This document shows, one piece after another, positions 1-64,000 of a DNA stretch of 64,000 bases (the stretch's first letter is position 1; the number at the start of each line of letters is the position of its first letter). Where the stretch lies: assembly GCA_963841825.1 (NCBI GenBank), contig CAWJEL010000024.1:44982-108981 (forward strand), in the 5' to 3' direction. Below the pieces are notes generated by a model. It saw only the letters and a program-made list of their open reading frames with translations, was not told the origin of the DNA and did no database searches. A program made the translations under genes and the position numbers. This DNA comes from an uncultured Chloroflexia bacterium. Its GTDB lineage: Bacteria; Chloroflexota; Anaerolineae; CG2-30-64-16.

Positions 1-450
1 CTGCGGCACTGGCGGCTGCGCCCCGACGCGACCTATCCCGCCGGCGCGAATCCGGCGCACGTCCAGAGCGCGAACTTCGATCACAAGCTGGCGTTGCTGG
101 GCTGGGATGACCCGCAGGACGATCAGCTCACGGTCTACTGGCGCGTGCTCAACACGTTGACGCAGGATTACCGGGTCTCGGTGATCCTGGAGGACGCGCA
201 GGGACTCGAGGTGGGCCGGTGGGACGGTCGGCCGGCCAGCTACGACTATCCGACCACCCGCTGGCAGCCCAGCGAGGAGATCTTCGGGCGTTACCCGCTG
301 CCCCTGCCGGCAGATGCGCCCGCGGGCGAGTACACCGTCACGCTGGCGGTGTACGACGAGACGAACCCCGACGGCCTCGACCTCCGGGACGCGGCCGACA
401 ATCCGGCGGGGAAGCGGGTGCGGCTGGGGCCGCTCAAGCTGCTGCATTAG
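1..450 (+). CDS. 3' end of a gene starting upstream of the window. The C-terminal beta-rich domain is of the kind that ends ArnT/PMT-type membrane glycosyltransferases.
   Basis: Frame 1 is open from base 1 to TAG 448-450. The pattern L(L)GWD..LTVYWRVL..DYRVSV.LED..G..V...DGRP..YPTTRW...E.....Y.L.LP.D.P.GEY.V.L.VYD matches that domain type from memory. Confidence 0.5.
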   Translation: MRHWRLRPDATYPAGANPAHVQSANFDHKLALLGWDDPQDDQLTVYWRVLNTLTQDYRVSVILEDAQGLEVGRWDGRPASYDYPTTRWQPSEEIFGRYPLPLPADAPAGEYTVTLAVYDETNPDGLDLRDAADNPAGKRVRLGPLKLLH

Positions 451-497
451 TTGACTCGGCCTGTGAATGGCTTTATAGTGTTTCAGGGAGAAGGAGA

Positions 498-1373
498 ATG
501 GCGATACGGGAGTCTTTTGCCGACTACAAGCTGGATGGCGCAAACTGGATCACCTTGGCGACAGGTGAGTATTATCCAGACATTTTGAAAGACGCCTGCC
601 TTTTGTATGAACCGGTTCAGGTTATGTTCGGGCAGTTGTTGGCTCGATCCGAGTCCTCGGTTCGTTTGTTTCTACAAATCTCGGAGGTTCAGAACGCGTG
701 GATGCGGGTACAACTTGCCAGAATCTTCCGCAAGTATGTTAGCCCGGAGACCCCTGTTGAGATGCTGAAAAAGAAAACGAAAGCCCACGAAATCTGCGCC
801 CAGTTTGGGGAAGGTTTCAGGCCGATCCATCAAGTTCAGGGAGCGTACAACAGCCGTCCTGTGCCTGATGAAGCGTTGTGCGCTATCCTGTGGGAGTACA
901 AAGATCGCGGTAAGAAAGGCTATGACTTGACGGAGCGCTTCTTCGCACTTTTTCGCTCGCGCTTCCCCGATCTGCCGATTCGCGGACCAGAACGGTCGGG
1001 GAAAGACATTTTGTTGGGTACCATCTTCAAGGATTATCCCAACCCCGGCCGCCCTGTGGATTTCATGATTTATGATGCCACTGGGGTGAAGCCGCTTGCT
1101 GTCGGGTTGGCCCGTTATGATTCTGATCGCGGCGGTGCGCAAGAGGATGATCGCACGGGGGGCTATCATAACTGCGCTGACGAAATCTTGGGCTACGCGC
1201 ACGGTCATGGTTTAGATATGAAGGCCATTTTTCTGAACGATGGCCCAGGTCTCCTGCTCGGTTCGATGTGGGATGATTATGCCAGGCTCGAACAAAGCTG
1301 GGCCGATAAGATTCTGGTGGTGACGTTGCGGATGGTTTCGGAACGCCTGACCCGTGAATGGCTTGAGGACTGA
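498..1373 (+). CDS. Putative type II restriction endonuclease, partner of the adjacent methyltransferase.
   Basis: ATG 498 follows GGAGAAGGAGA; the ORF-track start at 219 is read-through across the upstream gene. An 8-nt gap separates it from the methyltransferase. G+C is about 50% by hand count against about 70% in the flanks. The KKGYDLTERFF ... VDFMIYD ... GLARYDSDRGG layout loosely recalls DpnII-type enzymes from memory. Confidence 0.45.
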   Translation: MAIRESFADYKLDGANWITLATGEYYPDILKDACLLYEPVQVMFGQLLARSESSVRLFLQISEVQNAWMRVQLARIFRKYVSPETPVEMLKKKTKAHEICAQFGEGFRPIHQVQGAYNSRPVPDEALCAILWEYKDRGKKGYDLTERFFALFRSRFPDLPIRGPERSGKDILLGTIFKDYPNPGRPVDFMIYDATGVKPLAVGLARYDSDRGGAQEDDRTGGYHNCADEILGYAHGHGLDMKAIFLNDGPGLLLGSMWDDYARLEQSWADKILVVTLRMVSERLTREWLED

Positions 1374-1381
1374 GGATTCAG

Positions 1382-2749
1382 ATGGCCACTGGTATTCCGA
1401 AGACGCGCTGGAACGGCGAGCAGGTGGGGGTTGCCACGCAAGAGGCTTCTGGAAACGGGCCGGAAGTGTCTCTTTCGTATGCCGGGAAACGTTCAGAAGA
1501 CGCCATTTTGGCTACCGAGCCTGCGGAATTGATTGAGGTCTGGCGGCGCGAGCCAACGCCGATGGGTGGCGAAAATCGTCTCTATTTTGGGGATAATATG
1601 CCGATCATGGGGCGCTTGCTCCAAGATCCGTTGGTGCGCGGGCATGTGCGTTTGATTTATATTGACCCACCTTATGCGACTCAAAGCATATTTCAATCCC
1701 GATCGCAGGCGGATGCTTATCGTGACTTGTTGAGTGGCGCGCATTATCTCGAGTTCATGCGCGAAAGGCTTGTGTTGTTGCGGGAGTTACTGGCTGATGA
1801 TGGTTCAATTTACGTCCATTTGGACGAGAATATGGCCTTTTACATCAAGGCCATCATGGATGAGGTTTTCGGACGAGAGAATTATCGCAACTGGATTACA
1901 CGCAAGAAGTGCAACCCGAAAAACTACACTCGAAAAACTTACGGTAACGTCACAGATTTCATTTTGTTCTACACAAAGTCGGATCGATATATCTGGAACC
2001 GCCCCTATGACGATTGGACACCGGAGCGGGCCGACAAAGAGTACCAATACGTCGAGGAACGTACTGGGAGACGATACAAAAAGGTGCCTCTGCACGCGCC
2101 CGGTGTCCGCAACGGAGAAACGGGTAAACCTTGGCGTGGTGTAAATCCGCCGCCTGGTAAGCACTGGCAGTTTGCACCCAAGACGTTGGATGAGATGGAC
2201 GCCCGTGGGGAAATCTACTGGTCGCAAAACGACAATCCGCGCCGCAAGATCTATCTGGATGAGAGCCAAGGTATCCCCGTGCAAGACATCTGGCTGGACT
2301 TCCGCGACGCTCATAACCAAAATATCGAGATCACCGGCTATCCTACGGAAAAGCCTTCCGACCTATTGGCGCGTATCATTTGCGCATCTTCAAATCCTGG
2401 TGATTTGGTTCTAGATAGTTTTTCTGGCTCTGGCACCACCTTGGCCGTATCTGCACAACTGAGCCGCCGCTGGATAGGGATTGACAGTAGCCCGGAGGCT
2501 ATCTCAGCCACGCTCCGGCGGTTTGCCAAAGGTTTGGAGCGCATGGGTGATTTTGTCAGCCAGAGAAAGTCGTCGAGCAAAGGCGATGGCGAAGGGACTT
2601 TACCCTTATTTGTTGATGACACAGTTACAAACATTGATCCGCACCATGCGGACGAGCACGACTTGATCACCGACTTTGCTCTTTTGGCGGCTCAACCATA
2701 TGCCGGGGAATTGGACGCGATCCTGGCGCAGTGGGAAGCATGGATCTAA
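1382..2749 (+). CDS. Site-specific DNA methyltransferase, beta-class amino-methyltransferase (probably N6-adenine).
   Basis: The catalytic motif IYIDPPYAT precedes the AdoMet motif LDSFSGSGTT. This IV-before-I order is the beta class. Confidence 0.9.
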   Translation: MATGIPKTRWNGEQVGVATQEASGNGPEVSLSYAGKRSEDAILATEPAELIEVWRREPTPMGGENRLYFGDNMPIMGRLLQDPLVRGHVRLIYIDPPYATQSIFQSRSQADAYRDLLSGAHYLEFMRERLVLLRELLADDGSIYVHLDENMAFYIKAIMDEVFGRENYRNWITRKKCNPKNYTRKTYGNVTDFILFYTKSDRYIWNRPYDDWTPERADKEYQYVEERTGRRYKKVPLHAPGVRNGETGKPWRGVNPPPGKHWQFAPKTLDEMDARGEIYWSQNDNPRRKIYLDESQGIPVQDIWLDFRDAHNQNIEITGYPTEKPSDLLARIICASSNPGDLVLDSFSGSGTTLAVSAQLSRRWIGIDSSPEAISATLRRFAKGLERMGDFVSQRKSSSKGDGEGTLPLFVDDTVTNIDPHHADEHDLITDFALLAAQPYAGELDAILAQWEAWI

Positions 2750-2775
2750 CAACTGCTTTTAGTGGGAGGTTCAGT

Positions 2776-4086
2776 ATGCGGGTGCTGGCCCGTTTGTTCT
2801 TACTAGTCATGGTTGTGTCGCTGCTTCTGAGCGGTTGCGCCTTCAGTCCGCTGCTGTCCGATGTGACGGTGGCGCCGAACGCCATCTCGCCCAACGCCGA
2901 CGGCACGGATGACGTCACGCTGATCAATTATCGCATCGGCCGCCCGGCCCATGTCTCGATCTACTTCGTCGATCAGGCCGGCGACCGGCATTACTTCCGC
3001 GAGGCCGAGCGGCGCTCGCCCGGCAAGTATAATGTCTATTGGAGCGGCGTGATCAACGATCCGCAGGTGCGGCCGGTGGCCGGCGGCCAGATGTTGGTGG
3101 AGAGCCGGGTGCTGCCCGATGGTGCGTACACCTGGGTCGTTGAGGCGACCGACGATGCGGGTCGTACCGACAAGGCGGAAGGCCAGATCACACTGACCGG
3201 CGCCGACTCGACCCTGCCAGAACTCCACAATTTCACAGTCGTGCCGCAGGTTTTTCGCCCTAACCAGGACGGTCTGCGCGACGACCGGATTTCCATCGCC
3301 TACTACCTCACCAAGGACGCCGAGCGAGTCCAGGTCTACCTGGAGCCGGCCCAGACCGCACCCGGTGAGCCGAAGCTGAAGTACCCGATCGCCGAGAAGG
3401 TGTCGGTCTCCACGGTGAAACCCGGCATGGCCGGCTATCACGGCTACGACTACGACGGCGGCGTGGATCTGAATGCCGAGCCGCCGCCGGACGGGGACTA
3501 CGTGATCTATGGCGAGGCCGAGGATAAGATCGGCAACCGGGTGGTGGTCTCATCGACGCTGACGATCCAGGAAGGGGGCAAACCCCGCGCCGAGGTGACC
3601 GGCGGCGACATCGACTGGGAGGGCGAGATGAACCGCGTGGTGGGCGTGCCGCTGGGCCAGACGCTGTGTTTCACCACCACGGTCGAAAACATCGGCCCGG
3701 TTCCCATCCGCACCGCGGGGCCGTGGCCGGGGCAGAAGTTCAAGTTCAGCGAGAACTACAACACCCTCGCCGCGCGCGAAGACGAGCAATCCTGGTATCA
3801 ACAGGCCGGTGTCTGGCGTTTCGGCGTCAACTTCGACACCACGGGGGTCGATTTCCCCTTCCGCTGGGCCGTCGGCCGCAAGGAAGACCTCGAAGAACGC
3901 ATCATCGACGGGACACCGCAGTATTACCTCCTCCCCGGCCACCGCGGGCTGGTGTCGGGCTGCATCGAGTTCGACCAGGTGCCGCCGGTCGGCACGAACT
4001 TCTGGTGGGGCGGGCTGATCCAGGAGTTTGTCCAGATCGCCAATAACGACATCGACCGCATCAGCGTGCCGGTGGGCGCGCCGTGA
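2776..4086 (+). CDS. Secreted lipoprotein with two FlgD-Ig-like repeats.
   Basis: GGGAGG RBS before ATG 2776. Lipobox LLLSGC. Two V.PN.ISPN.DG..D / VPQVFRPNQDGLRDD segments. Confidence 0.6.
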   Translation: MRVLARLFLLVMVVSLLLSGCAFSPLLSDVTVAPNAISPNADGTDDVTLINYRIGRPAHVSIYFVDQAGDRHYFREAERRSPGKYNVYWSGVINDPQVRPVAGGQMLVESRVLPDGAYTWVVEATDDAGRTDKAEGQITLTGADSTLPELHNFTVVPQVFRPNQDGLRDDRISIAYYLTKDAERVQVYLEPAQTAPGEPKLKYPIAEKVSVSTVKPGMAGYHGYDYDGGVDLNAEPPPDGDYVIYGEAEDKIGNRVVVSSTLTIQEGGKPRAEVTGGDIDWEGEMNRVVGVPLGQTLCFTTTVENIGPVPIRTAGPWPGQKFKFSENYNTLAAREDEQSWYQQAGVWRFGVNFDTTGVDFPFRWAVGRKEDLEERIIDGTPQYYLLPGHRGLVSGCIEFDQVPPVGTNFWWGGLIQEFVQIANNDIDRISVPVGAP

Positions 4087-4149
4087 CGGGGCGACATGGT
4101 GACACGGGGATGGGGGTGACATGGTGACGCGGAGACGCGGCGGAGCAGC

Positions 4150-5211
4150 GTGCTGATGAGCCGGAAAACGCAATACGCATCACGTATCACGCATCACGCA
4201 TCCCTCGCCATCATCATCGTCAGCTACAACGTGCGCGAGCTGTTGCGGGCGTGTCTGGAGGCGACGTTCGCCAGCCTGGCGCTCGCGCCGGAGCTGGATG
4301 CGACGGTCTGGGTTGTGGACAACGCCTCAGCCGACGGCAGCGCGGAGATGGTGGCGGCCGAATTTCCCCAGGTGCGCCTCGTCGCCAGCCGGGAGAATCT
4401 GGGCTTTGCCGGCGGGAACAACCTGGCGCTGCGGGCGCTGGGGTTTGGGGAATCGAAGAGCGTGGAGCGTGGAGCGTGGAGCGTGGAGCAAGAGTCGCTA
4501 ACGTCACGCCCCGACCTCGTCCTCCTGCTGAACCCCGACGCGGAGCCGGTAGAAGATGCGGTCGGACAGATGGCACGTTACCTGGTCGCGCACACGGAGA
4601 TTGGCGGAGTCGGCGCTCAGCTTCGTTATCCCGATGGCCGTTTTCAGCACGGGGCGTTTCGTTTCCCCGGCCTGTTCCAGCTCTGGTTTGACCTCTTTCC
4701 GCCCCGGCCGCGGCGGTTGTTGGACTCGCGGCTGAATGGACGCTATGCGCGCACCGCGTATGATAGCGGCCACCCATTCCCGATCGACTTCGCCCTGGGT
4801 GCGGCGCTTATGGTGCGCGGCGCGGCGATCGATGCGGCCGGTCTGCTGGATGAAGGCTACTTCATGTATGCCGAAGAGGTGGACTGGTGCTGGCGGATCC
4901 GCCGTGCGGGCTGGCCGTTCTATTGCGTGCCGTCGGCGGTCGTCATTCATCACGGCGGCGCCAGCACGCGGCAGTTCAGGTCGCAATCATTCGTCAACCT
5001 GTGGCGCAGCCGCCGGCGGTTGTACGACCGGTTCTACGGCCCGAGCCGGCGTTGGCTGGCGGGACGGATCGTGCGGCTGGGCATGTGGGCCGAGGCGCGG
5101 CGGGCACGGGCCGCGGCCGCGCACGGGGAGATCACGCCTGCTGAGCTGGCCGCGCGCGTGGCAGCAGTTCACCAGGTGTCAGACATGTTTGTGAGGTTGC
5201 ATGGGGAGTAA
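4150..5211 (+). CDS. Glycosyltransferase family 2.
   Basis: IIIVSYN, VVDNASADGS, NLGFAGGNN and YAEEVDWCWR motifs. The N-terminal 17 codons and an internal loop are encoded by heptamer arrays (see the repeat features). Confidence 0.8.
   Translation: MLMSRKTQYASRITHHASLAIIIVSYNVRELLRACLEATFASLALAPELDATVWVVDNASADGSAEMVAAEFPQVRLVASRENLGFAGGNNLALRALGFGESKSVERGAWSVEQESLTSRPDLVLLLNPDAEPVEDAVGQMARYLVAHTEIGGVGAQLRYPDGRFQHGAFRFPGLFQLWFDLFPPRPRRLLDSRLNGRYARTAYDSGHPFPIDFALGAALMVRGAAIDAAGLLDEGYFMYAEEVDWCWRIRRAGWPFYCVPSAVVIHHGGASTRQFRSQSFVNLWRSRRRLYDRFYGPSRRWLAGRIVRLGMWAEARRARAAAAHGEITPAELAARVAAVHQVSDMFVRLHGE
4168..4202. repeat. Heptamer array, unit ACGCATC (5 units).
   Basis: ACGCAAT ACGCATC ACGTATC ACGCATC ACGCATC. 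Lies inside the only available 5' reading frame of the GT2 gene (KTQYASRITHHAS). Confidence 0.85.
4458..4489. repeat. Heptamer array, unit GAGCGTG (4.5 units), inside the GT2 coding frame.
   Basis: GAGCGTG x4 plus GAGC, translated as VERGAWSVE. Confidence 0.9.
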
Positions 5212-5968
5212 TGCGGGGCAAGATCAGCTCGCCGCGGTCGTCTTAACCAAGAACGTCGCCGGACACATCACCGACTGCATCGCTACGTTGGGTTTTGCCG
5301 ACCGCGTGGTCGTGTCCGACTCGTTCAGCGCTGATAATACCGTGGCGTTGGCGCAGGTGGCCGGGGCCGAGGTGATGCAGCGGGCGTTCGATAACTTCGC
5401 GGGGCAGCGTAACGCCGCGCTGGAGGCGGTGGAAGCGAACTGGATCTTCTTCGTGGACGCCGACGAGCGTATCCCGCCCGAGCTGGCGGCCGAGGTGCGA
5501 CAGGTGATCGCGGAGCGTTCCGAGGTCGGCTGGTGGGTGCCGCGGCACAATTATATCGCGGGCCAGCGTGTGCGTCACGGGGGGTTCTACCCGGACTATC
5601 AGTTGCGCTTGCTGCGCCGCGATAAGGCCCGCTATGACCCGGCACGGCCGGTACATGAGGTGGTGCTGCTCGACGGGCCGTCCGGTCAGTTGCGCAACGT
5701 GATGATCCACTACAACTACGATGACTGGGCGCAATTTCATGCCAAGCAGGCGCGTTATGCGCGGATCGAGCGCAATATCCTGCGCGAGCGCGGGGTGAAA
5801 CCCTGGCCGCACAAGTTCATCCGACAGCCGCTGCGCGAATTCTGGCGGCGCTATGTTACCCTTCAAGGCTACAAGGATGGCTGGGTGGGACTGAAGCTGG
5901 CCGTCCTCCTGGCCCACTACTACGGCTTCATGCCGCATTGGTACTTGTTCGAAAAACGTGCTGCGTAA
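5201..5968 (+). CDS. Glycosyltransferase family 2.
   Basis: AAVVLTKN...SDSFSADNT...FVDADERIP motifs. Overlaps the previous gene's stop by 11 nt. Confidence 0.7.
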   Translation: MGSNAGQDQLAAVVLTKNVAGHITDCIATLGFADRVVVSDSFSADNTVALAQVAGAEVMQRAFDNFAGQRNAALEAVEANWIFFVDADERIPPELAAEVRQVIAERSEVGWWVPRHNYIAGQRVRHGGFYPDYQLRLLRRDKARYDPARPVHEVVLLDGPSGQLRNVMIHYNYDDWAQFHAKQARYARIERNILRERGVKPWPHKFIRQPLREFWRRYVTLQGYKDGWVGLKLAVLLAHYYGFMPHWYLFEKRAA

Positions 5969-6050
5969 AACGTGAAAACGTGTTGCGTGAGACGTGATCG
6001 TTCTGGACTTTGCGATCACGCATCACGCATCACGTCTCACGCAGCACGCA
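5954..6050. repeat. Two opposed heptamer arrays (ACGTGAN-type, and its complement unit CGCATCA/CGTCTCA) forming an imperfect long hairpin between convergent genes.
   Basis: GCGTGAGACGTGATCG (5985-6000) pairs with CGATCACG...TCTCACGC in 6013-6050. The arms differ by two 7-nt units. Confidence 0.7.
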
Positions 6051-6510
6051 CCCCCACCCGGCGCAAAATCATCGGCATCCCCGCGTCGATCAGCCTCTCC
6101 AGTTCATCTGCCGTGCGCACGTAACCTTCTACCGGCCCGCCGTAGGGGTCGGCGACGTCCCCATGTTTCCCGGACATCTCCGTCAGCAGGTAGACTTTGC
6201 TGAGATGTTGCGGCGCCAGGTAGAACAGCGAGCGCCGGTGCGCCTCCTCCATCACCAGGACGAGATCAGCTTCGCCCAGCAGTGCCGGTGTCAGCAGCCG
6301 CGAGCGGTGGCCGGTCAGATCCATGTCGCGGCCAGCGAGTGTGGTGACGGCGTTCGCGCTGGCCGCATGTCCATCTTCGGCCCAAACGCCGGCTGAGAGC
6401 ACAGCGATCTGGTCTTCCAGGCCGAGCTCGGCGACGCGCCGGCGCAGGATGGCCGCGGCCATGGGCGAACGGCAGATGTTGGCGGTGCAAGCGAAGAGGA
6501 TGGTTTTCAT
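6037..6510 (-). CDS. Low-molecular-weight protein-tyrosine phosphatase.
   Basis: MKTILFACTANICRSPMA gives the C-x5-R-S P-loop, and DVADPYGG gives the Asp loop. Start taken at ATG 6510; the longer ORF runs into a repeat array. Confidence 0.85.
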   Translation of the reverse strand: MKTILFACTANICRSPMAAAILRRRVAELGLEDQIAVLSAGVWAEDGHAASANAVTTLAGRDMDLTGHRSRLLTPALLGEADLVLVMEEAHRRSLFYLAPQHLSKVYLLTEMSGKHGDVADPYGGPVEGYVRTADELERLIDAGMPMILRRVGVRAA

Positions 6511-6570
6511 ATGATTGATCGTGGACGATGGACGATAGACAATGGTCAATGGTCCATCGTCTATCGTCCG
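6511..6570. repeat. Heptamer array of the GGACGAT/GGTCAAT family, with a hairpin-forming end.
   Basis: GGACGAT GGACGAT AGACAAT GGTCAAT GGTC then CATCGTC TATCGTCC, the complement of the first units. It fills the whole hpf-PTP spacer. Confidence 0.85.
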
Positions 6571-6573
6571 TTC

Positions 6574-7119
6574 TTACGCCAGTTCGGGCTGGATCAATCC
6601 GTATTCACCGTTGCGCCGGCGGTACAGGACATTGACCTGGTTCAGGTTGGCGTTGAAGAAGACGAAGAAGTCGTGCCCCAACAGTTCCATTTGCTCGATG
6701 GCTTCCGTCTCATTCATAGGCATCATCCGGAACTGCTTCACCCGGACAACATAGGGGCTATCTTCGGATAGGTCTTCATCGGCCTCCACGATTTCTCCGG
6801 CCATCTCAGGCTCACGCTTGCTCCAGCGTTTGCCCTTGTAGCGATCCACCTGGCGCTGCATCTTCTCGAACACGGCGTCGATCGAGGCGAAGATGTCGGA
6901 CGACGCCTCTTCGGCGCGCAGGATGACTTTCTTGGTGCGCAGCGTTACCTGGGCAATCTGGCGGTCCTCAGCCGCGTGGGCGCCCTCAGCCACGGTGAGC
7001 TCCACGCGGCCGTCGATGATGTTCGGCAGATAACGATCGAGCCTGCCGATTTTCTTCTCTACATAGTTGCGGATGGTGTCGTTGATCTCGAGGTTCTTGC
7101 CGGTAATGGTCAGATCCAT
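6574..7119 (-). CDS. hpf: Ribosome hibernation promoting factor, long form.
   Basis: MDLTITGKNLEINDTIRNYVEKKIGRLDRYL N-terminus plus a C-terminal dimerisation domain (FFVFFNANLNQVNVLYRR). Confidence 0.9.
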   Translation of the reverse strand: MDLTITGKNLEINDTIRNYVEKKIGRLDRYLPNIIDGRVELTVAEGAHAAEDRQIAQVTLRTKKVILRAEEASSDIFASIDAVFEKMQRQVDRYKGKRWSKREPEMAGEIVEADEDLSEDSPYVVRVKQFRMMPMNETEAIEQMELLGHDFFVFFNANLNQVNVLYRRRNGEYGLIQPELA

Positions 7120-7220
7120 TGTGCCGACTCCTTTCTCGTGAGATGTGGTAGGGCGCCGGTAGCTTCACGCCTTTGGGGATAGGTAAGGCCAAGCCATGCG
7201 TCGCCCGTGTGAGTAGATAC

Positions 7221-7249
7221 ATTCTAGCCGGAATGTCGTAGAAAGTCAA
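7221..7249 (-). promoter_or_regulatory. Sigma-70-type promoter for hpf.
   Basis: On the minus strand: TTGACT (7249-7244), 17-nt spacer, TAGAAT (7226-7221), about 100 nt upstream of the hpf start. Confidence 0.55.
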
Positions 7250-7266
7250 CCGGTTAAGATTACAAT

Positions 7267-7818
7267 TCAGCGCTTCTGTCGCGAGCCAGAGCGGGCGAAC
7301 CAGAGGCCGGCCAGCAGCCCCAGGACCACCAGGAACGGGGCGCCGGCGACCACGAGCGTGCTGAGCTGGCGCTTGGGCGTGACGCGCTGCATGAACGGCG
7401 CCTCGGCGGGCCCCGCGGGGCCGAGCACCCGTAGGACGCCCTCCCACTGGCCCGGCAGATCGAGTTGCACGTGCGCTACGTAGTCGGTGGGATTGCCCGC
7501 ATCGGCGTGCGTGGCGGCCTGCGACAGCGTCGCGCCGGTCTCGCTGTGTTTTAGATCGACGCTGACCTCGGCGTCGCGCACCTTTTCGTCAGTCTTAGGA
7601 TCGCTCAGGCGCACGAGGAAGGTGACCCTGCCGACCTGGGCGGGCTCGGGCGATGAGGTGAATAAGAGGCGGTACGGTCCGACGATCTCGTCGCCTACGA
7701 TGACCCGCGTGCCGCCGCCCGGCCCCAGGTTCTCGGCCTGGACGTAGGGCGCCAGGAAGATAAGAATCAGAGCGGTGAGAAGCCATGCAATTTTTGTGAT
7801 AGTGTCTTTGCCTGTCAC
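7267..7818 (-). CDS. Membrane-anchored FixH/YtkA-like domain protein. Start uncertain: an in-frame GTG at 7818.
   Basis: N-terminal TM (IAWLLTALILIFLAPYV), a beta-rich domain (VTFLVRLSD...AEVSVDL...YVAHVQLDLPGQWEGVL) and a C-terminal TM. The 5' part of the 321-aa ORF lies over REP-like repeats and is not credible coding. Confidence 0.45.
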   Translation of the reverse strand: MTGKDTITKIAWLLTALILIFLAPYVQAENLGPGGGTRVIVGDEIVGPYRLLFTSSPEPAQVGRVTFLVRLSDPKTDEKVRDAEVSVDLKHSETGATLSQAATHADAGNPTDYVAHVQLDLPGQWEGVLRVLGPAGPAEAPFMQRVTPKRQLSTLVVAGAPFLVVLGLLAGLWFARSGSRQKR

Positions 7819-7981
7819 CCCTTCGCCGCACTCAGGGCAGGCTCTGAGCGGGTTGATCCCGTCAAGCGCGTCGCGGCGAGTATCCAGCGAAGGGTCTTGG
7901 TCGGGATGCGGAGATGCTTCGCTGTGGGTTCGCTGTAGCGGACGTTGACTCGTCAACCCGCTGCTCATGAAGTACCAGCAC

Positions 7982-8045
7982 GAGATTCTTCGCTGATGTC
8001 TGACCGTAACGAGTGTTGGGTGGTTAACCCGCTCAGAATGACAAG
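7982..8045. repeat. Dispersed repeat, GAGATTCTTCGCT...CGTAACGAG...GCTCAGAATGACA type, copy 1.
   Basis: Shares both end blocks with 38432-38493. Confidence 0.5.
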
Positions 8046-8126
8046 CTGTGCTTCTTGGCCTACCCGCATGACGCCAAGCGGATGCCATGGCAACACTCAG
8101 CATGACATCAACGATTTTGTTCATCA

Positions 8127-9659
8127 TCATCCCCCCGTTCCGGTGACCATTTGCATCGTCCCGCGCATCTCCATCGGCTGGAGCATGATCCAGAGCCCGA
8201 AGCTCAGCAACAACAGCACCAGCAGGATCCACGGCAGCGCGGCGCCGAGGATCGCCCGCCGCGCCTCAGGTTCATCCGCAGGCGTCCGGCCGCGCGCGAT
8301 CTGGAAGGCGGCGACGATCGAGCCGGACGCGCCCAGGTAGAGCAGGACAGCCTCGATGGGGAAGAGCCATTCCGGCGGTACCAACGCGCCCAATCCCCAC
8401 TGCACCTTGCCGCTGAACAATCCGATATCAGCCAGAAAGGACTGGATCACCGGCACGATCGTCAGCCCGCCGGTGAGAAAATGGAAGCTGTAATGCGCCA
8501 GCCACATGCCGAATCCCAGCGGCGCGAGTGCATAGACATAACGCAGTATGTTGTCGGTGAGCCGGCGTTCCCCGGTTTGACCCCAGGCCCGGCTGGCCAG
8601 GGCTGCCCCGGCGAGCAGGCAGACAGGCAGGATGATCAGACCGAGCACGAAGACGAGCGCCAGGCCCGGTGCGGGTGAAGCGGTGTTGAGCGCGCGGGCC
8701 AGCAACGCCTGCAGCGTATGTACCGGCTTGATCATGTTGAACGCGTTGAGGAACGCGCCGAACGTCAGGACCACGACCAGCGCGGCCAGGTCGGCCCGCC
8801 GGCTGAAGCGCCCGAGGCCGGCGCGATAGGGGTCGGTCCACAGCTCGGAGGTTGGGATGCGGCCGATCAGCCCGACGTTCTCGTAGGGGCAGGCGTGGAC
8901 GCAATCCAGACAGAAGGTGCAGTCCATGTTGCCGGCCTTGCGCGGCTGAAAGAGCCAGAGTTCGCAGCCGCGTTGGCCGGAAGATAACCACGGAGACACG
9001 GAGGGCATGGAGGTTTCGCCAGATATCTGGACGTGGGCCGGTTGAATACAGTCCTTTGTGCGGCACGCGACACATGTCGCGGGCTGGCGCACCTTGATCT
9101 CCAGCGGGGAGATGAGCGAGCCGAAGAAGTTGAATTGGCCGAGTGGACAGACGTATTTGCAGAACGCGGCGCCGCGGAAGATCATGTCGACGGCGAAGGC
9201 GATGCCGAAGTAGGCCAGCGCCACCCAGGCGGTCCACCAGGGCGTGGCCCACAGGCTGAAATACTCGTAACAGAAGAAGAAAGCGACGATCAGCCCGATG
9301 GCGAACCACTTGTTGCGCAGCACCCGTGGCAGCGGCCGGCCTTCGCCGCCGAGCCGTTTCCGCAGCCACCAGCCGGCCTGCCGCGGCAGCATGAAGGGGC
9401 ACGCCATGCAGAAGAGGTTGCCCGCCACCAGCAGCGCCAGCACGACCAGTCCGCGGTAGTGCAGCCACGCGCCGACCGTCGCCAGGTTCTTCGGCGCAAG
9501 CTGCGGCCCAACCAGCCCGTCGAAGATCATCAGCGCGGCCAGCAGGAAGACGGGGATCTGCAGCGCCGTGCGGGCGTGACGCCATCTGAGGAACGGGCCG
9601 ATGACCGGCCAGGTGAGCAGGTCCAGACGGGGGGAGCGCGCGTCGGTGATCATGCGCAT
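8127..9659 (-). CDS. Polytopic 4Fe-4S-binding membrane protein, FixG/CcoG/NapH-like.
   Basis: CPFMLP, CKYVCPLGQF and CTFCLDCVHACPYENV cysteine motifs between TM helices. Start MRMITDA at 9659. Confidence 0.7.
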   Translation of the reverse strand: MRMITDARSPRLDLLTWPVIGPFLRWRHARTALQIPVFLLAALMIFDGLVGPQLAPKNLATVGAWLHYRGLVVLALLVAGNLFCMACPFMLPRQAGWWLRKRLGGEGRPLPRVLRNKWFAIGLIVAFFFCYEYFSLWATPWWTAWVALAYFGIAFAVDMIFRGAAFCKYVCPLGQFNFFGSLISPLEIKVRQPATCVACRTKDCIQPAHVQISGETSMPSVSPWLSSGQRGCELWLFQPRKAGNMDCTFCLDCVHACPYENVGLIGRIPTSELWTDPYRAGLGRFSRRADLAALVVVLTFGAFLNAFNMIKPVHTLQALLARALNTASPAPGLALVFVLGLIILPVCLLAGAALASRAWGQTGERRLTDNILRYVYALAPLGFGMWLAHYSFHFLTGGLTIVPVIQSFLADIGLFSGKVQWGLGALVPPEWLFPIEAVLLYLGASGSIVAAFQIARGRTPADEPEARRAILGAALPWILLVLLLLSFGLWIMLQPMEMRGTMQMVTGTGG

Positions 9660-9849
9660 GATGATAACCACAAAGGGCGAGGGGCGCAAAAGCTTGCGGG
9701 TCCTTCTTAGCCGCGGATTAACGCGAATCTTCGCGGATCGAGAACGGCCAATAAAACAAATCCGTGTCAATCTGCGCAAATCCGCGGCAGATTCCGTCGT
9801 AGAGGGATCGTTTCACCTATCCCAACTTGGCAGTCATTCAGGTCGGTGG

Positions 9850-10304
9850 CTATTGCGCCAGCACTTGTAGCGGGAAGCGCCGGGTGATTTTCTGCCCGTC
9901 CGGCAGGGTGAACTTGACATCCACGAACCAGTCGCCGGCCATCGTCCAGGTGAGCGGGACGCGGTAGACACCGTCCTTGTTTGATGTACTGTCCGCCATG
10001 ACCGGCGTCATGCCGGCGTGGCTCATGTTCGCCTCAAGCGCCAGGTGCGCGCCCTCCACCGGTTGGCCGGCTGCATCGTGAAGCGTCACGGCCACCGTGC
10101 CATCACCCTACGACTGGTGGCGCGGGCTCGACGGCCGAGCGTCACCAGGTAGCTGTCCGAGGTGGCCGGCGCTGCCTGCTGGACGCGGCCGCAGCCGGCT
10201 AACAGCAGGAGCAGCACGACGCCAAACAAACAAATCGTCCCGCCGCGGCAGGCGACTTGGCTTCGGCGCTGGTTGGGCGAAGCGACTCTGCTGACCCGAT
10301 ACAT
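9850..10304 (-). pseudogene. YtkA/FixH-like lipoprotein, broken by two single-base indels within about 35 nt (may be assembly errors).
   Basis: The lipobox LLLLAGCG sits in one frame and ...DGTVAVTLHDAAGQPVEGAHLALEANMSHAGM... in another. The bridging frame reads AVEPAPPVVG. Removing one G near 10133-10138 and one near 10105-10108 restores a continuous protein. Confidence 0.55.
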
Positions 10305-10313
10305 GATAGCCCC

Positions 10314-10586
10314 TCAGTTCAGACGCAAAACGAGGATCATCGGGAAGACCAGCAGGAACGGGACCAGGAAAATGAAGGCAAACCAGCGGCTGTCGGTCTT
10401 CAAGTGCATGAAGTACAGGATGACGAGCAGCGCCTTGATGAACGACAGCGACAACAGGGCCACGGGGCGCAGGTGTTCGGGCAGGTAAAACACCGCCAGT
10501 TCCAACATCGTGAGGGCGGCCAGGGCCAGGAACACCAGCAGGTATTTCGGGTGTTTGTGCTTCTCAACCGGTAGATCTTCTTCCAT
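10314..10586 (-). CDS. Cytochrome c oxidase subunit IV (prokaryotic caa3-type small subunit).
   Basis: 90 aa with three TM segments, HPKYLLVFLAL..LE....YFMHLK, positioned after subunit III. Confidence 0.75.
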   Translation of the reverse strand: MEEDLPVEKHKHPKYLLVFLALAALTMLELAVFYLPEHLRPVALLSLSFIKALLVILYFMHLKTDSRWFAFIFLVPFLLVFPMILVLRLN

Positions 10587-10661
10587 GATGACTCCCCAAG
10601 TTCGCGGAGGCTTAAAGCCTTTCGCTTAATCTCCGTGTTCTCCGTGACTCCGTGGTGACTA

Positions 10662-11237
10662 TCACAGCAAGTAGACAAGGGTGAACAGCAAGATCCAGAC
10701 GATGTCCACGAAGTGCCAATAGAGGCCGAAGATTTCGACCCGGGCATAGTTCCGGTGCGAGAAGGTCCCCCGGCGCGCAAGCACGATCAGCGAGGTGCAC
10801 CAGATCAGGCCGATGAATACATGAAGCCCGTGAAAGCCGGTCAGCGTGTAGAACGCACCGCCGAACAGGCTGCCCGACGGGGTCAATCCCTCGTGGAGAA
10901 GCTGCGTGTACTCGAAGACCTGCACGCTGAGAAAGGTCGCGCCCAGCAAGAGCGTGAGCACGAGATACCGCAGCAACTTCTTCTTTTCACCGTCCTGGAT
11001 CGCGGCCAGGCCCAGCACGACCGTGGTGCTGCTGATGATCAGGATGAACGTGTTGACCGCCGTGAGCGGGATGTTGAGGATCTCGCTGGCATCGGCCGGG
11101 CTGCGCGCCTTCATCTGCAGGAACGCGCCGATCAACGCTGAGAAAAGCATGACCTCGGTGGCCAGGAAGAGCCACATGCCGAGCTTCCGGTTGTCAAGCC
11201 CGGTGCTGGTGTGAGTTGGGTCGACAAGTTCGCTCAT
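10662..11237 (-). CDS. ctaE: Cytochrome c oxidase subunit III.
   Basis: LGMWLFLATEVMLFSALI...FYTLTGFHGLHVFIGL...YWHFVDIVWILLF. Confidence 0.9.
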   Translation of the reverse strand: MSELVDPTHTSTGLDNRKLGMWLFLATEVMLFSALIGAFLQMKARSPADASEILNIPLTAVNTFILIISSTTVVLGLAAIQDGEKKKLLRYLVLTLLLGATFLSVQVFEYTQLLHEGLTPSGSLFGGAFYTLTGFHGLHVFIGLIWCTSLIVLARRGTFSHRNYARVEIFGLYWHFVDIVWILLFTLVYLL

Positions 11238-11252
11238 GATTACCTCTGGTTC

Positions 11253-11280
11253 TCGAAGCTCGAAGCTGGAAGCTAGGCGG
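11253..11280. repeat. Heptamer array, unit TCGAAGC/TGGAAGC (4 units), in the ctaD-ctaE spacer.
   Basis: TCGAAGC TCGAAGC TGGAAGC TAGGCGG. Confidence 0.7.
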
Positions 11281-12902
11281 ATACCGGTTGCGCGGGCGGG
11301 ATGGGCCCTTCGCCGTAGCCGTACGGATCGCTGTCAACGACCGGCGGGACCGGGAAGTTGTGGACCGGCGGCGGTGACGAGACGGTCCATTCGAGCCCCA
11401 ACGCGCGCCACGGGTTCGGGCCAGCAATCACGCCGCGTTTCAGGCTGACGAGCACGTTGATGATGAACGGCAGGGTGCTGATGGCCAACAGGAAGGCGCC
11501 CAGGGTCGAGAGCAGGTTCAGCGTGGCGAACTCCGGCGCGTAGTCGGCCACACGGCGGGGCATCCCGTCCAGGCCGAGTTGATGCTGCGGCAGGAATGTC
11601 AGGTTGAAACCGATGAAATTGAGCCAGAAGTGCAACTGGCCGAGCCGCTCGTTCAGCATACGCCCGCTGATCTTGGGGAACCAGTAGTAGATGCCCGGCG
11701 TAGAGCGCCATCACGCTGCCGCCGAACAACACGTAATGCAGGTGGGCGACGACGAAGTAGGTGTCCTGCACGTGGATATCGATCGGCACCGACGCCAGGA
11801 AGATGCCGCTCAACCCGCCGATGACGAACAGCGAGATGAACCCCAGCGCAAACATCATCGACGTTGTGAAGCGCAGCTTGCCGCCCCAGATCGTCGCCAG
11901 CCAACTGAAGATCTTGACCCCGGTGGGCACCGCGATGATCATCGAGGTGATCATGAACGGCACACGCAGGAACGGGTCCATGCCGCTGGTGAACATGTGG
12001 TGCGCCCACACCAGGAAACCGAAGATGCCGATGGCCAGGCTGGAGAATGCGATCAGCTTATACCCGAAGATCGGCTTGCGGGAGAAGACCGGCAGCACCT
12101 CGGAGATGATGCCGAAGCCCGGCAGGATCATAATGTATACCGCGGGGTGCGAGTAAAACCAGAAGAGATTCTGCCACATCAGCGGGTCGCCGCCGGCCGA
12201 GGCCTGGAAGAAGTTGGCGCCCAGGACACGGTTGACCGTCAGCATCGCCAGCGCGGCGGAAAGCACCGGCGTGCCCAGGATGATGATGATCGAGGTGGAG
12301 ATGATCGCCCAGGCCATCAACGGCAGCCGCATCAGCGTCATGCCTGTGGCGCGCATGTTGAAAATGGTCACCATGAAGTTGATCGCGCCGAAGATCGACG
12401 AGAAGCCGATGAACTGGAGTGCGATCGCCCAGATCGTCTGCCCGCTCCCGGTTTGCAGGCTCAGCGGCGGATAGGCCGTCCAGCCGCTCTCCGCGCCGCC
12501 CACCCAGAAACCGACCAGCAGCAGGAGCGCGCCGGGGATCAGCAGCCAGAAGGCCAACGCGTTCAGCTTCGGGAACGCCATATCGTTGGCGCCCAGTTGC
12601 AGCGGGATGACGTAGTTGGCCAGCCCCGCAAACGCCGGGATGATCCACAAAAAGATCATGATCGTGCCGTGGATCGTGAAGAGCTGGTTGTAGCTGCTGC
12701 CGCTGACGAACTGCGTGCCGGGGCGCGCCAGCTCGGCGCGGATCAGCTCCGCCAGGAGGCCGCCGAACATGAAGAACAGGAACGACAGCACCATGTACTG
12801 GATGCCGATGACCTTGTGATCGGTGTTGAAGACGAAATAATCGCTCAGCTTCCGCCCGCCGTGACGGACGAGGCCGTGGCCGGTGTCTACTGCTGCTGTC
12901 AT
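11273..12902 (-). pseudogene. ctaD: Cytochrome c oxidase subunit I, split by a +1 indel near 11693-11697 (may be an assembly error).
   Basis: The N-terminal 400 aa (DHKVIGIQYM...HHMF...[20 protein letters not shown]) continue in another frame as [37 protein letters not shown]. An extra G in GCCGGGCATC explains the shift. Confidence 0.9.
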
Positions 12903-12944
12903 ACGCAGTGCTCCTTCAGCGTGAACGAATTGACCGTGGGCGAG

Positions 12945-13012
12945 GATGATGGACGAATGGACGATGATCCATGGTCGATGGTCAATGGTCAATCGGTCAA
13001 TCGTCAATCGTC
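12945..13012. repeat. Heptamer array of the GGACGAT/GGTCAAT family, in the ctaC-ctaD spacer.
   Basis: GATGATG GACGAAT GGACGAT GATCCAT GGTCGAT GGTCAAT GGTCAAT CGGTCAA TCGTCAA TCGTCC. Confidence 0.85.
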
Positions 13013-13017
13013 CGCTC

Positions 13018-14091
13018 TCATTTCTGCTCCAGCAAATACTTCACCAGCGCATCCAGGTCGGCCGGGGTCACGCGCTGCTCGTAGTCCTTCGGCATCAGAT
13101 CGGCGAAGCCCGGGGTCAGGTGCGCGGCCGGCTTGAGGATCGACGCACGGATGTACTCCTCAGCCGACTGCCCGGCGACGGCATCCCCGGCGCGCGTGTC
13201 GATGCCATCCAGCTTGGGGCCGATCGCCCCGACCGCGCCCGCGGAAGCCAGCGCGTGGCAGGCGTTGCAGCCGTAGACGTTGAACGCCGCCTTGCCCGCC
13301 GCGAACGGATCGGCCGCTGCGGCCGCCGCGGCCTGGGCTTTGGCCACGCCCTGGCTCGCCAGCCAGGCCTGGAAGTCGGCGTCGGACTGCACGACGACCT
13401 GAGAGCGCATCACCGTATGTCCCGCGCCGCACAGCTCGGCGCAGACGACGGGGTACTCGCCGAGCTCGGAGCCGGTGATGTAGGTCTCGGTCACCCGGTC
13501 GGGCATGACGTCTTTCTTGATGCGAAAGGCGGGGACCCAGAACGAGTGGATCACATCGGTGGAACGCAGCTTGAGATGGACCTGTCGATCCAGGGGGATG
13601 TGCAACTCACTGGTCGTGATGTCCTGTTCGGGGTAGTAGTACTGCCAGGCGTACTGGATCGCCTTGACTTCGACCGTCAACTGGTCGGCTTTGGGCTGCT
13701 CGATATCGGCCAGCACCTGGTAGCTGAGGAGACCGATGACGAGGATCAAGGTGGCGGGGATAACTGTCCAGAAGATTTCCAGCGGGGTATTGCCGCGGAC
13801 CGGCACGGCGTCGGTTTCATCGCCTGGCTCGCGGCCGAAGCGGATGATGGAATAGAGCAGGAAACCCTGGACGATGACGAAGACTGCGGTGGCAAGGCCG
13901 AGCGTGATGCCGAAAAGGACGTCGATCAGTACGCCCTGGGTGGAGGCGGCATCGCGCATAAACGGGTTGGAGATGCCGACCACCAGGCCGGCGATGCCGG
14001 CGAGGATGCCGATCGCAATGGCGACCAGCTTACTGGTGTTGTCGAAGGCCCGCGGGCCGCCGGGCGCGTTGGAGTGGGTTGGGTGGGACAT
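13018..14091 (-). CDS. ctaC: Cytochrome c oxidase subunit II with a fused C-terminal cytochrome c domain (caa3 type).
   Basis: CuA site HSFWVP...CAELCGAGH and haem c site CNACH. Confidence 0.9.
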   Translation of the reverse strand: MSHPTHSNAPGGPRAFDNTSKLVAIAIGILAGIAGLVVGISNPFMRDAASTQGVLIDVLFGITLGLATAVFVIVQGFLLYSIIRFGREPGDETDAVPVRGNTPLEIFWTVIPATLILVIGLLSYQVLADIEQPKADQLTVEVKAIQYAWQYYYPEQDITTSELHIPLDRQVHLKLRSTDVIHSFWVPAFRIKKDVMPDRVTETYITGSELGEYPVVCAELCGAGHTVMRSQVVVQSDADFQAWLASQGVAKAQAAAAAAADPFAAGKAAFNVYGCNACHALASAGAVGAIGPKLDGIDTRAGDAVAGQSAEEYIRASILKPAAHLTPGFADLMPKDYEQRVTPADLDALVKYLLEQK

Positions 14092-14196
14092 CTTGTGGCT
14101 GCTCCCCTCGACGACTGTCTGCCGGTCGTATTCTAATCGGCGCGCGCCTGTCTCGGTCAGGCCCTTTCCATAATCGGCGAACTCGTGCTACGGCTA

Positions 14197-14225
14197 ACTT
14201 TAATCGCACCGGAGCGCCTTGTCAA
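14197..14225 (-). promoter_or_regulatory. Sigma-70-type promoter upstream of ctaC.
   Basis: On the minus strand: TTGACA (14225-14220), 17-nt spacer, TAAAGT (14202-14197). Confidence 0.5.
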
Positions 14226-14249
14226 ATCAGTTCCTCTTGTTTGTGCAAT

Positions 14250-15005
14250 TTATGTGCGTTGTGCGCGTTGGTGAAAGAACAGCGCATAGCCGCCCAGCAG
14301 GATGCCGGCGAAGGCGAACCATTGGACGGCGTAACCCAGGTGCGATCCTTCGCTCAGCGCGAGCTCCGGCGCGGCGCGGGGGAAGCGCCGGATCGGTTCA
14401 TCGGGCGCTTGATCCTCCTCCAGGTACAGCGGCGCCAGCGGATACGGGATCTGCTCCTGGATGCGCGGGATGTCGACGCGGTGCCAGGCGTCCAGCCGCG
14501 GCCGGTCGGGGCCGAGCGGCGGGTCGGCGGGTGACATCCCGCTGCTGCGGACCTCCGTGAGGCGCAAGATGCCCCGCACCTCGACCCCGCCGACCGCATC
14601 CTGGAACACCTTCCGCTGCGCCTGGTCGGCCATCTCGTAGGGGATCCAGCCGCGGTCCACGAGCACCGCAGCCTCACTCCCCGCGATGCGGAGCGGCACG
14701 ATGACGTGTACGCCGGGGATTTCGTTGTGGGTGCGGTTGCGCAGGACGATCTCCTGGCCGTAGTCGTACGTCCCGCGCACCGCCGCCCGCCGCAGATCGT
14801 CCTGGGCGGGATCGAGCGCCTGGCCCCCCAAGGTCAACGGCGGCTCCTGCATCCGTGCCAGGATCAGCGCGTTGGCCGCGCGCTTCTGGCCCAGCCGCTG
14901 GAGCTGCCAGAAGCCGAGGGTCAGGAAGAGCGCGCACAGCAGCGCGACGCCGATCGTGGTCCACAGCCACCGGCCGCGGAAGGGAGAGGGTTTGCGTGCG
15001 GACAA
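14250..15005 (-). CDS. SURF1/Shy1-family cytochrome oxidase assembly protein.
   Basis: N-terminal TM plus GFWQLQRL, a C-terminal TM plus YAVQWFAFA, and a position upstream of the cox genes. Confidence 0.8.
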   Translation of the reverse strand: MSARKPSPFRGRWLWTTIGVALLCALFLTLGFWQLQRLGQKRAANALILARMQEPPLTLGGQALDPAQDDLRRAAVRGTYDYGQEIVLRNRTHNEIPGVHVIVPLRIAGSEAAVLVDRGWIPYEMADQAQRKVFQDAVGGVEVRGILRLTEVRSSGMSPADPPLGPDRPRLDAWHRVDIPRIQEQIPYPLAPLYLEEDQAPDEPIRRFPRAAPELALSEGSHLGYAVQWFAFAGILLGGYALFFHQRAQRT

Positions 15006-15138
15006 CGGAGTGCACCTCGGAGCAACAGCGGATTGATCGGCCAGTCACCGCATCTTATCCCAGTTGCGCAGGGGCGTCAAACCGGCTTTGTTTCTTGAAC
15101 CGCGGTGCGTTGGCCGACCTGGATGCGTTGCCAGCGAC

Positions 15139-15167
15139 TTGACTTGCGGTTTGAGTAGGCTTAGAAT
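15139..15167 (+). promoter_or_regulatory. Sigma-70-type promoter, within the conserved module shared with 39512-39592.
   Basis: TTGACT, 17 nt, TAGAAT. Confidence 0.5.
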
Positions 15168-15315
15168 CCCACACAATCGGTGGCCTGTGCGATGCCAGTT
15201 TCTCAACGCCGTGCGCCTATCTTCTCGCTGGCCCCGGCGCCGTCTCGGGAGGCGGCAAGCGTTTGGCGTCTTGGGTGCGGACAGCTCGTGCCCAGTAGAC
15301 CCCAAGGAGTACATC

Positions 15316-15640
15316 ATGACGGTAAAGCGAATGGACAACGTCGGGCATCGTGGTGGAGGACATCGATGCCGCACGATGTGAGTATCTTCAGCCGAACTTG
15401 ATCTCGCAGTCTCGAGGGGCGCGCCCGATGGAAGGAGACTGGGCAGCTGGCGTCACTGGATTGCGCGACGTGCGCGTCGAGATTGCCATGATGCGTACGC
15501 CGGACGGTCACAGCCGGCTCGAGCCGATTCTCGGGACGAGGTTGTGGTCATTTTGCGCGACAAGGGCCGAAAACAGCGATCCGGTGCAACGCACTCGAAG
15601 ACTGCAAAGCGGCTGGATGCTTCACCGATGCGGATTTTAG
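15316..15640 (+). pseudogene. Degraded glyoxalase/VOC-family gene remnant.
   Basis: AAGGAG RBS. MTVKRMDNVG then, across frame changes, IVVEDIDAA ... APMEGDWAAGVTGLRDVRVEIAMMRTPDGHSRLE. Multiple frame breaks and no recognisable C-terminal half. Confidence 0.45.
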
Positions 15641-15799
15641 CATCGATCTGTTTCCGCATAAAATCCGCCGTGCGGGGATATGCGACGTGGATCCGCTACG
15701 TCGGCGCAGTAGGACAAAAACGGAAAACACGATCGGCGGATCTGACGATCCGGCATTCCCCGAAGTCATTCGTTGGGCTGAAAACACATAGGTCAAATA

Positions 15800-16387
15800 G
15801 TGACAAAATCTGCTCTTGATTTGTACGAGAAATACTTCCAAGAAAGGCAATTTGAACGGCTGGATTTGTTTCAAATCATCGCAGACAAATTCAATGTTCA
15901 GCGAGCCTTGTATGCAGGAAGTTTTGTCCATGTCACACCTTCATTTGTTTTCCCCGATGTCGTCTATGTGGACAACGACAAACAAGCAAAGCAATTCTTT
16001 GGCAAGCCTGAAATTTTCAAGTTTATTGCCGAAAGAAAGGTTTATCCACAAGAAGCAAAGGTCTCTTTTCACTTTGCTGATTACAGAAATGGTTTTGATG
16101 AAATGCTTGGTAGTTTCGACTTACTCATTTCTCAATATGCTGGTTTCGTAGGGCAACATTGCAAGCAATATCTAAAAACGGGCGGCTTACTTTTGGCAAA
16201 CAATAGTCATGGTGACGCAGGCATGGCAGCAATTGATGATGATTATCAGTTATTAGCGGTTTTCTCTGTAAAAAATGAGAAACACAGAATCAGCGTAAAT
16301 AATCTTGATGAATATTTTGTTCCAAAGTCACAAACTGAGATAACGAAGGAGTATCTCGAAAAACTGCAGAAAAGGCATTGGCTATAA
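15800..16387 (+). CDS. Hypothetical protein with a Rossmann-like, possibly methyltransferase, fold. Strongly AT-rich foreign gene.
   Basis: About 40% G+C by hand count of two 60-nt lines, against about 70% in the neighbouring cox region. 195-aa ORF with LYAGSFVHVTPSFVFPDVVYVDND ... FDLLISQYAG. Confidence 0.5.
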   Translation: MTKSALDLYEKYFQERQFERLDLFQIIADKFNVQRALYAGSFVHVTPSFVFPDVVYVDNDKQAKQFFGKPEIFKFIAERKVYPQEAKVSFHFADYRNGFDEMLGSFDLLISQYAGFVGQHCKQYLKTGGLLLANNSHGDAGMAAIDDDYQLLAVFSVKNEKHRISVNNLDEYFVPKSQTEITKEYLEKLQKRHWL

Positions 16388-16645
16388 AAAGATTGCGAGT
16401 GTATATTTATTCCAAAAGGTTCAGTAAGGCGGGCTTGAGTCTTGAAAACGATGGTGTCTTCCAGTCCTTCAGCCCAACAAAGACTGCACTGGACGCTGGG
16501 ATACGGTGTGCTCTTCAAGCATTTTGCTGGCTTCGAGTCTTTCTCTGCTCACGAGCAGAATCCAGCACTCGCCCCAGCGCCAGTAACACGAGCCATGAAG
16601 CGTCAACCATTGGAAGCGCGTAAGATCGCTGTCTTAAGGAGGACA

Positions 16646-17203
16646 ATGATGGATCGCCAGTCCGGATACTTCACGCTGAGCCTGGAGTCACTCAGGGTCA
16701 TTGGGGGCTGGGCCGCGGATTGCGCTGAGAGGGCGCTGTCGGTATGTGAGACGCACCCTGATTCAGATTCGCGGCCCCGTGCGGCGATCGCGGGCATCCG
16801 GGAGTTCGCGGGCGGGGGAAAGCGCACAGCCCGGTTGCGCACCCTTGCCGTGGAGGCGAATGCCGCTGCGCGTGAGATCGGCGATCCTGCGGCGGCGGCC
16901 GCTGCTCGTGCGGCGGGCCTTGCGGCGGCCAGCGCCTACACGCATCCGTTGGCGGATGTCCATCAGACAAAGCACATCGTCGGGCCAGCGGCCTATGCAG
17001 CACTGGCTCTTGAGCTCGACCACGCAGGCGATCCAAGTGTCGCCGACGCAGAGGTCCGCTGGGCAATCGAGCACGCCCCCTCGGAAGCGCGCCAGGTCTT
17101 GCTTCAGATGCCCGCTCGTCGGGCCGGCAAGAGTCGATTAGACACGCTCCTCTACGAGCTGGATGCGGGCATCCGCGCTCGAACCTTGCCGCGAGACGCC
17201 TGA
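16646..17203 (+). CDS. Hypothetical alpha-helical protein. Resembles the family often labelled putative immunity protein (Imm5-like), from memory.
   Basis: AAGGAGG RBS six nt before ATG 16646. Ala-rich helical repeats (RPRAAIAGIREFAGGG...AAAREIGDPAAAAAARAAG...HPLADVHQTKHIVGPAAYAA). Confidence 0.5.
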   Translation: MMDRQSGYFTLSLESLRVIGGWAADCAERALSVCETHPDSDSRPRAAIAGIREFAGGGKRTARLRTLAVEANAAAREIGDPAAAAAARAAGLAAASAYTHPLADVHQTKHIVGPAAYAALALELDHAGDPSVADAEVRWAIEHAPSEARQVLLQMPARRAGKSRLDTLLYELDAGIRARTLPRDA

Positions 17204-17293
17204 CCCGCGCTTCCACACAGACGGCGCGCCGCGTGCGGCAGACTCGCGTTCAAGGCGCTCGCGCGCCGCGGGTGAAGCGTAAACACGTTGGCC

Positions 17294-17805
17294 GCCTGGC
17301 AATTGTGATCAAAGCTGCTGAAAATCCAGACCATCCGCGCGATGATTTCTACCAGAGTGTTTGCCGCACACACATTCAACAAACGGGAGGAAATCCTCAT
17401 GAGCCAAGGCAAGAGCACCACCGCGAACGATGAGAACGTCCAAGGGATTCACGGACGAGGAACGCGCTGCGATGAAGGAGCGCGCCCAAGAGCTGAAGGC
17501 GGCCGCGCGCGCGAACAAGAACAAGGCGGATGGGGAAAGCGACGTGCTCGCTAAGATCGCCGAGATGGAGGAACCGGATCGCGCTATGGCCACGCGGCTC
17601 CATGAGATCATCAAGGCCAGCGCACCGGCCCTTGCGCCGAAAACCTGGTACGGGATGCCCACGTATGCCAAGGATGGCAAGGTCATCTGCTTCTTCCAGG
17701 CTGCGAGCAAGTTCAACACGCGGTACGCGACGTTCGGCTTCCAGCACGATGCAAATTTGGACGACGGCGACCTGTGGCCGACCGCGTTCGCGCTGAAGGC
17801 GTTGA
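17294..17805 (+). repeat. Direct repeat copy 1 (0.51 kb): DUF1801 gene plus 105 nt upstream.
   Basis: Aligns base for base with 19651-20163, with scattered substitutions (roughly 5-7% by eye). Confidence 0.9.
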
Positions 17806-17993
17806 GCATCGTTTTTGACCATTGGCGGTTGAGCCGGTGGCGGGCGGCTGACGCCCTTCGTTACGCAGCCGCTGAGGACGGATATCGAAGGATTTCATGC
17901 GTTACCGGACTTGGGCTACCCGGGGCGCTGAACGCGAGGCCGCGAGGCGCAGAGTCGGCAGTTCCGCAGATCGCGAGCGCCACGGCGTTGTGA
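17399..17993 (+). pseudogene. DUF1801 (YdhG-like) paralogue, copy 1. Frame break at 17444-17446, and 3'-truncated at 17805, after which it reads on into unrelated sequence.
   Basis: GGGAGG RBS plus ATG 17399 gives [16 protein letters not shown]. The family sequence [11 protein letters not shown]...[18 protein letters not shown] continues in the +1 frame. Homology to copy 2 stops at 17805. Confidence 0.6.
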
Positions 17994-18069
17994 GGGAAAT
18001 CCGCCAGCACAGAAGCAGCCTGGCTCGGCATCACCCACATTAGTTTTGGATGAGAGTGTAAGGAGGCGG

Positions 18070-19086
18070 ATGACTACAATTGGCGAGCATCTTCACGGAG
18101 GCATGGTCAGTGAGGAAGAGATCAAGCGGGTTCGCGAGGCTCTGCTGTTCGAGGAGCCTGAAAGGAGGCGCAAACTCACGCGGTTCTTCTCTCTCCTGAT
18201 CCTCGCCGCTGCGATCGCTACATTCGGGCTGCTGGCGGACTCCGTCGCGACCGTTATCGGGGCGATGATCGTCGCCCCACTCATGCTTCCCATCATGGGC
18301 GTGGCTTTTGGCGTTAGCCTCTCGGACCGCAAGATCATTTTGAGTTCGCTAACCACATCGCTCTTGGGCATCGCCACCGCAATTTCAGTCGGCTTCTTGC
18401 TCACATGGGGATTGCGCGACCTGATCAACGTAGAGTCAAACACGCAGATCATTACTCGTACCGCACCACGGCTCATCGATCTGTGCGCGGCGTTAGCCAC
18501 TGGTCTCGCCGGTGCATTCGCCACCGGTCGGAGGGACGTTTCCGACACGCTGCCCGGGGTTGCCATCGCAATCTCCCTGGTGCCTCCGCTGACGAACGTG
18601 GGAATACTGCTCGCGACCGGTCGACCGGATCTGGCGATGGGCAGCCTGCTCCTCTTTGTCACAAACTACTTGGCGATTCTTTTGACCGGCTCCTTAATGT
18701 TCACAATCATGGGGTACCCTCGTGCGTACCACGCGTTCCATTCCCGCTCCGCCCGGCGGACCACTATCGCCATCGCCATCGCGCTACTCGTGTTTGTAAT
18801 CATTCCGCTGTCGGCCACCAGCTACAAGACCGTCCAGGATGCTGTCGTCGAACAGCGTGCCACAGGCATCACCAAGGTCTGGTTGGCGAGCGGCGACTAC
18901 CGGCTAGTCTCTGTAAATTCCGGGAATGGCATGGTACGACTCGTCGTCGCTGGCCAAGGAGCTCTCCCACCACAACAGGACCTGCAAGATGCACTCCGAG
19001 GTAAACTCTTCCAGTTGCCGGTTGTCCTGGAAGTTGTGCCCGAGACACGGAGCATGTTTGAGACGGTGGCGGTTGGTAGCCAGTAG
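18070..19086 (+). CDS. DUF389-family integral membrane protein.
   Basis: AAGGAGG RBS. LADSVATVIGAMIVAPLMLPIMG and LPGVAIAISLVPPL repeat-type TM motifs. Confidence 0.8.
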   Translation: MTTIGEHLHGGMVSEEEIKRVREALLFEEPERRRKLTRFFSLLILAAAIATFGLLADSVATVIGAMIVAPLMLPIMGVAFGVSLSDRKIILSSLTTSLLGIATAISVGFLLTWGLRDLINVESNTQIITRTAPRLIDLCAALATGLAGAFATGRRDVSDTLPGVAIAISLVPPLTNVGILLATGRPDLAMGSLLLFVTNYLAILLTGSLMFTIMGYPRAYHAFHSRSARRTTIAIAIALLVFVIIPLSATSYKTVQDAVVEQRATGITKVWLASGDYRLVSVNSGNGMVRLVVAGQGALPPQQDLQDALRGKLFQLPVVLEVVPETRSMFETVAVGSQ

Positions 19087-19245
19087 GCGCCTCATCGAAG
19101 TTCGCGTCCAACAGACCTCTTGATGCAGATGGGGCGGCGACAAACGGCGGCCTAACAACTTGCTGGAGCAGACCCGCCTGGCTTGGCGCGATAATCTGAA
19201 CGTGACTTGACCGGGCCGCTCGGATCGAGGCCGTTAGTATCTCAT

Positions 19246-19665
19246 ATGCAACGTCGTGGTCCTGGTTTCGCTGTTCTGTATCGGTGGCGGCTTCATCCTG
19301 GCTCGGAAGCCTCTTTCATCGAGGCATGGTCCCGCGTATCCGAACACCTGCTCAAGCACGGAGGTTCGCTTGGCTCGCGGCTGCATCGTGGTCCCGATGG
19401 GCTTTGGTACAACTATGCCCAGTGGCCAAGCGGAAAGGCGCGCGCTGCAGCGTTCCGTTCGACTCCTGCCGATCCGGCTGCCGGCGAGCAGATGCGCGCT
19501 GCCATCGCCGAGAGCTATCCAGAACTTGTGTTGGAATCCGTCGCTGACTTCATGTTTCTTCCACATGAGGTCGACGCCAACCCGTCGGTCAAGCGGACGT
19601 GCTTACGGCACGCCGCTGACCCCCACCGGTTAAGCGCCCGCATAATGGGCGCCTGGCAATTGTGA
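19246..19665 (+). CDS. ABM (antibiotic biosynthesis monooxygenase-like) domain protein. The C-terminus runs into the 0.5 kb repeat.
   Basis: FAVLYRWRLHPGSEASFIEAWSRVSEHL...GSRLHRGPDGLWYNYAQWPS. Confidence 0.5.
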   Translation: MQRRGPGFAVLYRWRLHPGSEASFIEAWSRVSEHLLKHGGSLGSRLHRGPDGLWYNYAQWPSGKARAAAFRSTPADPAAGEQMRAAIAESYPELVLESVADFMFLPHEVDANPSVKRTCLRHAADPHRLSARIMGAWQL

Positions 19666-20163
19666 TCAAAGCTGCTGAAAATCCAGAACATGCGCGCTAT
19701 GATTTCTGCCAGGGTGTCTGCGGCACACGCATTCAAACAAACGGGAGGAAATCCTCATGAACCAAGACAAGAGCACCACCGCGATCGACGAGAACGTCCA
19801 AGGGATTCACGGACGAGGAACGCGCCGCGATGAAGGAGCGCAGCCAAGAGTTGAAAGCGGCCGCGCGCGCGAACAAGAACAAGGCGGACGGGGAAAGCGA
19901 CGTGCTCGCGAAGATCGCCGAGATGGAGGAACCGGATCGCTCAATGGCCACGCGGCTCCATGCGATCATCAAGGCCAGCGCGCCGGCCCTTGCGCCGAAA
20001 ACCTGGTACGGGATGCCCGCGTATGCCAAGGACGGCAAGGTCATCTGCTTCTTCCAGGCTGCGAGTAAGTTCAACACGCGGTACGCGACGTTCGGCTTCC
20101 AGCACGATGCGAACCTGGACGACGGCGACCTGTGGCCGACCGCGTTCGCGCTGAAGGCGTTGA
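19651..20163 (+). repeat. Direct repeat copy 2 (0.51 kb).
   Basis: See 17294-17805. Confidence 0.9.
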
Positions 20164-20216
20164 CCGCCGCCACAGAGGCAAGGATCAGCGCGCTCGTGCA
20201 GAAAGCGGCGAGCTGA
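19757..20216 (+). pseudogene. DUF1801 (YdhG-like) paralogue, copy 2. Full length, but with the same frame break as copy 1 (19802-19804).
   Basis: The same RBS and leader ([16 protein letters not shown]), then +1 frame [17 protein letters not shown]...[19 protein letters not shown]. Confidence 0.65.
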
Positions 20217-20278
20217 GAAGCGATCTCGCCACCTATATATCGAGGCGACACCGCACTTTGTTTCGGAGGGTCAACAGC

Positions 20279-20870
20279 ATGGATGGCATGAATCCTAAGG
20301 TTGAGTTTTTCTTTAGCAAAGCCAAACAGTGGCAGGAAGAATATGCGAAGTTGAGAATGATCGTTCTTGACTGTCAACTGACCGAAGAATTGAAGTGGGG
20401 TTGTCCTTGTTACACGTTTGAGGGAAGCAACATCGTCTTAATCCATGGATTTAAGGAATACTGTGCGCTTTTGTTTATGAAAGGCGCCTTGTTACAAGGA
20501 TCCCAATGGCATTCTAATCCAACAAACGGAGAATGTGCAGGCGGCGCGCCAGATTCGGTTCACCAATGTGCAAGAAATCGTTGACATGGAACCCATCTTG
20601 AAAGCCTATATTCATGAAGCCATTGAAGTGGAAAAAGCCGGTTTGAAAGTGGATTTTAAAAAGACTGCAGAATTCAGCATGCCTGAAGAATTGAAAGATA
20701 AGTTAGATGAAGTTCCTGGCTTGCAAGACGCTTTTGAAGCATTGACACCAGGACGGCAAAGAGCATACATTCTCTATTTTTCTGCACCCAAACAATCCAA
20801 AACCCGGGAGGCAAGGATTGAAAAATGTATGCCGCAAATTCTCGATGGAAAGGGATTGAATGATCGGTAA
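20279..20870 (+). pseudogene. YdeI/DUF1801-family protein, frameshifted near 20498.
   Basis: MNPKVEFFFSKAKQWQEEYAKLRMIVLDCQLTEELKWGCPCYTF...ALLQ, then in the +1 frame DPNGILIQQTENVQAARQIRFTNVQEI...GRQRAYILYFSAPKQSKTREARIEK. An extra G in CAAGGATCC explains it. Visibly AT-richer than its surroundings. Confidence 0.7.
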
Positions 20871-20893
20871 TTCGATAGCAGATGAGAAGCACT

Positions 20894-21303
20894 ATGTTTG
20901 CGATCAAAGCTGAAGTCAGCGACCCGGGCGCAGAGGCGTTCGCATTCAGCGAGCAAAAGACGATGTACGGCGGCAAGCACATCGCCAGAGGGCGACCTGA
21001 TCTTTGTCTTCGCAAGCGAAAATGAGGGTGGTCAAGGTCTGATCGCCAGCGGCATCGTCACCTCGGTCGAGACGCAGCCCAAAGAAAGCCGGGGTCGCCC
21101 GGCAAACGCCGCGCGTCAGCATCACGATCCGGCGCACCGCGCGCACGCAGCGCCGTCTGGGACGGAGTGAGCTCAAAATCTTCTCCGACTGGCATGACGG
21201 TCGCCCCGAGACCGAGCTCAACTTCAAGTTCTATCGTCAAGCAACGAACAAGATTGTGGGCATCTCAGATGCCGCCGCCGCATTCCTCCGCGAATTCTTT
21301 TAG
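20894..21303 (+). pseudogene. Hypothetical protein spread over three frames (two apparent indels near 20988 and 21091-21100).
   Basis: MFAIKAEVSDPGAEAFAFSEQKTMYGGKHIA / GDLIFVFASENEGGQGLIASGIVTSVETQPKE / RVSITIRRTARTQRRLGRSELKIFSDWHDGRPETELNFKFYRQ... Confidence 0.35.
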
Positions 21304-21386
21304 CGCGGCCGATTTCGGAATGACCACGTCTGTACAGCGCTTGTCCGAAGTGACGCCTAACCATAACCCCATTAAGGAGCAAGCAC

Positions 21387-21956
21387 ATGAGAAAGCTCAA
21401 GCTGCAAGTTCAAATGTCTGTTGACGGCTTCATTTCTGGCCCCAATGGGGAGATGGACTGGATGACCTTTGACTGGGACGATGCGCTCAAAGCGTGCGTG
21501 ACTGAAATAACTACGCCGGTTGACTGTATCGTACTTGGCAGAAAGCTCGCCCAAGGCTTCATTCCCCACTGGGCTGCGGTGGCTGCGAACCCTGATGACC
21601 CGGAATTTGCCGCGGGCCGAAAATTTACCGACACGAACAAAGTCGTCTTCACCAAAACACTTGGCCAGTCAGAATGGGACAAAACCGTGTTGGCAAAGGG
21701 CGACCTTGTCGACGAAATCTCCGTACTGAAGAAGCAAGACGGGAATGATATCATCGCCTATGGCGGCGGGACGTTTGTTTCTGCCCTGATCAAACATGGT
21801 CTCATCGATGAGCTAAATCTCTTCGTCAATCCCGTTGCCCTCGGAGCGGGGATGCCGATATTCAAAGATCTGGAGAGCAAGCAGAGGTTCGTGCTCGAAA
21901 CGTCGAGAGCCTTTTCATGCGGCATCCTTCTGATCAGGTACCGCAAAGCAACCTGA
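21387..21956 (+). CDS. Dihydrofolate reductase-family protein (RibD C-terminal domain type).
   Basis: MRKLKLQVQMSVDGFISGPNGEMDW...IIAYGGGTFVSALIKHGLIDELNLFVNPVALG. Confidence 0.85.
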   Translation: MRKLKLQVQMSVDGFISGPNGEMDWMTFDWDDALKACVTEITTPVDCIVLGRKLAQGFIPHWAAVAANPDDPEFAAGRKFTDTNKVVFTKTLGQSEWDKTVLAKGDLVDEISVLKKQDGNDIIAYGGGTFVSALIKHGLIDELNLFVNPVALGAGMPIFKDLESKQRFVLETSRAFSCGILLIRYRKAT

Positions 21957-22029
21957 CAATGCGTTCCAGCGGTTGCCTCAGGCAGCCCGCACAACTGATC
22001 ACCCCGTCTATCTCTTTGAGGAGCGATCC

Positions 22030-22792
22030 ATGCACAAATTAGCGGGCAAAAGAGTTCTGGTGACAGCGGGCGCCCAAGGTATCGGGCTGGCGATTAGCGA
22101 ACGCATGATCGAAGCCGGAGCGCATTTGGCGGTGCATTACCATTCCAGCGCGGCTGCGGCCCAGGCGCTGGTGACGGAGGCTCGCGCCGACGGGTTGCGA
22201 GCGTGTGCCATCGGTGCAGATCTCACCCATCAAGCTGAAGCAGAGCGTTTGTTGCAGGAAGTGGATGAGCAGCTCGGCGGCTTGGATGTGTTAATCAACA
22301 ATGCAGGTTCCTTGATCGCACGCAAGAACCTGGAGCAGGTGGACGAGGACTACTGGCGCCAGGTGCTGGATGTAAACCTCACCTCCTGCCTCTGGGTGAC
22401 CCAGGCGGCCCTGCCGCTCTTGTGTCGTAACCCCCAGAGCAGCATTGTGAATATGGCCTCGCTGGCTGGGCGCAAAGGGGGGCAGGCGGGGTCATTGGTC
22501 TATGCCGCTGCCAAAGGCGCGGTCTTGACCTGGACGCGCTCGCTGGCCGGTGATCTGGGTCCCGCGCGGCGTGCGCGTGAATGCGGTGGCGCCAGGGTTA
22601 ATTCTGGGCACGTCATTTCACAGCACCCATACTTCCGAGGCAGCTATCCAGGCTACGATTGCCGGAATTCCCCTGGGCCAGGCCGGTTTCGCCGATGACG
22701 TGGCTCGGGCGGTGGTATTTTTGGCGTCGGAATACGACGGTTTCATCTCAGGCGCCACGCTGGACATCAACGGCGGTGCCTATGCCTGCTGA
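22030..22792 (+). pseudogene. SDR-family oxidoreductase, frameshifted near 22562-22568.
   Basis: VLVTAGAQGIGLA, NNAG and YAAAKGAV, then in the other frame GVRVNAVAPGLI...ATLDINGG. There is an extra base in the GGTCCCGCGCGG run. Confidence 0.8.
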
Positions 22793-23330
22793 TCAGTCCT
22801 TCACATTCTTTGCATCAGATCTATTCCGGTTTGGCGCAGTTTTGCTCGGCATCACCGTTTCTGCGTTGGTGATCATGTCGCATCTCAAAGAGCGAACACC
22901 TGGGAAAGTCTTCGAAGTTATCGCCATGGTCACTTTCGGGATTACCGGTTTTGCCAGCATCACCTCGTTTGTCATGCACTTCTTCTTCTCAGACATGGTG
23001 GCGAGTTCGATCGGTTGGCCTCTGGGCAGTCCGTTTCAGAAGGAGGTTGCTGGGGCCAATCTGGCAGTGGGATTGCTCGGTTTTTTGGGTTTCTGGCGGC
23101 GGGACTTCTGGCTGCCCTATGTGATTGCCAAGACCGCATTCCTTTGGATCGCAGGCATCACGCATGTAGCTGATCTTCTCCAGCATCAGAACCTGGCGAC
23201 GGGCAACGCGGGGCTGACGCTTTACCTGGACTTCATCTGGCCGCTGGTTTTTATGCTTCTGCTGTGGCTTACAACGCGCTACGGCAAGCCAGCGCCACCG
23301 GGATTTGTGTATCGAACACCGCAACTGTAA
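22782..23330 (+). CDS. Hypothetical polytopic membrane protein.
   Basis: Five or six hydrophobic segments. ATG 22782 overlaps the SDR stop. Confidence 0.55.
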   Translation: MPADQSFTFFASDLFRFGAVLLGITVSALVIMSHLKERTPGKVFEVIAMVTFGITGFASITSFVMHFFFSDMVASSIGWPLGSPFQKEVAGANLAVGLLGFLGFWRRDFWLPYVIAKTAFLWIAGITHVADLLQHQNLATGNAGLTLYLDFIWPLVFMLLLWLTTRYGKPAPPGFVYRTPQL

Positions 23331-23389
23331 GATTATGGCACATGCCCGGTCGATACTCCCATCCAACACCGCAGTAAGAGGATTGCAAT

Positions 23390-24184
23390 ATGTCCAAACT
23401 AACCATCCATGATTTGTTCCAGGCGAAAAAAGAAGGCCGCCAGTTTGTTGAAATTCGAACCAGCGATGTTAATGAAGCGATTGCGTGTGCTGAAGCCGGC
23501 GTGGAAATCATCATGTGCATGCGGCAAGATCTGCCCATCATCCGACCGGCGGTCCCCGATGCGTTTATCATCTCGGCCAATCTGCTGGATCAACCGCATA
23601 TCGCCAGTCCGGAGCAGGCCATCGCTGCCGGATTTGAGTTGATGAATCTCGGCGCTGATGCGGTTTATTCCGGGATGAGCATGAAAGTGGTTGAGGCAAT
23701 GGCCAAAGAGTACATCCCTGTGGTAGGCCATATCGGGTTTGTGCCCTATCGGAGCACCTGGTTAGGTGGCACGCGAGCTGTTGGGAAAACGGCGGAAGAA
23801 GCGGTCAAGGTCTACGAAGCGGCAAAGGCCTATCAGGATGCGGGCGCCATCGGTGTGGAAATTGAAATCGTACCCGCCCGCGTAACAGAGGAAATTGGCA
23901 AGCGCCTGGAAAACCTGATCCTGATCTCCATGGGCAGTGGCACCGGAGGAACGGTTCAGTATCTGTTCGCCACCGATGTGCTTGGGACAAACAAGGGGCA
24001 TATCCCGCGCCATGCCAAGATGTACGGAAACATCGGCGCGGAAGAGGCGCGTGTGCAACAGCTCAGGATCGCTGCGTTCCGGGCGTTGCACGATGACGTT
24101 GCGAGCGGAGGTTATCCGGGGACAGAGCATATTCTGGGGATCAAAGACGGCGAGTTCGAGGGTTTTGTCTCGTGCCTTCCGTAA
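23390..24184 (+). CDS. PanB-like (3-methyl-2-oxobutanoate hydroxymethyltransferase family) TIM-barrel enzyme.
   Basis: The layout and motifs VVGHIGFVPY and GAIGVEIEIVP resemble ketopantoate hydroxymethyltransferases, but it is divergent. Confidence 0.6.
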   Translation: MSKLTIHDLFQAKKEGRQFVEIRTSDVNEAIACAEAGVEIIMCMRQDLPIIRPAVPDAFIISANLLDQPHIASPEQAIAAGFELMNLGADAVYSGMSMKVVEAMAKEYIPVVGHIGFVPYRSTWLGGTRAVGKTAEEAVKVYEAAKAYQDAGAIGVEIEIVPARVTEEIGKRLENLILISMGSGTGGTVQYLFATDVLGTNKGHIPRHAKMYGNIGAEEARVQQLRIAAFRALHDDVASGGYPGTEHILGIKDGEFEGFVSCLP

Positions 24185-24232
24185 GGTGAGATGCGTGGTG
24201 AAACGTAAGGGTAAAGCCACCGGAGGGGACTC

Positions 24233-25231
24233 ATGAAAGCAATCGCGTGTACAGGTTACGGGCCACCGGAAGTCCTTCAGCTCAAGGAGGTGGAAAAACC
24301 GCTCCCGAAGGACAACGAGGTGTTGATAAGGATTCACGCGACCACAGTCACGGCGGCCGATTGCGAGATCCGCAGGTTCGACTTCCCAGGCTGGGTCTGG
24401 CTCCCCCTACGACTGTGGTTCGGCCTCAGCAGACCACGAAAACCCGTGCTGGGGCAAGAGCTTGCCGGCGTCATCGAATCGGCAGGCAAGGATGTCAGGT
24501 CGTTCACGAGAGGCGAACGAGTTTTCGCGTCTACCGGTGTTGGCCTGGGCGCTCATGCCGAATACATCTGCCTGCCTGAACAACCTGAAGGCGGGGCGCT
24601 GGCAACGATGCCGGCCAACATGAGCTACGAGGAGGCTGCCGCCGTTCCCTACGGGGGACGCGAGGCATTGCAGTTCCTGCGCAAAGCCAACATCAAGGCC
24701 GGGCAGAAGCTACTGATCAATGGTGCGGGAGGAAGTTTCGGCACGTTTGCCGTACAACTCGCCAAGGTCTTCGGCGCGGATGTCACCGCCGTGGATGCCG
24801 GGGCGAAATTGGACATGCTCCGCTCGATCGGCGCCGACCATGTTGTCGACTACACCCAGCAAGACTTCACCGCAACCGGCGACACCTATGATGTTATCTT
24901 CGACGTGATAGGCAAGAGCCCGTTTGCGCGCAGCGTGAAATCGCTGCGGCCCAACGGACGCTATCTCCTGGCGAATCCCAGGCTGTCCCCACTGCTTCGC
25001 GGGCTATGGACCTCGTTGACGAGCGACAAGAAGGTGATCTTCGGGGCAGCAAGCGGTACGAATGAAGACCTCGCTTTCCTCAGAGAGCTGATCGAGGCGG
25101 GGAAGGTGCGATCCATCATCGATCGCTGCTATCCGCTGGAGCAGATGGCCGAGGCGCACAGGTATGCTGAAACGGGACAGAAGCGGGGCAATCTGGTCAT
25201 CACAGTGGTACACGATGACAGTACGTCTTGA
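24233..25231 (+). CDS. NAD(P)-dependent medium-chain dehydrogenase / quinone oxidoreductase.
   Basis: GYGPPEVLQLKEVEKP, LINGAGGSFGTFAVQLAK and a C-terminal GKVRSIID...AHRYAETG.KRGNLVI. Confidence 0.85.
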   Translation: MKAIACTGYGPPEVLQLKEVEKPLPKDNEVLIRIHATTVTAADCEIRRFDFPGWVWLPLRLWFGLSRPRKPVLGQELAGVIESAGKDVRSFTRGERVFASTGVGLGAHAEYICLPEQPEGGALATMPANMSYEEAAAVPYGGREALQFLRKANIKAGQKLLINGAGGSFGTFAVQLAKVFGADVTAVDAGAKLDMLRSIGADHVVDYTQQDFTATGDTYDVIFDVIGKSPFARSVKSLRPNGRYLLANPRLSPLLRGLWTSLTSDKKVIFGAASGTNEDLAFLRELIEAGKVRSIIDRCYPLEQMAEAHRYAETGQKRGNLVITVVHDDSTS

Positions 25232-25273
25232 CGAAATAGCATTTGCAGAACGAGACGAGTAAGGAGCCACCAC

Positions 25274-25765
25274 ATGAACCCTACCGATACACTCACCACG
25301 CTGTTTCACCACAACCGTTGGGCAAATCTGCGCCTGCTCGAACGATGCGCTGCGTTGAGCGATGAACAACTCGATGCCAGCATTGCGGGCGCCTATGGTT
25401 CCATCCGTGCCACATTGCAGCACATCGTCACTGCCGAACAATCATACTTGTTGCGCATCACCACCGGGCAACGGCACAGCCGCCCGAAAGATGCGCCGCC
25501 CATGACGTTAGCGGAAATGGCGGAATCGGCGCGTACGACCGGCGCTGGCTTGATTGAGTGGGCGCCCAAGGTGCAAGCCGACGATACGGTGCCAATCGAC
25601 TGGGACGGCAGCCCGCGTGACGTGCCAAAGACGATCCTTCTCACCCAAGCGATCAACCACGCCACCGAACACCGCGCCCAGGTCATGGCGATTCTAACGC
25701 AGTTGGGAATCCAACCACCGGAGTTGGACGGTTGGACCTATTTCGAGAGCAGATCTGAGCAGTGA
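25274..25765 (+). CDS. DinB-family protein.
   Basis: NRWANLRLL...LQHIVTAEQSY...INHATEHRAQV, a His triad pattern. Confidence 0.8.
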   Translation: MNPTDTLTTLFHHNRWANLRLLERCAALSDEQLDASIAGAYGSIRATLQHIVTAEQSYLLRITTGQRHSRPKDAPPMTLAEMAESARTTGAGLIEWAPKVQADDTVPIDWDGSPRDVPKTILLTQAINHATEHRAQVMAILTQLGIQPPELDGWTYFESRSEQ

Positions 25766-26589
25766 TGGGAGTGTTGATGCTGAATCAAAATGATCCTCAA
25801 AACCGGGCTCAAATCGTCTATTTCTCCCATGGCGGAGGTCCTTTGCCGATTCTCGGAGATCCCGGTCACAAGGCGATGGTGGATTTCATGCTTCAGCTTC
25901 CGGCTCGGTTGCGGAAACCAGAAGCGATCCTTGTGATCAGCGCCCATTGGGAAGAGGGTGTTGCGACTCTATTGGGCGCACAAACGCCTGCCATGTTCTA
26001 CGATTATTACGGTTTCCCGGAAGCCGCCTACGAGATCACTTATCCGGCTCCGGGGAACCCTGCCCTGGCGCAGAGGATCGCCGGCTTATTGAACAAGAAC
26101 AATATACCGGCTCGCATCGATCCGCAGCGGGGATTTGACCACGGTCTGTTTATCCCGCTGAAACTGATGTATCCCCAAGCCGATATTCCGTCGCTTCAAC
26201 TTTCGCTCCTGCGGGGTCTTGACCCGGCCGCGCATCTGGCCCTCGGCAGGGCGTTGCGCGAGCTCATGGACGAAAACATCCTGGTGATCGGCTCCGGTTT
26301 TTCGTTCCATAACGTGAGGGCATTCGCCTGGCAAGGTGTGAATGCGCCAGATCCAGCCAATGACGCCTTTCAGGATTGGCTGATCGATGTATGTGCTGGC
26401 CCCATATCCCCGGCCGAGCGCGAACAACGTCTGGTCGGGTGGCAGAAAGCACCTTCTGCGCGCTACTGTCACCCGCGTGAGGAGCATCTGTTGCCGCTCC
26501 ACGTGTGTCTTGGCATGGCGGACAAGGCTGCCACCGTGATATTTGATGACTATATCCTGGGCAAGCGCGGGGTCGCGTTTCTGTGGTGA
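25765..26589 (+). CDS. Class III extradiol dioxygenase (4,5-DOPA dioxygenase / YgiD-like).
   Basis: VYFSHGGGPLPILGDP...ILVISAHWEE...FDHGLFIPL...IGSGFSFHN...HLLPLHV. Confidence 0.8.
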   Translation: MGVLMLNQNDPQNRAQIVYFSHGGGPLPILGDPGHKAMVDFMLQLPARLRKPEAILVISAHWEEGVATLLGAQTPAMFYDYYGFPEAAYEITYPAPGNPALAQRIAGLLNKNNIPARIDPQRGFDHGLFIPLKLMYPQADIPSLQLSLLRGLDPAAHLALGRALRELMDENILVIGSGFSFHNVRAFAWQGVNAPDPANDAFQDWLIDVCAGPISPAEREQRLVGWQKAPSARYCHPREEHLLPLHVCLGMADKAATVIFDDYILGKRGVAFLW

Positions 26590-26649
26590 GGAAACATCGC
26601 AAAACATAAGCTCGGCGGAGTGCGGCAGAATCGGTTCACTGGTGAAGGG

Positions 26650-27405
26650 ATGGCCATTAGCGCCAAAGAACAAGCCATGACCTCAGTCTCAGAACACTAC
26701 ACAAATCTCCTGGCCCCCATCTATCTGTGGATGGCGGGTGGTATTGATGCCGCGCTCATGCAGGGCGCCAAGGACATTTCGCCATATCTCCCGGCGCAGT
26801 CAGTCAATTCCGTCGCCATCGATCTGGGCGCTGGCTTCGGCATGCATGCCATCCCGCTGGCACGCAACGGCTACGCTGTTACGGCCATCGACACGTCGCC
26901 CGTTCTGCTTGCCGAATTGCAGAAGTACGCGCAAGGGTTGAACATTCAAACGATCGAGGCTGATTTGCTCCATTTCCGGGAGTACATTGCAGCCAAGGCA
27001 GATTTGATCCTTTGTATGGGTGATACCATCACACACCTTCAGGAGGTGGCGCATGTCGAGCATCTGTTCAAGCAGATCGCAGGTGCGCTGGCGCCTGACG
27101 GCCGCGCGGTGATCACGTTTCGCGACTACACGAGTCCGCTGAAGGGCGATGCGCGCTTCATTCCGGTCAGGAGCGATGCCGACCGCATTCACACGTGCTT
27201 TCTCGAAGAAGCGCCGGAGCACATGATCGTACACGATCTGGTCTACGAGCGTCAGGGAACTGCTTGGGGCTTCAGGGTAAGCAGCTACAAGAAGCTCCGG
27301 CTGTCTCCGGAATGGGTGTTATTGGCGCTGGAGCGGGCCGGCCTCAAGGCAGCCATTGATGCTGGCCCGCGAGGCATGCTCCGTGTCATCGCGCTTGGCG
27401 CTTAA
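26650..27405 (+). CDS. Class I SAM-dependent methyltransferase.
   Basis: AIDLGAGFGMHAIPLA, VTAIDTSP and DLILCMGDTITHL. Start ambiguous (26620 GTG, 26650 or 26677 ATG). Confidence 0.75.
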   Translation: MAISAKEQAMTSVSEHYTNLLAPIYLWMAGGIDAALMQGAKDISPYLPAQSVNSVAIDLGAGFGMHAIPLARNGYAVTAIDTSPVLLAELQKYAQGLNIQTIEADLLHFREYIAAKADLILCMGDTITHLQEVAHVEHLFKQIAGALAPDGRAVITFRDYTSPLKGDARFIPVRSDADRIHTCFLEEAPEHMIVHDLVYERQGTAWGFRVSSYKKLRLSPEWVLLALERAGLKAAIDAGPRGMLRVIALGA

Positions 27406-27408
27406 GCC

Positions 27409-27499
27409 CTATCCGAAAATTACCATTGCACGCCCCCTGAGCCTGTCGAAGGGGGCGTCCTTCGACAGGCTCAGGACGCGCAATTGGGTTTTCGGATAG
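27409..27499. repeat. REP/MITE-like long palindrome containing the CTGAGCCTGTCGAAGGG core.
   Basis: CTATCCGAAAA-TACCATTGCACGCCCCCTGAGCCTGTCGAAGGGGGCGTCCTTCGACAGGCTCAGGACGCGCAATTGGGTTTTCGGATAG; the arms are near-perfect complements. Related cores occur at 28421, 34724, 34915, 36283, 60135 and 62627. Confidence 0.8.
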
Positions 27500-27600
27500 A
27501 CTCTTAACGCAAACGCCCGGCCAAGAATAAAACCAAAAGCTTTGGCGGTCAGCGTTCTCGGCATTGAGGTCACTGCAAGGCGTTACCAGGAGGCATTGCC

Positions 27601-28344
27601 ATGTCTACACCCCAGACCGTTCTTCTCGTTGGCGGCACTGGACGCACTGGCCAGCGCGTCTTGGAACAGCTTCTGAGCCGCGGTATCAGCGTCCGCGCCA
27701 TTGTGCGATCCGCCGGGAAGCTCCCGGCGGGCGCGGCGGAAAATCCCAACCTGGCGGTGGTTGAGGCTGACCTGCTGTCTCTCAGCGATGAGGACCTGCA
27801 GCGCCAACTTCGCGGCTGCGCTGCCGTCATCTCGTGCCTCGGTCACGTTACCAGCTTCAAGGGCGTTATGGGGCCGCCGCGCGACCTCGTCACGCGGGCC
27901 GCGACGCGGCTGTGTCGAGGGATCGCAGTGCTGCAGCCTGCACAACCGGTCAAGTTCATCCTCATGAGCAGCGTCTCGGTCAATCACCCGGGAGGCTTCG
28001 ACACGCAGCGCGGGATGTTCGAAAAGGTGTTCATGGGGCTGCTCCGCGGCGTGGTGCCTCCGGCCCGGGACAACCAACAAGCTGCGAACTTCCTCTATGA
28101 CAAAATCGGGACGAACAATCCGTTCGTGCAATGGGCAGTGGTTCGTCCTGACACACTCCTGGAAGGCGACGTTTCGGAGTACGCGCTGCATGAGGGCCTT
28201 GTGAGCAGTCTCTTTGCTCCCGACAGCACCAACATGGCCAATGTTGCGCACTTCATGTGTGAGTTGGTGACGGACCCAAAGGCGTGGGATGATTGGCAGG
28301 GGAAGCTGCCCGTGATCACCAATGCTGCTGCTTCGAAGAGTTGA
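27601..28344 (+). CDS. NAD(P)H-binding atypical SDR (NmrA/BVR-B-like).
   Basis: VLLVGGTGRTGQRVLEQLLSRG Rossmann motif. Confidence 0.8.
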   Translation: MSTPQTVLLVGGTGRTGQRVLEQLLSRGISVRAIVRSAGKLPAGAAENPNLAVVEADLLSLSDEDLQRQLRGCAAVISCLGHVTSFKGVMGPPRDLVTRAATRLCRGIAVLQPAQPVKFILMSSVSVNHPGGFDTQRGMFEKVFMGLLRGVVPPARDNQQAANFLYDKIGTNNPFVQWAVVRPDTLLEGDVSEYALHEGLVSSLFAPDSTNMANVAHFMCELVTDPKAWDDWQGKLPVITNAAASKS

Positions 28345-28525
28345 ACGCGAGCATCGCGATCGGTGACATGGATAATGGGGCCGGCTCTAACACTACAACC
28401 GCATTTTCTACAAACGAGCCTTGAGCCCGTCGAAAGGCGATCGTTTGCCAAGTCAACGCAGGCGCTTCGACACGTTCAGCGCCCGTGCGAGTGTGAAGTG
28501 CTGTTGTAGCACTAAGGAGGACAAT

Positions 28526-29272
28526 GTGAATTTCAGCAACAACACGGTGCTCATTACAGGGGGCGCTTCCGGGATCGGACTTAGCCTGGCCTCACATTTT
28601 GTTCGGAACGGTAGCACGGTAGTCGTCTGTGGCAGGGACAAAGACAAGCTGGCAGCGGCCAAGGCCAAACACCCGCAGATAACAACCTACGTCTGCGACC
28701 TGGCGAACTCCGACGACAGAGTTTCGATGTTCAAGTGGATCAGCAATGAATTCCCAAAGCTGAATGTTTTGATTAACAACGCCGGTATTCAAAGAAGAGG
28801 ATTGCAGCTCACGGAGGAACAACCCTGGGAGAGGTTGAATGAGGAGATAACGATTAATTTGGAGGCTCCGATTCACCTTTCCATGTTGTTTATCCCGCAA
28901 CTGGTGAAGCAAGCAAATCCGGCCATCCTCAACGTCACTTCGGTTCTTGCCTTTGTCCCCCTAACGATGGCGCCCATCTATTCTGCGACAAAAGCGGCAC
29001 TGCATTCCTTTACGCTTGCGTTGCGGCAGCAGTTGATTGATTCGGATTCGCCGATATCGGTGATCGAGATTATTCCGCCGGCCGTCAACACCGATCTGGG
29101 CGGCAAGGGTCTACACACTTTTGGCGTGGACGTCGATGAATTCACGGACGCAATTGTCAAGCAACTGGAGCGCGGGCAGATAGAAGCCTCATATGGTTCT
29201 GCAACTGAAAGCAGCCAGGCTTCAAGGGAGCAATTGGATCTGATATTCAAGCAGATGAATCAGGGCAGATAG
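28526..29272 (+). CDS. SDR-family oxidoreductase (DltE-like).
   Basis: AAGGAGG five nt before GTG 28526. VLITGGASGIGLSLA, NNAGI and YSATKAAL. Confidence 0.85.
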   Translation: MNFSNNTVLITGGASGIGLSLASHFVRNGSTVVVCGRDKDKLAAAKAKHPQITTYVCDLANSDDRVSMFKWISNEFPKLNVLINNAGIQRRGLQLTEEQPWERLNEEITINLEAPIHLSMLFIPQLVKQANPAILNVTSVLAFVPLTMAPIYSATKAALHSFTLALRQQLIDSDSPISVIEIIPPAVNTDLGGKGLHTFGVDVDEFTDAIVKQLERGQIEASYGSATESSQASREQLDLIFKQMNQGR

Positions 29273-29300
29273 GTGGATTGGTCGGGGAGTCGGGCAAATT

Positions 29301-30157
29301 TCAACTGAGCGTCCTTGTCCCGGCTCCCGAGTCCTGATCGTCACCGGGAATGGCCTCGTGAAGGGCGCGTCCGTTCCCCCGGCGCTGAGGCAGCGCGCTG
29401 AGCGGTGAGCACGGCGTGTCGAGACACTTGCGGATGACCACGTCATCGACGAAGGGGCCAGGGGAAGCGTGTCCCGCACCGTCGCTGGTGAACTGGAACG
29501 CAACCCACACTTGCGGCTTGCCGAGCACGCTCACACCTGGGGCGCCGGGGTCCAGGTCGCCCAGGTCGAGGTTCAGTGTTGTCCACCCGGAAGGCTGCGC
29601 GTTGAGACATAGACCGCCCGCCACTGTGCCATCGGATGCATACCAGCAGAAATCATCCCCCGCCGACACCTGATCGTAGCGGAGCTTGAAGCGCATCTGG
29701 GCCATCTGGGCATCGGACAGGCTGAACGGGCCGTAGATCATGGTGGTTGCGATGTTGTCAGGGTAGAGGCTGCCGCACGCCAGCATCTCGCCGTCAGCGC
29801 CGCCGCCTGCTGCCCAGGCGCTGTAGCTGCCGGTGAACGGCTGGCAATCGCGCGCCCCCACTTGTACGCGCCACCGCTCACACCGTTGTCATCGCGGAAG
29901 GACCACAGCGGTTCGGGCGGAATCTCGAATCCTTCATCCAGCAGGATGTGCCAACTGCCGGGACCAAGGGTCGGTGTGGGGGTCGGTGTGACGATCGGAG
30001 TGGGTGTCCCCTCGCTGCGAGCCACCAGCGGCAGATAGGCGCGCGGTGTCAGCGCGCTTCGTCCTGTCGGCGCGCCGGCGTTTGCTGTGAAGACCGCTGC
30101 GCCCGACACGCCAAGCAGCAGCGCGACCAGGATCCAGAACACCCGTAAATGCTTCAA
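29301..30157 (-). pseudogene. Secreted hypothetical protein, frameshifted at the C5 run 29855-29859.
   Basis: Signal peptide, then the YLPLVARS motif and a TP-rich linker. GGAYKWG continues in the other frame as ARDCQPFTGSYSAWAAGGG... One G is missing from a G run on the coding strand. Confidence 0.55.
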
Positions 30158-30242
30158 AGCGCAACCTCCTCACATCAACCGATGGCAAGTCTCCGGTAAG
30201 ACACGGTTTGGCAAGGTGCGGTCAATGTATTCGCCGCGTCCG

Positions 30243-30303
30243 GTCACCGTGTCACCGTGTCACCGTATCACCGTGTCACCGTGTCACCCCATCTCCGTGT
30301 CAA
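30243..30303. repeat. Octamer array, unit GTCACCGT (about 7.5 units).
   Basis: GTCACCGT x3, ATCACCGT, GTCACCGT, GTCACCCC, ATCTCCGT, GTC. This is the only array in the window with an 8-bp unit. Confidence 0.9.
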
Positions 30304-30891
30304 GCCACCGCCAACCGTCCATCCAACCCCAGCTCCGCGGCGATCCCTTTCATCGCTTCGAGCACGATGCCGACGTGTTCCCAGAGATCGATGCCCAACT
30401 CGGCTGCGCCCTGCTCGATATCCTGGCGGTTGATCGCGGCGGCGAAGAGCTTGTCCTTCCACTTCTTTTTCACTGAGCTGATCTCGACGTCTCGGATGTC
30501 CTTGCTGGGGCGGACGTAGCCGACCGCCATGATCAAGCCGGTTAACTCGTCGGTGGCCCAGAGGGTCGAGTCGAGCTTCGTGGTGCGCGGGATGCCCAGA
30601 TAGGGCGCGTGCCCGGCCACGGCCTGGATCAGCTCGGGCGGGAAGTCATGCTCGCGGAAGTAGCGCAGCGCCGCGCGGGTGGCCGTTGACCGGCTCATCC
30701 ATGTCGGGATAGCGCTCGAAGTCGAGGTCGTGCAGCAGTGCAGTGACGCCCCACAACGCCTCGTCGCCGTCGAAGCGCCGCGCATACGCGCGCACCCCGG
30801 CTTCCACGGCCAGCACGTGCTTGCGCAGACTGTCGCTGGCGATCCATTCGCAGACCAATTCCCAGGCTTCGTCACGGGTCGGTAGTGGCAT
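30300..30891 (-). pseudogene. HD-domain phosphohydrolase, frameshifted near 30668-30678.
   Basis: LRKHVLAVE...ALLHDLDFERYPD then HPR / AALRYFREHDFPPELIQAVAGHA in another frame. Confidence 0.75.
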
Positions 30892-30906
30892 GAACGGCTC
30901 CTTGAG

Positions 30907-30948
30907 GGTGAGGTTAAGGTTGAGGTTGAGGTTGAGGTTGAGGTTGAG
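30907..30948. repeat. Heptamer array, unit GGTTGAG (6 units).
   Basis: GGTGAGG TTAAGGT then GGTTGAG repeated, upstream of the HD gene. Confidence 0.9.
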
Positions 30949-30965
30949 AAGCGTGATTCAAACGC

Positions 30966-31035
30966 AACCCGTTTCCAGCAACCCGTTTCCAGCTTCCAGT
31001 TTCCAGCAACCAGTTTCTAGCTTCCAGCTTCCAGC
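30966..31035. repeat. Heptamer array, units CCAGTTT/CCAGCTT/CCAGCAA (10 units). It overlaps the 3' end of the SanA-like gene.
   Basis: ...CCCGTTTCCAGCAACCCGTTTCCAGCTTCCAGTTTCCAGCAACCAGTTTCTAGCTTCCAGCTTCCAGCC. The same unit type recurs at 53856-53883. Confidence 0.85.
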
Positions 31036-31664
31036 CCCATCCCTTCCCGCGGCCCCAACACCGGCAGCGGGTGGGCGATTTTCACGTCCCACCAGGCGCG
31101 CAGGGTGGCGAAGGCGTCGCGGAAGCGATAGTAGTTGTTCGACCAGTAGGGCCGGCGATCGGCGGAAAAGCCGATGCCATCCACCCCCAGGTTACGGCAG
31201 GTGAAGATCGCCCGCGGCAGGTGGAAGCGCTGCGTGACCAGCAGCGCCCGCTCCACGCCGAAGATGGCCTTCGCCCGGTAGCACGTGTCGTAGGTGCGCC
31301 GGCCGGCGTAGTCGCGCACCACGTCGGCGGGCGGCACGCCGCGGGCCACGGCGTAGTCGTACATCCGCCCCGGTTCGTCATAGTCGGTGAAGCGGTTGTC
31401 CCCGCTCACCAGCAGCTTGCGCACTTTGCCGGCGTCATAAAGCGCGATGGCCGTGTCCATCCGGTCGGCCAGCATCGGGCTGAGCCGGCCATCCGCGCGG
31501 ATGCCCGCGCCGAAGACGATGGCGACCGGCATCTCAGGCGCGGCGGCGATGTCGGTCACGACCAACCGGTCGTAGCGCCACTGGATCCAGCCCCACACGG
31601 CCGCGGTTGTACCCGCGCCGATCAGCATTACGGCCAGGCCAATTCTGAAGAAGCGTTTCATCAC
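31017..31664 (-). CDS. SanA/YdcF (DUF218)-family protein.
   Basis: N-terminal TM, VAIVFGAGI..DG.LS..L..R...A..LY..GKV.KLLVSGDN. The last codons (GLEAGS) are encoded by the CCAGCTT heptamer array. Confidence 0.8.
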   Translation of the reverse strand: MMKRFFRIGLAVMLIGAGTTAAVWGWIQWRYDRLVVTDIAAAPEMPVAIVFGAGIRADGRLSPMLADRMDTAIALYDAGKVRKLLVSGDNRFTDYDEPGRMYDYAVARGVPPADVVRDYAGRRTYDTCYRAKAIFGVERALLVTQRFHLPRAIFTCRNLGVDGIGFSADRRPYWSNNYYRFRDAFATLRAWWDVKIAHPLPVLGPREGMGLEAGS

Positions 31665-31690
31665 TATTTCTTAACGCAGTACGCAGTGGT

Positions 31691-31720
31691 TTGACACCGT
31701 ATAACAGCCGGTGTTATAGT
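31691..31720 (+). promoter_or_regulatory. Sigma-70-type promoter upstream of the clostripain-like gene.
   Basis: TTGACA, 18 nt, TATAGT. About 180 nt before GTG 31900. Confidence 0.5.
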
Positions 31721-31899
31721 CTCAACGTCCTGTCCTGGCCGATTATGCCCCACCCTGCCGCCTAAGTCAATCTCGTGACGAGCTGCGCGGTCATCGGGAT
31801 CGGGCGCGGCCGGGAACTCAGCCGAGCAGATTCTGGTGGGATGTTCGGTTTGATTACTGATACATAATCGGATGACGATTCTGCACTTGGGAGGCAGCC

Positions 31900-34644
31900 G
31901 TGAAAAAGGCTCGCGTGAACTCGGGTTCGGCGCGTTTGGCGCTCAGACCGGCCTGGGCGGTTTCGGCCGCCGGCGGACCGGGCAGCTCACCCCGCAGGGG
32001 CTTGATGAGCTGGCTTGTCGCCGCATCGGGAGGCGCCGACCCAGAGTCGGATGACACGATCGAGGTCCAGCGGCGCCGGCCCACCGGCGGCTCGGATGCC
32101 GCGCCGCGCGAACGGGCGGAGGCTCCGGTGCGCCGGAAGACGGATGGAGGCGGCAGCGCCCCGCCGCCCCCGCGGCAGACATCGTCGGGCGGCGGCTCTC
32201 AGCGCCCGTCTTCGGGCCGTCCGCCTTCAGGCGGCGCGCCTATGAAGCTTGACCTGAAGACGCTGCTGATCGGCGGCGCGCTGCTGTTGTTCGTCTTCGT
32301 GATTGGGCCGCGGTTCTTTGGAGGCGGGGATGCCCCGTCAGCCCAGGAGCCGCCGGTTGCCCAGGTGCAGCCCGAACCGACGCTGCCGGAGGCGTCCGGC
32401 GCTGCGGTCCAGCCTGAGCCGACGGCCGCGCGGCCGAAGGCATCACCCACGGTCCGGCCGCCCAAGCCTACTGCCGCACCGAAGCCGGCTGCAACCGCCG
32501 CCCCTGACTCAACTGCCATCCCGGCCGCGGCCGGCGCGCCGACCGCTGAGCCCGCGGCACCCGCGGCGTCCGGCCAGACGTGGACCGTGATGCTGTACCA
32601 GGACGCCGACGACAAGATCCTGGAGCAGGACATCTATGTTGATCTGAACGAGGCTGAGCGCGTGGGGTCCTCCGACCGGGTGAACATCGTGGCGCAGATG
32701 GATCGCTTCAAAGGCGGGTTCAAGGGTGATGGGAACTGGACGGGCGCGGGGCGTTTCTATGTGAAGCAGGATGATGACCTCAACCGCGTGGCGTCGCAAG
32801 TGTTGGCCGACCTGGGCGAAGTCGATATGTCTGATCCCCGCACCCTGGTTGACTTCGTGACCTGGGCCATAGAAGCGTATCCCGCGGACAAATACGCCCT
32901 GATCCTATCGGACCACGGTATGGGTTGGCCGGGCGGCTGGAGCGACGGCGACTCGCCGAGCCGCGGGAACCGCAATCGCAACATCCCGCTGGCGTCGGCG
33001 TTGGAAAGTAACCTGTATCTGATGGATCTGGATACGGCGCTCGGCGAAATCCGCAACCAGACCGGGCTGGACAAGTTCGAACTGATCGGGATGGACGCCT
33101 GTCTGATGGGGCAGCTTGAAGTTTTCAGCGCGCTGGAACCACACGCCCGCTATGCGGTCGCCTCGCAGGAAACCGAGCCGGCGCTGGGGTGGGCTTATAC
33201 AAGTTTCCTGGAGACATTGACCCAGAACCCCGATACGGACGGCGCAGGTCTGGCACGCGCGATCGTGGATAGCTACATCGTGGATGATCAGCGCATCGTG
33301 GATGAGCAGGCCCGCGCTGATCTGCTCGGCCGCAGCGCACGCTTCGGCGCTTCCTCCCAGGTATCGGCACAGGTGTTGGCACGGCAGATGGGAGAGAGCA
33401 TCACCCTGACCGCCGTGGATCTGGCTGGCGTGCCGTCCCTGATGGACAGTTTGAATTCACTTTCGGTCGCGCTGCAGGGGATGAACCAGCAGAGCGTGGC
33501 CAAGGCGCGCAGCTATGCCCAGGCGTTCACCAGCATCTTCGGTGAACAGGTCCCGCCGTCGTACATCGACCTGGGCAACTTTGTCCGGTTGTTGAAAAAG
33601 CAGGCCGGGGACAACGCGGTCGGGCAGGCCACCGATCAGGTGTTGGCCGATATCGGGCAGCTTGTCCTGGCTGAGAAGCATGGGCCGAATAAGCCCGGCG
33701 CCAGCGGCGTCGCCATCTACTTCCCCAATTCGCAGCTCTACGCCGCGCCTGCGGCCGGGCCGCAGTCGTACACCGCGGTCGCTGCCCGTTTTGCGAAGGA
33801 CTCCCAGTGGGATGAATTCCTGGCGTACCATTACACCGGCCGGCGGTTCAAGCCGGAGACCCGCTCGAACTTGCAGCAGAGCGGGACAGCCGCGGTGCCG
33901 CAGCGAGGTGACACCATCACCGCGCCCGGCGCGGGCCCGATCGTGGTCTCGCCGATCCGTCTCTCCGACGACGTGGCGGCTCCTGGCAAACCCGTCGTGC
34001 TGACCGCCGACATCGTGGGGCAGAAGGTCGGCTATGTTTACCTCTATGCCGGCTACCTCGATCAGGCGTCGAATTCGATTTTCCTGGCCGACATGGACTA
34101 CCTGGCCAGCCCCGATACGCAGGAGGTCGGCGGGACCTACTACCCGGTGTGGGATCCTGATGGCCGGTTCACCCTCAAGTTCGAGTGGGAACCGCTCATG
34201 TTCTCGATCACCGACGGCGAGACTTCGACACTGGCGATGCTGAGGCCCGAACGCTACGGCGCTTCACCCGAGGAGGCGGTCTACACCGTGGACGGCACTT
34301 ACACGTACGTCGACGGCGAGACGCGCCAAGCGAGGTTGTACTTCAGCAATGGTGTCCTCCAGCACGTCTACGGCTTCACCGGCGACGGTTCGACCGGCGC
34401 GCCGCGCGAGATCCTGCCTGATCCCGGCGACACCTTCACTATCCTTGAGACCTGGCTGGATCAGAACGGGAGCGGCAAGCCGGTTACCAGCGCCACGCAG
34501 GAAGGGAAGACCCTGACTTTCGGCGATCAGACGTTCCGCTGGAAGGTGCTGGACGCCGCGGTCGGGGAGTATGTTGTCGGCTTCATCGTGACCGACCTGG
34601 ATGGCAACAGCTACGAGCAGCACGCCAACGTGACGGTGGAATAG
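31900..34644 (+). CDS. Membrane-anchored clostripain-like (peptidase C11) protein with a Pro/Ala-rich linker and beta-rich C-terminal domains.
   Basis: GGGAGG before GTG 31900. One TM (LLIGGALLLFVFVIG). WTVMLYQDADD, ILSDHGMGWPG (His) and IGMDACLMGQLE (Cys) match the C11 dyad context. Confidence 0.75.
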   Translation: MKKARVNSGSARLALRPAWAVSAAGGPGSSPRRGLMSWLVAASGGADPESDDTIEVQRRRPTGGSDAAPRERAEAPVRRKTDGGGSAPPPPRQTSSGGGSQRPSSGRPPSGGAPMKLDLKTLLIGGALLLFVFVIGPRFFGGGDAPSAQEPPVAQVQPEPTLPEASGAAVQPEPTAARPKASPTVRPPKPTAAPKPAATAAPDSTAIPAAAGAPTAEPAAPAASGQTWTVMLYQDADDKILEQDIYVDLNEAERVGSSDRVNIVAQMDRFKGGFKGDGNWTGAGRFYVKQDDDLNRVASQVLADLGEVDMSDPRTLVDFVTWAIEAYPADKYALILSDHGMGWPGGWSDGDSPSRGNRNRNIPLASALESNLYLMDLDTALGEIRNQTGLDKFELIGMDACLMGQLEVFSALEPHARYAVASQETEPALGWAYTSFLETLTQNPDTDGAGLARAIVDSYIVDDQRIVDEQARADLLGRSARFGASSQVSAQVLARQMGESITLTAVDLAGVPSLMDSLNSLSVALQGMNQQSVAKARSYAQAFTSIFGEQVPPSYIDLGNFVRLLKKQAGDNAVGQATDQVLADIGQLVLAEKHGPNKPGASGVAIYFPNSQLYAAPAAGPQSYTAVAARFAKDSQWDEFLAYHYTGRRFKPETRSNLQQSGTAAVPQRGDTITAPGAGPIVVSPIRLSDDVAAPGKPVVLTADIVGQKVGYVYLYAGYLDQASNSIFLADMDYLASPDTQEVGGTYYPVWDPDGRFTLKFEWEPLMFSITDGETSTLAMLRPERYGASPEEAVYTVDGTYTYVDGETRQARLYFSNGVLQHVYGFTGDGSTGAPREILPDPGDTFTILETWLDQNGSGKPVTSATQEGKTLTFGDQTFRWKVLDAAVGEYVVGFIVTDLDGNSYEQHANVTVE

Positions 34645-34796
34645 CGCCGGCGGAGGCCGCGGCTCGACAGATCAGGATTCGGGTTGAGCAGTCAGAATTC
34701 ATCCGAAATCGCCTCAGCCAGGCATCCTGAGCTTGTCGAAGGACGCCTGGTACTTTATATAGCTCGTCAGATAAAGATTCGGGCTTCTCGCACACT

Positions 34797-34858
34797 GGAG
34801 TCGAGGCTTTAGCCGGTCGAAGCAGGCAGTGAGCGCCACCGGCTAAAGCCTCGACTCC
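34797..34858. repeat. REP-like hairpin with 21-bp perfect arms.
   Basis: GGAGTCGAGGCTTTAGCCGGT (34797-34817) and ACCGGCTAAAGCCTCGACTCC (34838-34858). Confidence 0.8.
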
Positions 34859-34979
34859 GAAAGATTATCTGAACATCTATAGAAGCAGCATGGTTCGGCT
34901 GACCTTACGACCGTACCCTGAGCCCGTCGAAGGGTGCGCGATTGGGTCCTCGGATAGGTGCTCGCGACAAGGAGTTCCC

Positions 34980-35516
34980 ATGCACTGGTACAACGAACCC
35001 GCGGTCTGGGCCGCGCAGGGCGATGCGATCACCGTCACTGCTGACCCCAGCACCGATTTCTGGCGGAAGACCCACTACGGCTTTATCCGCGACAACGGCC
35101 ACTTCTACTATCAGGAGGCGGTCGGCGATTTCCGGTGCGAGGTCAAGGTCAGCGGTGCCTATGCCGCGCTTTACGATCAGGCCGGGCTGATGGTGCGCCT
35201 CGACGCCGAGACGTGGCTGAAATGCGGCATCGAATTCGTCGAAGGGGTGCAGTACGTCAGCGCGGTCGTGACGCGTGACTGCTCGGATTGGTCCGTCGTC
35301 GCGCTGCCGGGCAGCCCCGCGGCGTTGTGGCTGCGGGTGGTGCGCACCGGCGCGACCGTTGAGATCTCGTACGCGCTGGACGGCGAGAACTACACCATGT
35401 TGCGCCTGACCTATCTGACTGAGGCTGAGCGGGTGCAGGTGGGGCCGATGTGCGCCGCGCCGAAGGGGTCGGGGTTCCCCGCGACGTTCGAGGGGTTTTC
35501 GGTGGTGGCGGTGTAG
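34980..35516 (+). CDS. DUF1349-family protein (concanavalin-like fold).
   Basis: MHWYNEP..W.......ITV.A...TDFW.KTHYGF..DNGHF... Confidence 0.8.
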   Translation: MHWYNEPAVWAAQGDAITVTADPSTDFWRKTHYGFIRDNGHFYYQEAVGDFRCEVKVSGAYAALYDQAGLMVRLDAETWLKCGIEFVEGVQYVSAVVTRDCSDWSVVALPGSPAALWLRVVRTGATVEISYALDGENYTMLRLTYLTEAERVQVGPMCAAPKGSGFPATFEGFSVVAV

Positions 35517-35862
<346 letters not shown>

Positions 35863-35867
35863 CGTGC

Positions 35868-36192
35868 ATGGATGAAGTCAACGCGTTGGCCATTTCATCA
35901 CAGGTCGCGGCCAGGAAGCGGTCGCGGTCGGAGTTTCGCGCCTTTTGGGTGGATGCTTTCCATGCGGGCATCAAGACGCTCGCTGATCTTGACCAACTCA
36001 TCCGGGATGACGGTCGAGATCAGCGGGCCGGTGTGGCGTACGATGACGGTGGCAGGCACGGGTTTTTACGGCGCCGCCGGTCTGCCGCCGGGCCACTATG
36101 ACATCACTGTCACGGTGTTTGGTCAACCCCTGGTCGCGGCCAAGGTTGCGGTACACGCCGGCAAAGTGGCGACCGTGGACCTGGCGCTGTAG
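35868..36192 (+). pseudogene. Remnant: the N-terminal segment of a GHL10/DUF187-type glycoside-hydrolase-like gene joined out of frame to a carboxypeptidase-regulatory-like C-terminal beta domain.
   Basis: EFRAFWVDAFHAGIKTLADLDQLI in one frame, and VEISGPV...GFYGAAGLPPGHYDITVTVFGQP...VHAGKVATVDLAL in the next. The several hundred residues expected between them are absent. Confidence 0.3.
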
Positions 36193-36363
36193 ATGAAACC
36201 CGTGGTGGACGGTCAACCCGCGTTTTGGTCCCGAAGGGACTGCGGGAGCAAACTGAGAACCTCAGCAAAAACTCAAGCACGCACCCTGAGCCTGTCGAAG
36301 GGGGCGTATTGCGAAAGTTCTCGGATCGATTCTGAGGGCAGCAGCCCAACTTAGGAGCAGATC

Positions 36364-36996
36364 ATGCCGGTGCAGACGTACACACTGGACCCGGAGAACC
36401 CGAAACGCCTGGACATCTCGTACAAAATGTTCTGGCGGGGCGCGACCGTTTACCTTGACGGCCAGGAGATCGGCTCAGCGCCGGGCAAGCAGGAGCTGTT
36501 GAAGGGCGAGGAGTTCAAGCTGCCCGACGGCTCGGTGCTGAAGCTGCGGCTCACCCAAAGCCTCCTGGGCTCCGAGCTGCGCATCCTGCGGAACGGCGAG
36601 CCGATACCCGGTTCAGCGAGCCATCCCGAGACGACGCTCAAGACGTCCTATTGGACGCTCTTCCTGATCGGAGCGCTCGGCATCCTGTTCGGCGGGCTCT
36701 CGCTCGGGCTGCACGTGGACATGCTCGGGGAAATGGGGATCACCGACTACTCGATAGGCCTCGGTGTAGTTTTCTTCATCCTGGGGTTCCTGGTGCGACG
36801 CCACTCATTGCCGGCGCTCTATGCAGGGATTGCGCTTTACGCTATCGACACCGTGTTGGGGCTCGTGCTCACGGCGCAGAGCGGCGGCACGCCCGGTATT
36901 TTCAACATCCTGTTTCGCGGCCTGATTTTTATGCCACTGGTGCAAGGGGTGGGCGCGCTGCGGAAGCTGAACGCGCCGGAGCAGACCCCGGGGTAG
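36364..36996 (+). CDS. Hypothetical membrane protein.
   Basis: Soluble N-terminal about 95 aa followed by four hydrophobic segments. No recognisable family. Confidence 0.55.
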   Translation: MPVQTYTLDPENPKRLDISYKMFWRGATVYLDGQEIGSAPGKQELLKGEEFKLPDGSVLKLRLTQSLLGSELRILRNGEPIPGSASHPETTLKTSYWTLFLIGALGILFGGLSLGLHVDMLGEMGITDYSIGLGVVFFILGFLVRRHSLPALYAGIALYAIDTVLGLVLTAQSGGTPGIFNILFRGLIFMPLVQGVGALRKLNAPEQTPG

Positions 36997-37074
36997 GATG
37001 TGGTATACTGGGTGCCGCCGCTCAATCGATCAGTTGGCCTGAAGAAAGAAGGAAAGCGAAAAGGAGAATGACCA

Positions 37075-37479
37075 ATGGTGAAAATACCTAAAGAAGTACA
37101 AGAGTTTCTGACCGGCAAAATGGCATGGGTGGCAACAGCCGCGCCCGATGGCATGCCTAACACGACACCCAAAGGCTCCGCCAAGGTCCTGGATGACGAG
37201 CATATCGTTTTTGCCGATCTGTTTTCGCAAAAGACCCGCGCCAACCTCAAGGCTAATCCAAAGGTCGCGGTCACTGCCATAGACATGAATACCGGCAAGG
37301 GATACCAGATCAAGGGCTCCGCTGAAATGCTGGAGTCCGGCCCTCTGTTCGAGCGCATGGCAGAGGAGTTAAAGAAGGCCCCGATGAAGATGCCGCCACT
37401 CCAGTACGTTGTCTACATCACGGTGGAAGGCGTGTATGACCAGTCAGCGGGGCCGGAGGCAGGAAAGCAGATCGCGTAA
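37075..37479 (+). CDS. Pyridoxamine 5'-phosphate oxidase-family FMN-binding protein.
   Basis: AAGGAGA RBS. FL.GKMAWVATAAPDGMPNTTPKGS....DDEHIVFADLFS.KT..NL..NPKVAV. Confidence 0.8.
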   Translation: MVKIPKEVQEFLTGKMAWVATAAPDGMPNTTPKGSAKVLDDEHIVFADLFSQKTRANLKANPKVAVTAIDMNTGKGYQIKGSAEMLESGPLFERMAEELKKAPMKMPPLQYVVYITVEGVYDQSAGPEAGKQIA

Positions 37480-37643
37480 TAGGTTTTGGCCAACCAAGCA
37501 TTGGACAGCGACGAGGAATGGCGCACCGCGCGCCATTCCTCGTTCGTAACTCGCGCCTTCCCGGCTGACGCTGCGAGCGGCTACCGACTTTCTGCAGACT
37601 CATAGGACTGGTCGCGGGCGAATCGCCGGAGGAGCGCGCAAAC

Positions 37644-38258
37644 GTGAATGCCTACATCAATCCGCCCAAACGCATGTCGCTTGTGCTGCGGTTTGGGATC
37701 TGGATCGCTGAGCGCAAGACCGGCAGACCCATGCTCGCGGCGCGACTCCTCGCCTGGTATCCCAAGGCGGCGATAGGCGCCGGTGTCATGGAGAGTGTCG
37801 TCGCCCACGAGTCCGGCAAGGCCACGGCAAGGCTGCTCAAGCTGGTGCGTCTGCAGGTGTCCTTCATGGCGTCTTGCCCCTTCTGTATCGACATGAACTC
37901 CGCTGGCTACGCCGACTTTGGCATCAGCGACGGCGAAATCGAGGTTCTACAGGGGCGACGAGGGCTAAACGAGGTCGATAGTTTTAGTCGCGAGGAGCAG
38001 CTCGCGTTGCGCTACGCTCGGGCGCTCACGGCGACCCCTGTCACGATGGATTCAGGGTTGCTGGGAGAGCTTCTCGCGACCTTCTCCGAACGCGAGATGG
38101 TCGTCATCGCCAGCACGATCGCACAGGTGAACTTCTGGACCCGCATGATTCAGGGACTCGGCGTCCCACCGGCCGGCTTCTCAGAGACCTGCTCCATTCT
38201 CCGGTTTGAGGACTACGCTACGCTGGATACCGCGGCGCGCTCAGGGGTTGAGTCTTGA
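37644..38258 (+). CDS. Carboxymuconolactone decarboxylase (AhpD-like) family protein.
   Basis: LVRLQVSFMASCPFCIDMNSA CxxC context, and ALRYARALT. Confidence 0.8.
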   Translation: MNAYINPPKRMSLVLRFGIWIAERKTGRPMLAARLLAWYPKAAIGAGVMESVVAHESGKATARLLKLVRLQVSFMASCPFCIDMNSAGYADFGISDGEIEVLQGRRGLNEVDSFSREEQLALRYARALTATPVTMDSGLLGELLATFSEREMVVIASTIAQVNFWTRMIQGLGVPPAGFSETCSILRFEDYATLDTAARSGVES

Positions 38259-38431
38259 TGACAGAGGCTAAAATGATCGTCGAATTCAGGGCCCGAGGCA
38301 ACACTGGAGAAAGTTTAAGAAGAACAACAGATAAAAGGCAATACCGCAAAACTCGCTTTGTCACCCTGAACGGGTCAGCCGCGGGAGATACAGTACCACA
38401 AGAATCCAGTGAAGGGTCTCGTCGTGGCACG

Positions 38432-38493
38432 GAGATTCTTCGCTGGCGTCACGCCGTAACGAGAGTTAAGGGACAGACTCGCTCAGAATGACA
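38432..38493. repeat. Dispersed repeat, GAGATTCTTCGCT...CGTAACGAG...GCTCAGAATGACA type, copy 2.
   Basis: See 7982-8045. Confidence 0.5.
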
Positions 38494-38551
38494 GGGCAAC
38501 TGAGTGTGATTTTTGCGATATTGCGACAAAAGCGATCCAGTGAGGCACACA

Positions 38552-38821
38552 TTGTGTAGGAACATCAAGGTCCTGTACAACTTCGAGCCACCGGCGACCG
38601 ACGATGAGATTCGGGCGGCGGCTTTGCAGTTCGTGCGGAAAATCAGCGGCAGCGCCAAACCGTCTGCAGCGAACGAAGCGGCCTTCAATCGAGCCGTCGA
38701 CGAGATCGCACAGGCGTCCGCAACTTTACTGAGTTCGCTTGTGACCACTGCCGCGCCGAGGGATCGGGAGATCGAAGCTGCCAGGGCGCGCGCCCGCTCG
38801 GCCCAGCGCTTCGGCTCGTGA
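38552..38821 (+). CDS. DUF2277-family protein (TTG start).
   Basis: (M)CRNIKVLYNFEPPATDDEIRAAALQFVRKISG is the signature N-terminus of this family. Confidence 0.75.
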   Translation: MCRNIKVLYNFEPPATDDEIRAAALQFVRKISGSAKPSAANEAAFNRAVDEIAQASATLLSSLVTTAAPRDREIEAARARARSAQRFGS

Positions 38822-38840
38822 CAGGCTGGATTCTCCCCGT

Positions 38841-39363
38841 ATGGATATTCGCACTGTACCCGGGGATGCGTTGACACACGCGCAAACTGACCAGATCATT
38901 GAGCTGTGCTCCGAGGTGTTCCGGACCGACTACGCGTTCTACATGAACCTGGACCTCCCGCGCGTCCACGTCCTGGGCTATGCCGGCGAGCGTCTGGTGG
39001 CCCATGCACTGTGGCTGTTCCGGCGACTGCGCATCGGAACCGGCCCCTGGTTCGAGGCCGCGTATGTCGAGGGGGTGGCCACGCACGCTGATTTCCGGCG
39101 ACAGGGGTGTGGATCGGCCGTGATGCGCCGGCTGCAGGATGAGATCAGCGGCTTCGAGCTGGGCGCGCTGTCACCCAGGGAATCCGGGCTGGTATGAACG
39201 GCTCGGTTGGGAGCGTTGGCAGGGGCCGCTTTTCATCGCCAAAGATGGCGCAGCCGAGGTGACGCCGGACGAGTGCGTCCTGGTTTATCAGACACCGCAA
39301 ACTGGAACCCTCGATCTGACCGCCTCGCTCACGGCGGAATGGCGGCCATTTGAGCTCTGGTAG
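38841..39363 (+). pseudogene. GNAT acetyltransferase resembling aminoglycoside 2'-N-acetyltransferase AAC(2'), frameshifted at the CCC run 39174-39176.
   Basis: AHALW..RRL......EAAYVEGVAT....RRQG.GSAVM......LGALSP, then in the next frame GNPGWYERLGWERWQGP...TPDECVLVY...LTAEWRPFELW. This end pattern is as in AAC(2')-I, from memory. Confidence 0.65.
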
Positions 39364-39515
39364 GCGCAGCAGTGGGTGATGCGCATGGGGGGAACCTGCT
39401 TGGGGCGGACGATGGACGGTGGTCGGCGTCAAGGATCGAGCGGGCTATCCCCTTCAGGCGGCCAGGCCGCCGCGCTGGAGGACATGTGTGTAAATCATGG
39501 TGCGCTTGCAACGAC

Positions 39516-39544
39516 TTGACGTGCGGTTGGAGGGGATTTAGAAT
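39516..39544 (+). promoter_or_regulatory. Sigma-70-type promoter for the small HhH protein gene.
   Basis: TTGACG, 17 nt, TAGAAT. About 54 nt before ATG 39598. Confidence 0.55.
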
Positions 39545-39597
39545 CCGGCATAGTCAATGGCCTCTGCGATACAGTTTTTCAATGGAGGTTGAACAGA

Positions 39598-39891
39598 ATG
39601 CCACCCGGATCGCTTCGAACGTGCTCGAAAGGTTACCGATTCTACAAGAGCTCTGATTGCCCAACGTGCCCCGTGTGCGAGACTAGAAGGGATCCCAGCA
39701 CGCAGATTCTGGCAGCGGTGGGTGCTCCGGCGAGGCGCGCGCTGGAACGCGAAGGTATTCTGACCGCACCGCAATTGGCGCAGTACACCGAAGCCGAAGT
39801 CCTTGAGTTGCACGGTATAGGCCCGAGCTCCATACCCCGTCTGTGCAAAGCCCTTGAGGCGGAAGGTCTGTCGTTCAGACGATCAAAGTAG
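39598..39891 (+). CDS. Small protein with an N-terminal Cys cluster and a C-terminal helix-hairpin-helix (RpoA-CTD-like) domain.
   Basis: GGAGG RBS. C..G......S.CPTCPVC followed by LELHGIGPSSIPRLCKAL. Confidence 0.55.
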   Translation: MPPGSLRTCSKGYRFYKSSDCPTCPVCETRRDPSTQILAAVGAPARRALEREGILTAPQLAQYTEAEVLELHGIGPSSIPRLCKALEAEGLSFRRSK

Positions 39892-40022
39892 TGCAGGATA
39901 ACACGTCGTTGCAACCGACCCCTCCGGCCTTCAGCCTCCGGGGCGGCTGAACTCCATCGTTAGACGCACAAGGCTGGGAAGCCGAGCGCGTGCGAAGTTG
40001 AATGGGATACCCACTCCGGGTA

Positions 40023-40484
40023 ATGGAGGATGCTGTGACGGCCGACATTGAGCGATTCTTTCGGGACTACGTTGCCGCGTTCAATCGCTCGCTCGGGGAG
40101 ACGCCGGATCTCGAGGCAGTACGAAGCGCCTTCGCTCCCTACTTCATCGGTGCGGGTCCGACTGGCGTCAGGTGCGGCCAAAATGACGACGACTTCCTCA
40201 AGGCCATCGAGCAGGGCTACGCCTTCTATCGCTCGATCGGCACTCGGAGCATGACGCTGCGCGAGATCGATCTCACACCGATCGATACCCATCACCAGAT
40301 GGCGCGGGTCTTCTATTCGTCGGACTATGAGCATCCCGACGGCGGTCGGGTCACCATCGATTTCGACGTGACTTACATGCTCCAAATCGAGGATTCGACG
40401 CCACTGATCTTCGCTTGGGTGGCTGGTGACGAACAGGCGCTATTGCGCGAGCATGGCTTGATCCCTGAGGAGCCGCACGAGTGA
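40023..40484 (+). CDS. Hypothetical NTF2-like fold protein.
   Basis: IERFFRDYVAAFN..., typical size and pattern of SnoaL/DUF4440-like proteins. Confidence 0.45.
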   Translation: MEDAVTADIERFFRDYVAAFNRSLGETPDLEAVRSAFAPYFIGAGPTGVRCGQNDDDFLKAIEQGYAFYRSIGTRSMTLREIDLTPIDTHHQMARVFYSSDYEHPDGGRVTIDFDVTYMLQIEDSTPLIFAWVAGDEQALLREHGLIPEEPHE

Positions 40485-40678
40485 TCGCCGCTCGAACGCA
40501 CCGGGCACACTCTGGGCCGGGGCCGGGTCGTTGGCACCTAACAAGCGCATCGAGCGGACGCCGTGAGCGCTATCCTGATGTCAGCGCCGGAGCGCCGCTC
40601 ATGCGCAAACCGTGGGACGGCGATGCTCTGGTTGTACCAGATTGGGTTTTGTCTGTCTTTAAATTATCAAGGAGAGGC

Positions 40679-41347
40679 ATGATGAAATTTCTGCTCACAT
40701 CTGGGGGTGTCACGAACCCGAGCATCAGCGACGCTCTGGTCGACCTGCTGGGCAAGCCAATCGCCGAGTCCACCGCGCTCTGCATCCCGACGGCGCAATG
40801 GGGCCACCCGATGTGCGGACCGGCCTCAGTGCGGCGCTTCATCGTTGACGAGCCCCCGTGGACGATGTGCAGCCTTGGTTGGAAGTCGGTGGGCGTGCTC
40901 GAGCTCACCGCGCTGCCCACCATCGGCGAGGAGCGCTGGATCCCCTGGGTCCGGGAGGCCGATGCCCTGCTCGTGGACGGCGGCGACGCGACATACCTGT
41001 GCCACTGGATGCGGGAGTCCGGGTTGGCGGATCTTCTGCCGTCGCTGTCCGAGACCATCTGGGTGGGCGTGAGCGCCGGCAGCATGGTGATGACCCCTCG
41101 GATCGGCGCCTACTTCGTGGAGTGGCGGTCCGCGCCGGACGACCAAACCCTGGGGGTCGTCGACTTCTCGATCTTCCCGCACCTGGACCACGAGATGATG
41201 CCGGGGAACACCCTGGCCGACGCGGAGCGATGGGCGGCCGACATCGCGGGTCCGGCGTACGCGATTGACGACGAGACCGCCCTCAAAATAGTCAATGGCG
41301 TTGTCGAAGTTGTCTCTGAGGGTTATTGGAAACGGTTTGCACACTAA
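40679..41347 (+). CDS. Peptidase S51 / type-1 glutamine-amidotransferase-like protein.
   Basis: AAGGAGAGG RBS. MMKFLLTSGG... and VGVSAGSMVM nucleophile context. Confidence 0.75.
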   Translation: MMKFLLTSGGVTNPSISDALVDLLGKPIAESTALCIPTAQWGHPMCGPASVRRFIVDEPPWTMCSLGWKSVGVLELTALPTIGEERWIPWVREADALLVDGGDATYLCHWMRESGLADLLPSLSETIWVGVSAGSMVMTPRIGAYFVEWRSAPDDQTLGVVDFSIFPHLDHEMMPGNTLADAERWAADIAGPAYAIDDETALKIVNGVVEVVSEGYWKRFAH

Positions 41348-41373
41348 TGCGCTCAAGCCGTTTCACTGCGTCT

Positions 41374-41844
41374 CTAGCGATACCCCTTGGCCGCCGCCCG
41401 ACGCGCCAGCTCATCCATCGGCAGCACCGCCACGCCGATGTCCCAGTACTCGGGCGGCACCAGCACGCTCTTCACCGCGAGACATTCGGGCCGGCGGCGC
41501 ACCCGCAGCAGCAATTGGAGATAGTTCCACGGGTAGCGCAGGCCGTTGACGCCGATCAGCGTCTCGTTCATGTTCGGGATGCCCGGCAGCCAGCCGACTG
41601 CCTCGCCCGCAGGCGTCTCAGCAAAAAGGACCAGCTCAGGGTCGGCAATTTGCCGGAACGGCGCCAGCAACTCGGTGACAGTCGAGCGCTCCCACGGCGA
41701 GAAATCAGGTATGTGGGCGAGCGAGCGATTCATCAGCCCGAAAATTCGGTCAATTTCCGCGTCCCTCTGCGCCAGGTCGGCGCCGCGCACGCGGTAGGAT
41801 GTGCGTGACCGCACACGCTCCGCCAGTCGGGCCAGCCGTTGCAT
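41374..41844 (-). pseudogene. Internal fragment of a larger GNAT-like acyltransferase, missing both ends.
   Basis: Covers only the ...IFGLMNRSLAHIPDFSPWERSTVTELLAPFRQIADPELVLFAE..GE.VGW.PGIPN.N... segment. Neither the N-terminal domain nor the C-terminal about 40 aa expected for this family is present. Confidence 0.45.
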
Positions 41845-41935
41845 TTGCGGCGTCGTCCCAAGGTGCGTCGTGCGCGGCTGACCGGACGCGAAAAGGCGCC
41901 AGTGATTGTAGCAATTGCAGAAAGGATGTTTGATA

Positions 41936-42511
41936 ATGGCAGAGGTTGTGTTGTTCCATCACGTACAAGGGTTAACCCCAGGCGTTGTATCGTTTGCTGA
42001 TGCGCTGCGCGACGCCGGGCACATCGTCCACACGCCCGACCTGTTCGATGGCCGCACCTTCGATAGCATTGAGGCTGGCATGAGCTTCGTCAGGGAGCTT
42101 GGGTTTGGCGAGGTGATGGCACGCGGGCAGCGGGCAGTGGAAGGTCTCCCCGCGGCTTTGGTCTATGCCGGATTCTCTTTGGGCGTGGTCCCGGCCCAGA
42201 TGCTGGCCCAAACCCGGCCCGGAGCGCGCGGGGCGCTTTTCTTCTATTCCTGTGTGCCGGTCTCGGAGTTTGGGCAGGCTTGGCCGCCGGGCGTGCCGGT
42301 GCAGGTACATGGCATGGACGCCGACCCCTTCTTTGTCGGTGAGGGCGACATCGACGCTGCCCGGGCGCTCATCGAAGAAGCCGATGATGGGAACCTCTTT
42401 CTCTACCCTGGCGACCAACACTACTTTGCTGACAGCTCGCTGCCTTCGTATGACCCGGATGCAGCCGAACTCCTGACACAGCGGGTGCTGGATTTCCTCG
42501 CCGCACTATAA
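41936..42511 (+). CDS. Dienelactone hydrolase-family protein.
   Basis: VVLFHHVQGLTPG....AD.L...GH.VH.PDLF.G..F; alpha/beta hydrolase size. Confidence 0.75.
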   Translation: MAEVVLFHHVQGLTPGVVSFADALRDAGHIVHTPDLFDGRTFDSIEAGMSFVRELGFGEVMARGQRAVEGLPAALVYAGFSLGVVPAQMLAQTRPGARGALFFYSCVPVSEFGQAWPPGVPVQVHGMDADPFFVGEGDIDAARALIEEADDGNLFLYPGDQHYFADSSLPSYDPDAAELLTQRVLDFLAAL

Positions 42512-42525
42512 GGAGAAACACCCAG

Positions 42526-43014
42526 ATGACCGAAACTGCATATTCGTTGATGACGTTCTACAAAGGCTGGGCCACCTACCAGCGCATGCTCAACAGCGTT
42601 GTTGCCCCGTTGGCCCAGGATCAGCTTGATCTGGCGATGGGACCGGGGAAATGGTCGGTTGGCAGAACCGTCCAGCATATTGTTGCGAATCGAGTTTGGT
42701 GGTTCCAGTTGTGGATGGGCGAAGGCGAGCCGGAACTGGCATCCTATCTGCGCTGGGATCCGAGTGGATCAGCGGAACCGCCCAGCATTGGTGCGGCGGA
42801 GCTGGTGGACGGACTCGCAGCAACGTGGGCCATGATCGAAAGTTCACTGGCTCGATGGACCGCAACCGACCTGGAAGAGAACTTTGCTGCGCCCAGCGTA
42901 CTGAGCCTGGAGGAGCAGGAGATATTTGGGGACGCTACGCGTGGCTGGATGATCTGGCACGTTCTCGAGCACGAGATCCATCATGGCGGTGAGATCTCGC
43001 TGGTGCTGGACTGA
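42526..43014 (+). CDS. DinB-family protein.
   Basis: VQHIVANRVWW ... HVLEHEIHHGGEISL. Confidence 0.8.
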   Translation: MTETAYSLMTFYKGWATYQRMLNSVVAPLAQDQLDLAMGPGKWSVGRTVQHIVANRVWWFQLWMGEGEPELASYLRWDPSGSAEPPSIGAAELVDGLAATWAMIESSLARWTATDLEENFAAPSVLSLEEQEIFGDATRGWMIWHVLEHEIHHGGEISLVLD

Positions 43015-43050
43015 ACGCGTCACCCCATTACAGGCCGCCGCACCGACGGA

Positions 43051-43079
43051 TTGCGCGTCTTCGGCGCGTGCGTTACAAT
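43051..43079 (+). promoter_or_regulatory. Sigma-70-type promoter for proBA.
   Basis: TTGCGC, 17 nt, TACAAT. About 42 nt before ATG 43121. Confidence 0.5.
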
Positions 43080-43120
43080 GCCGCTCCGAAGCACAAACAC
43101 ATCCGTCACAGTGAAGGCTC

Positions 43121-44221
43121 ATGTACAAACGTATCGTCGTCAAACTCGGCACCAGCGTCCTTACCGGCGGAACGCCCAATCTTGACCGCGCGCATATGGT
43201 TGAGATCGCCCGGCAGTGCGTCGCGCTTCGCCGCCAGGGGTGCGAAGTCATCGTCGTCACCTCCGGCGCCATCGCGGCCGGACGCGAGCGGCTCGACCAC
43301 CCCGTGCTGCCCCCCACGGTCGCGGCCAAGCAGATGCTGGCGGCGGTGGGCCAGAGCTGGCTGATGCACGTCTGGGAGAGCCTCTTTGACATCTACGGCC
43401 TCCACGTCGGGCAGATGCTGCTGACGCGTGCCGATGTCGCTGATCGAGATCGCTTCCTCAACGCGCGTGACATGCTCGCCGCGCTGCTCGAGCACGGCAT
43501 CATCCCGATCATCAACGAGAACGACGCCGTGGCGACGGCCGAGATCAAGGTCGGCGACAACGATAACCTGTCGGCGCTGATCACCTTGCTGGCCGAGGCG
43601 GATCTGCTGCTGCTGCTGACCGATCAGTCCGGCCTTTTCACTGCCGACCCGCGCACGAATCCTGACGCCCAGCTCATCCCGGAGGTCCGCACGATCGATG
43701 AGACACTCCGCCATATCGCCGGCGGCAGTGTCAGCGGCCTGGGTGTCGGTGGGATGAGCACCAAGTTGCAGGCTGCGGATGTGGCCCGCCGCGCCGGCGC
43801 CGATGTCGTCATCGCGGCAGGCCGCGCGACCGATGTGATCGTGCGCGCCGCGCAGGGCGAGGCGGTCGGGACGCGCTTCCCAGCCCTGGCAGCACGGCTG
43901 GAGAATCGCAAACGCTGGATCTTCGGCGGCACCGCGCCGGCCGGCCGCATCACGGTGGACGCGGGCGCGGCGCGTGCCCTGCGCGAGCGGGGGGGGAGTC
44001 TGCTGCCGGCGGGGATCGTTGCCGTCGAAGGTGATTTCGAGCGTGGTGATACCGTGCTGATCGTCGACGCCAAGGGCAAAGGACTGGCGCGCGGCATCGC
44101 CCGCTACGGCAGCGTCGACCTGGCGCAGATCAAGAGTCACCGCTCGGATGCCATCGCCGAGCTGCTCGGCTATACCGTCGGCCCGGCCGCGGTGCATCGG
44201 AATGATATGATTTTGGTTTGA
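43121..44221 (+). CDS. proB: Glutamate 5-kinase with PUA domain.
   Basis: [12 protein letters not shown]...[12 protein letters not shown]...[22 protein letters not shown]...PUA ([21 protein letters not shown]). Confidence 0.95.
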
Positions 44222-44296
44222 CGATAGACGATAGACGATAGACGATTGATCGTGGGCCTCGGATCATGGTCAATGGTCTATGGTCCATGGTCCATT
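44221..44296. repeat. Heptamer array of the GACGATA then GGTCAAT/GGTCCAT family, in the proB-proA spacer.
   Basis: GACGATA x3, GACGATT, GATCGTG, GGCCTCG, GATCATG, GTCAATG, GTCTATG, GTCCATG, GTCCATT. Confidence 0.85.
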
Positions 44297-44313
44297 TCGA
44301 GGGAGATAGAACC

Positions 44314-45579
<1,266 letters not shown>

Positions 45580-45584
45580 TGTGT

Positions 45585-45653
45585 GGAAGGATGAGGGATG
45601 AGGGATGAAGGATGAAGGATGAAGGATGAAGGATGAAGGATGAAGGATGAAGT
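45585..45653. repeat. Heptamer array, unit GGATGAA/GGATGAG (about 10 units), directly after the proA stop.
   Basis: GGAAGGATGAGGGATGAGGGATGAAGGATGAAGGATGAAGGATGAAGGATGAAGGATGAAGGATGAAG. Confidence 0.95.
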
Positions 45654-45656
45654 CGT

Positions 45657-46118
45657 ATGGGTGAGTCTTCGGGAACACCGGCAGGGTTGAACTGCGCGGT
45701 GAGCGCGACGGCCGACGCTGAGGCGCGGGACTTCATTCGCCGGCAGCTCAGGGCGTTCAACGACGCGAACTCCGAGCACCATCGAGCGATTCGGAACGCG
45801 GAACCGGCACCTTTGGACATCCTCATCAGAGATGCCGCGGGCGAGATCGTGGGCGGTTTGATCGGCTCGACCTACTGGGGCTGGCTGGAGGTCAATATCC
45901 TGTGGGTCGCGGAAGGATTACGGCGCCTCGGCCACGGCCGCACGCTCCTGGGGATGGCCGAGACGGAAGCCAGGGCGCGTGACTGTTCGCATGTGATGCT
46001 GACGACATACAGCTTCCAGGCGCGTGGGTTCTACGAGCAGGAAGGGTATCACGTTGTGGGCGAAATGGTCGGCTATCCGCCGGGAGCGACGTATTTCTGG
46101 ATGAGGAAGGAACTGTAG
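45657..46118 (+). CDS. GNAT-family N-acetyltransferase.
   Basis: LWVAEGLRRLGHGRTLL..AE.EAR.R.C....L.T..FQA..FYE..GY. Confidence 0.8.
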   Translation: MGESSGTPAGLNCAVSATADAEARDFIRRQLRAFNDANSEHHRAIRNAEPAPLDILIRDAAGEIVGGLIGSTYWGWLEVNILWVAEGLRRLGHGRTLLGMAETEARARDCSHVMLTTYSFQARGFYEQEGYHVVGEMVGYPPGATYFWMRKEL

Positions 46119-46125
46119 GCGCATT

Positions 46126-46263
46126 CTGAATGACTGACAAAACTTGGGGACCGGTGAAAGACCGCGTTCCAAGTTGAGAACTGCCGCGGATTTACGCGGA
46201 CACCTGCACTGCACCAAACGCAGTGCGGTGCAAGTGTTCGCACAGATTTTTCGTATTTGATCC
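46126..46263. repeat. 138-bp element, left copy of an inverted pair.
   Basis: CTGAATGACTGACAAAACTTGGGGACCGGTGAAAG...TGCACTGCACCAAACGCAGTGCGGTGCA...TCGTATTTGATCC. Its reverse complement recurs at 50336-50473 with about a dozen differences. Confidence 0.9.
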
Positions 46264-46343
46264 TTGGGTCACTTGCCGGCGGCACCGAAACACGATTGCC
46301 TTCCAGAGGTGCTTGTTGTATACTCTCGATTGTGAGGTGAGCC

Positions 46344-46613
46344 ATGACGTTGAGTGACATTCTTGCTGATATTCATGCGCTAGAAGAGGAGTTGTTGACC
46401 TTCGAACGAAAGTTCGGCGTGCGGTCAGAGACGTTCTATGCCGCTTATCAGAGCGGTGAGGAGCCGGAAGACGATCGTTGGGTGTTGGATTTCGGTGAAT
46501 GGGCGAGCATCTATCGCACCTGGCTGACGCGGCAGGCCGAGTATCGGAACGAGATGCAGCGTCGGCAGCGTCAGGCGCCCAGCCTGGCCGGTTTGATTCG
46601 GGTCGCGGCATGA
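46344..46613 (+). CDS. Small helical protein, possibly the antitoxin-like partner of a two-gene module.
   Basis: 89 aa, 4-nt overlap (ATGA) with the next ORF. The FERKFGVRSETFYAAYQSGEEPEDDRWVLDFGEWASIY pattern is recalled from small paired genes in cyanobacteria/Chloroflexi. Confidence 0.45.
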   Translation: MTLSDILADIHALEEELLTFERKFGVRSETFYAAYQSGEEPEDDRWVLDFGEWASIYRTWLTRQAEYRNEMQRRQRQAPSLAGLIRVAA

Positions 46614-46741
46614 CGGCTCCCTTTCGCACGACCGAGGATTACGAGCTGTTCCTTTACACGCTTGGTGAGCAGTTCCCCATGGTCATTATAAACATCTCCC
46701 TCCAGATATCAAGCATCACCGTGTTCCAGCGCCGCAGATGA
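46610..46741 (+). pseudogene. Truncated partner ORF. Only about 22 N-terminal residues look family-like.
   Basis: MTAPFRTTEDYELFLYTLGEQFP, then unrelated low-complexity sequence and a stop after 43 codons. Confidence 0.3.
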
Positions 46742-46816
46742 GCTTCACGCGATCCAATCTTCCGGCGTTGATTCAAGAGATCGAAGCTCTCATCGCGGGA
46801 CTGTAGGCGTACCTGT

Positions 46817-47815
46817 ATGACTCATCCGCAATTGCCCCTGTTCTTGATCACCGGCGCGCCGGGCGCCGGCAAGACCGCAACGGCCAGGGCGCTGATGCGG
46901 CGCTTCCCGTTCGGCCTGCACATCCCGGTGGACGATCTGCGGGAGTGGGTCGTGGCGGGCATCAGCCAGCCCGTCCCGGAGTTCACCGAGGAGACCGGCC
47001 GCCAGTTTCGCCTGGCGCGCACCGCGGCGGCGCAGATGGCAGCACTCTACGCGGACGCAGGTTTCGCGGTGGCGGTGGACGACGTAATCCATGAGCCAGA
47101 TGTTCAAGCGTGTCTGGCGGATATGCTCGCGCCGCGTGAGATCCACAAGATCCTCCTGCAACCGGCCCTGGAGATCGCGCTGGCGCGCAACGCGATCCGG
47201 ACGAACAAGGGCTTCGACACAGCCGTGCTGGCGGAGGCGATCCGCGGCAATCACCGCTCGCTGGGCGAACAGAATCGCACCGATCTGGGCTGGACGATCA
47301 TCGACAACGGCGCGCTGAACATCGAGCAGACGGTGGACGCCATCCTGGAAAGCGCGCTCCAGGGCATCATCAACTTCCGCCGCTTGGGGCCCGATCTCAT
47401 CACCGGCGGCCAGCCGACCGAGGCGGAACTGGCGCTGGCGGCCGCAGCCGGCGCTGAGGTGGTGATCAACCTGGGCCGGCTTGACCCAGCGTACGCGCTG
47501 CCGGACGAGCGCGGCACGGTTGCGGCGCTGGGCCTGATCTACGAGCATATCCCGGTGGTCTGGGCGGAGCCGACCGCGGCCGATCTGGATGCCTTCTTCG
47601 CCGCGATGGCGCGCTATGCGGGACGCCGGCTGTTCGTCCACTGCGCGGCCAACTATCGCGCCTCGGCATTCAACCTGCTTTACCGGGTGCTCCGGCTGGG
47701 CTGGCGGATCGAGGACGCGCTGCCCGACATGCATGCCATCTGGGATCCGGCCGAGTATCCGCAATGGCAGGCTTTTCTGGAAAATGCCCTGGATGGAAGC
47801 GATGATCGAGCCTGA
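46817..47815 (+). CDS. Fusion protein: an N-terminal P-loop kinase-like domain and a C-terminal cysteine-phosphatase (DSP/DUF442-like) domain.
   Basis: Walker A LITGAPGAGKTA in the first about 175 aa. The second half carries HCAANYRAS (C-x5-R-S/T). Confidence 0.7.
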   Translation: MTHPQLPLFLITGAPGAGKTATARALMRRFPFGLHIPVDDLREWVVAGISQPVPEFTEETGRQFRLARTAAAQMAALYADAGFAVAVDDVIHEPDVQACLADMLAPREIHKILLQPALEIALARNAIRTNKGFDTAVLAEAIRGNHRSLGEQNRTDLGWTIIDNGALNIEQTVDAILESALQGIINFRRLGPDLITGGQPTEAELALAAAAGAEVVINLGRLDPAYALPDERGTVAALGLIYEHIPVVWAEPTAADLDAFFAAMARYAGRRLFVHCAANYRASAFNLLYRVLRLGWRIEDALPDMHAIWDPAEYPQWQAFLENALDGSDDRA

Positions 47816-48648
47816 GTTTGAATTTTGTGCACCGGCCGCGAGCGCGGCGGAGGTGCACGCCCGTCACGCCGCGAATCGCGCCGCGTGGAATGAGGGCGCC
47901 GTACGCTATTCAGAAGCGATCGCGGAGACCATCGCCTTCCTGGCGGCGGGCAAGAGCAACCTGCACCCGATCGAGCGAGCGAACCTGGGCGACCTGCGGT
48001 CGTGGTGCCGTACAGCGATTCATCTCCAGTGTGCGTCGGGCCGGGATACGCTTTCGCTGTGGAATGAGGGGGTGCCGAGCGTGATCGGCGTGGATATCTC
48101 GGATGTGCACATCGCCAACGCCCGGCAGGTCAGTGAGGCGTTGGGGGCGCCGGCGACCTGGTATCGGTGCGACCTCCTCGATACGCCCCACGAGCTGGAT
48201 GGCACGGCCGATCTGGTGTACACGGGCCGCGGCGCGCTTTGTTGGCTGCACGATTTGGACGGGTGGGCCGCGGTGATCGCTCGGCTGCTGAAGCCCGGCG
48301 GCGTCGTGAGCGTGTTCGATGATCATCCGGTTACTTGGCTGTTCGAGCTGGAGACCGAGACGCTTGTCGCCACGGGCCATGACTATTTTGCCCACGCTGA
48401 TTCATCCCAGGGGTGGCCTTCGACTTATATCGGCGATCTGGACGTGCCGGTGGCGCGGCAGGCGCGCAAGTATGAGCGGCTCTGGCCGCTGTCGAGCCGT
48501 CTTCGGGGCATTGCGCGGGGCCGGCTTGGTCATTGAGCATTTCGGTGAGCACCGCGATGAATACTGGGACGGCTTCCCGAAGCTCAAACCGGAGCTAAAG
48601 ACGACCATTCCGATGACCTTTTCCATGCTTGCGCGAAGGTTGGTATAG
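47793..48648 (+). pseudogene. Class I SAM-dependent methyltransferase, frameshifted near 48494-48496.
   Basis: IHLQCASGRDTLSL, VIGVDISD and LLKPGGVVSVFD. ERLWPLS then continues in the next frame as AVFGALRGAGLVIEHFGEH. Overlaps the upstream stop. Confidence 0.7.
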
Positions 48649-48690
48649 TATTGCTCTATGACATTTGCGCTGTCGGCGAGAATTTTCCTT

Positions 48691-48752
48691 ACCACGAAGA
48701 CACAAAGACATAAAGCCTTTGAGATCTTTGAGTCTTTGTGACTTTGTGGTGA
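48691..48752. repeat. Palindromic pair of short 7-nt-type repeats (AAGACAC/AAAGACA versus GTCTTTG/TGACTTT) forming a hairpin between two methyltransferase genes.
   Basis: ACCACGAAGACACAAAGAC ... GTCTTTGTGACTTTGTGGT. Confidence 0.65.
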
Positions 48753-48803
48753 CGGGTTCGGTTGCGGCTGAAGGCCGTGCAGTGGATGGGTAGAAGGCAG
48801 ATA

Positions 48804-49586
48804 ATGGACATTCGAGCTTACAACCGCGAAGCCTGGAACCGCCAGGTGGCGGAGGGCAATCCGTGGACGATCCCGGTGAGCAGCGCGGTCGTCGCCGCGG
48901 CGCGGCGTGGGGAATGGTCGATCGTGCTCACCCCGTCGATACCCGTGCCGCGGGCATGGTTTCCGCCCCTGGCCGGCGCTGACGTGCTCTGTCTGGCTTC
49001 GGGCGGCGGGCAGCAGGGGCCGATCCTGGCCGCGGCCGGCGCGCACGTGACGGTCTTCGACAACTCGCCGCGCCAGCTCGCCCAGGACCGCTTGGTGGCC
49101 GAGCGTGAAGGACTGGCGATCCGCACGGTGGAGGGCGACATGGTCGACCTCTCGGCCTTCGCCGACGCCAGCTTCGATCTGATCGTCCACCCCGTCTCGA
49201 ACGTCTTCGCAGCCGATGTGCTGCCGGTGTGGCGGGAAGCGTATCGCGTCCTGCGGCCCGGCGGTGCGCTGCTGGCCGGCTTCAGCAACCCGATCAACTA
49301 CATTTTCGACTTTGATCTGCTTGATCGGGAACACCGGCTGGAGGTGAAGTACACGCTGCCCTATTCGGACATCGAGAGCCTATCGGACGAAGCGCGCGCG
49401 GCGTATCTGGCGAAGGGTTGGCCGCTGGAGTTCAGCCACACGCTGGACGATCAGATCGGCGGGCAGCTCGCCGCAGGATTCCTGATCGCAGGTTTCTTCG
49501 AGGATCGCTATCCGCCCCAGGAGAACGATCTTATCTCGGAGCATATGCCGACCTTTTTCGCCACGCGCGCGGTCAAGCCGATCTGA
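48804..49586 (+). CDS. Class I SAM-dependent methyltransferase.
   Basis: [24 protein letters not shown] and [13 protein letters not shown]. Confidence 0.8.
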
Positions 49587-49604
49587 GCAAAGGGGAGGTG
49601 GGCC

Positions 49605-50256
49605 ATGATCGAACCCAATGCCTGGATCATCGGCCTGGCTGAGATCATCCGGCTGCTGTTCGCGATGTTCATCGGCGGGCTGATCGGCATCGAGCGCGAA
49701 CTGCATTACAAGGCAGCCGGCCTCCGCACGATGATGCTGATCTGCGTGGGGGCCGCGCTGTTCACCATGTTCTCCATCAGGATCGGCGGGCCCAGCGATC
49801 CGGCCCGCATCGCCGCGCAGATCGTGACGGGGGTGGGCTTCATCGGCGCCGGCGTGATCCTGCATGAGCGGGGCGAGGTGCGCGGGATCACGACCGCTGC
49901 CAGCATTTGGGCGGCAGCCGCACTGGGCATCGGCATCGGCGCCGGATACCTGCTCTTTGCCGGGATTGCGACTGCGTTGATGCTGTTTTGTCGCGGCGGT
50001 GTTGCCGCGGCTTGAGCGGCGGATCGTCCGTTCCGTGTCGCGGGCGTACACGATCACCACCCATATCACTCCCGATCGCAGGCCCGACTTGCAGGCAACA
50101 TTCCAGCGCTGCGGTTTACAGGCGCACTGCGACAGTCAGAGCAAGCGCGGCGATACCATGCAGACGGTCTGGCAGGTGACCGGATCGGCGCCGGGGCAGG
50201 AACAAGCCATTGCGGCCCTGTATGGTGACCCCGATGTGCTGGAATTCGAGTCTTGA
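49605..50256 (+). pseudogene. mgtC: MgtC/SapB-family protein, frameshifted at the T4 run 49986-49989.
   Basis: GIERE...AAGLRTMMLICVGAALF...TGVGFIGAGVI.... The C-terminal ACT-like domain (RAYTITTHITPDRR...WQVTG...) is in the next frame. An extra T in CTGTTTTGTC explains it. Confidence 0.8.
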
Positions 50257-50335
50257 GGGGATTCGTAAGAACATCTTTTGCTACCTGATGGACTGACAAA
50301 TCGCGTTTGGCCGCGGATTAGCACAGATTTCCGCG

Positions 50336-50473
50336 GATCAAATACGAAAGATCTGTGCTAACACTTGCACCGCACTGCGTTTGGTGCAGTGCAAGGTGTC
50401 CGCGTAAATCCGCGGCAGTTCTCAACTCGGAACGCTGTCTTTCACCGGGTCCCAAGTTTTGTCAGTCATTCAG
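50336..50473. repeat. 138-bp element, right copy (inverted). An extra partial copy lies just upstream (50290-50335).
   Basis: See 46126-46263. A short related fragment (CTGCGCAAATCCGCGGCAG) also occurs at 9765-9790. Confidence 0.9.
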
Positions 50474-50600
50474 CTTTTTCTATAGTCATTGCGAGGAGGG
50501 CGGCGGCCCTTCGCAACACCTGCATCCATACCCGGCTTCGCCGGGTACAGGCGCGGTGTGACATATCCTGAGCAAGATTACTGACCGTCCGCGGCGCGGC

Positions 50601-52220
50601 TTACGGGATGCGCAATATCTGCACCAACAACTGCGCCAGCAGAATTTTGAAGATCAGCACCACGGGAAAGGCGCTGGCGTAGATCACCGCGGGCACGTCC
50701 GTGGTGGTGAGCGTGTTGGCGGCGGCCAGCGCCGGTGGGTTGGTCATCACCCCGGCCGTCAGGCCCATGCTGGACAGGATGTTCATCCGGTAGATGGCGT
50801 GCGTCAGCAGCAGCGTGACCGTTACGGCTACCACGGTGATCAGCGCGGCCGCGGCGAAGATGCCCCAGCCCCGCTCGCCCATGACCTTGGCAAGCTGCGT
50901 GCCCGCGTTGGCGCCCGCGCCGCCCAGGAAGAGCATCAACCCGAGCTCCCGCGAGAGGTTTCTGGCCGCCGCGGGGACGTAGACCTGGAACCGGCCGACA
51001 CGGCCGAAATGCCCCAGGATCAGGCTCACCAGGAACGCGCCGCCGGCGGCGCCAAGCTTGATCGTCATCCCGTTCGGGAGCCGAAACGGGATCAGGCCGA
51101 GTGCGATGCCCAGCACCAGGCCGATCAAGAACGGCACCATGTTGGTCTCGTCGACCTGGCGGGTGTCGCCTCCGATCGCCTTGGCGAACTGATCGATCGC
51201 GACCTGATCGCCGACCACGCGCAGCGTATCCCCCATTTCCAGCGTGCTGGTGCCGAGGGGCGTGATCTCCAGCCCCTGCCGCCGGATGCGGGTGATGATC
51301 ACGTTGTAGCGTTCCCACACGTGGAGATCCAGCAGCCGCTTGCCTGCAAGCGTCTTGTCGGTCATGGTCAGGTCGCGGCTCACCGCCCGGGTGTTCGTCT
51401 CCATCGCCACGTCACATTCCTCGCCGATCAGCAGCCGCAGTTTGTTCAGTTCCTCCTCGGTCCCCACGGCCAGCAGCGCATCGCCCGTGTGCAGGACGAC
51501 TTCAGGTGTGGCCGCCAAGACCTGCTCGCCGTGCCGGACGCGTGAGATGTTGACCTGGCTCAGCCGGTGGGTGTCGAGGTCGCCCAGGCGCTTTCCATCC
51601 AGGTTCGGGTTGCTCACGCAGAATTGGCGCTTCTGCAGCGCCGGGCGCTCGTGGAGCTGCTGGGCCTGCCATTGCTCCTCTGCGGTCTTGACGTCGCGGC
51701 GCAGCAGCTTGGGCAAGAACTGCACGAGCAGCGTCACCCCGACGATGCTGAACGGATAGGCGATGCCGTAGCCCACGGAAACTGTGGCGGTTTGGAGCGG
51801 CTCGATCCGAGCGACCGTATCGATCGCGCCGGCCAGCGCGGGCGTGTTCGTCACCGCGCCGGTGAACATCCCCGCGGCCAACGCATAGGGGAGGTTCAGC
51901 AGGCGAGCCAGCACGACGGTCACACCCGCGGCTGCCAGCAGTGACGCGCCCGCGATCACCACGAACTGCCAGCCCTGCTTTCGGAAGGTGCGGAAGAAGC
52001 GCGGCCCGGCCTGCAAGCCGACCGCGTAGAGGAACAGCAGCAGCCCGAGATCCATGATCGGCCTGGGTATGGTGTAGCCGAAATGGCCGAACGCCAGCCC
52101 AACGAAAAAGACCGCGGCCGTGCCCAGCGACAAACCGCGCCAGGACAAATGGCCGATCAACGAGCCGATGGCAAGGATGGCGAACAGGACCAGCATCTGC
52201 TCGGAAAGTAGCGCGTACAT
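50601..52220 (-). CDS. AAE (aspartate:alanine exchanger / YidE-YbjL-like) family transporter with two central RCK-C (TrkA-C) domains.
   Basis: Duplicated TM halves flank two RCK_C-like segments (GKRLGDLD...ISRVRHGEQV..., GKRLLDLHVWERYNVIITRIRR). Confidence 0.75.
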   Translation of the reverse strand: MYALLSEQMLVLFAILAIGSLIGHLSWRGLSLGTAAVFFVGLAFGHFGYTIPRPIMDLGLLLFLYAVGLQAGPRFFRTFRKQGWQFVVIAGASLLAAAGVTVVLARLLNLPYALAAGMFTGAVTNTPALAGAIDTVARIEPLQTATVSVGYGIAYPFSIVGVTLLVQFLPKLLRRDVKTAEEQWQAQQLHERPALQKRQFCVSNPNLDGKRLGDLDTHRLSQVNISRVRHGEQVLAATPEVVLHTGDALLAVGTEEELNKLRLLIGEECDVAMETNTRAVSRDLTMTDKTLAGKRLLDLHVWERYNVIITRIRRQGLEITPLGTSTLEMGDTLRVVGDQVAIDQFAKAIGGDTRQVDETNMVPFLIGLVLGIALGLIPFRLPNGMTIKLGAAGGAFLVSLILGHFGRVGRFQVYVPAAARNLSRELGLMLFLGGAGANAGTQLAKVMGERGWGIFAAAALITVVAVTVTLLLTHAIYRMNILSSMGLTAGVMTNPPALAAANTLTTTDVPAVIYASAFPVVLIFKILLAQLLVQILRIP

Positions 52221-52393
52221 GTGATTAGGGCCTTTCATGAATGAAGTAGCAGCGCGACGATTGTAGCATAGGCGGTCATTCTGCCCGAATTGCGGTCCCA
52301 TCCCGATGCCAGAGATGTTTGACAGGGGCCCTGATTGCATTAGAATAGGGTCAGAAATGTCCGTGCCGATATATCAGAGAATGGAGGGTTCCC

Positions 52394-52672
52394 GTGTTAG
52401 TTGTGCGTGGGGTGGTTAAAGACCGGATGATTGTGCTGCCTGACAGCATTCACTTGACCGAAGGGGCTGAGGTCGAGGTGCGGGTGCGCTCAGAACGGCG
52501 AAAATACACGCTATCGTCGTTTTCGGAGAAAGCATTCAAAGAGAGGCTGATGGAGAAGGGTCTGCTCAAAGAATTGTGCGCGCCTGCCACCGCTGAAACC
52601 ACAGCGGCTCGTGCGCAGGTGCAAGTAGAAGGCCAACCCCTGTCTGCATTGATCATCGCAGAGCGTCGTTGA
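52394..52672 (+). CDS. Antitoxin of the adjacent PIN toxin (VapB-like).
   Basis: GTG start, 4-nt overlap with the PIN gene. GVVKDRMIVLPDSIHLTEGAEVEVRV beta-hairpin domain plus the C-terminal GQPLSALIIAERR. Confidence 0.6.
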   Translation: MLVVRGVVKDRMIVLPDSIHLTEGAEVEVRVRSERRKYTLSSFSEKAFKERLMEKGLLKELCAPATAETTAARAQVQVEGQPLSALIIAERR

Positions 52673-53139
52673 TGGTAGTCTGCTACCTGGATACGAGCGC
52701 GCTGGTTAAGTGTTACGCCCTTGAGTCCGGGACCGCCTGGATGATTGCGTTGACCGATCGTTCGGCCAAAGCTGATTTCTACACCGCGCGTATCACTGGA
52801 CCGGAGATGATCGCGGCGATTTTTCGCAAGGTCCGTATGGGCGAACTGAGCCTTCCTGCCGCAGTGCGCGCCGCCGCGGACTTCAAAGCAGACTGGCAGC
52901 AACAGTATCAGCTCGTGGAGATCAGCGCAACGGTCACCGACACTGCCATGCGTCTCGCTGAAGCGCATGGACTCCGCGGGTATGACGCAGTTCATTTGGC
53001 TGCGGCAGTTGAACTGCACGCAGTCCGCAGCGCGATGCGCCTCCCCCCTCTGCTGTTTGTCTCCGCCGATGATGACCAATTGAAAGCTGCGGTCCGTGAG
53101 GGACTCCTAGCGGAAAACCCAAACAACCATGTCATATAG
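52669..53139 (+). CDS. vapC: Type II toxin VapC (PIN domain).
   Basis: YLDTSALVKCY ... LRGYDAVHLAAA ... FVSADDDQ acidic quartet. Confidence 0.85.
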   Translation: MMVVCYLDTSALVKCYALESGTAWMIALTDRSAKADFYTARITGPEMIAAIFRKVRMGELSLPAAVRAAADFKADWQQQYQLVEISATVTDTAMRLAEAHGLRGYDAVHLAAAVELHAVRSAMRLPPLLFVSADDDQLKAAVREGLLAENPNNHVI

Positions 53140-53166
53140 ACGCACGACGCGGCGTTTTTTGCTGAG

Positions 53167-55562
53167 ATGACTTTCAATCCTGTCGCCTTCCTTGACTCCT
53201 TGCGCCGCAAGCGCGGCTACGCGGGCCAACTGGCGCATGTTCAGACTTTGCCTGCGCGGCGGCCGCGCTACGGACACTTGAACGCGCCTTTGAGCCCGCC
53301 GGTGGAACGGGCGTTGGCTGCAACCGGCGCCGAGCGGCTCTACACGCACCAGGCTGAGGCGATCAACGCCGCGCTGGCGGGCCAGAACGTCGTCGTCGCT
53401 ACCTCGACGGCCAGCGGCAAGACGTTGTGCTTCAACGTGCCGGTGCTGGAGGCGCTGGCACGTGACCCATTGGCGCGCGCCCTGTACATCTATCCGACCA
53501 AGGCGCTGGCGCAGGATCAGCTCGGCAAATGGAACGCGCTGGTCAAGGCCGCGGGCGAGGGCATCATCAACCCGCTGGCCGCGACCTACGATGGCGACAC
53601 GCCCCAGGCCGCGCGCAGCCGCATCCGCCGCAGCGCGCGCGTGCTGCTGACCAACCCCGACATGCTCCACGCCGGCATCCTGCCGAACCACCCGCTCTGG
53701 GCCGAGTTCTTCCGCCACCTGCGCTATGTCGTGATCGACGAGGCGCACACCTACCGCGGCGTCTTCGGCTCGCAGGTCGCGTGTGTGCTGCGCCGGTTGC
53801 GGCGAGTGTGTGGGGTGTACCAGGCATCAGGCGTCAGGCGTCAGGAGCCAGCAGTTTCCAGTTTCCAGTTTCCAGCTTCCAACCTCGTCTTCATCGCCAC
53901 TTCGGCCACCATCGCCAATCCGGCCGAGCACTTTGAGTTGCTGACCGGGCTCACCGCCAAGGTGATCAGCGACGACGGCTCGCCGCACGGGCCGCGCACC
54001 TTTGCCCTGTGGAATCCGCCGTTCGTGGATCGCGCCAAGAAGGCGCGGCGCAGCGCGAACGGCGAGGCCACCGATCTGTTCACCGCGTTGGTGGGGCAGG
54101 GCGTGCGCACGATCGCCTTCACCCGCGCGCGTGATCGCCGAGCTGCTGCTGCGGTATGCGCGTGAGGGGCTGCGGAAGACGCACCCTGAATTGGTCGAAC
54201 GGATCGCCGCGTACCGGGCCGGCTATCTGCCGGAGGAACGCCGGCGCATCGAGCGCGAGCTGTTCGGCGGCCGGCTGCTGGGCGTCACCGCGACCACCGC
54301 GCTGGAGCTGGGTATCGACGTGGGCGGGCTCGACGCCGCGCTGCTGGTGGGTTATCCGGGCACGATCGCCAGCCTGTGGCAGCAAGCCGGCCGCGCGGGC
54401 CGCGGCAAAGATCCGTCGCTCGCGCTGCTGATCGCGCTGGGGGATCCGCTCGACCAGTACTACATGCGCCACCCGGATGAGCTGCTGGGGAAGCCGCACG
54501 AGAACGCGCTGCTGGACCCGGATAACGTCTACATCCTCCGGCGCCACCTGCCGTGCGCGGCGCACGAAACCCCGCTGCGGGTAGCCGGCGAAGATCTGGC
54601 AGGTTCGCCGGACCCGGCAGGTCTCAACGACGACGAGAAGTTGTTCGGCCCCGGCTTTGTGGAGGCCATGATCGGCCTGGAGAACGATGAGATCGTGCGT
54701 TACACGGGCGAGAAGTGGGTGTATGCGCGCCGCGACTATCCGGCGGAGGGGTTCAGCCTGCGCGACGCCCAGGGCGAGCGGTTCGCGGTGCTGAACGCGG
54801 CTGACAACTACCGGATGATCGAGGAACTGAACGCCAGCAGCGCGCCGATGCGGGTGCATCCCGGCGCGGTCTACTTGCACCAGGGCGAGGCGTTCCTGGT
54901 GCAGGAGTTCAACCCGAGCCTGCGTCATGCGATCGTTTCACCCACCACCGGCGATTCCTACACACATCCGCGCGAACTCAACGACGTGCAGATTGTCCGT
55001 TCACTGCGCCATCGTGTGCTGAGAACGACCGATGCCTACTGGGGCCGGGTGCGCGTGCGCAGCCAGGTGATCGGCTATCGGCGGCTGCGGCAGTTCTCCG
55101 AGGAAGTGCTGGAGGACGTGCCGCTGGAGATGCCGTTGGCCGAGTATGAAACAGCCGCCGTGTGGTGGGATCTGCCCGACGATCTGCCGCGCGAGCTGGC
55201 GGGCCGCGGGCTGGATTTCCTGGGCGGCATCCATGCAGCCGAGCACGCGGCCATCGGCATCCTGCCGCTCTTCGCCATGTGCGACCGGTGGGACATCGGC
55301 GGGCTGAGCACCCCGCGCCACCCCGACACGGACGCGGCGCAGATCTTCATCTACGACGGCTTTCCGGGCGGCGTGGGGATCGCCGAGAAGGGGTTCGAGC
55401 TTGCTGCCGGAGCTGTGGGCCGCGACGCTGGACGCGATCCGCGGCTGCCCCTGCGGCGACGGCTGCCCAAGCTGCGTCCAAAGCCCGAAATGCGGGAACT
55501 TTAACAGCCCGCTGGACAAGCGGGCCGCGGAGATCCTCCTCCAGCGGCTGTTAGGCAGGTAA
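53167..55562 (+). pseudogene. DEAD/DEAH-box helicase with a C-terminal DUF1998 Zn-finger domain (MrfA/Hrq-like). Two frame breaks (about 54124-54131 and 55401-55404) plus an in-frame heptamer insertion.
   Basis: GKT (TASGKTLCF), DEAH (VVIDEAHTY) and SAT (TSATIANP). TIAFTRAR continues in frame +1 as VIAELLLRY. GFEL continues in frame +2 as LPELWAATLDAIRGCPCGDGCPSCVQSPKCGNFN...LLGR, stop at 55560-55562. Confidence 0.85.
53821..53883. repeat. Composite heptamer array (CAGGCGT-type x5, then TTCCAGT-type x4): 63 bp, in frame inside the helicase gene.
   Basis: CAGGCAT CAGGCGT CAGGCGT CAGGAGC CAGCAGT TTCCAGT TTCCAGT TTCCAGC TTCCAAC. Translated QASGVRRQEPAVSSFQFPASN, between the DEAH and SAT motifs. 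Confidence 0.9.
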
Positions 55563-55597
55563 TCAGATTCGTGGGTATTGATAGTGGCTCCTACACA

Positions 55598-56446
55598 ATG
55601 AACCGGCGTAGCTTTTTGCGGCGCCTCGGCTTGATCGCCGGCGCTTCGGTGCTGGCTGGGGCGGCCGGAGTCTCCTATGCGTTTGGAATGGAGCCGGACT
55701 GGCTTGCGTTGGAGCGCGTGACGCTGCCTCTGGCTGGACTTCCGAAGGCCTTCGATGGGTTGCGTATTGCCCAGTTGAGCGATCTGCATGCGGGGCCGAC
55801 ACCTCACGCACACATCGCCCGCGCAGTGGGAATGGCGGCGGCAACCGAGGCAGACCTCCTCGTTCTGACCGGTGATTTCGTCAGCGGTTGGGCGGACCAT
55901 GCCGCAACGCTTGTTCCGCTCCTCGCCGCGTTGCAAGCGCCGCTCGGTGTCTACGCGATCCTCGGCAACCACGATCATTGGACGGATGCCGGGGTGGTTG
56001 GCGAGTACATCCGAACGGCTGGTGTGCGGCTGTTGCTCAACGAGGCCGTTCCGCTGGCGCGCGCTGGCCAGACCCTCTGGTTGGCGGGTGTGGATGACGT
56101 TTGGGAGCGGCGCGCTGATTTGCCGCGGGCGCTTGCGGATGTGCCGGCCGGCGCGCCCGTCGTTCTTTTGGCTCATGAGCCGGATTACGCCGATGAGGTG
56201 GCTGATCTGAAAGGGGCGGCATCACTCCTCCTTCAGCTCTCGGGCCACAGTCACGGCGGCCAGGTGCGTCTCCCAGGTTTGGGCGCGCCGATCCTGCCTT
56301 ATCTGGCCGAGAAATATCCTGCCGGCGCGTATCGTGTGGGAGATCTGTGGCTGTACACGAACCGCGGGGTAGGCGCAAACCGGCTTAGGGCACGATTGAA
56401 CTGCCGGCCCGAAGTGACGCTCCTAACCTTGCAGACTGCCGGATGA
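55598..56446 (+). CDS. Tat-signal metallophosphoesterase (YkuE-like).
   Basis: MNRRSFLRRLG twin-arginine motif. SDLHAG, TGDFV, GNHD and SGHSHGG. Confidence 0.85.
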   Translation: MNRRSFLRRLGLIAGASVLAGAAGVSYAFGMEPDWLALERVTLPLAGLPKAFDGLRIAQLSDLHAGPTPHAHIARAVGMAAATEADLLVLTGDFVSGWADHAATLVPLLAALQAPLGVYAILGNHDHWTDAGVVGEYIRTAGVRLLLNEAVPLARAGQTLWLAGVDDVWERRADLPRALADVPAGAPVVLLAHEPDYADEVADLKGAASLLLQLSGHSHGGQVRLPGLGAPILPYLAEKYPAGAYRVGDLWLYTNRGVGANRLRARLNCRPEVTLLTLQTAG

Positions 56447-56486
56447 ACCCGGATTGCGCGATTGAGGCGCTTGGAAAGGATCAAAC

Positions 56487-58514
56487 ATGCATGATGGTGG
56501 TTGGTGGTCGTTTATCCGCTACGATGAGAAGCAAGATCGTCCCCAGGTGAGTTGGGCGCTCGTGCGACGAGCGGCCGCGTACGGCCGGCCCTACGCTGGC
56601 AAGATCGCGCTCATGCTGGCGCTGATCCTCGCGATCACGCTACTGAACCTCATCCCGCCCCTGTTGACACGCAACCTGATCGACTACGCGCTGCCGCAGG
56701 GGGATGTCGTGCGTCTGACCCTGTTGGCGCTGGCGATGGTCGCGGTGGCGCTCCTCAGCGGGCTGCTCGGCGTGGGCCAGCGTTTTCTCAGCGCGATCGT
56801 CGGCGAAGGGGTGATCTACGATCTGCGGGTGGCGCTCTACGGCCATTTGCAGCACATGTCGCTGCGCTTCTTCACCCACACCAAGACGGGCGAGCTGATG
56901 TCGCGGCTCAACAACGACGTCGGCGGCGCGCAGCGGGCGGTCACCGGCACCTTTGTGGACCTGGTGACGAACGTCGTGACGCTGGTCTTCGTGCTGGCGA
57001 TCATGCTGCGGCTGGAGTGGCGGCTGACGCTGCTGGCCATCGTGGTGCTGCCGCTCTTCCTGATCCCGGCGCGCGTCCTGGGCCGGCGCGTGCGCGGCGT
57101 CGTGCGCGAGCAGATGATGTATAACGCTGAGATGAACGCCATGATGGAAGAGACGCTCAACGTCAGCGGCGCGCTGCTGGTGAAGCTGTTCGGGCGGACA
57201 TTGAGCGAGGTGATGCGCTTCAGCGAGCGCGCGGCCCGCGTGCGCCGCGCCGGTGTGCGGCAGGCGTTCCTGATGCGTTGGTTCTTCCTGACGGTGGGGT
57301 TGATCAGCGCGGTCGGGACGGCGTTGGTGTTTTGGGCCGGCGGCATGTTGGTGCTCCAGGGCACGTTCACCCTCGGCACGGTGGTCGCGTTCACCGCGTA
57401 CCTGGGGATGCTCTACGGCCCGCTGTCCGCGCTGACCAACGCCCGGGTCGATTTTGCCACGTCGATGGTCAGCTTCGAGCGGGTGTTCGAAGCGCTCGAT
57501 CTGCCTGCGGAGATTTCGGAGCCAGCGGACGCGCTGCGCTTGAGCTCGGTGCAGGGCTGGGTCCAATTCGAGGGGGTCTCGTTCAGCTATCAACCGGGCG
57601 AAAACGTGCCCGGCGCGGCCGCAGGGCTGGCTGAGGTGGCGCGCTTCGGTCGGGGACGCGGCGGATCGCTGCCGCCCTTGTCGCAGGAGAGCGGCGCGCT
57701 CAAGATCGAGCGGCCGAAAAGCGAGCGTACCGACGCGTCGTCAGCCGACGATCTCCCGCCGGCCGCCGACGGCGACACGCGTTATGCGCTGTGCGACGTG
57801 AGCTTCGAGGTCAAGCCGGGGCGTCTGGCCGCGCTGGTAGGCCCGAGCGGCGCGGGCAAGACCACCGTGACCTATCTGCTGCCGCGGCTCTACGATCCGA
57901 CCGCCGGCGCGATCCGCATCGACGGGCACGACATCCGGGAACTGACGTTGGACACGCTGGCTAGCCAGATCGGCATGGTGACGCAGGAGACGTATCTGTT
58001 CAACGACACGATCCGGGCCAACCTGCTCTACGCGCGGCCCGACGCGACCGACGAGCAGATCGTGGCCGCGTGCCGGGCGGCGAACATCCATGACTTCATC
58101 GTCGACCTGCCGGATGGCTACGACACGATCGTCGGCAACCGCGGCTACCGTCTTTCCGGGGGCGAGAAGCAGCGGATGGCGATCGCCCGGGTCATCCTCA
58201 AGGATCCGAAGATCCTGGTGTTGGACGAGGCCACGTCATCGCTCGACAGCCAGTCGGAGGCGCTGATCCAGGAGGCGTTGGTGCGGATCATGGTGGACCG
58301 GACGAGTCTGGTGATCGCCCACCGGCTCAGCACCATCCTGTCTGCGGACACGATCCTGGTGCTGGATCATGGCCGCTTGGTGGAGCAGGGCACCCACGCC
58401 GAGTTGCTGGCGCGCGGCGGGTTGTACGCCGATTTGTACGAAACGCAGTTCCGGCACGGACGGATTGATCTGGCTGCCTCCGGCGAGATCGTATCCCCAT
58501 ACGACGTGACCTGA
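56487..58514 (+). CDS. ABC exporter, fused permease/ATPase (MsbA-like), with a roughly 60-aa low-complexity insertion at the start of the NBD.
   Basis: Six-TM domain, Walker A GPSGAGKTT, signature LSGGEKQR, Walker B ILVLDEATS. Confidence 0.9.
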   Translation: MHDGGWWSFIRYDEKQDRPQVSWALVRRAAAYGRPYAGKIALMLALILAITLLNLIPPLLTRNLIDYALPQGDVVRLTLLALAMVAVALLSGLLGVGQRFLSAIVGEGVIYDLRVALYGHLQHMSLRFFTHTKTGELMSRLNNDVGGAQRAVTGTFVDLVTNVVTLVFVLAIMLRLEWRLTLLAIVVLPLFLIPARVLGRRVRGVVREQMMYNAEMNAMMEETLNVSGALLVKLFGRTLSEVMRFSERAARVRRAGVRQAFLMRWFFLTVGLISAVGTALVFWAGGMLVLQGTFTLGTVVAFTAYLGMLYGPLSALTNARVDFATSMVSFERVFEALDLPAEISEPADALRLSSVQGWVQFEGVSFSYQPGENVPGAAAGLAEVARFGRGRGGSLPPLSQESGALKIERPKSERTDASSADDLPPAADGDTRYALCDVSFEVKPGRLAALVGPSGAGKTTVTYLLPRLYDPTAGAIRIDGHDIRELTLDTLASQIGMVTQETYLFNDTIRANLLYARPDATDEQIVAACRAANIHDFIVDLPDGYDTIVGNRGYRLSGGEKQRMAIARVILKDPKILVLDEATSSLDSQSEALIQEALVRIMVDRTSLVIAHRLSTILSADTILVLDHGRLVEQGTHAELLARGGLYADLYETQFRHGRIDLAASGEIVSPYDVT

Positions 58515-58542
58515 TCGGATGCAAATCGGGTCAGGCAAAAAT

Positions 58543-58586
58543 ACGTCCCGCACGAGGCGTTTTTGAGGCGCAATGTGCAGGACGTT
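58543..58586. terminator. Degenerate homologue of the 61036 hairpin, between the ABC gene and hydrolase copy 1.
   Basis: ACGTCCCGCAC...GTGCAGGACGT, with mismatches and an internal TTTTT. Confidence 0.35.
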
Positions 58587-58616
58587 CTGGGCGCAAGTCA
58601 GCCACCGCTGACGCTG

Positions 58617-60002
58617 CTACCGGAACACCACCGGCAGCCAGGTTCGGAAGGTTCGCACCACTGGCGTTCGGGTGGCCGTGGGTGTCACAGTCGGCGTCAT
58701 GGTCGGCGCCACAATATGCGTTGCGGTCGGCGTCACGGTCGGCGTCACGGTGGACGTTGGTGTTTGGGTCGTGGTGGCAGTCACCGTGACTGTTGCGGCA
58801 GGTGTGGGCACCGGGTTCTCGATGCGCTGCTGCAACAGTTGCAGGCCCGCGATGAGCTCAGAAAGGGTGAAATTGCAGTGTCCGAAGCGATCCACCCTGA
58901 TGAGATCATGGCGAAAGGTCAGGTTGTGCGCGACGACCTTGTCTCGGTATAGCGTCTGGTGCCAGTAGGGTACCGTTTGGTCGTTGGTGGTATGGATTGT
59001 CACCAGGGGGACCATAGGGCGCCCCGCGGTCTGATAGTGTGCATCGATCTCCGCCCATGCGGCGGGGCTGCCGACATAACGCTGCACACCGGCATTCAAC
59101 GCGGCATCGTTCAGTGAGCCGGCATAGGCACGGTCGTGGTTGTCGAATGGCTGCCCGCCCAGTTTGATGACCGCGTCGTTGGTCGCCATCACGTTGTACC
59201 ACAACTCCTGGCTGATGCCCTCGGCAATGGTCGCTGGGACGCTCAGATCGTAGGGCACGCCCGTGACATTTAGGAGTTGTGTCACGCTGATGGCGCTGCC
59301 CGGCGTCGCGATGACCGGCGCCACGGTCGTGGTGTAGTAGGTCGGCCAGTTGGCGATCAGCGGTTCGGGGATATTAACTGCACTGCCCGGGATCAGGCCG
59401 GGAAAGAAGTAATCGAACACGATCCGGAAGTCGGCCACATAGTTAGTGTGCCGCCGGAAGTCGCCGATGGGGCCGCACGCGGCCAACCCTCCGTTGAAGA
59501 CGGCCGGATACTGTTCTGTGGCCAGGGTGGTGATCAGCCCACCTTCCGACACACCGACCAGGATCACACGCTTGAGCGTCGGGTGCTGGGCTCTGAAGAT
59601 GCTCACCAGGTCCACCAGGTCGGGCAAACCCTGCCTGATCGCCAACCCGTTAACGCTGTAACTGGTGGTGGCGAAGGCGTAGCCGAGCAAATTGGCCGCG
59701 TCCGGGATATAGGTATCGCCCAGACGAAGCTGGTCCTCTGGGATGCCGACCGGCTCGTTCGGGGCCACGTAGCCGTGGGCGTAGACGAGCAGGTCGCCGT
59801 TCCAGGCGAACGCCGGCATACAGATGCGATACTTGGCCCCACTGGCTTGTGTCCCATCCGGAGCACACGCCATTGGCGCCAGTGCCGCGTCCGGATCGTC
59901 GGGCGCCGCACCTGGGCCAGCGGGTGCTGCGGCCAATCCGCTGCTGGCGAGCATACTGACAAGCAGAACGAACGCGAGCCCCAGCCCGAACGTTTTGTGC
60001 AT
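58617..60002 (-). CDS. Secreted alpha/beta-hydrolase-fold protein with a C-terminal Thr/Pro-rich tail, duplicate copy 1.
   Basis: Signal peptide and a GVSEGG nucleophile elbow. The tail is PTPAATVTVTATTTQTPTSTVTPTVTPT... ending RTWLPVVFR. Confidence 0.7.
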   Translation of the reverse strand: MHKTFGLGLAFVLLVSMLASSGLAAAPAGPGAAPDDPDAALAPMACAPDGTQASGAKYRICMPAFAWNGDLLVYAHGYVAPNEPVGIPEDQLRLGDTYIPDAANLLGYAFATTSYSVNGLAIRQGLPDLVDLVSIFRAQHPTLKRVILVGVSEGGLITTLATEQYPAVFNGGLAACGPIGDFRRHTNYVADFRIVFDYFFPGLIPGSAVNIPEPLIANWPTYYTTTVAPVIATPGSAISVTQLLNVTGVPYDLSVPATIAEGISQELWYNVMATNDAVIKLGGQPFDNHDRAYAGSLNDAALNAGVQRYVGSPAAWAEIDAHYQTAGRPMVPLVTIHTTNDQTVPYWHQTLYRDKVVAHNLTFRHDLIRVDRFGHCNFTLSELIAGLQLLQQRIENPVPTPAATVTVTATTTQTPTSTVTPTVTPTATHIVAPTMTPTVTPTATRTPVVRTFRTWLPVVFR

Positions 60003-60338
60003 GCTGTGCTCCTTTTGCAGGGTGACAGATAACCAAAAAGCTTGATACGCTCACCTTATCACGTTCGGCGAGATGTGTCAACGGTCAAACGCGTCGCCGC
60101 GTTCGCGAATCACGGATGCATTTCAATCCTGGGGCGAATCGTGCCCTGAGCTTGTCAGTCTCCAAAGGGCTCAGCGAGCGTGTCAGTCGCCAAATTGAAG
60201 CACACCCACGAATCGCGAATTTTCGGCTGCGTTCTGTGCTCTCATCCCTTCGTTGAGACAAATGTACCTGACAGATGGGTGACTTGCTTGTATCATACAC
60301 GCGTGATATCAAAGCGTTGAACAAGATGGAGGGACACG

Positions 60339-60935
60339 ATGCAAGCAACGGATATTCTCATGCAAGAACACGAAGTGATCCTGCGCGTCATTGCGACGCT
60401 CGAAGTCGAGGCAGACCGTCTGGCCGAGGGGCAAGAAGTGCGTCCAGGTTTTTTCCTGGATGCGGCTGACTTCATCAAAGGTTTCGCCGACGGCTGTCAT
60501 CACAAGAAAGAAGAGGGCGTCCTGTTCGAGGCGATGGCCGCGGCTGGCCTGCCCAAACAGACCGGCCCGATCGCCGTGATGTTGACAGAACATGAGCAGG
60601 GCCGCGCCTTCACGCGCGGGATGTGGGAGGCGGCCAACCGGTTAGCGGCAGGCGATAGCACGGCCCGCGACGCAGTGGTCAGCAATGCCCGCGGCTACGC
60701 TGCGCTCTTGCGCCAGCATATCCAGAAGGAGAACGGCATCCTCTTCCCGTTGGCCGATCAGGTGATCCCAGTTGCCAGGCAGGCGCAGGTCGCCGACGAT
60801 TTCGAGCGCGTCGAGCACGAGGACACCGGCGAAGGGGTACATGCGAAATACCTGGTGCTGGTCGAGGTGCTCGTGGAGCAGGGGACTCACCCTGAGCTGC
60901 TGGCGCGTCGGCGGCCTCTATGCCAATCTATATGA
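60339..60935 (+). CDS. Hemerythrin (HHE cation-binding) domain protein, copy 1. Its 3' end is chimeric with an ABC-transporter 3' fragment.
   Basis: MQEHEVI, GCHHKKEE, MLTEHEQG and RQHIQKEN. After GVHAKYL the sequence switches to VLVEVLVEQGTHPELLAR, homologous to the ABC gene tail. Confidence 0.7.
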   Translation: MQATDILMQEHEVILRVIATLEVEADRLAEGQEVRPGFFLDAADFIKGFADGCHHKKEEGVLFEAMAAAGLPKQTGPIAVMLTEHEQGRAFTRGMWEAANRLAAGDSTARDAVVSNARGYAALLRQHIQKENGILFPLADQVIPVARQAQVADDFERVEHEDTGEGVHAKYLVLVEVLVEQGTHPELLARRRPLCQSI

Positions 60936-61008
60936 AACGCAGTTCCGGCATGGGCCGCAAGGTCTGGCTGCCTCCGGCCAGATCGAATCCTCGTACGTCG
61001 AATTCTGA
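60851..61008 (+). pseudogene. Remnant of the last about 50 codons of an ABC exporter gene, at the duplication junction.
   Basis: LVEQGTHPELLAR / GGLYANLYETQFRHG...AASGQIESSY aligns with 58355-58514 (LVEQGTHAELLARGGLYADLYETQFRHG...). It contains an internal frame break. Confidence 0.6.
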
Positions 61009-61035
61009 TAAGCTACGGATCGAGCCAGGCAACAA

Positions 61036-61081
61036 GCGTCCCGCGCATTGCGCTCTTGCGGCGCAATGCGCGGGACGCTTT
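61036..61081. terminator. Bidirectional stem-loop terminator between the ABC remnant and hydrolase copy 2.
   Basis: GCGTCCCGCGCATTGCGC, a 7-nt loop, then GCGCAATGCGCGGGACGC (18-bp perfect stem) followed by TTT. Confidence 0.6.
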
Positions 61082-61109
61082 GGGCGCGGGTCAGCCACCG
61101 CTGACGCTT

Positions 61110-62495
61110 CTACCGGAGCACCACCGGCAGCCAGGTTCGGAAGGTTCGCACCACTGGCGTTCGGGTGGCCGTGGGTGTCACAGTCGGCGTCATGGTCGGC
61201 GCCACAATATGCGTTGCGGTCGGCGTCACGGTCGGCGTCACGGTGGACGTTGGTGTTTGGGTCGCGGTGGCAGTCACCGTGACTGTTGCGGCAGGTGTGG
61301 GCACCGGGTTCTCGATGCGCTGCTGCAGCAGTTGCAGGGCTGTGATAAGCTCAGAAAGGGTGAAATTGCAGTGTCCAAAGCGATCTATCCTGATCAGATC
61401 ATGCCGATAGGTCAGGTTGTTTGCGACGACCTTGGCGCGATACAGCGTCTGGTGCCAGTAGGGTACTGTCTGGTCGTTGGTGGTGTGGCTGGTCACCAGC
61501 GGGACCCTCGGACGCCCGGCGGTCTCATAGTGTGCGTCGATCTCCGCCCACGCGGCCGGGCTGCCGCTGTAACGTTGCACGCCGGCATTCAGCGCGGTAT
61601 CGTTCAGTGAACCTGTGTAGACACGGTCGTGGTTGTCGAACGGCTGCCCGCCCAGTTTGGCGACCGCGTCGTTGGTCGCCATGACGTTGTACCACAACTC
61701 TTGGCTGATGCCCTCGTTGATGGTCGCCGCGTCGCCGGGGATGTAGGGCACCCCTGTGACATTCAGGAGTTGTGTCACGCTGATGGCGCTGCCCGGCGCC
61801 GCGATGACGGGCGCTACGGTCGTGGTGTAGTAGGTCGACCAATTGGCAATCAGCGGTTCAGGGATACTGACCGCACTGCCCGGGATCAGGCCGGGAAAGA
61901 AGTAATCAAACACGACCCGGAAGTCGGCCACATAGTTGGTATGCCGCCGGAAGTCGCCGATGGGCCCGCACGCGGCCAGACCGCCGTTGAAGACGTCAGG
62001 ATACTGCTCGGTCGCCAGGGTGGTGATCAGCCCGCCCTCCGATACGCCGATGAGTATCACGCGTTTGAGCGTCGGATGTTGGGTTCTGAAGATGTTCACC
62101 AGGTCCACCAGGTCGGGCAACCCCTGCTTGACTGCCAATCCGTTGACGCTGTAACTGGTGGTGGCGAAGGCGTAGCCGAGCAAATTGGCCGCGTCCGGGA
62201 TATAGGTGTCGCCCAGATGAAGCTGGTCCTCTGGGATGCCGACCGGCTCGTTCGGGGCCACGTAGCCGTGGGCGTAGACGAGCAGGTCGCCGTTCCAGGC
62301 GAACGCCGGCATACAGATGCGATACTTGGCCCCACTGGCTTGTGTCCCATCCGGAGCACACGCCATTGGCGCCAGTGCCGCGTCCGGATCGTCGGGCGCC
62401 GCACCTGGGCCAGCGGGCGCTGCGGCCAATCCGCTGCTGGCGAGCATACTGACAAGCAGAACGAACGCGAGCCCCAGCCCGAACGTTTTGTGCAT
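61110..62495 (-). CDS. Secreted alpha/beta-hydrolase-fold protein, duplicate copy 2.
   Basis: Collinear with 58617-60002, with only scattered substitutions in 461 aa. Same GVSEGG and TP-rich tail, ending RTWLPVVLR. Confidence 0.7.
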   Translation of the reverse strand: MHKTFGLGLAFVLLVSMLASSGLAAAPAGPGAAPDDPDAALAPMACAPDGTQASGAKYRICMPAFAWNGDLLVYAHGYVAPNEPVGIPEDQLHLGDTYIPDAANLLGYAFATTSYSVNGLAVKQGLPDLVDLVNIFRTQHPTLKRVILIGVSEGGLITTLATEQYPDVFNGGLAACGPIGDFRRHTNYVADFRVVFDYFFPGLIPGSAVSIPEPLIANWSTYYTTTVAPVIAAPGSAISVTQLLNVTGVPYIPGDAATINEGISQELWYNVMATNDAVAKLGGQPFDNHDRVYTGSLNDTALNAGVQRYSGSPAAWAEIDAHYETAGRPRVPLVTSHTTNDQTVPYWHQTLYRAKVVANNLTYRHDLIRIDRFGHCNFTLSELITALQLLQQRIENPVPTPAATVTVTATATQTPTSTVTPTVTPTATHIVAPTMTPTVTPTATRTPVVRTFRTWLPVVLR

Positions 62496-62830
62496 GCTGT
62501 GCTCCTTTTGCAGGGTGACAGATAACCAAAAAGCTTGATACGCTCACCTTATCACGTTCGGCGAGATGTGTCAACGGTCAAACGCGTCGCCGCGTCGCGA
62601 ATCACGGATGCATTTCAATCCTGGGGCGAATCGTGCCCTGAGCTTGTCAGTCTCCAAAGGGCTCAGCGAGCGTGTCAGTCGCCAAATTGAAGCACACCCA
62701 CGAATCGCGAATTTTCGGCTGCATTCTGCGCTCTCATCCCTTCGTTGAGACAAATGTACCTGACAGATGGGTGACTTGCTTGTATCATACACGCGTGATA
62801 TCAAAGCGTTGAACAAGATGGAGGGACACG

Positions 62831-63383
62831 ATGCAAGCAACGGATATTCTCATGCAAGAACACGAAGTGATCCTGCGCGTCATTGCGACGCTCGAAGTCG
62901 AGGCAGACCGTCTGGCCGAGGGGCAAGAAGTGCGTCCAGGTTTTTTCCTGGATGCGGCTGACTTCATCAAAGGTTTCGCCGACGGCTGTCATCACAAGAA
63001 AGAAGAGGGCGTCCTGTTCGAGGCGATGGCCGCGGCTGGCCTGCCCAAACAGACCGGTCCGATCGCCGTGATGTTGACAGAACATGAGCAGGGCCGCGCC
63101 TTCACGCGGGATGTGGGAGGCGGCCAACCGGTTAGCGGCAGGCGATAGCACGGCCCGCGACGCAGTGGTCAGCAATGCCCGCGGCTACGCTGCGCTCTTG
63201 CGCCAGCATATCCAGAAGGAGAACGGCATCCTCTTCCCGTTGGCAGATCAGGTGATCCCAGTTGCCAGGCAGGCGCAGGTCGCCGACGATTTCGAGCGCG
63301 TCGAGCATGAGGACACCGGCGAAGGGGTACACGAGAAATACCTGGCGCTGGCCGAGGCGCTGGAGCGGGAAGCGGGGGCGTGA
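62831..63383 (+). pseudogene. Hemerythrin domain protein, copy 2. Native 3' end, but a 2-bp deletion near 63105-63109.
   Basis: Copy 1 has TTCACGCGCGGGATG and copy 2 has TTCACGCGGGATG. The reading frame resumes as MWEAANRLAAGD... in the next frame and ends EKYLALAEALEREAGA. Confidence 0.7.
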
Positions 63384-63409
63384 CGAATGACGAATGACGA
63401 ATGACCAGC
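63382..63409. repeat. Heptamer array, unit GACGAAT (3 units plus a degenerate one), overlapping the hemerythrin copy-2 stop.
   Basis: GACGAAT GACGAAT GACGAAT GACCAGC. Confidence 0.85.
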
Positions 63410-63423
63410 TCAGGCAGGGAGCG

Positions 63424-64000
63424 ATGATGGACAACCCAACTGATTTCTACGACGCGTTGGCGCCGATGTTCGACGTGATGACCGACTGGGAGGCGCGGCT
63501 GGCGGCGGAAGGGCCGTTCCTGGCGTCAATACTTGAGGGAGCGGGTGCTAAACGGGTGCTGGACGCGGCCTGCGGCAGCGGAGGACATGCGCTCTGGCTG
63601 GCGCGACAGGATTACGATGTGGTAGGCGCTGACGTCAGCCCCGTGATGATCGCGCTGGCGCAGCAGAAGGCCGCGGCGAGCCGGCCTCGTGTGCCGTTTG
63701 CTCGTCGCAGCGGATCTGGCGAACCTCTCCCCTCCCAAGGGCTGGCGAACGCCGAACCCACCTACGACGCCGTCCTCTGCCTGGGCAACTCGTTGCCGCA
63801 TCTGCTGACGCAGGACGACCTGGTGGCGGCGCTGCGGGGGATGGCCGGCGTGCTGCGGACCGGGCGGGGCGCTCGTCCTGCAAAATCTGAACTACGATCT
63901 GCGCTGGCAGGGTCAGCCGCGCTGGTTCATGGCGCAGGGCGGCGAACTGGATGGGCAGGAGGTGCTGGTGTGGCGCTTCGCCGACTACGACGCACCCGCC
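63424..64000 (+). pseudogene. Class I SAM-dependent methyltransferase, 3'-partial at the window edge, with at least one frame break near 63860.
   Basis: VLDAACGSGGHALWLA, VVGADVSP and AVLCLGNSLPHL. GVLR continues in another frame as GGALVLQNLNYDLRWQGQPRWF. Confidence 0.65.

Follow-up and report, generated by a model that had tools for sequence, protein, structure and literature searches.

The 64-kb window (the whole stretch of DNA analysed here) from an uncultured member of the Anaerolineae (Chloroflexota) carries tandem arrays of heptanucleotides, a known kind of repeat that is here seen in a new lineage. Local sequence gives rise to the arrays on the spot, usually in an operon spacer of originally 10-25 nt, in the few bases that separate a stop codon from the ribosome-binding site after it, and also in tolerant loops and termini of proteins. 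From species to species the same gene junctions keep an array while its unit sequence is replaced. We think it probable that the arrays are simple-sequence repeats of heptanucleotides, of the STRR or 'LSSR' kind, made in place, turned over at orthologous sites and originating by slippage or template switching. Local generation by these two processes, with upkeep by concerted evolution, appears to account for them.

Period and position of the arrays

Arrays were detected with Tandem Repeats Finder (TRF) and a separate custom period detector, 100 dinucleotide-preserving shuffles of the window served as the significance baseline, and window proteins were assigned with Pfam (about 50 were scanned). 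Both detectors recovered the arrays where an earlier note on this DNA had placed them, and the enrichment of period 7 over shuffled controls was borne out: the window has 13 such arrays where the shuffles predict 0.21 (maximum 2), compared with 2 against 0.27 for period 6, 3 against 0.29 for period 8 and a single array of period 9 in the same count, the periods other than 7 standing close to chance level by TRF. Related Chloroflexota loci, 1.27 Mb in all, show the same predominance: 57 arrays have period 7, 26 period 6, 20 period 8 and 29 period 9, and outside coding-like ORFs the corresponding numbers are 36, 5, 13 and 11. The period is preferred rather than strict, because 30902-30948 has period 6 and 30243-30302 period 8. 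Heptamer arrays are thus present as claimed earlier (at least 14, of strictly 7-nt period) but share the window with other periods, and one supposed heptamer, GGTTGAG, belongs to the period-6 array (TTGAGG).

Table 1. Repeat arrays and their settings in the 64-kb window (× gives copies of the unit)
Feature	Positions	Strand	Setting
ACGCATC ×4	4175-4202	+	first ~18 codons of GT2 glycosyltransferase gene (ATG 4156 or GTG 4150 to 5211)
GAGCGTG ×4.6	4458-4489	+	in-frame insertion, GT2 domain
Hairpin: right arm ATCACGC ×5 (6015-6050), left arm the inverted copy gcgtgagacgtgat	5979-6048	.	between convergent GT2b (stop 5968) and LMW-PTP (stop 6037)
GGACGAT / AATGGTC / ATCGTCC	6522-6569	-	heptads occupying hpf-PTP operon spacer (6511-6573); true PTP start ATG 6510
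CTCGAAG ×3.3 (mRNA strand AGCUUCS ×3.3)	11252-11274	-	ctaD-ctaE spacer, direct array, from inside real ctaD stop (TAG 11273-11275) to 14 nt before ctaE ATG (11237)
GGACGAT > ATGGTCN > ATCGTCA (mRNA strand GACGAUU ×2, GACCGAUU as 8-nt unit, GACCAUN ×3, then AUCGUCC-type)	12948-13012	-	ctaC-ctaD spacer, beginning 5 nt past ctaC stop (13018); true ctaD start ATG 12902, SD GAAGGAG
GTCACCGT ×5.8, period 8	30243-30302	-	overlaps stop of HD-like gene 30300-30891
TTGAGG ×7.8, period 6 (mRNA strand CCUCAA)	30902-30948	-	ends 10 nt upstream of ATG at 30891
CCAGTTT / TTCCAGC (mRNA strand CUGGAAG / CUGGAAA / CGGGUUG)	30964-31035	-	overlaps last 6 codons and stop of DUF218 gene (stop 31017)
AGACAGG ×49 (343 bp)	35515-35857	+	TAG stop of DUF1349 gene to 14 nt before next ATG (35872)
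GACGATA ×3.9 (44220-44246), 18-nt centre, CATGGTC ×4.4 (44265-44295)	44220-44295	+	proB-proA spacer, beginning within proB stop codon; proA start ATG 44314
GAAGGAT ×9.6	45586-45652	+	proA-GNAT spacer; direct array, pure purine + U, unstructured (MFE 0)
CAGGCGT ×3.6 (53821-53845) + CAGTTTC ×4.3 (53852-53881)	53821-53881	+	in-frame insertion, MrfA/Hrq1-like helicase, between DEAH and TSAT motifs
TGACGAA ×3.6	63381-63405	+	first unit = TGA stop of hemerythrin-like gene; GGGAG-ATG start ~24 nt further

Most arrays do fill intergenic spacers, and Pfam gene assignments confirm that the hpf-PTP, ctaC-ctaD, ctaD-ctaE and proB-proA operon spacers are array-filled, but four arrays lie within genes as in-frame insertions (GT2, helicase). 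The arrays begin a few bases from the upstream stop codon, and several overlap the last codons or stop of that gene; 26 of 56 array loci adjoin the stop of a coding-like ORF where 2.2 would be expected. In the arrays after proB, ctaD, DUF1349 and the hemerythrin-like gene the stop codon is part of the first unit, and the ATCACGC array provides the final four codons and stop of the LMW-PTP gene. At the other end of the proA-GNAT spacer the GAAGGAT array stops 4 nt short of the GNAT start (ATG 45657), which leaves only its last units to serve as the ribosome-binding site, while each unit of the AGACAGG array, which has the highest copy number in the window, holds an AGGAG/AGGGG Shine-Dalgarno-like core.

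Half of the arrays (36 of 72, against 0 and 6 of 72 in controls) have an inverted, reverse-complement partner, which makes the spacer a long palindrome with heptad-periodic arms. On the mRNA strand the hpf-PTP spacer reads (GGACGAU)(AGACGAU)-(GACCAUU)2-(AUCGUCC)2 and forms a hairpin with a 16-bp stem (-29.6 kcal/mol, z -5.5); the LMW-PTP hairpin folds at -43.1 kcal/mol (z -5.6), and the proB-proA arrays form a long bulged hairpin (44227-44292; -37.9 kcal/mol, z -4.3). Across the folded set, which includes hpf-PTP, proB-proA and the ctaD-ctaE spacers of relatives L003 and L006, z-scores run from -3.7 to -6.1. The sense strand was the stabler in only 4 of 9 cases, and this equality of strands fits an origin at the DNA level. 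Intrinsic terminators were ruled out as an identity for the arrays: no terminator-like site, with GC-rich stem and U-tract, coincides with an array, and the array hairpins are without U-runs. Neither the hairpin architecture nor the in-gene arrays had been remarked on in the earlier note.

Turnover at orthologous sites

Where relatives lack arrays their spacers measure 9-25 nt; where they have them, the arrays sit at equal positions in orthologous spacers with differing units, differing copy numbers and even period 8. Arrays can switch between 7- and 8-nt units: the orthologous ctaC-ctaD spacer holds 8-mers in L003, L010 and L011. Copy number changes between species, and unit variants are homogenised across an array by concerted evolution, as seen in the proA-GNAT spacer, where the window's 9.6 copies of GAAGGAT are matched by 5.6 in L084 and by GAAGGAC ×5.4 in L081. 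Growth by in-register block duplication is evident from the 119-bp (17-unit) higher-order repeat in the AGACAGG array. At the DUF218 site the unit CTGGAAG derives from ancestral C-terminal codons (compare GGGGCTGGAGGGCTGA in L003), and L004 carries TTGGAGG ×6 at the matching position. With units seeded locally in this way, from stop codons and ancestral codons, and with orthologous spacers that differ, the arrays are not the spread of one mobile sequence, a point on which the earlier reading stands.

Within genes the pattern is similar. The 19-aa segment ALGFGESKSVERGAWSVEQ encoded by the GAGCGTG insertion is missing from the GT2 homologue of L078, and the helicase orthologue of L086 (78% identity) has other heptads, CAGTACG ×5, in frame in the equivalent loop. 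No start codon lies between the ACGCATC array and the conserved IIIVSYN motif of the GT2 gene.

The units are not mutually unrelated, as had been supposed. Ten unit pairs differ by at most one mismatch when compared in every rotation and on both strands, against 2.8 expected; GACGA-, TGGTC-, CACGC- and CCAG-type heptads each recur at separate loci, GACGA-heptads at 6.5, 13.0, 44.2 and 63.4 kb. In the 64 kb examined the GACGA/TGGTC family occupies four loci, and most other units are locus-specific. The picture of a fixed period with free sequence fails on both counts, with periods 6 and 8 in the window, 8-mers in orthologous spacers and recurring unit families; what the arrays do fit is an in-situ generating process with a preferred unit length.

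TRF found no array in the lower-G+C block at 15050-29300. This block is an inserted island that encodes small accessory enzymes; in relatives the HD-like gene and SURF1 are separated there by only about 1 kb. The second gap reported, at 36-43 kb, is likewise free of intergenic arrays but contains one weak GC-rich TRF match inside a gene (42118-42137).

Origin of the arrays and competing readings

Such arrays would be generated by slippage during replication or by unequal exchange, with an optimum of about 7 nt inherent in the process; loops of this size would escape mismatch repair, the polymerase-contact idea attributed to Mrazek et al. 2007. Intramolecular template switching may produce the inverted partner and keep it matched, and selection would act only as a filter, leaving arrays in frame inside genes and ribosome-binding sites intact. 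Recently acquired DNA would not yet bear arrays, and the array-free inserted island is counted in favour of accumulation in situ. Consequences for mRNA, intercistronic hairpins and multi-SD purine tracts among them, are probably side effects, which copy number may tune. Against this reading, unit families recur at separate loci above chance, which purely local seeding does not predict. In the proB-proA spacer the GACGANN hairpin is kept in four species at 81-93% ProA identity, 6 of 23 pairs of the consensus with L081, L090 and L092 are compensatory, which could reflect selection rather than templated correction, and most lineages compared retain some hairpin-forming repeat there.

These proB-proA changes, altered on both sides of the stem, also speak for regarding the arrays, above all the inverted pairs, as selected intercistronic RNA elements, a possibility to which we give limited credence. 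Post-stop hairpins would stabilise the upstream cistron, uncouple translation or be places where the mRNA is processed; purine-rich direct arrays would offer ribosome standby or multi-SD sites, and slippage would yield tunable stem length or site number. An RNA-level function of this sort has been proposed for hairpins of STRRs between hupS and hupL in filamentous cyanobacteria (PMC2670836), an arrangement found here at hpf-PTP and proB-proA and at ctaD-ctaE in L003 and L006. Hairpins much stabler than shuffles, arrays tight against the stop codon with the ribosome-binding site spared, structured repeats of some kind in the same spacer in many lineages, and SD-like cores directly upstream of starts (AGGAGAC ×49, GAAGGAT ×9.6, GGAG-rich in L085 and L123) all agree with it. 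However, the equal stability of the two strands and the lack of U-tracts or terminator-like signatures tell against it, several close relatives (L083, L106, L113) have minimal spacers without any element, and repeats also occur within genes and at convergent gene ends, where such a function is inapplicable. A bolder and unlikely version holds that stop-anchored heptad-stem hairpins are a conserved, slip-tunable intercistronic control element common to Chloroflexota and Cyanobacteria, the 7 nt reflecting a molecular ruler (for example a protein that binds RNA or DNA and reads heptads, or a shared replisome property) and not generic slippage; if true, the orthologous series, in which one junction shows both periods 7 and 8, differing units and arms that match, would offer a natural experiment in which to look for the ruler.

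It is very improbable that a small number of short REP/MITE-like elements built of heptads gave rise to the arrays as scattered copies, spread by a transposase or by inter-locus gene conversion, even though the hpf-PTP and ctaC-ctaD spacers have a common composite architecture, (GACGAUN)2-(GACCAUN)n-(AUCGUCC)2, the GACGA/TGGTC heptads also occupy two loci in L092, unit similarity exceeds chance, and Subirana and Messeguer put forward transposition to explain the single (GATAGRA)n family of Chloroflexus (PMC6749651). The 64 kb contain at least eight unit families that are unrelated to one another, local stop codons and ancestral coding sequence are built into first units, units drift gradually at orthologous sites, where a fixed element would be either there or missing, and no target-site duplications, terminal repeats or transposase were seen near the arrays in the Pfam-annotated window. 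The in-gene arrays invite a different thought, that they are contingency loci in which a change of one unit (7 nt) would toggle GT2 or the helicase between off and on. Glycosyltransferase genes are a classic example of phase variation, non-triplet repeats stand at both the N-terminus and a loop of the GT2 gene with a second GT2 gene adjacent, and heptad copy number differs among relatives; yet these arrays have only 3.6-4.6 units, the in-frame heptads retained in the L086 helicase bespeak a tolerated insertion rather than switching, and the intergenic majority would be left unexplained; phase variation is a very improbable account. The assembly contains no fewer than four single-base frameshifts within conserved genes, so exact copy numbers may be slightly off, but that the arrays are themselves assembly or sequencing artefacts is scarcely credible, given heptad arrays at matching gene junctions in independent assemblies from other samples and assemblers (L081, L084, L090, L092/L093, L003, L004, L006, L086).

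Relation to known repeats

On the preferred reading, of simple-sequence repeats generated in place, the closest relatives are the short tandemly repeated repetitive sequences (STRRs) of filamentous and heterocystous cyanobacteria (Mazel et al. 1990, as reported in PMC4692102). Both have 7-nt units in several families per genome, in non-coding spacers that include operon-internal ones (in the window, all except the four in-gene arrays), and hairpins formed from opposed arrays. In the cyanobacterial loci compared, units are diverse and period 7 is dominant, with 29 arrays against at most 11 for any other period, but inverted pairing reaches only 21%, against 50% in the Chloroflexota set. The host also differs: the best matches of the window's CtaD are Anaerolineae/Anaerolineales MAGs (81-87%), with Cyanobacteria at 63% or less, placing it outside the cyanobacteria, and some of its arrays lie inside genes. 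The canonical units of STRR1-3 are CCCCAGT, TTGGTCA and CAACAGT. None equals a unit of the window, the nearest being ATGGTCA, a 6/7 match to TTGGTCA (STRR2).

STRRs are not the only comparable repeats, as had been thought, since heptamers have been described also for Xanthomonas, Nostoc, Beggiatoaceae, Geobacter and Chloroflexus aurantiacus. As summarised in PMC4692102 and PMC4679880, the survey of Mrazek et al. 2007 (Mrazek, Guo and Shah) found heptanucleotides to be the most abundant class of long SSR in most bacterial genomes and proposed polymerase slippage; its repeats have units of 5-11 nt with 7 commonest, are mostly intergenic and phylogenetically scattered, and resemble the window arrays, which are longer and more numerous than composition predicts. 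The survey is older than the Anaerolineae genomes, and stop-codon anchoring, orthologous-site turnover and inverted pairing are absent from the features that these two papers give for it.

The intergenic heptamers of Xanthomonas (GGGAATC) and Nostoc (GGGGAYT) likewise occupy the same gene junctions in related species while varying widely in length and sequence, some as inverted pairs and some operon-internal (pecE-pecF), but form one G-rich, quadruplex-prone family per genome, whereas the window has many families, most of them not G4-prone (PMC4692102). Beggiatoaceae TAACTGA repeats (PMC4679880) and the heptanucleotide elements of Geobacter metallireducens (PMC2700814) are short arrays, mostly intergenic and near start codons (within genes too in Geobacter), but each family has a single conserved heptamer, present in 2-6 copies and put forward as a regulatory motif, in contrast to the diverse units here.

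REP/BIME sequences are fixed-sequence intergenic palindromes mobilised by RAYT transposases. They too form stable hairpins just past stop codons within operons and are dispersed in the genome, but the arms seen here consist of heptads in tandem that vary in sequence and length, and the Pfam scan of about 50 window proteins showed no RAYT (IS200/IS605-like) transposase. Nearest in phylum is Chloroflexus aurantiacus, whose (GATAGRA)n satellites (PMC6749651) are heptamer-derived arrays across the genome, a single dominant family read as transposed where the window has many families seeded locally; in the related contig L101 the proB-proA spacer holds (GATAGAG)n.

Distribution of the arrays in the window

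The window comes from an uncultured member of the Anaerolineae (Chloroflexota), because its CtaD is 81-87% identical to proteins of Anaerolineae and Anaerolineales MAGs (cyanobacteria, at most 63%) and its ProA has its best metagenome relatives on two contigs, at 93-95% identity. Exact-protein matches to hpf, GNAT and ProB, sought as a route to near-identical strains and to length variation of arrays within the species, were not found. Tandem Repeats Finder, run over the 64 kb and in agreement with an independent period detector, places period-7 arrays at every site where an earlier note, made from the sequence alone, had reported them. With a minimum of 2.8 copies and no overlaps allowed, 13 such arrays stand against 0.21 expected (maximum 2) in 100 dinucleotide-preserving shuffles of the window, with periods 6 and 8 represented by 2 and 3 arrays (about 0.3 expected for each) and all other periods at chance level. 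The period-7 arrays are genuine and well above chance. The same note had held the 7-nt period to be strict and the units unrelated, and neither description survives: the array read as GGTTGAG is built of hexamers and another array has period 8 (see table), while 10 pairs of units lie within one mismatch of each other in one or other rotation or strand, against 2.8 expected (P<0.0005). Single-linkage clustering chained unrelated units and was not used beyond this pair-count test. GACGA-heptads recur at 6.5, 13.0, 44.2 and 63.4 kb, with TGGTC-heptads adjoining three of these. Most arrays are intergenic, as had been claimed, the exceptions being four inside genes and several that overlap the upstream stop or last codons; of the two stretches said to lack arrays, 15.05-29.3 kb is indeed free of them and 36-43 kb contains one weak GC-rich match within a gene. 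Overall, array density in the window is about four times that of relatives' loci.

Intergenic arrays are anchored to stop codons. Every one in the window starts between -19 and +6 nt from the stop codon of the upstream gene, with the stop codon within the first unit at proB, ctaD, DUF1349 and the hemerythrin-like gene, and the last codons supplied by the array in DUF218, the LMW-PTP gene (PTP) and the HD-like gene; at the other end, arrays stop 4-45 nt before the next start and spare the ribosome-binding site. Across the window and 1.27 Mb of related loci, a coding-like ORF ends -21 to +10 nt from the array and points inward at 26 of 56 array loci, against 2.2 expected under random placement, and stop-to-array offsets cluster at -3 to +7. 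Array-less relatives have minimal spacers (e.g. "TGAggaataccATG" in contig L083), so the arrays are expansions of former 10-25-nt operon spacers, which is why a whole spacer looks array-filled. A role as three-frame stop barrier was rejected: read on the mRNA strand, 11 of 28 stop-adjacent units include a stop triplet, with 11.7 expected from letter shuffles.

Within genes, GAGCGTG x4.6 codes for part of a 19-residue insertion in GT2a, one of two GT2 glycosyltransferase genes; the insertion is missing from the L078 homologue. The first 18 codons of GT2a also include ACGCATC x4, with no alternative start beyond it. The helicase contains CAGGCGT x3.6 and CAGTTTC x4.3 as an insertion that preserves the frame and sits between its DEAH and TSAT motifs; the same loop of the orthologue in contig L086 (78% identity) is occupied by different heptads, CAGTACG x5 and GCGAATC-type, which are in frame as well. 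Heptads thus appear at any site that tolerates them, and selection holds the summed length of in-gene arrays to the reading frame.

Features of the window, with folding energies of spacer hairpins
Feature	Position	Content	MFE (kcal/mol)	z-score
Genes (Pfam scan)	PTP start, ATG 6510	hpf, then LMW-PTP
Genes (Pfam scan)	ctaD start, ATG 12902	SURF1-ctaC-ctaD-ctaE
Genes (Pfam scan)	proA start, ATG 44314	proB-proA-GNAT
Genes (Pfam scan)		DUF218, then HD-like gene
Genes (Pfam scan)		DUF1349, then CarboxypepD_reg protein
Genes (Pfam scan)		two GT2 genes
Gene (Pfam scan)		MrfA/Hrq1-like helicase
Hairpin		hpf-PTP spacer	-29.6	-5.5
Hairpin		proB-proA spacer	-37.9	-4.3
Hairpin		convergent GT2b/PTP	-43.1	-5.6
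Direct repeat	5953-5997	22 nt, AAAACGTGCTGCGTAAAACGTG x2, with AAAACGTG sub-repeats
Array, ctaC-ctaD	12948-13012 (minus strand)	(GAT)TGAC on mRNA strand
Array	30243-30302	period 8 (Tandem Repeats Finder)
Array	30902-30948	TTGAGG x7.8
Array-free block	15050-29300	Imm5-like, DUF1801, DUF389, ABM, RibD_C, two SDRs, DUF6790, PanB-like, Zn-ADH, DinB, LigB, SAM methyltransferase, NmrA-like
Frameshift	~11697	ctaD
Frameshift	~30652-30677	HD-like gene (30300-30891)
Frameshift	~54130	helicase
Frameshift	~63110	hemerythrin-like copy 2
Duplicate, copy 1	58355-60700	alpha/beta-hydrolase and hemerythrin-like genes
Duplicate, copy 2	60850-63190	alpha/beta-hydrolase and hemerythrin-like genes

Inverted pairs and turnover at orthologous junctions

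Many arrays are accompanied by an adjacent reverse-complement array, and these inverted pairs fold into long hairpins whose stems are heptad-periodic with periodic bulges. Counting as partner any two-unit reverse-complement copy no more than 90 nt away that differs at 2 or fewer of its 14 positions, 36 of 72 period-7 arrays in pooled Chloroflexota loci possess one, against 0/72 for reversed and 6/72 for complement controls; the rate in cyanobacterial loci fetched with CtaD is 6/29. No array coincides with a predicted intrinsic terminator and the hairpins have no U-tract, so that terminators were rejected; within the window no Rfam family matched at the gathering threshold and no tRNA was found, and known RNA families and tRNA-linked elements were rejected as well. 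Of 9 spacers compared, just 4 fold more stably as the sense strand; the arms are therefore as complementary in DNA as in RNA, and this strand comparison offers no sign of selection on RNA. Other arrays are direct-only, lacking such a partner, among them (AGCUUCS)3 before ctaE and (GAAGGAU)9.6 before the GNAT gene, the latter wholly unstructured (MFE 0), and the purine-rich ones carry a Shine-Dalgarno (SD)-like core (AGGAG, AAGGA) in each unit. The 343-bp direct array (AGACAGG)49 contains a 119-bp, 17-unit higher-order repeat and has therefore grown by in-register block duplication. One reading frame is open throughout it; a coding repeat was nevertheless rejected and the array treated as non-coding, because it lies outside both flanking Pfam domains and the DUF1349 domain is already complete before its stop.

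Related contigs and loci (L-numbers) turn these junctions into a comparative series. In the window, L081, L090 and L092/L093, the proB-proA spacer holds a GACGANN-family array and a second arm complementary to it, and the four aligned GACGANN spacers yield a 23-pair consensus hairpin in which 6 pairs are altered on both sides. Unrelated heptads fill the same spacer in L085 (CCAGCAC), L094 (GGGTAAT), L101 (GATAGAG) and L103 (GTTATCA and TACCGAT), other palindromic repeats do so in L082, L086, L108 and L112, and nothing of either kind was found there in L083, L106 and L113. Downstream of proA, GAAGGAT is present in 9.6 copies in the window and 5.6 in L084, and the L081 array is GAAGGAC x5.4, one substitution having been homogenised throughout it. 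Related TGGAAxx/CCTCCAA heptads occupy the ctaD-ctaE spacer of L002, L003, L004 and L006, those of L003 and L006 as inverted pairs (folds of -39 and -32 kcal/mol). In the ctaC-ctaD spacer, L003, L010 and L011 have period-8 arrays (CGCTGATT, GATTTGCC) and the window has GATTGAC heptads that include one 8-nt unit; the period itself therefore drifts. At the 3' end of DUF218, the window unit CTGGAAG can be traced to ancestral C-terminal codons (L003 ...GGGGCTGGAGGGCTGA), and L004 has TTGGAGG x6 at the same site.

Side observations attach to several junctions. In the proB-proA and proA-downstream spacers, L082, L083, L086, L108, L112 and L115 have repeated palindromes instead of heptads (GTGCCCGGCAC-type motifs, in L086 a repeat of 47 nt, 'gggataccatcccgccctacaac' hairpins), and various hairpin-forming repeats seem to be drawn to this junction or kept there. 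In L101, an activated-sludge contig, the (GATAGAG)n array upstream of proA (150-290) is followed by TCCGCAC x3. The window ctaC-ctaD heptads amount to a tandem run of five TTGAC (-35-like) hexamers, and a weak sigma-70-like promoter score falls on one of them (12992..12964, 9/12); this match is probably chance.

Origin, rivals and known heptamer repeats

The arrays originate in situ from local sequence, change copy number, evolve their units in concert and duplicate in blocks; their period drifts, their positions persist while units turn over, they are filtered for frame inside genes and they frequently form inverted pairs. An assembly artefact is excluded, as the same junctions bear arrays in independent assemblies too. 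The arrays would be generated and resized by replication slippage or unequal exchange that works best at about 7 nt, and intramolecular template switching in quasi-palindromes may supply the inverted partner and match its arms. Insertion loops above about 4 nt evade MutS-dependent repair and longer units are less prone to slippage, which would be one rationale for such an optimum; as relayed in PMC4692102 and PMC4679880, Mrazek et al. suggested that 7 nt corresponds to the DNA segment touched by the polymerase.

The local seeding of units makes a mobile-element origin unlikely, although it does not fully account for the recurrence of unit families. A functional reading, in which hairpins between cistrons would stabilise or uncouple them and multi-SD tracts would tune translation, is given a low probability, which rests chiefly on conservation of the proB-proA hairpin, and of its placement, from species to species; a similar role has been proposed for the hupS-hupL STRR hairpins (PMC2670836). 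The absence of arrays from the array-free block fits their slow endogenous accumulation in resident DNA. From the HD-like gene to SURF1 is about 1 kb in L003, L004, L007, L008 and L069; in the window the two are separated by this block of lower G+C, carrying small accessory enzymes without homologues at the same site in relatives, and it is an inserted island. Elsewhere the window has about 11 array loci per 50 kb, a density at which about 3 would be expected in the 14 kb of the island; none is observed, a mildly significant deficit (Poisson P about 0.04), and the 36-43 kb gap is not significant.

Reports of heptamer repeats date back to 1990 for cyanobacteria and to 2007 for many bacterial genomes, and we know of no established reason for the 7-base unit, nor of any established function. 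According to Mrazek (2007), as relayed in PMC4692102 and PMC4679880, heptanucleotide repeats are the most abundant class of long SSR in most bacterial genomes. The STRRs of filamentous cyanobacteria are heptads of several families, hairpin-capable in operon spacers (PMC2670836); GGGAATC repeats of Xanthomonas and GGGGAYT repeats of Nostoc sit at the same gene junctions in related species, vary in length and sequence and include some inverted pairs (PMC4692102); and Beggiatoaceae and Geobacter have heptad families of their own (PMC4679880, PMC2700814). Chloroflexus aurantiacus carries 22 (GATAGRA)n-derived satellites (PMC6749651), the unit of which is that of the L101 (GATAGAG)n array. The window arrays resemble STRRs in look and working but differ in host and unit sequence, which sets them outside that family, and the wider class they match is that of heptanucleotide long SSRs. 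No description of Anaerolineae heptad arrays was found in the literature searched. The particular additions made here are the stop-codon anchoring, the 50% rate of inverted pairing, the 7-to-8-nt drift at orthologous sites and the heptads in orthologous protein loops. The Anaerolineae are thus an added lineage, with a junction series in which local seeding at stop codons, unit turnover at persistent positions, 7/8-nt switching, in-frame invasion of protein loops and frequent mirror-image pairing favour models of in-situ generation with templated arm matching over a mobile element or sequence-specific motif. The series reveals no new mechanism by itself; it is a useful comparative handle on why the unit has 7 bases, and proB-proA, ctaC-D-E and hpf-PTP are concrete spacers for testing a role in operon mRNA.

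Assembly and annotation

Such arrays have practical consequences for MAG quality and gene calling: short-read assemblies break at them, and spacers are inflated. Short-read contigs L102 (at its end, 1322-1388) and L091 (at its start) terminate within heptad arrays or hairpins; arrays therefore fragment short-read MAGs and are under-counted there. Several starts in the mechanical ORF list fall within arrays and are mis-called, the real starts (see table) being placed by homology and SD sequences. Four single-base frameshifts each split a conserved gene into two overlapping ORFs; read base by base, that in ctaD adds one base to a GGG run (GCCGGGCATC), and that in the helicase removes one from a (CG)n run. 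They look like residual long-read assembly indel errors rather than real pseudogenes, so array copy numbers may be slightly inexact.

Small accessory genes, about 18 in number and with few exceptions + strand, make up the array-free block. The 22-nt direct repeat lies between convergent GT2b and PTP, adjoining the ATCACGC hairpin, and on the minus strand its short U-runs are positioned after that hairpin. Each copy in the tandem duplication (about 2.35 kb, 92.5% identity) holds an alpha/beta-hydrolase gene (461 aa), which includes a period-12/36 repeat, and the greater part of a hemerythrin-like gene; the copies diverge ahead of the 3' end, and a TGACGAA array follows copy 2 only. The 10-kb contig L103 (WBZL01005854.1) has 8 period-7 arrays, about four times the window density, mostly as adjacent pairs such as GAGATTG/CAATCTC, and one of them adds four codons to the ProB C-terminus.
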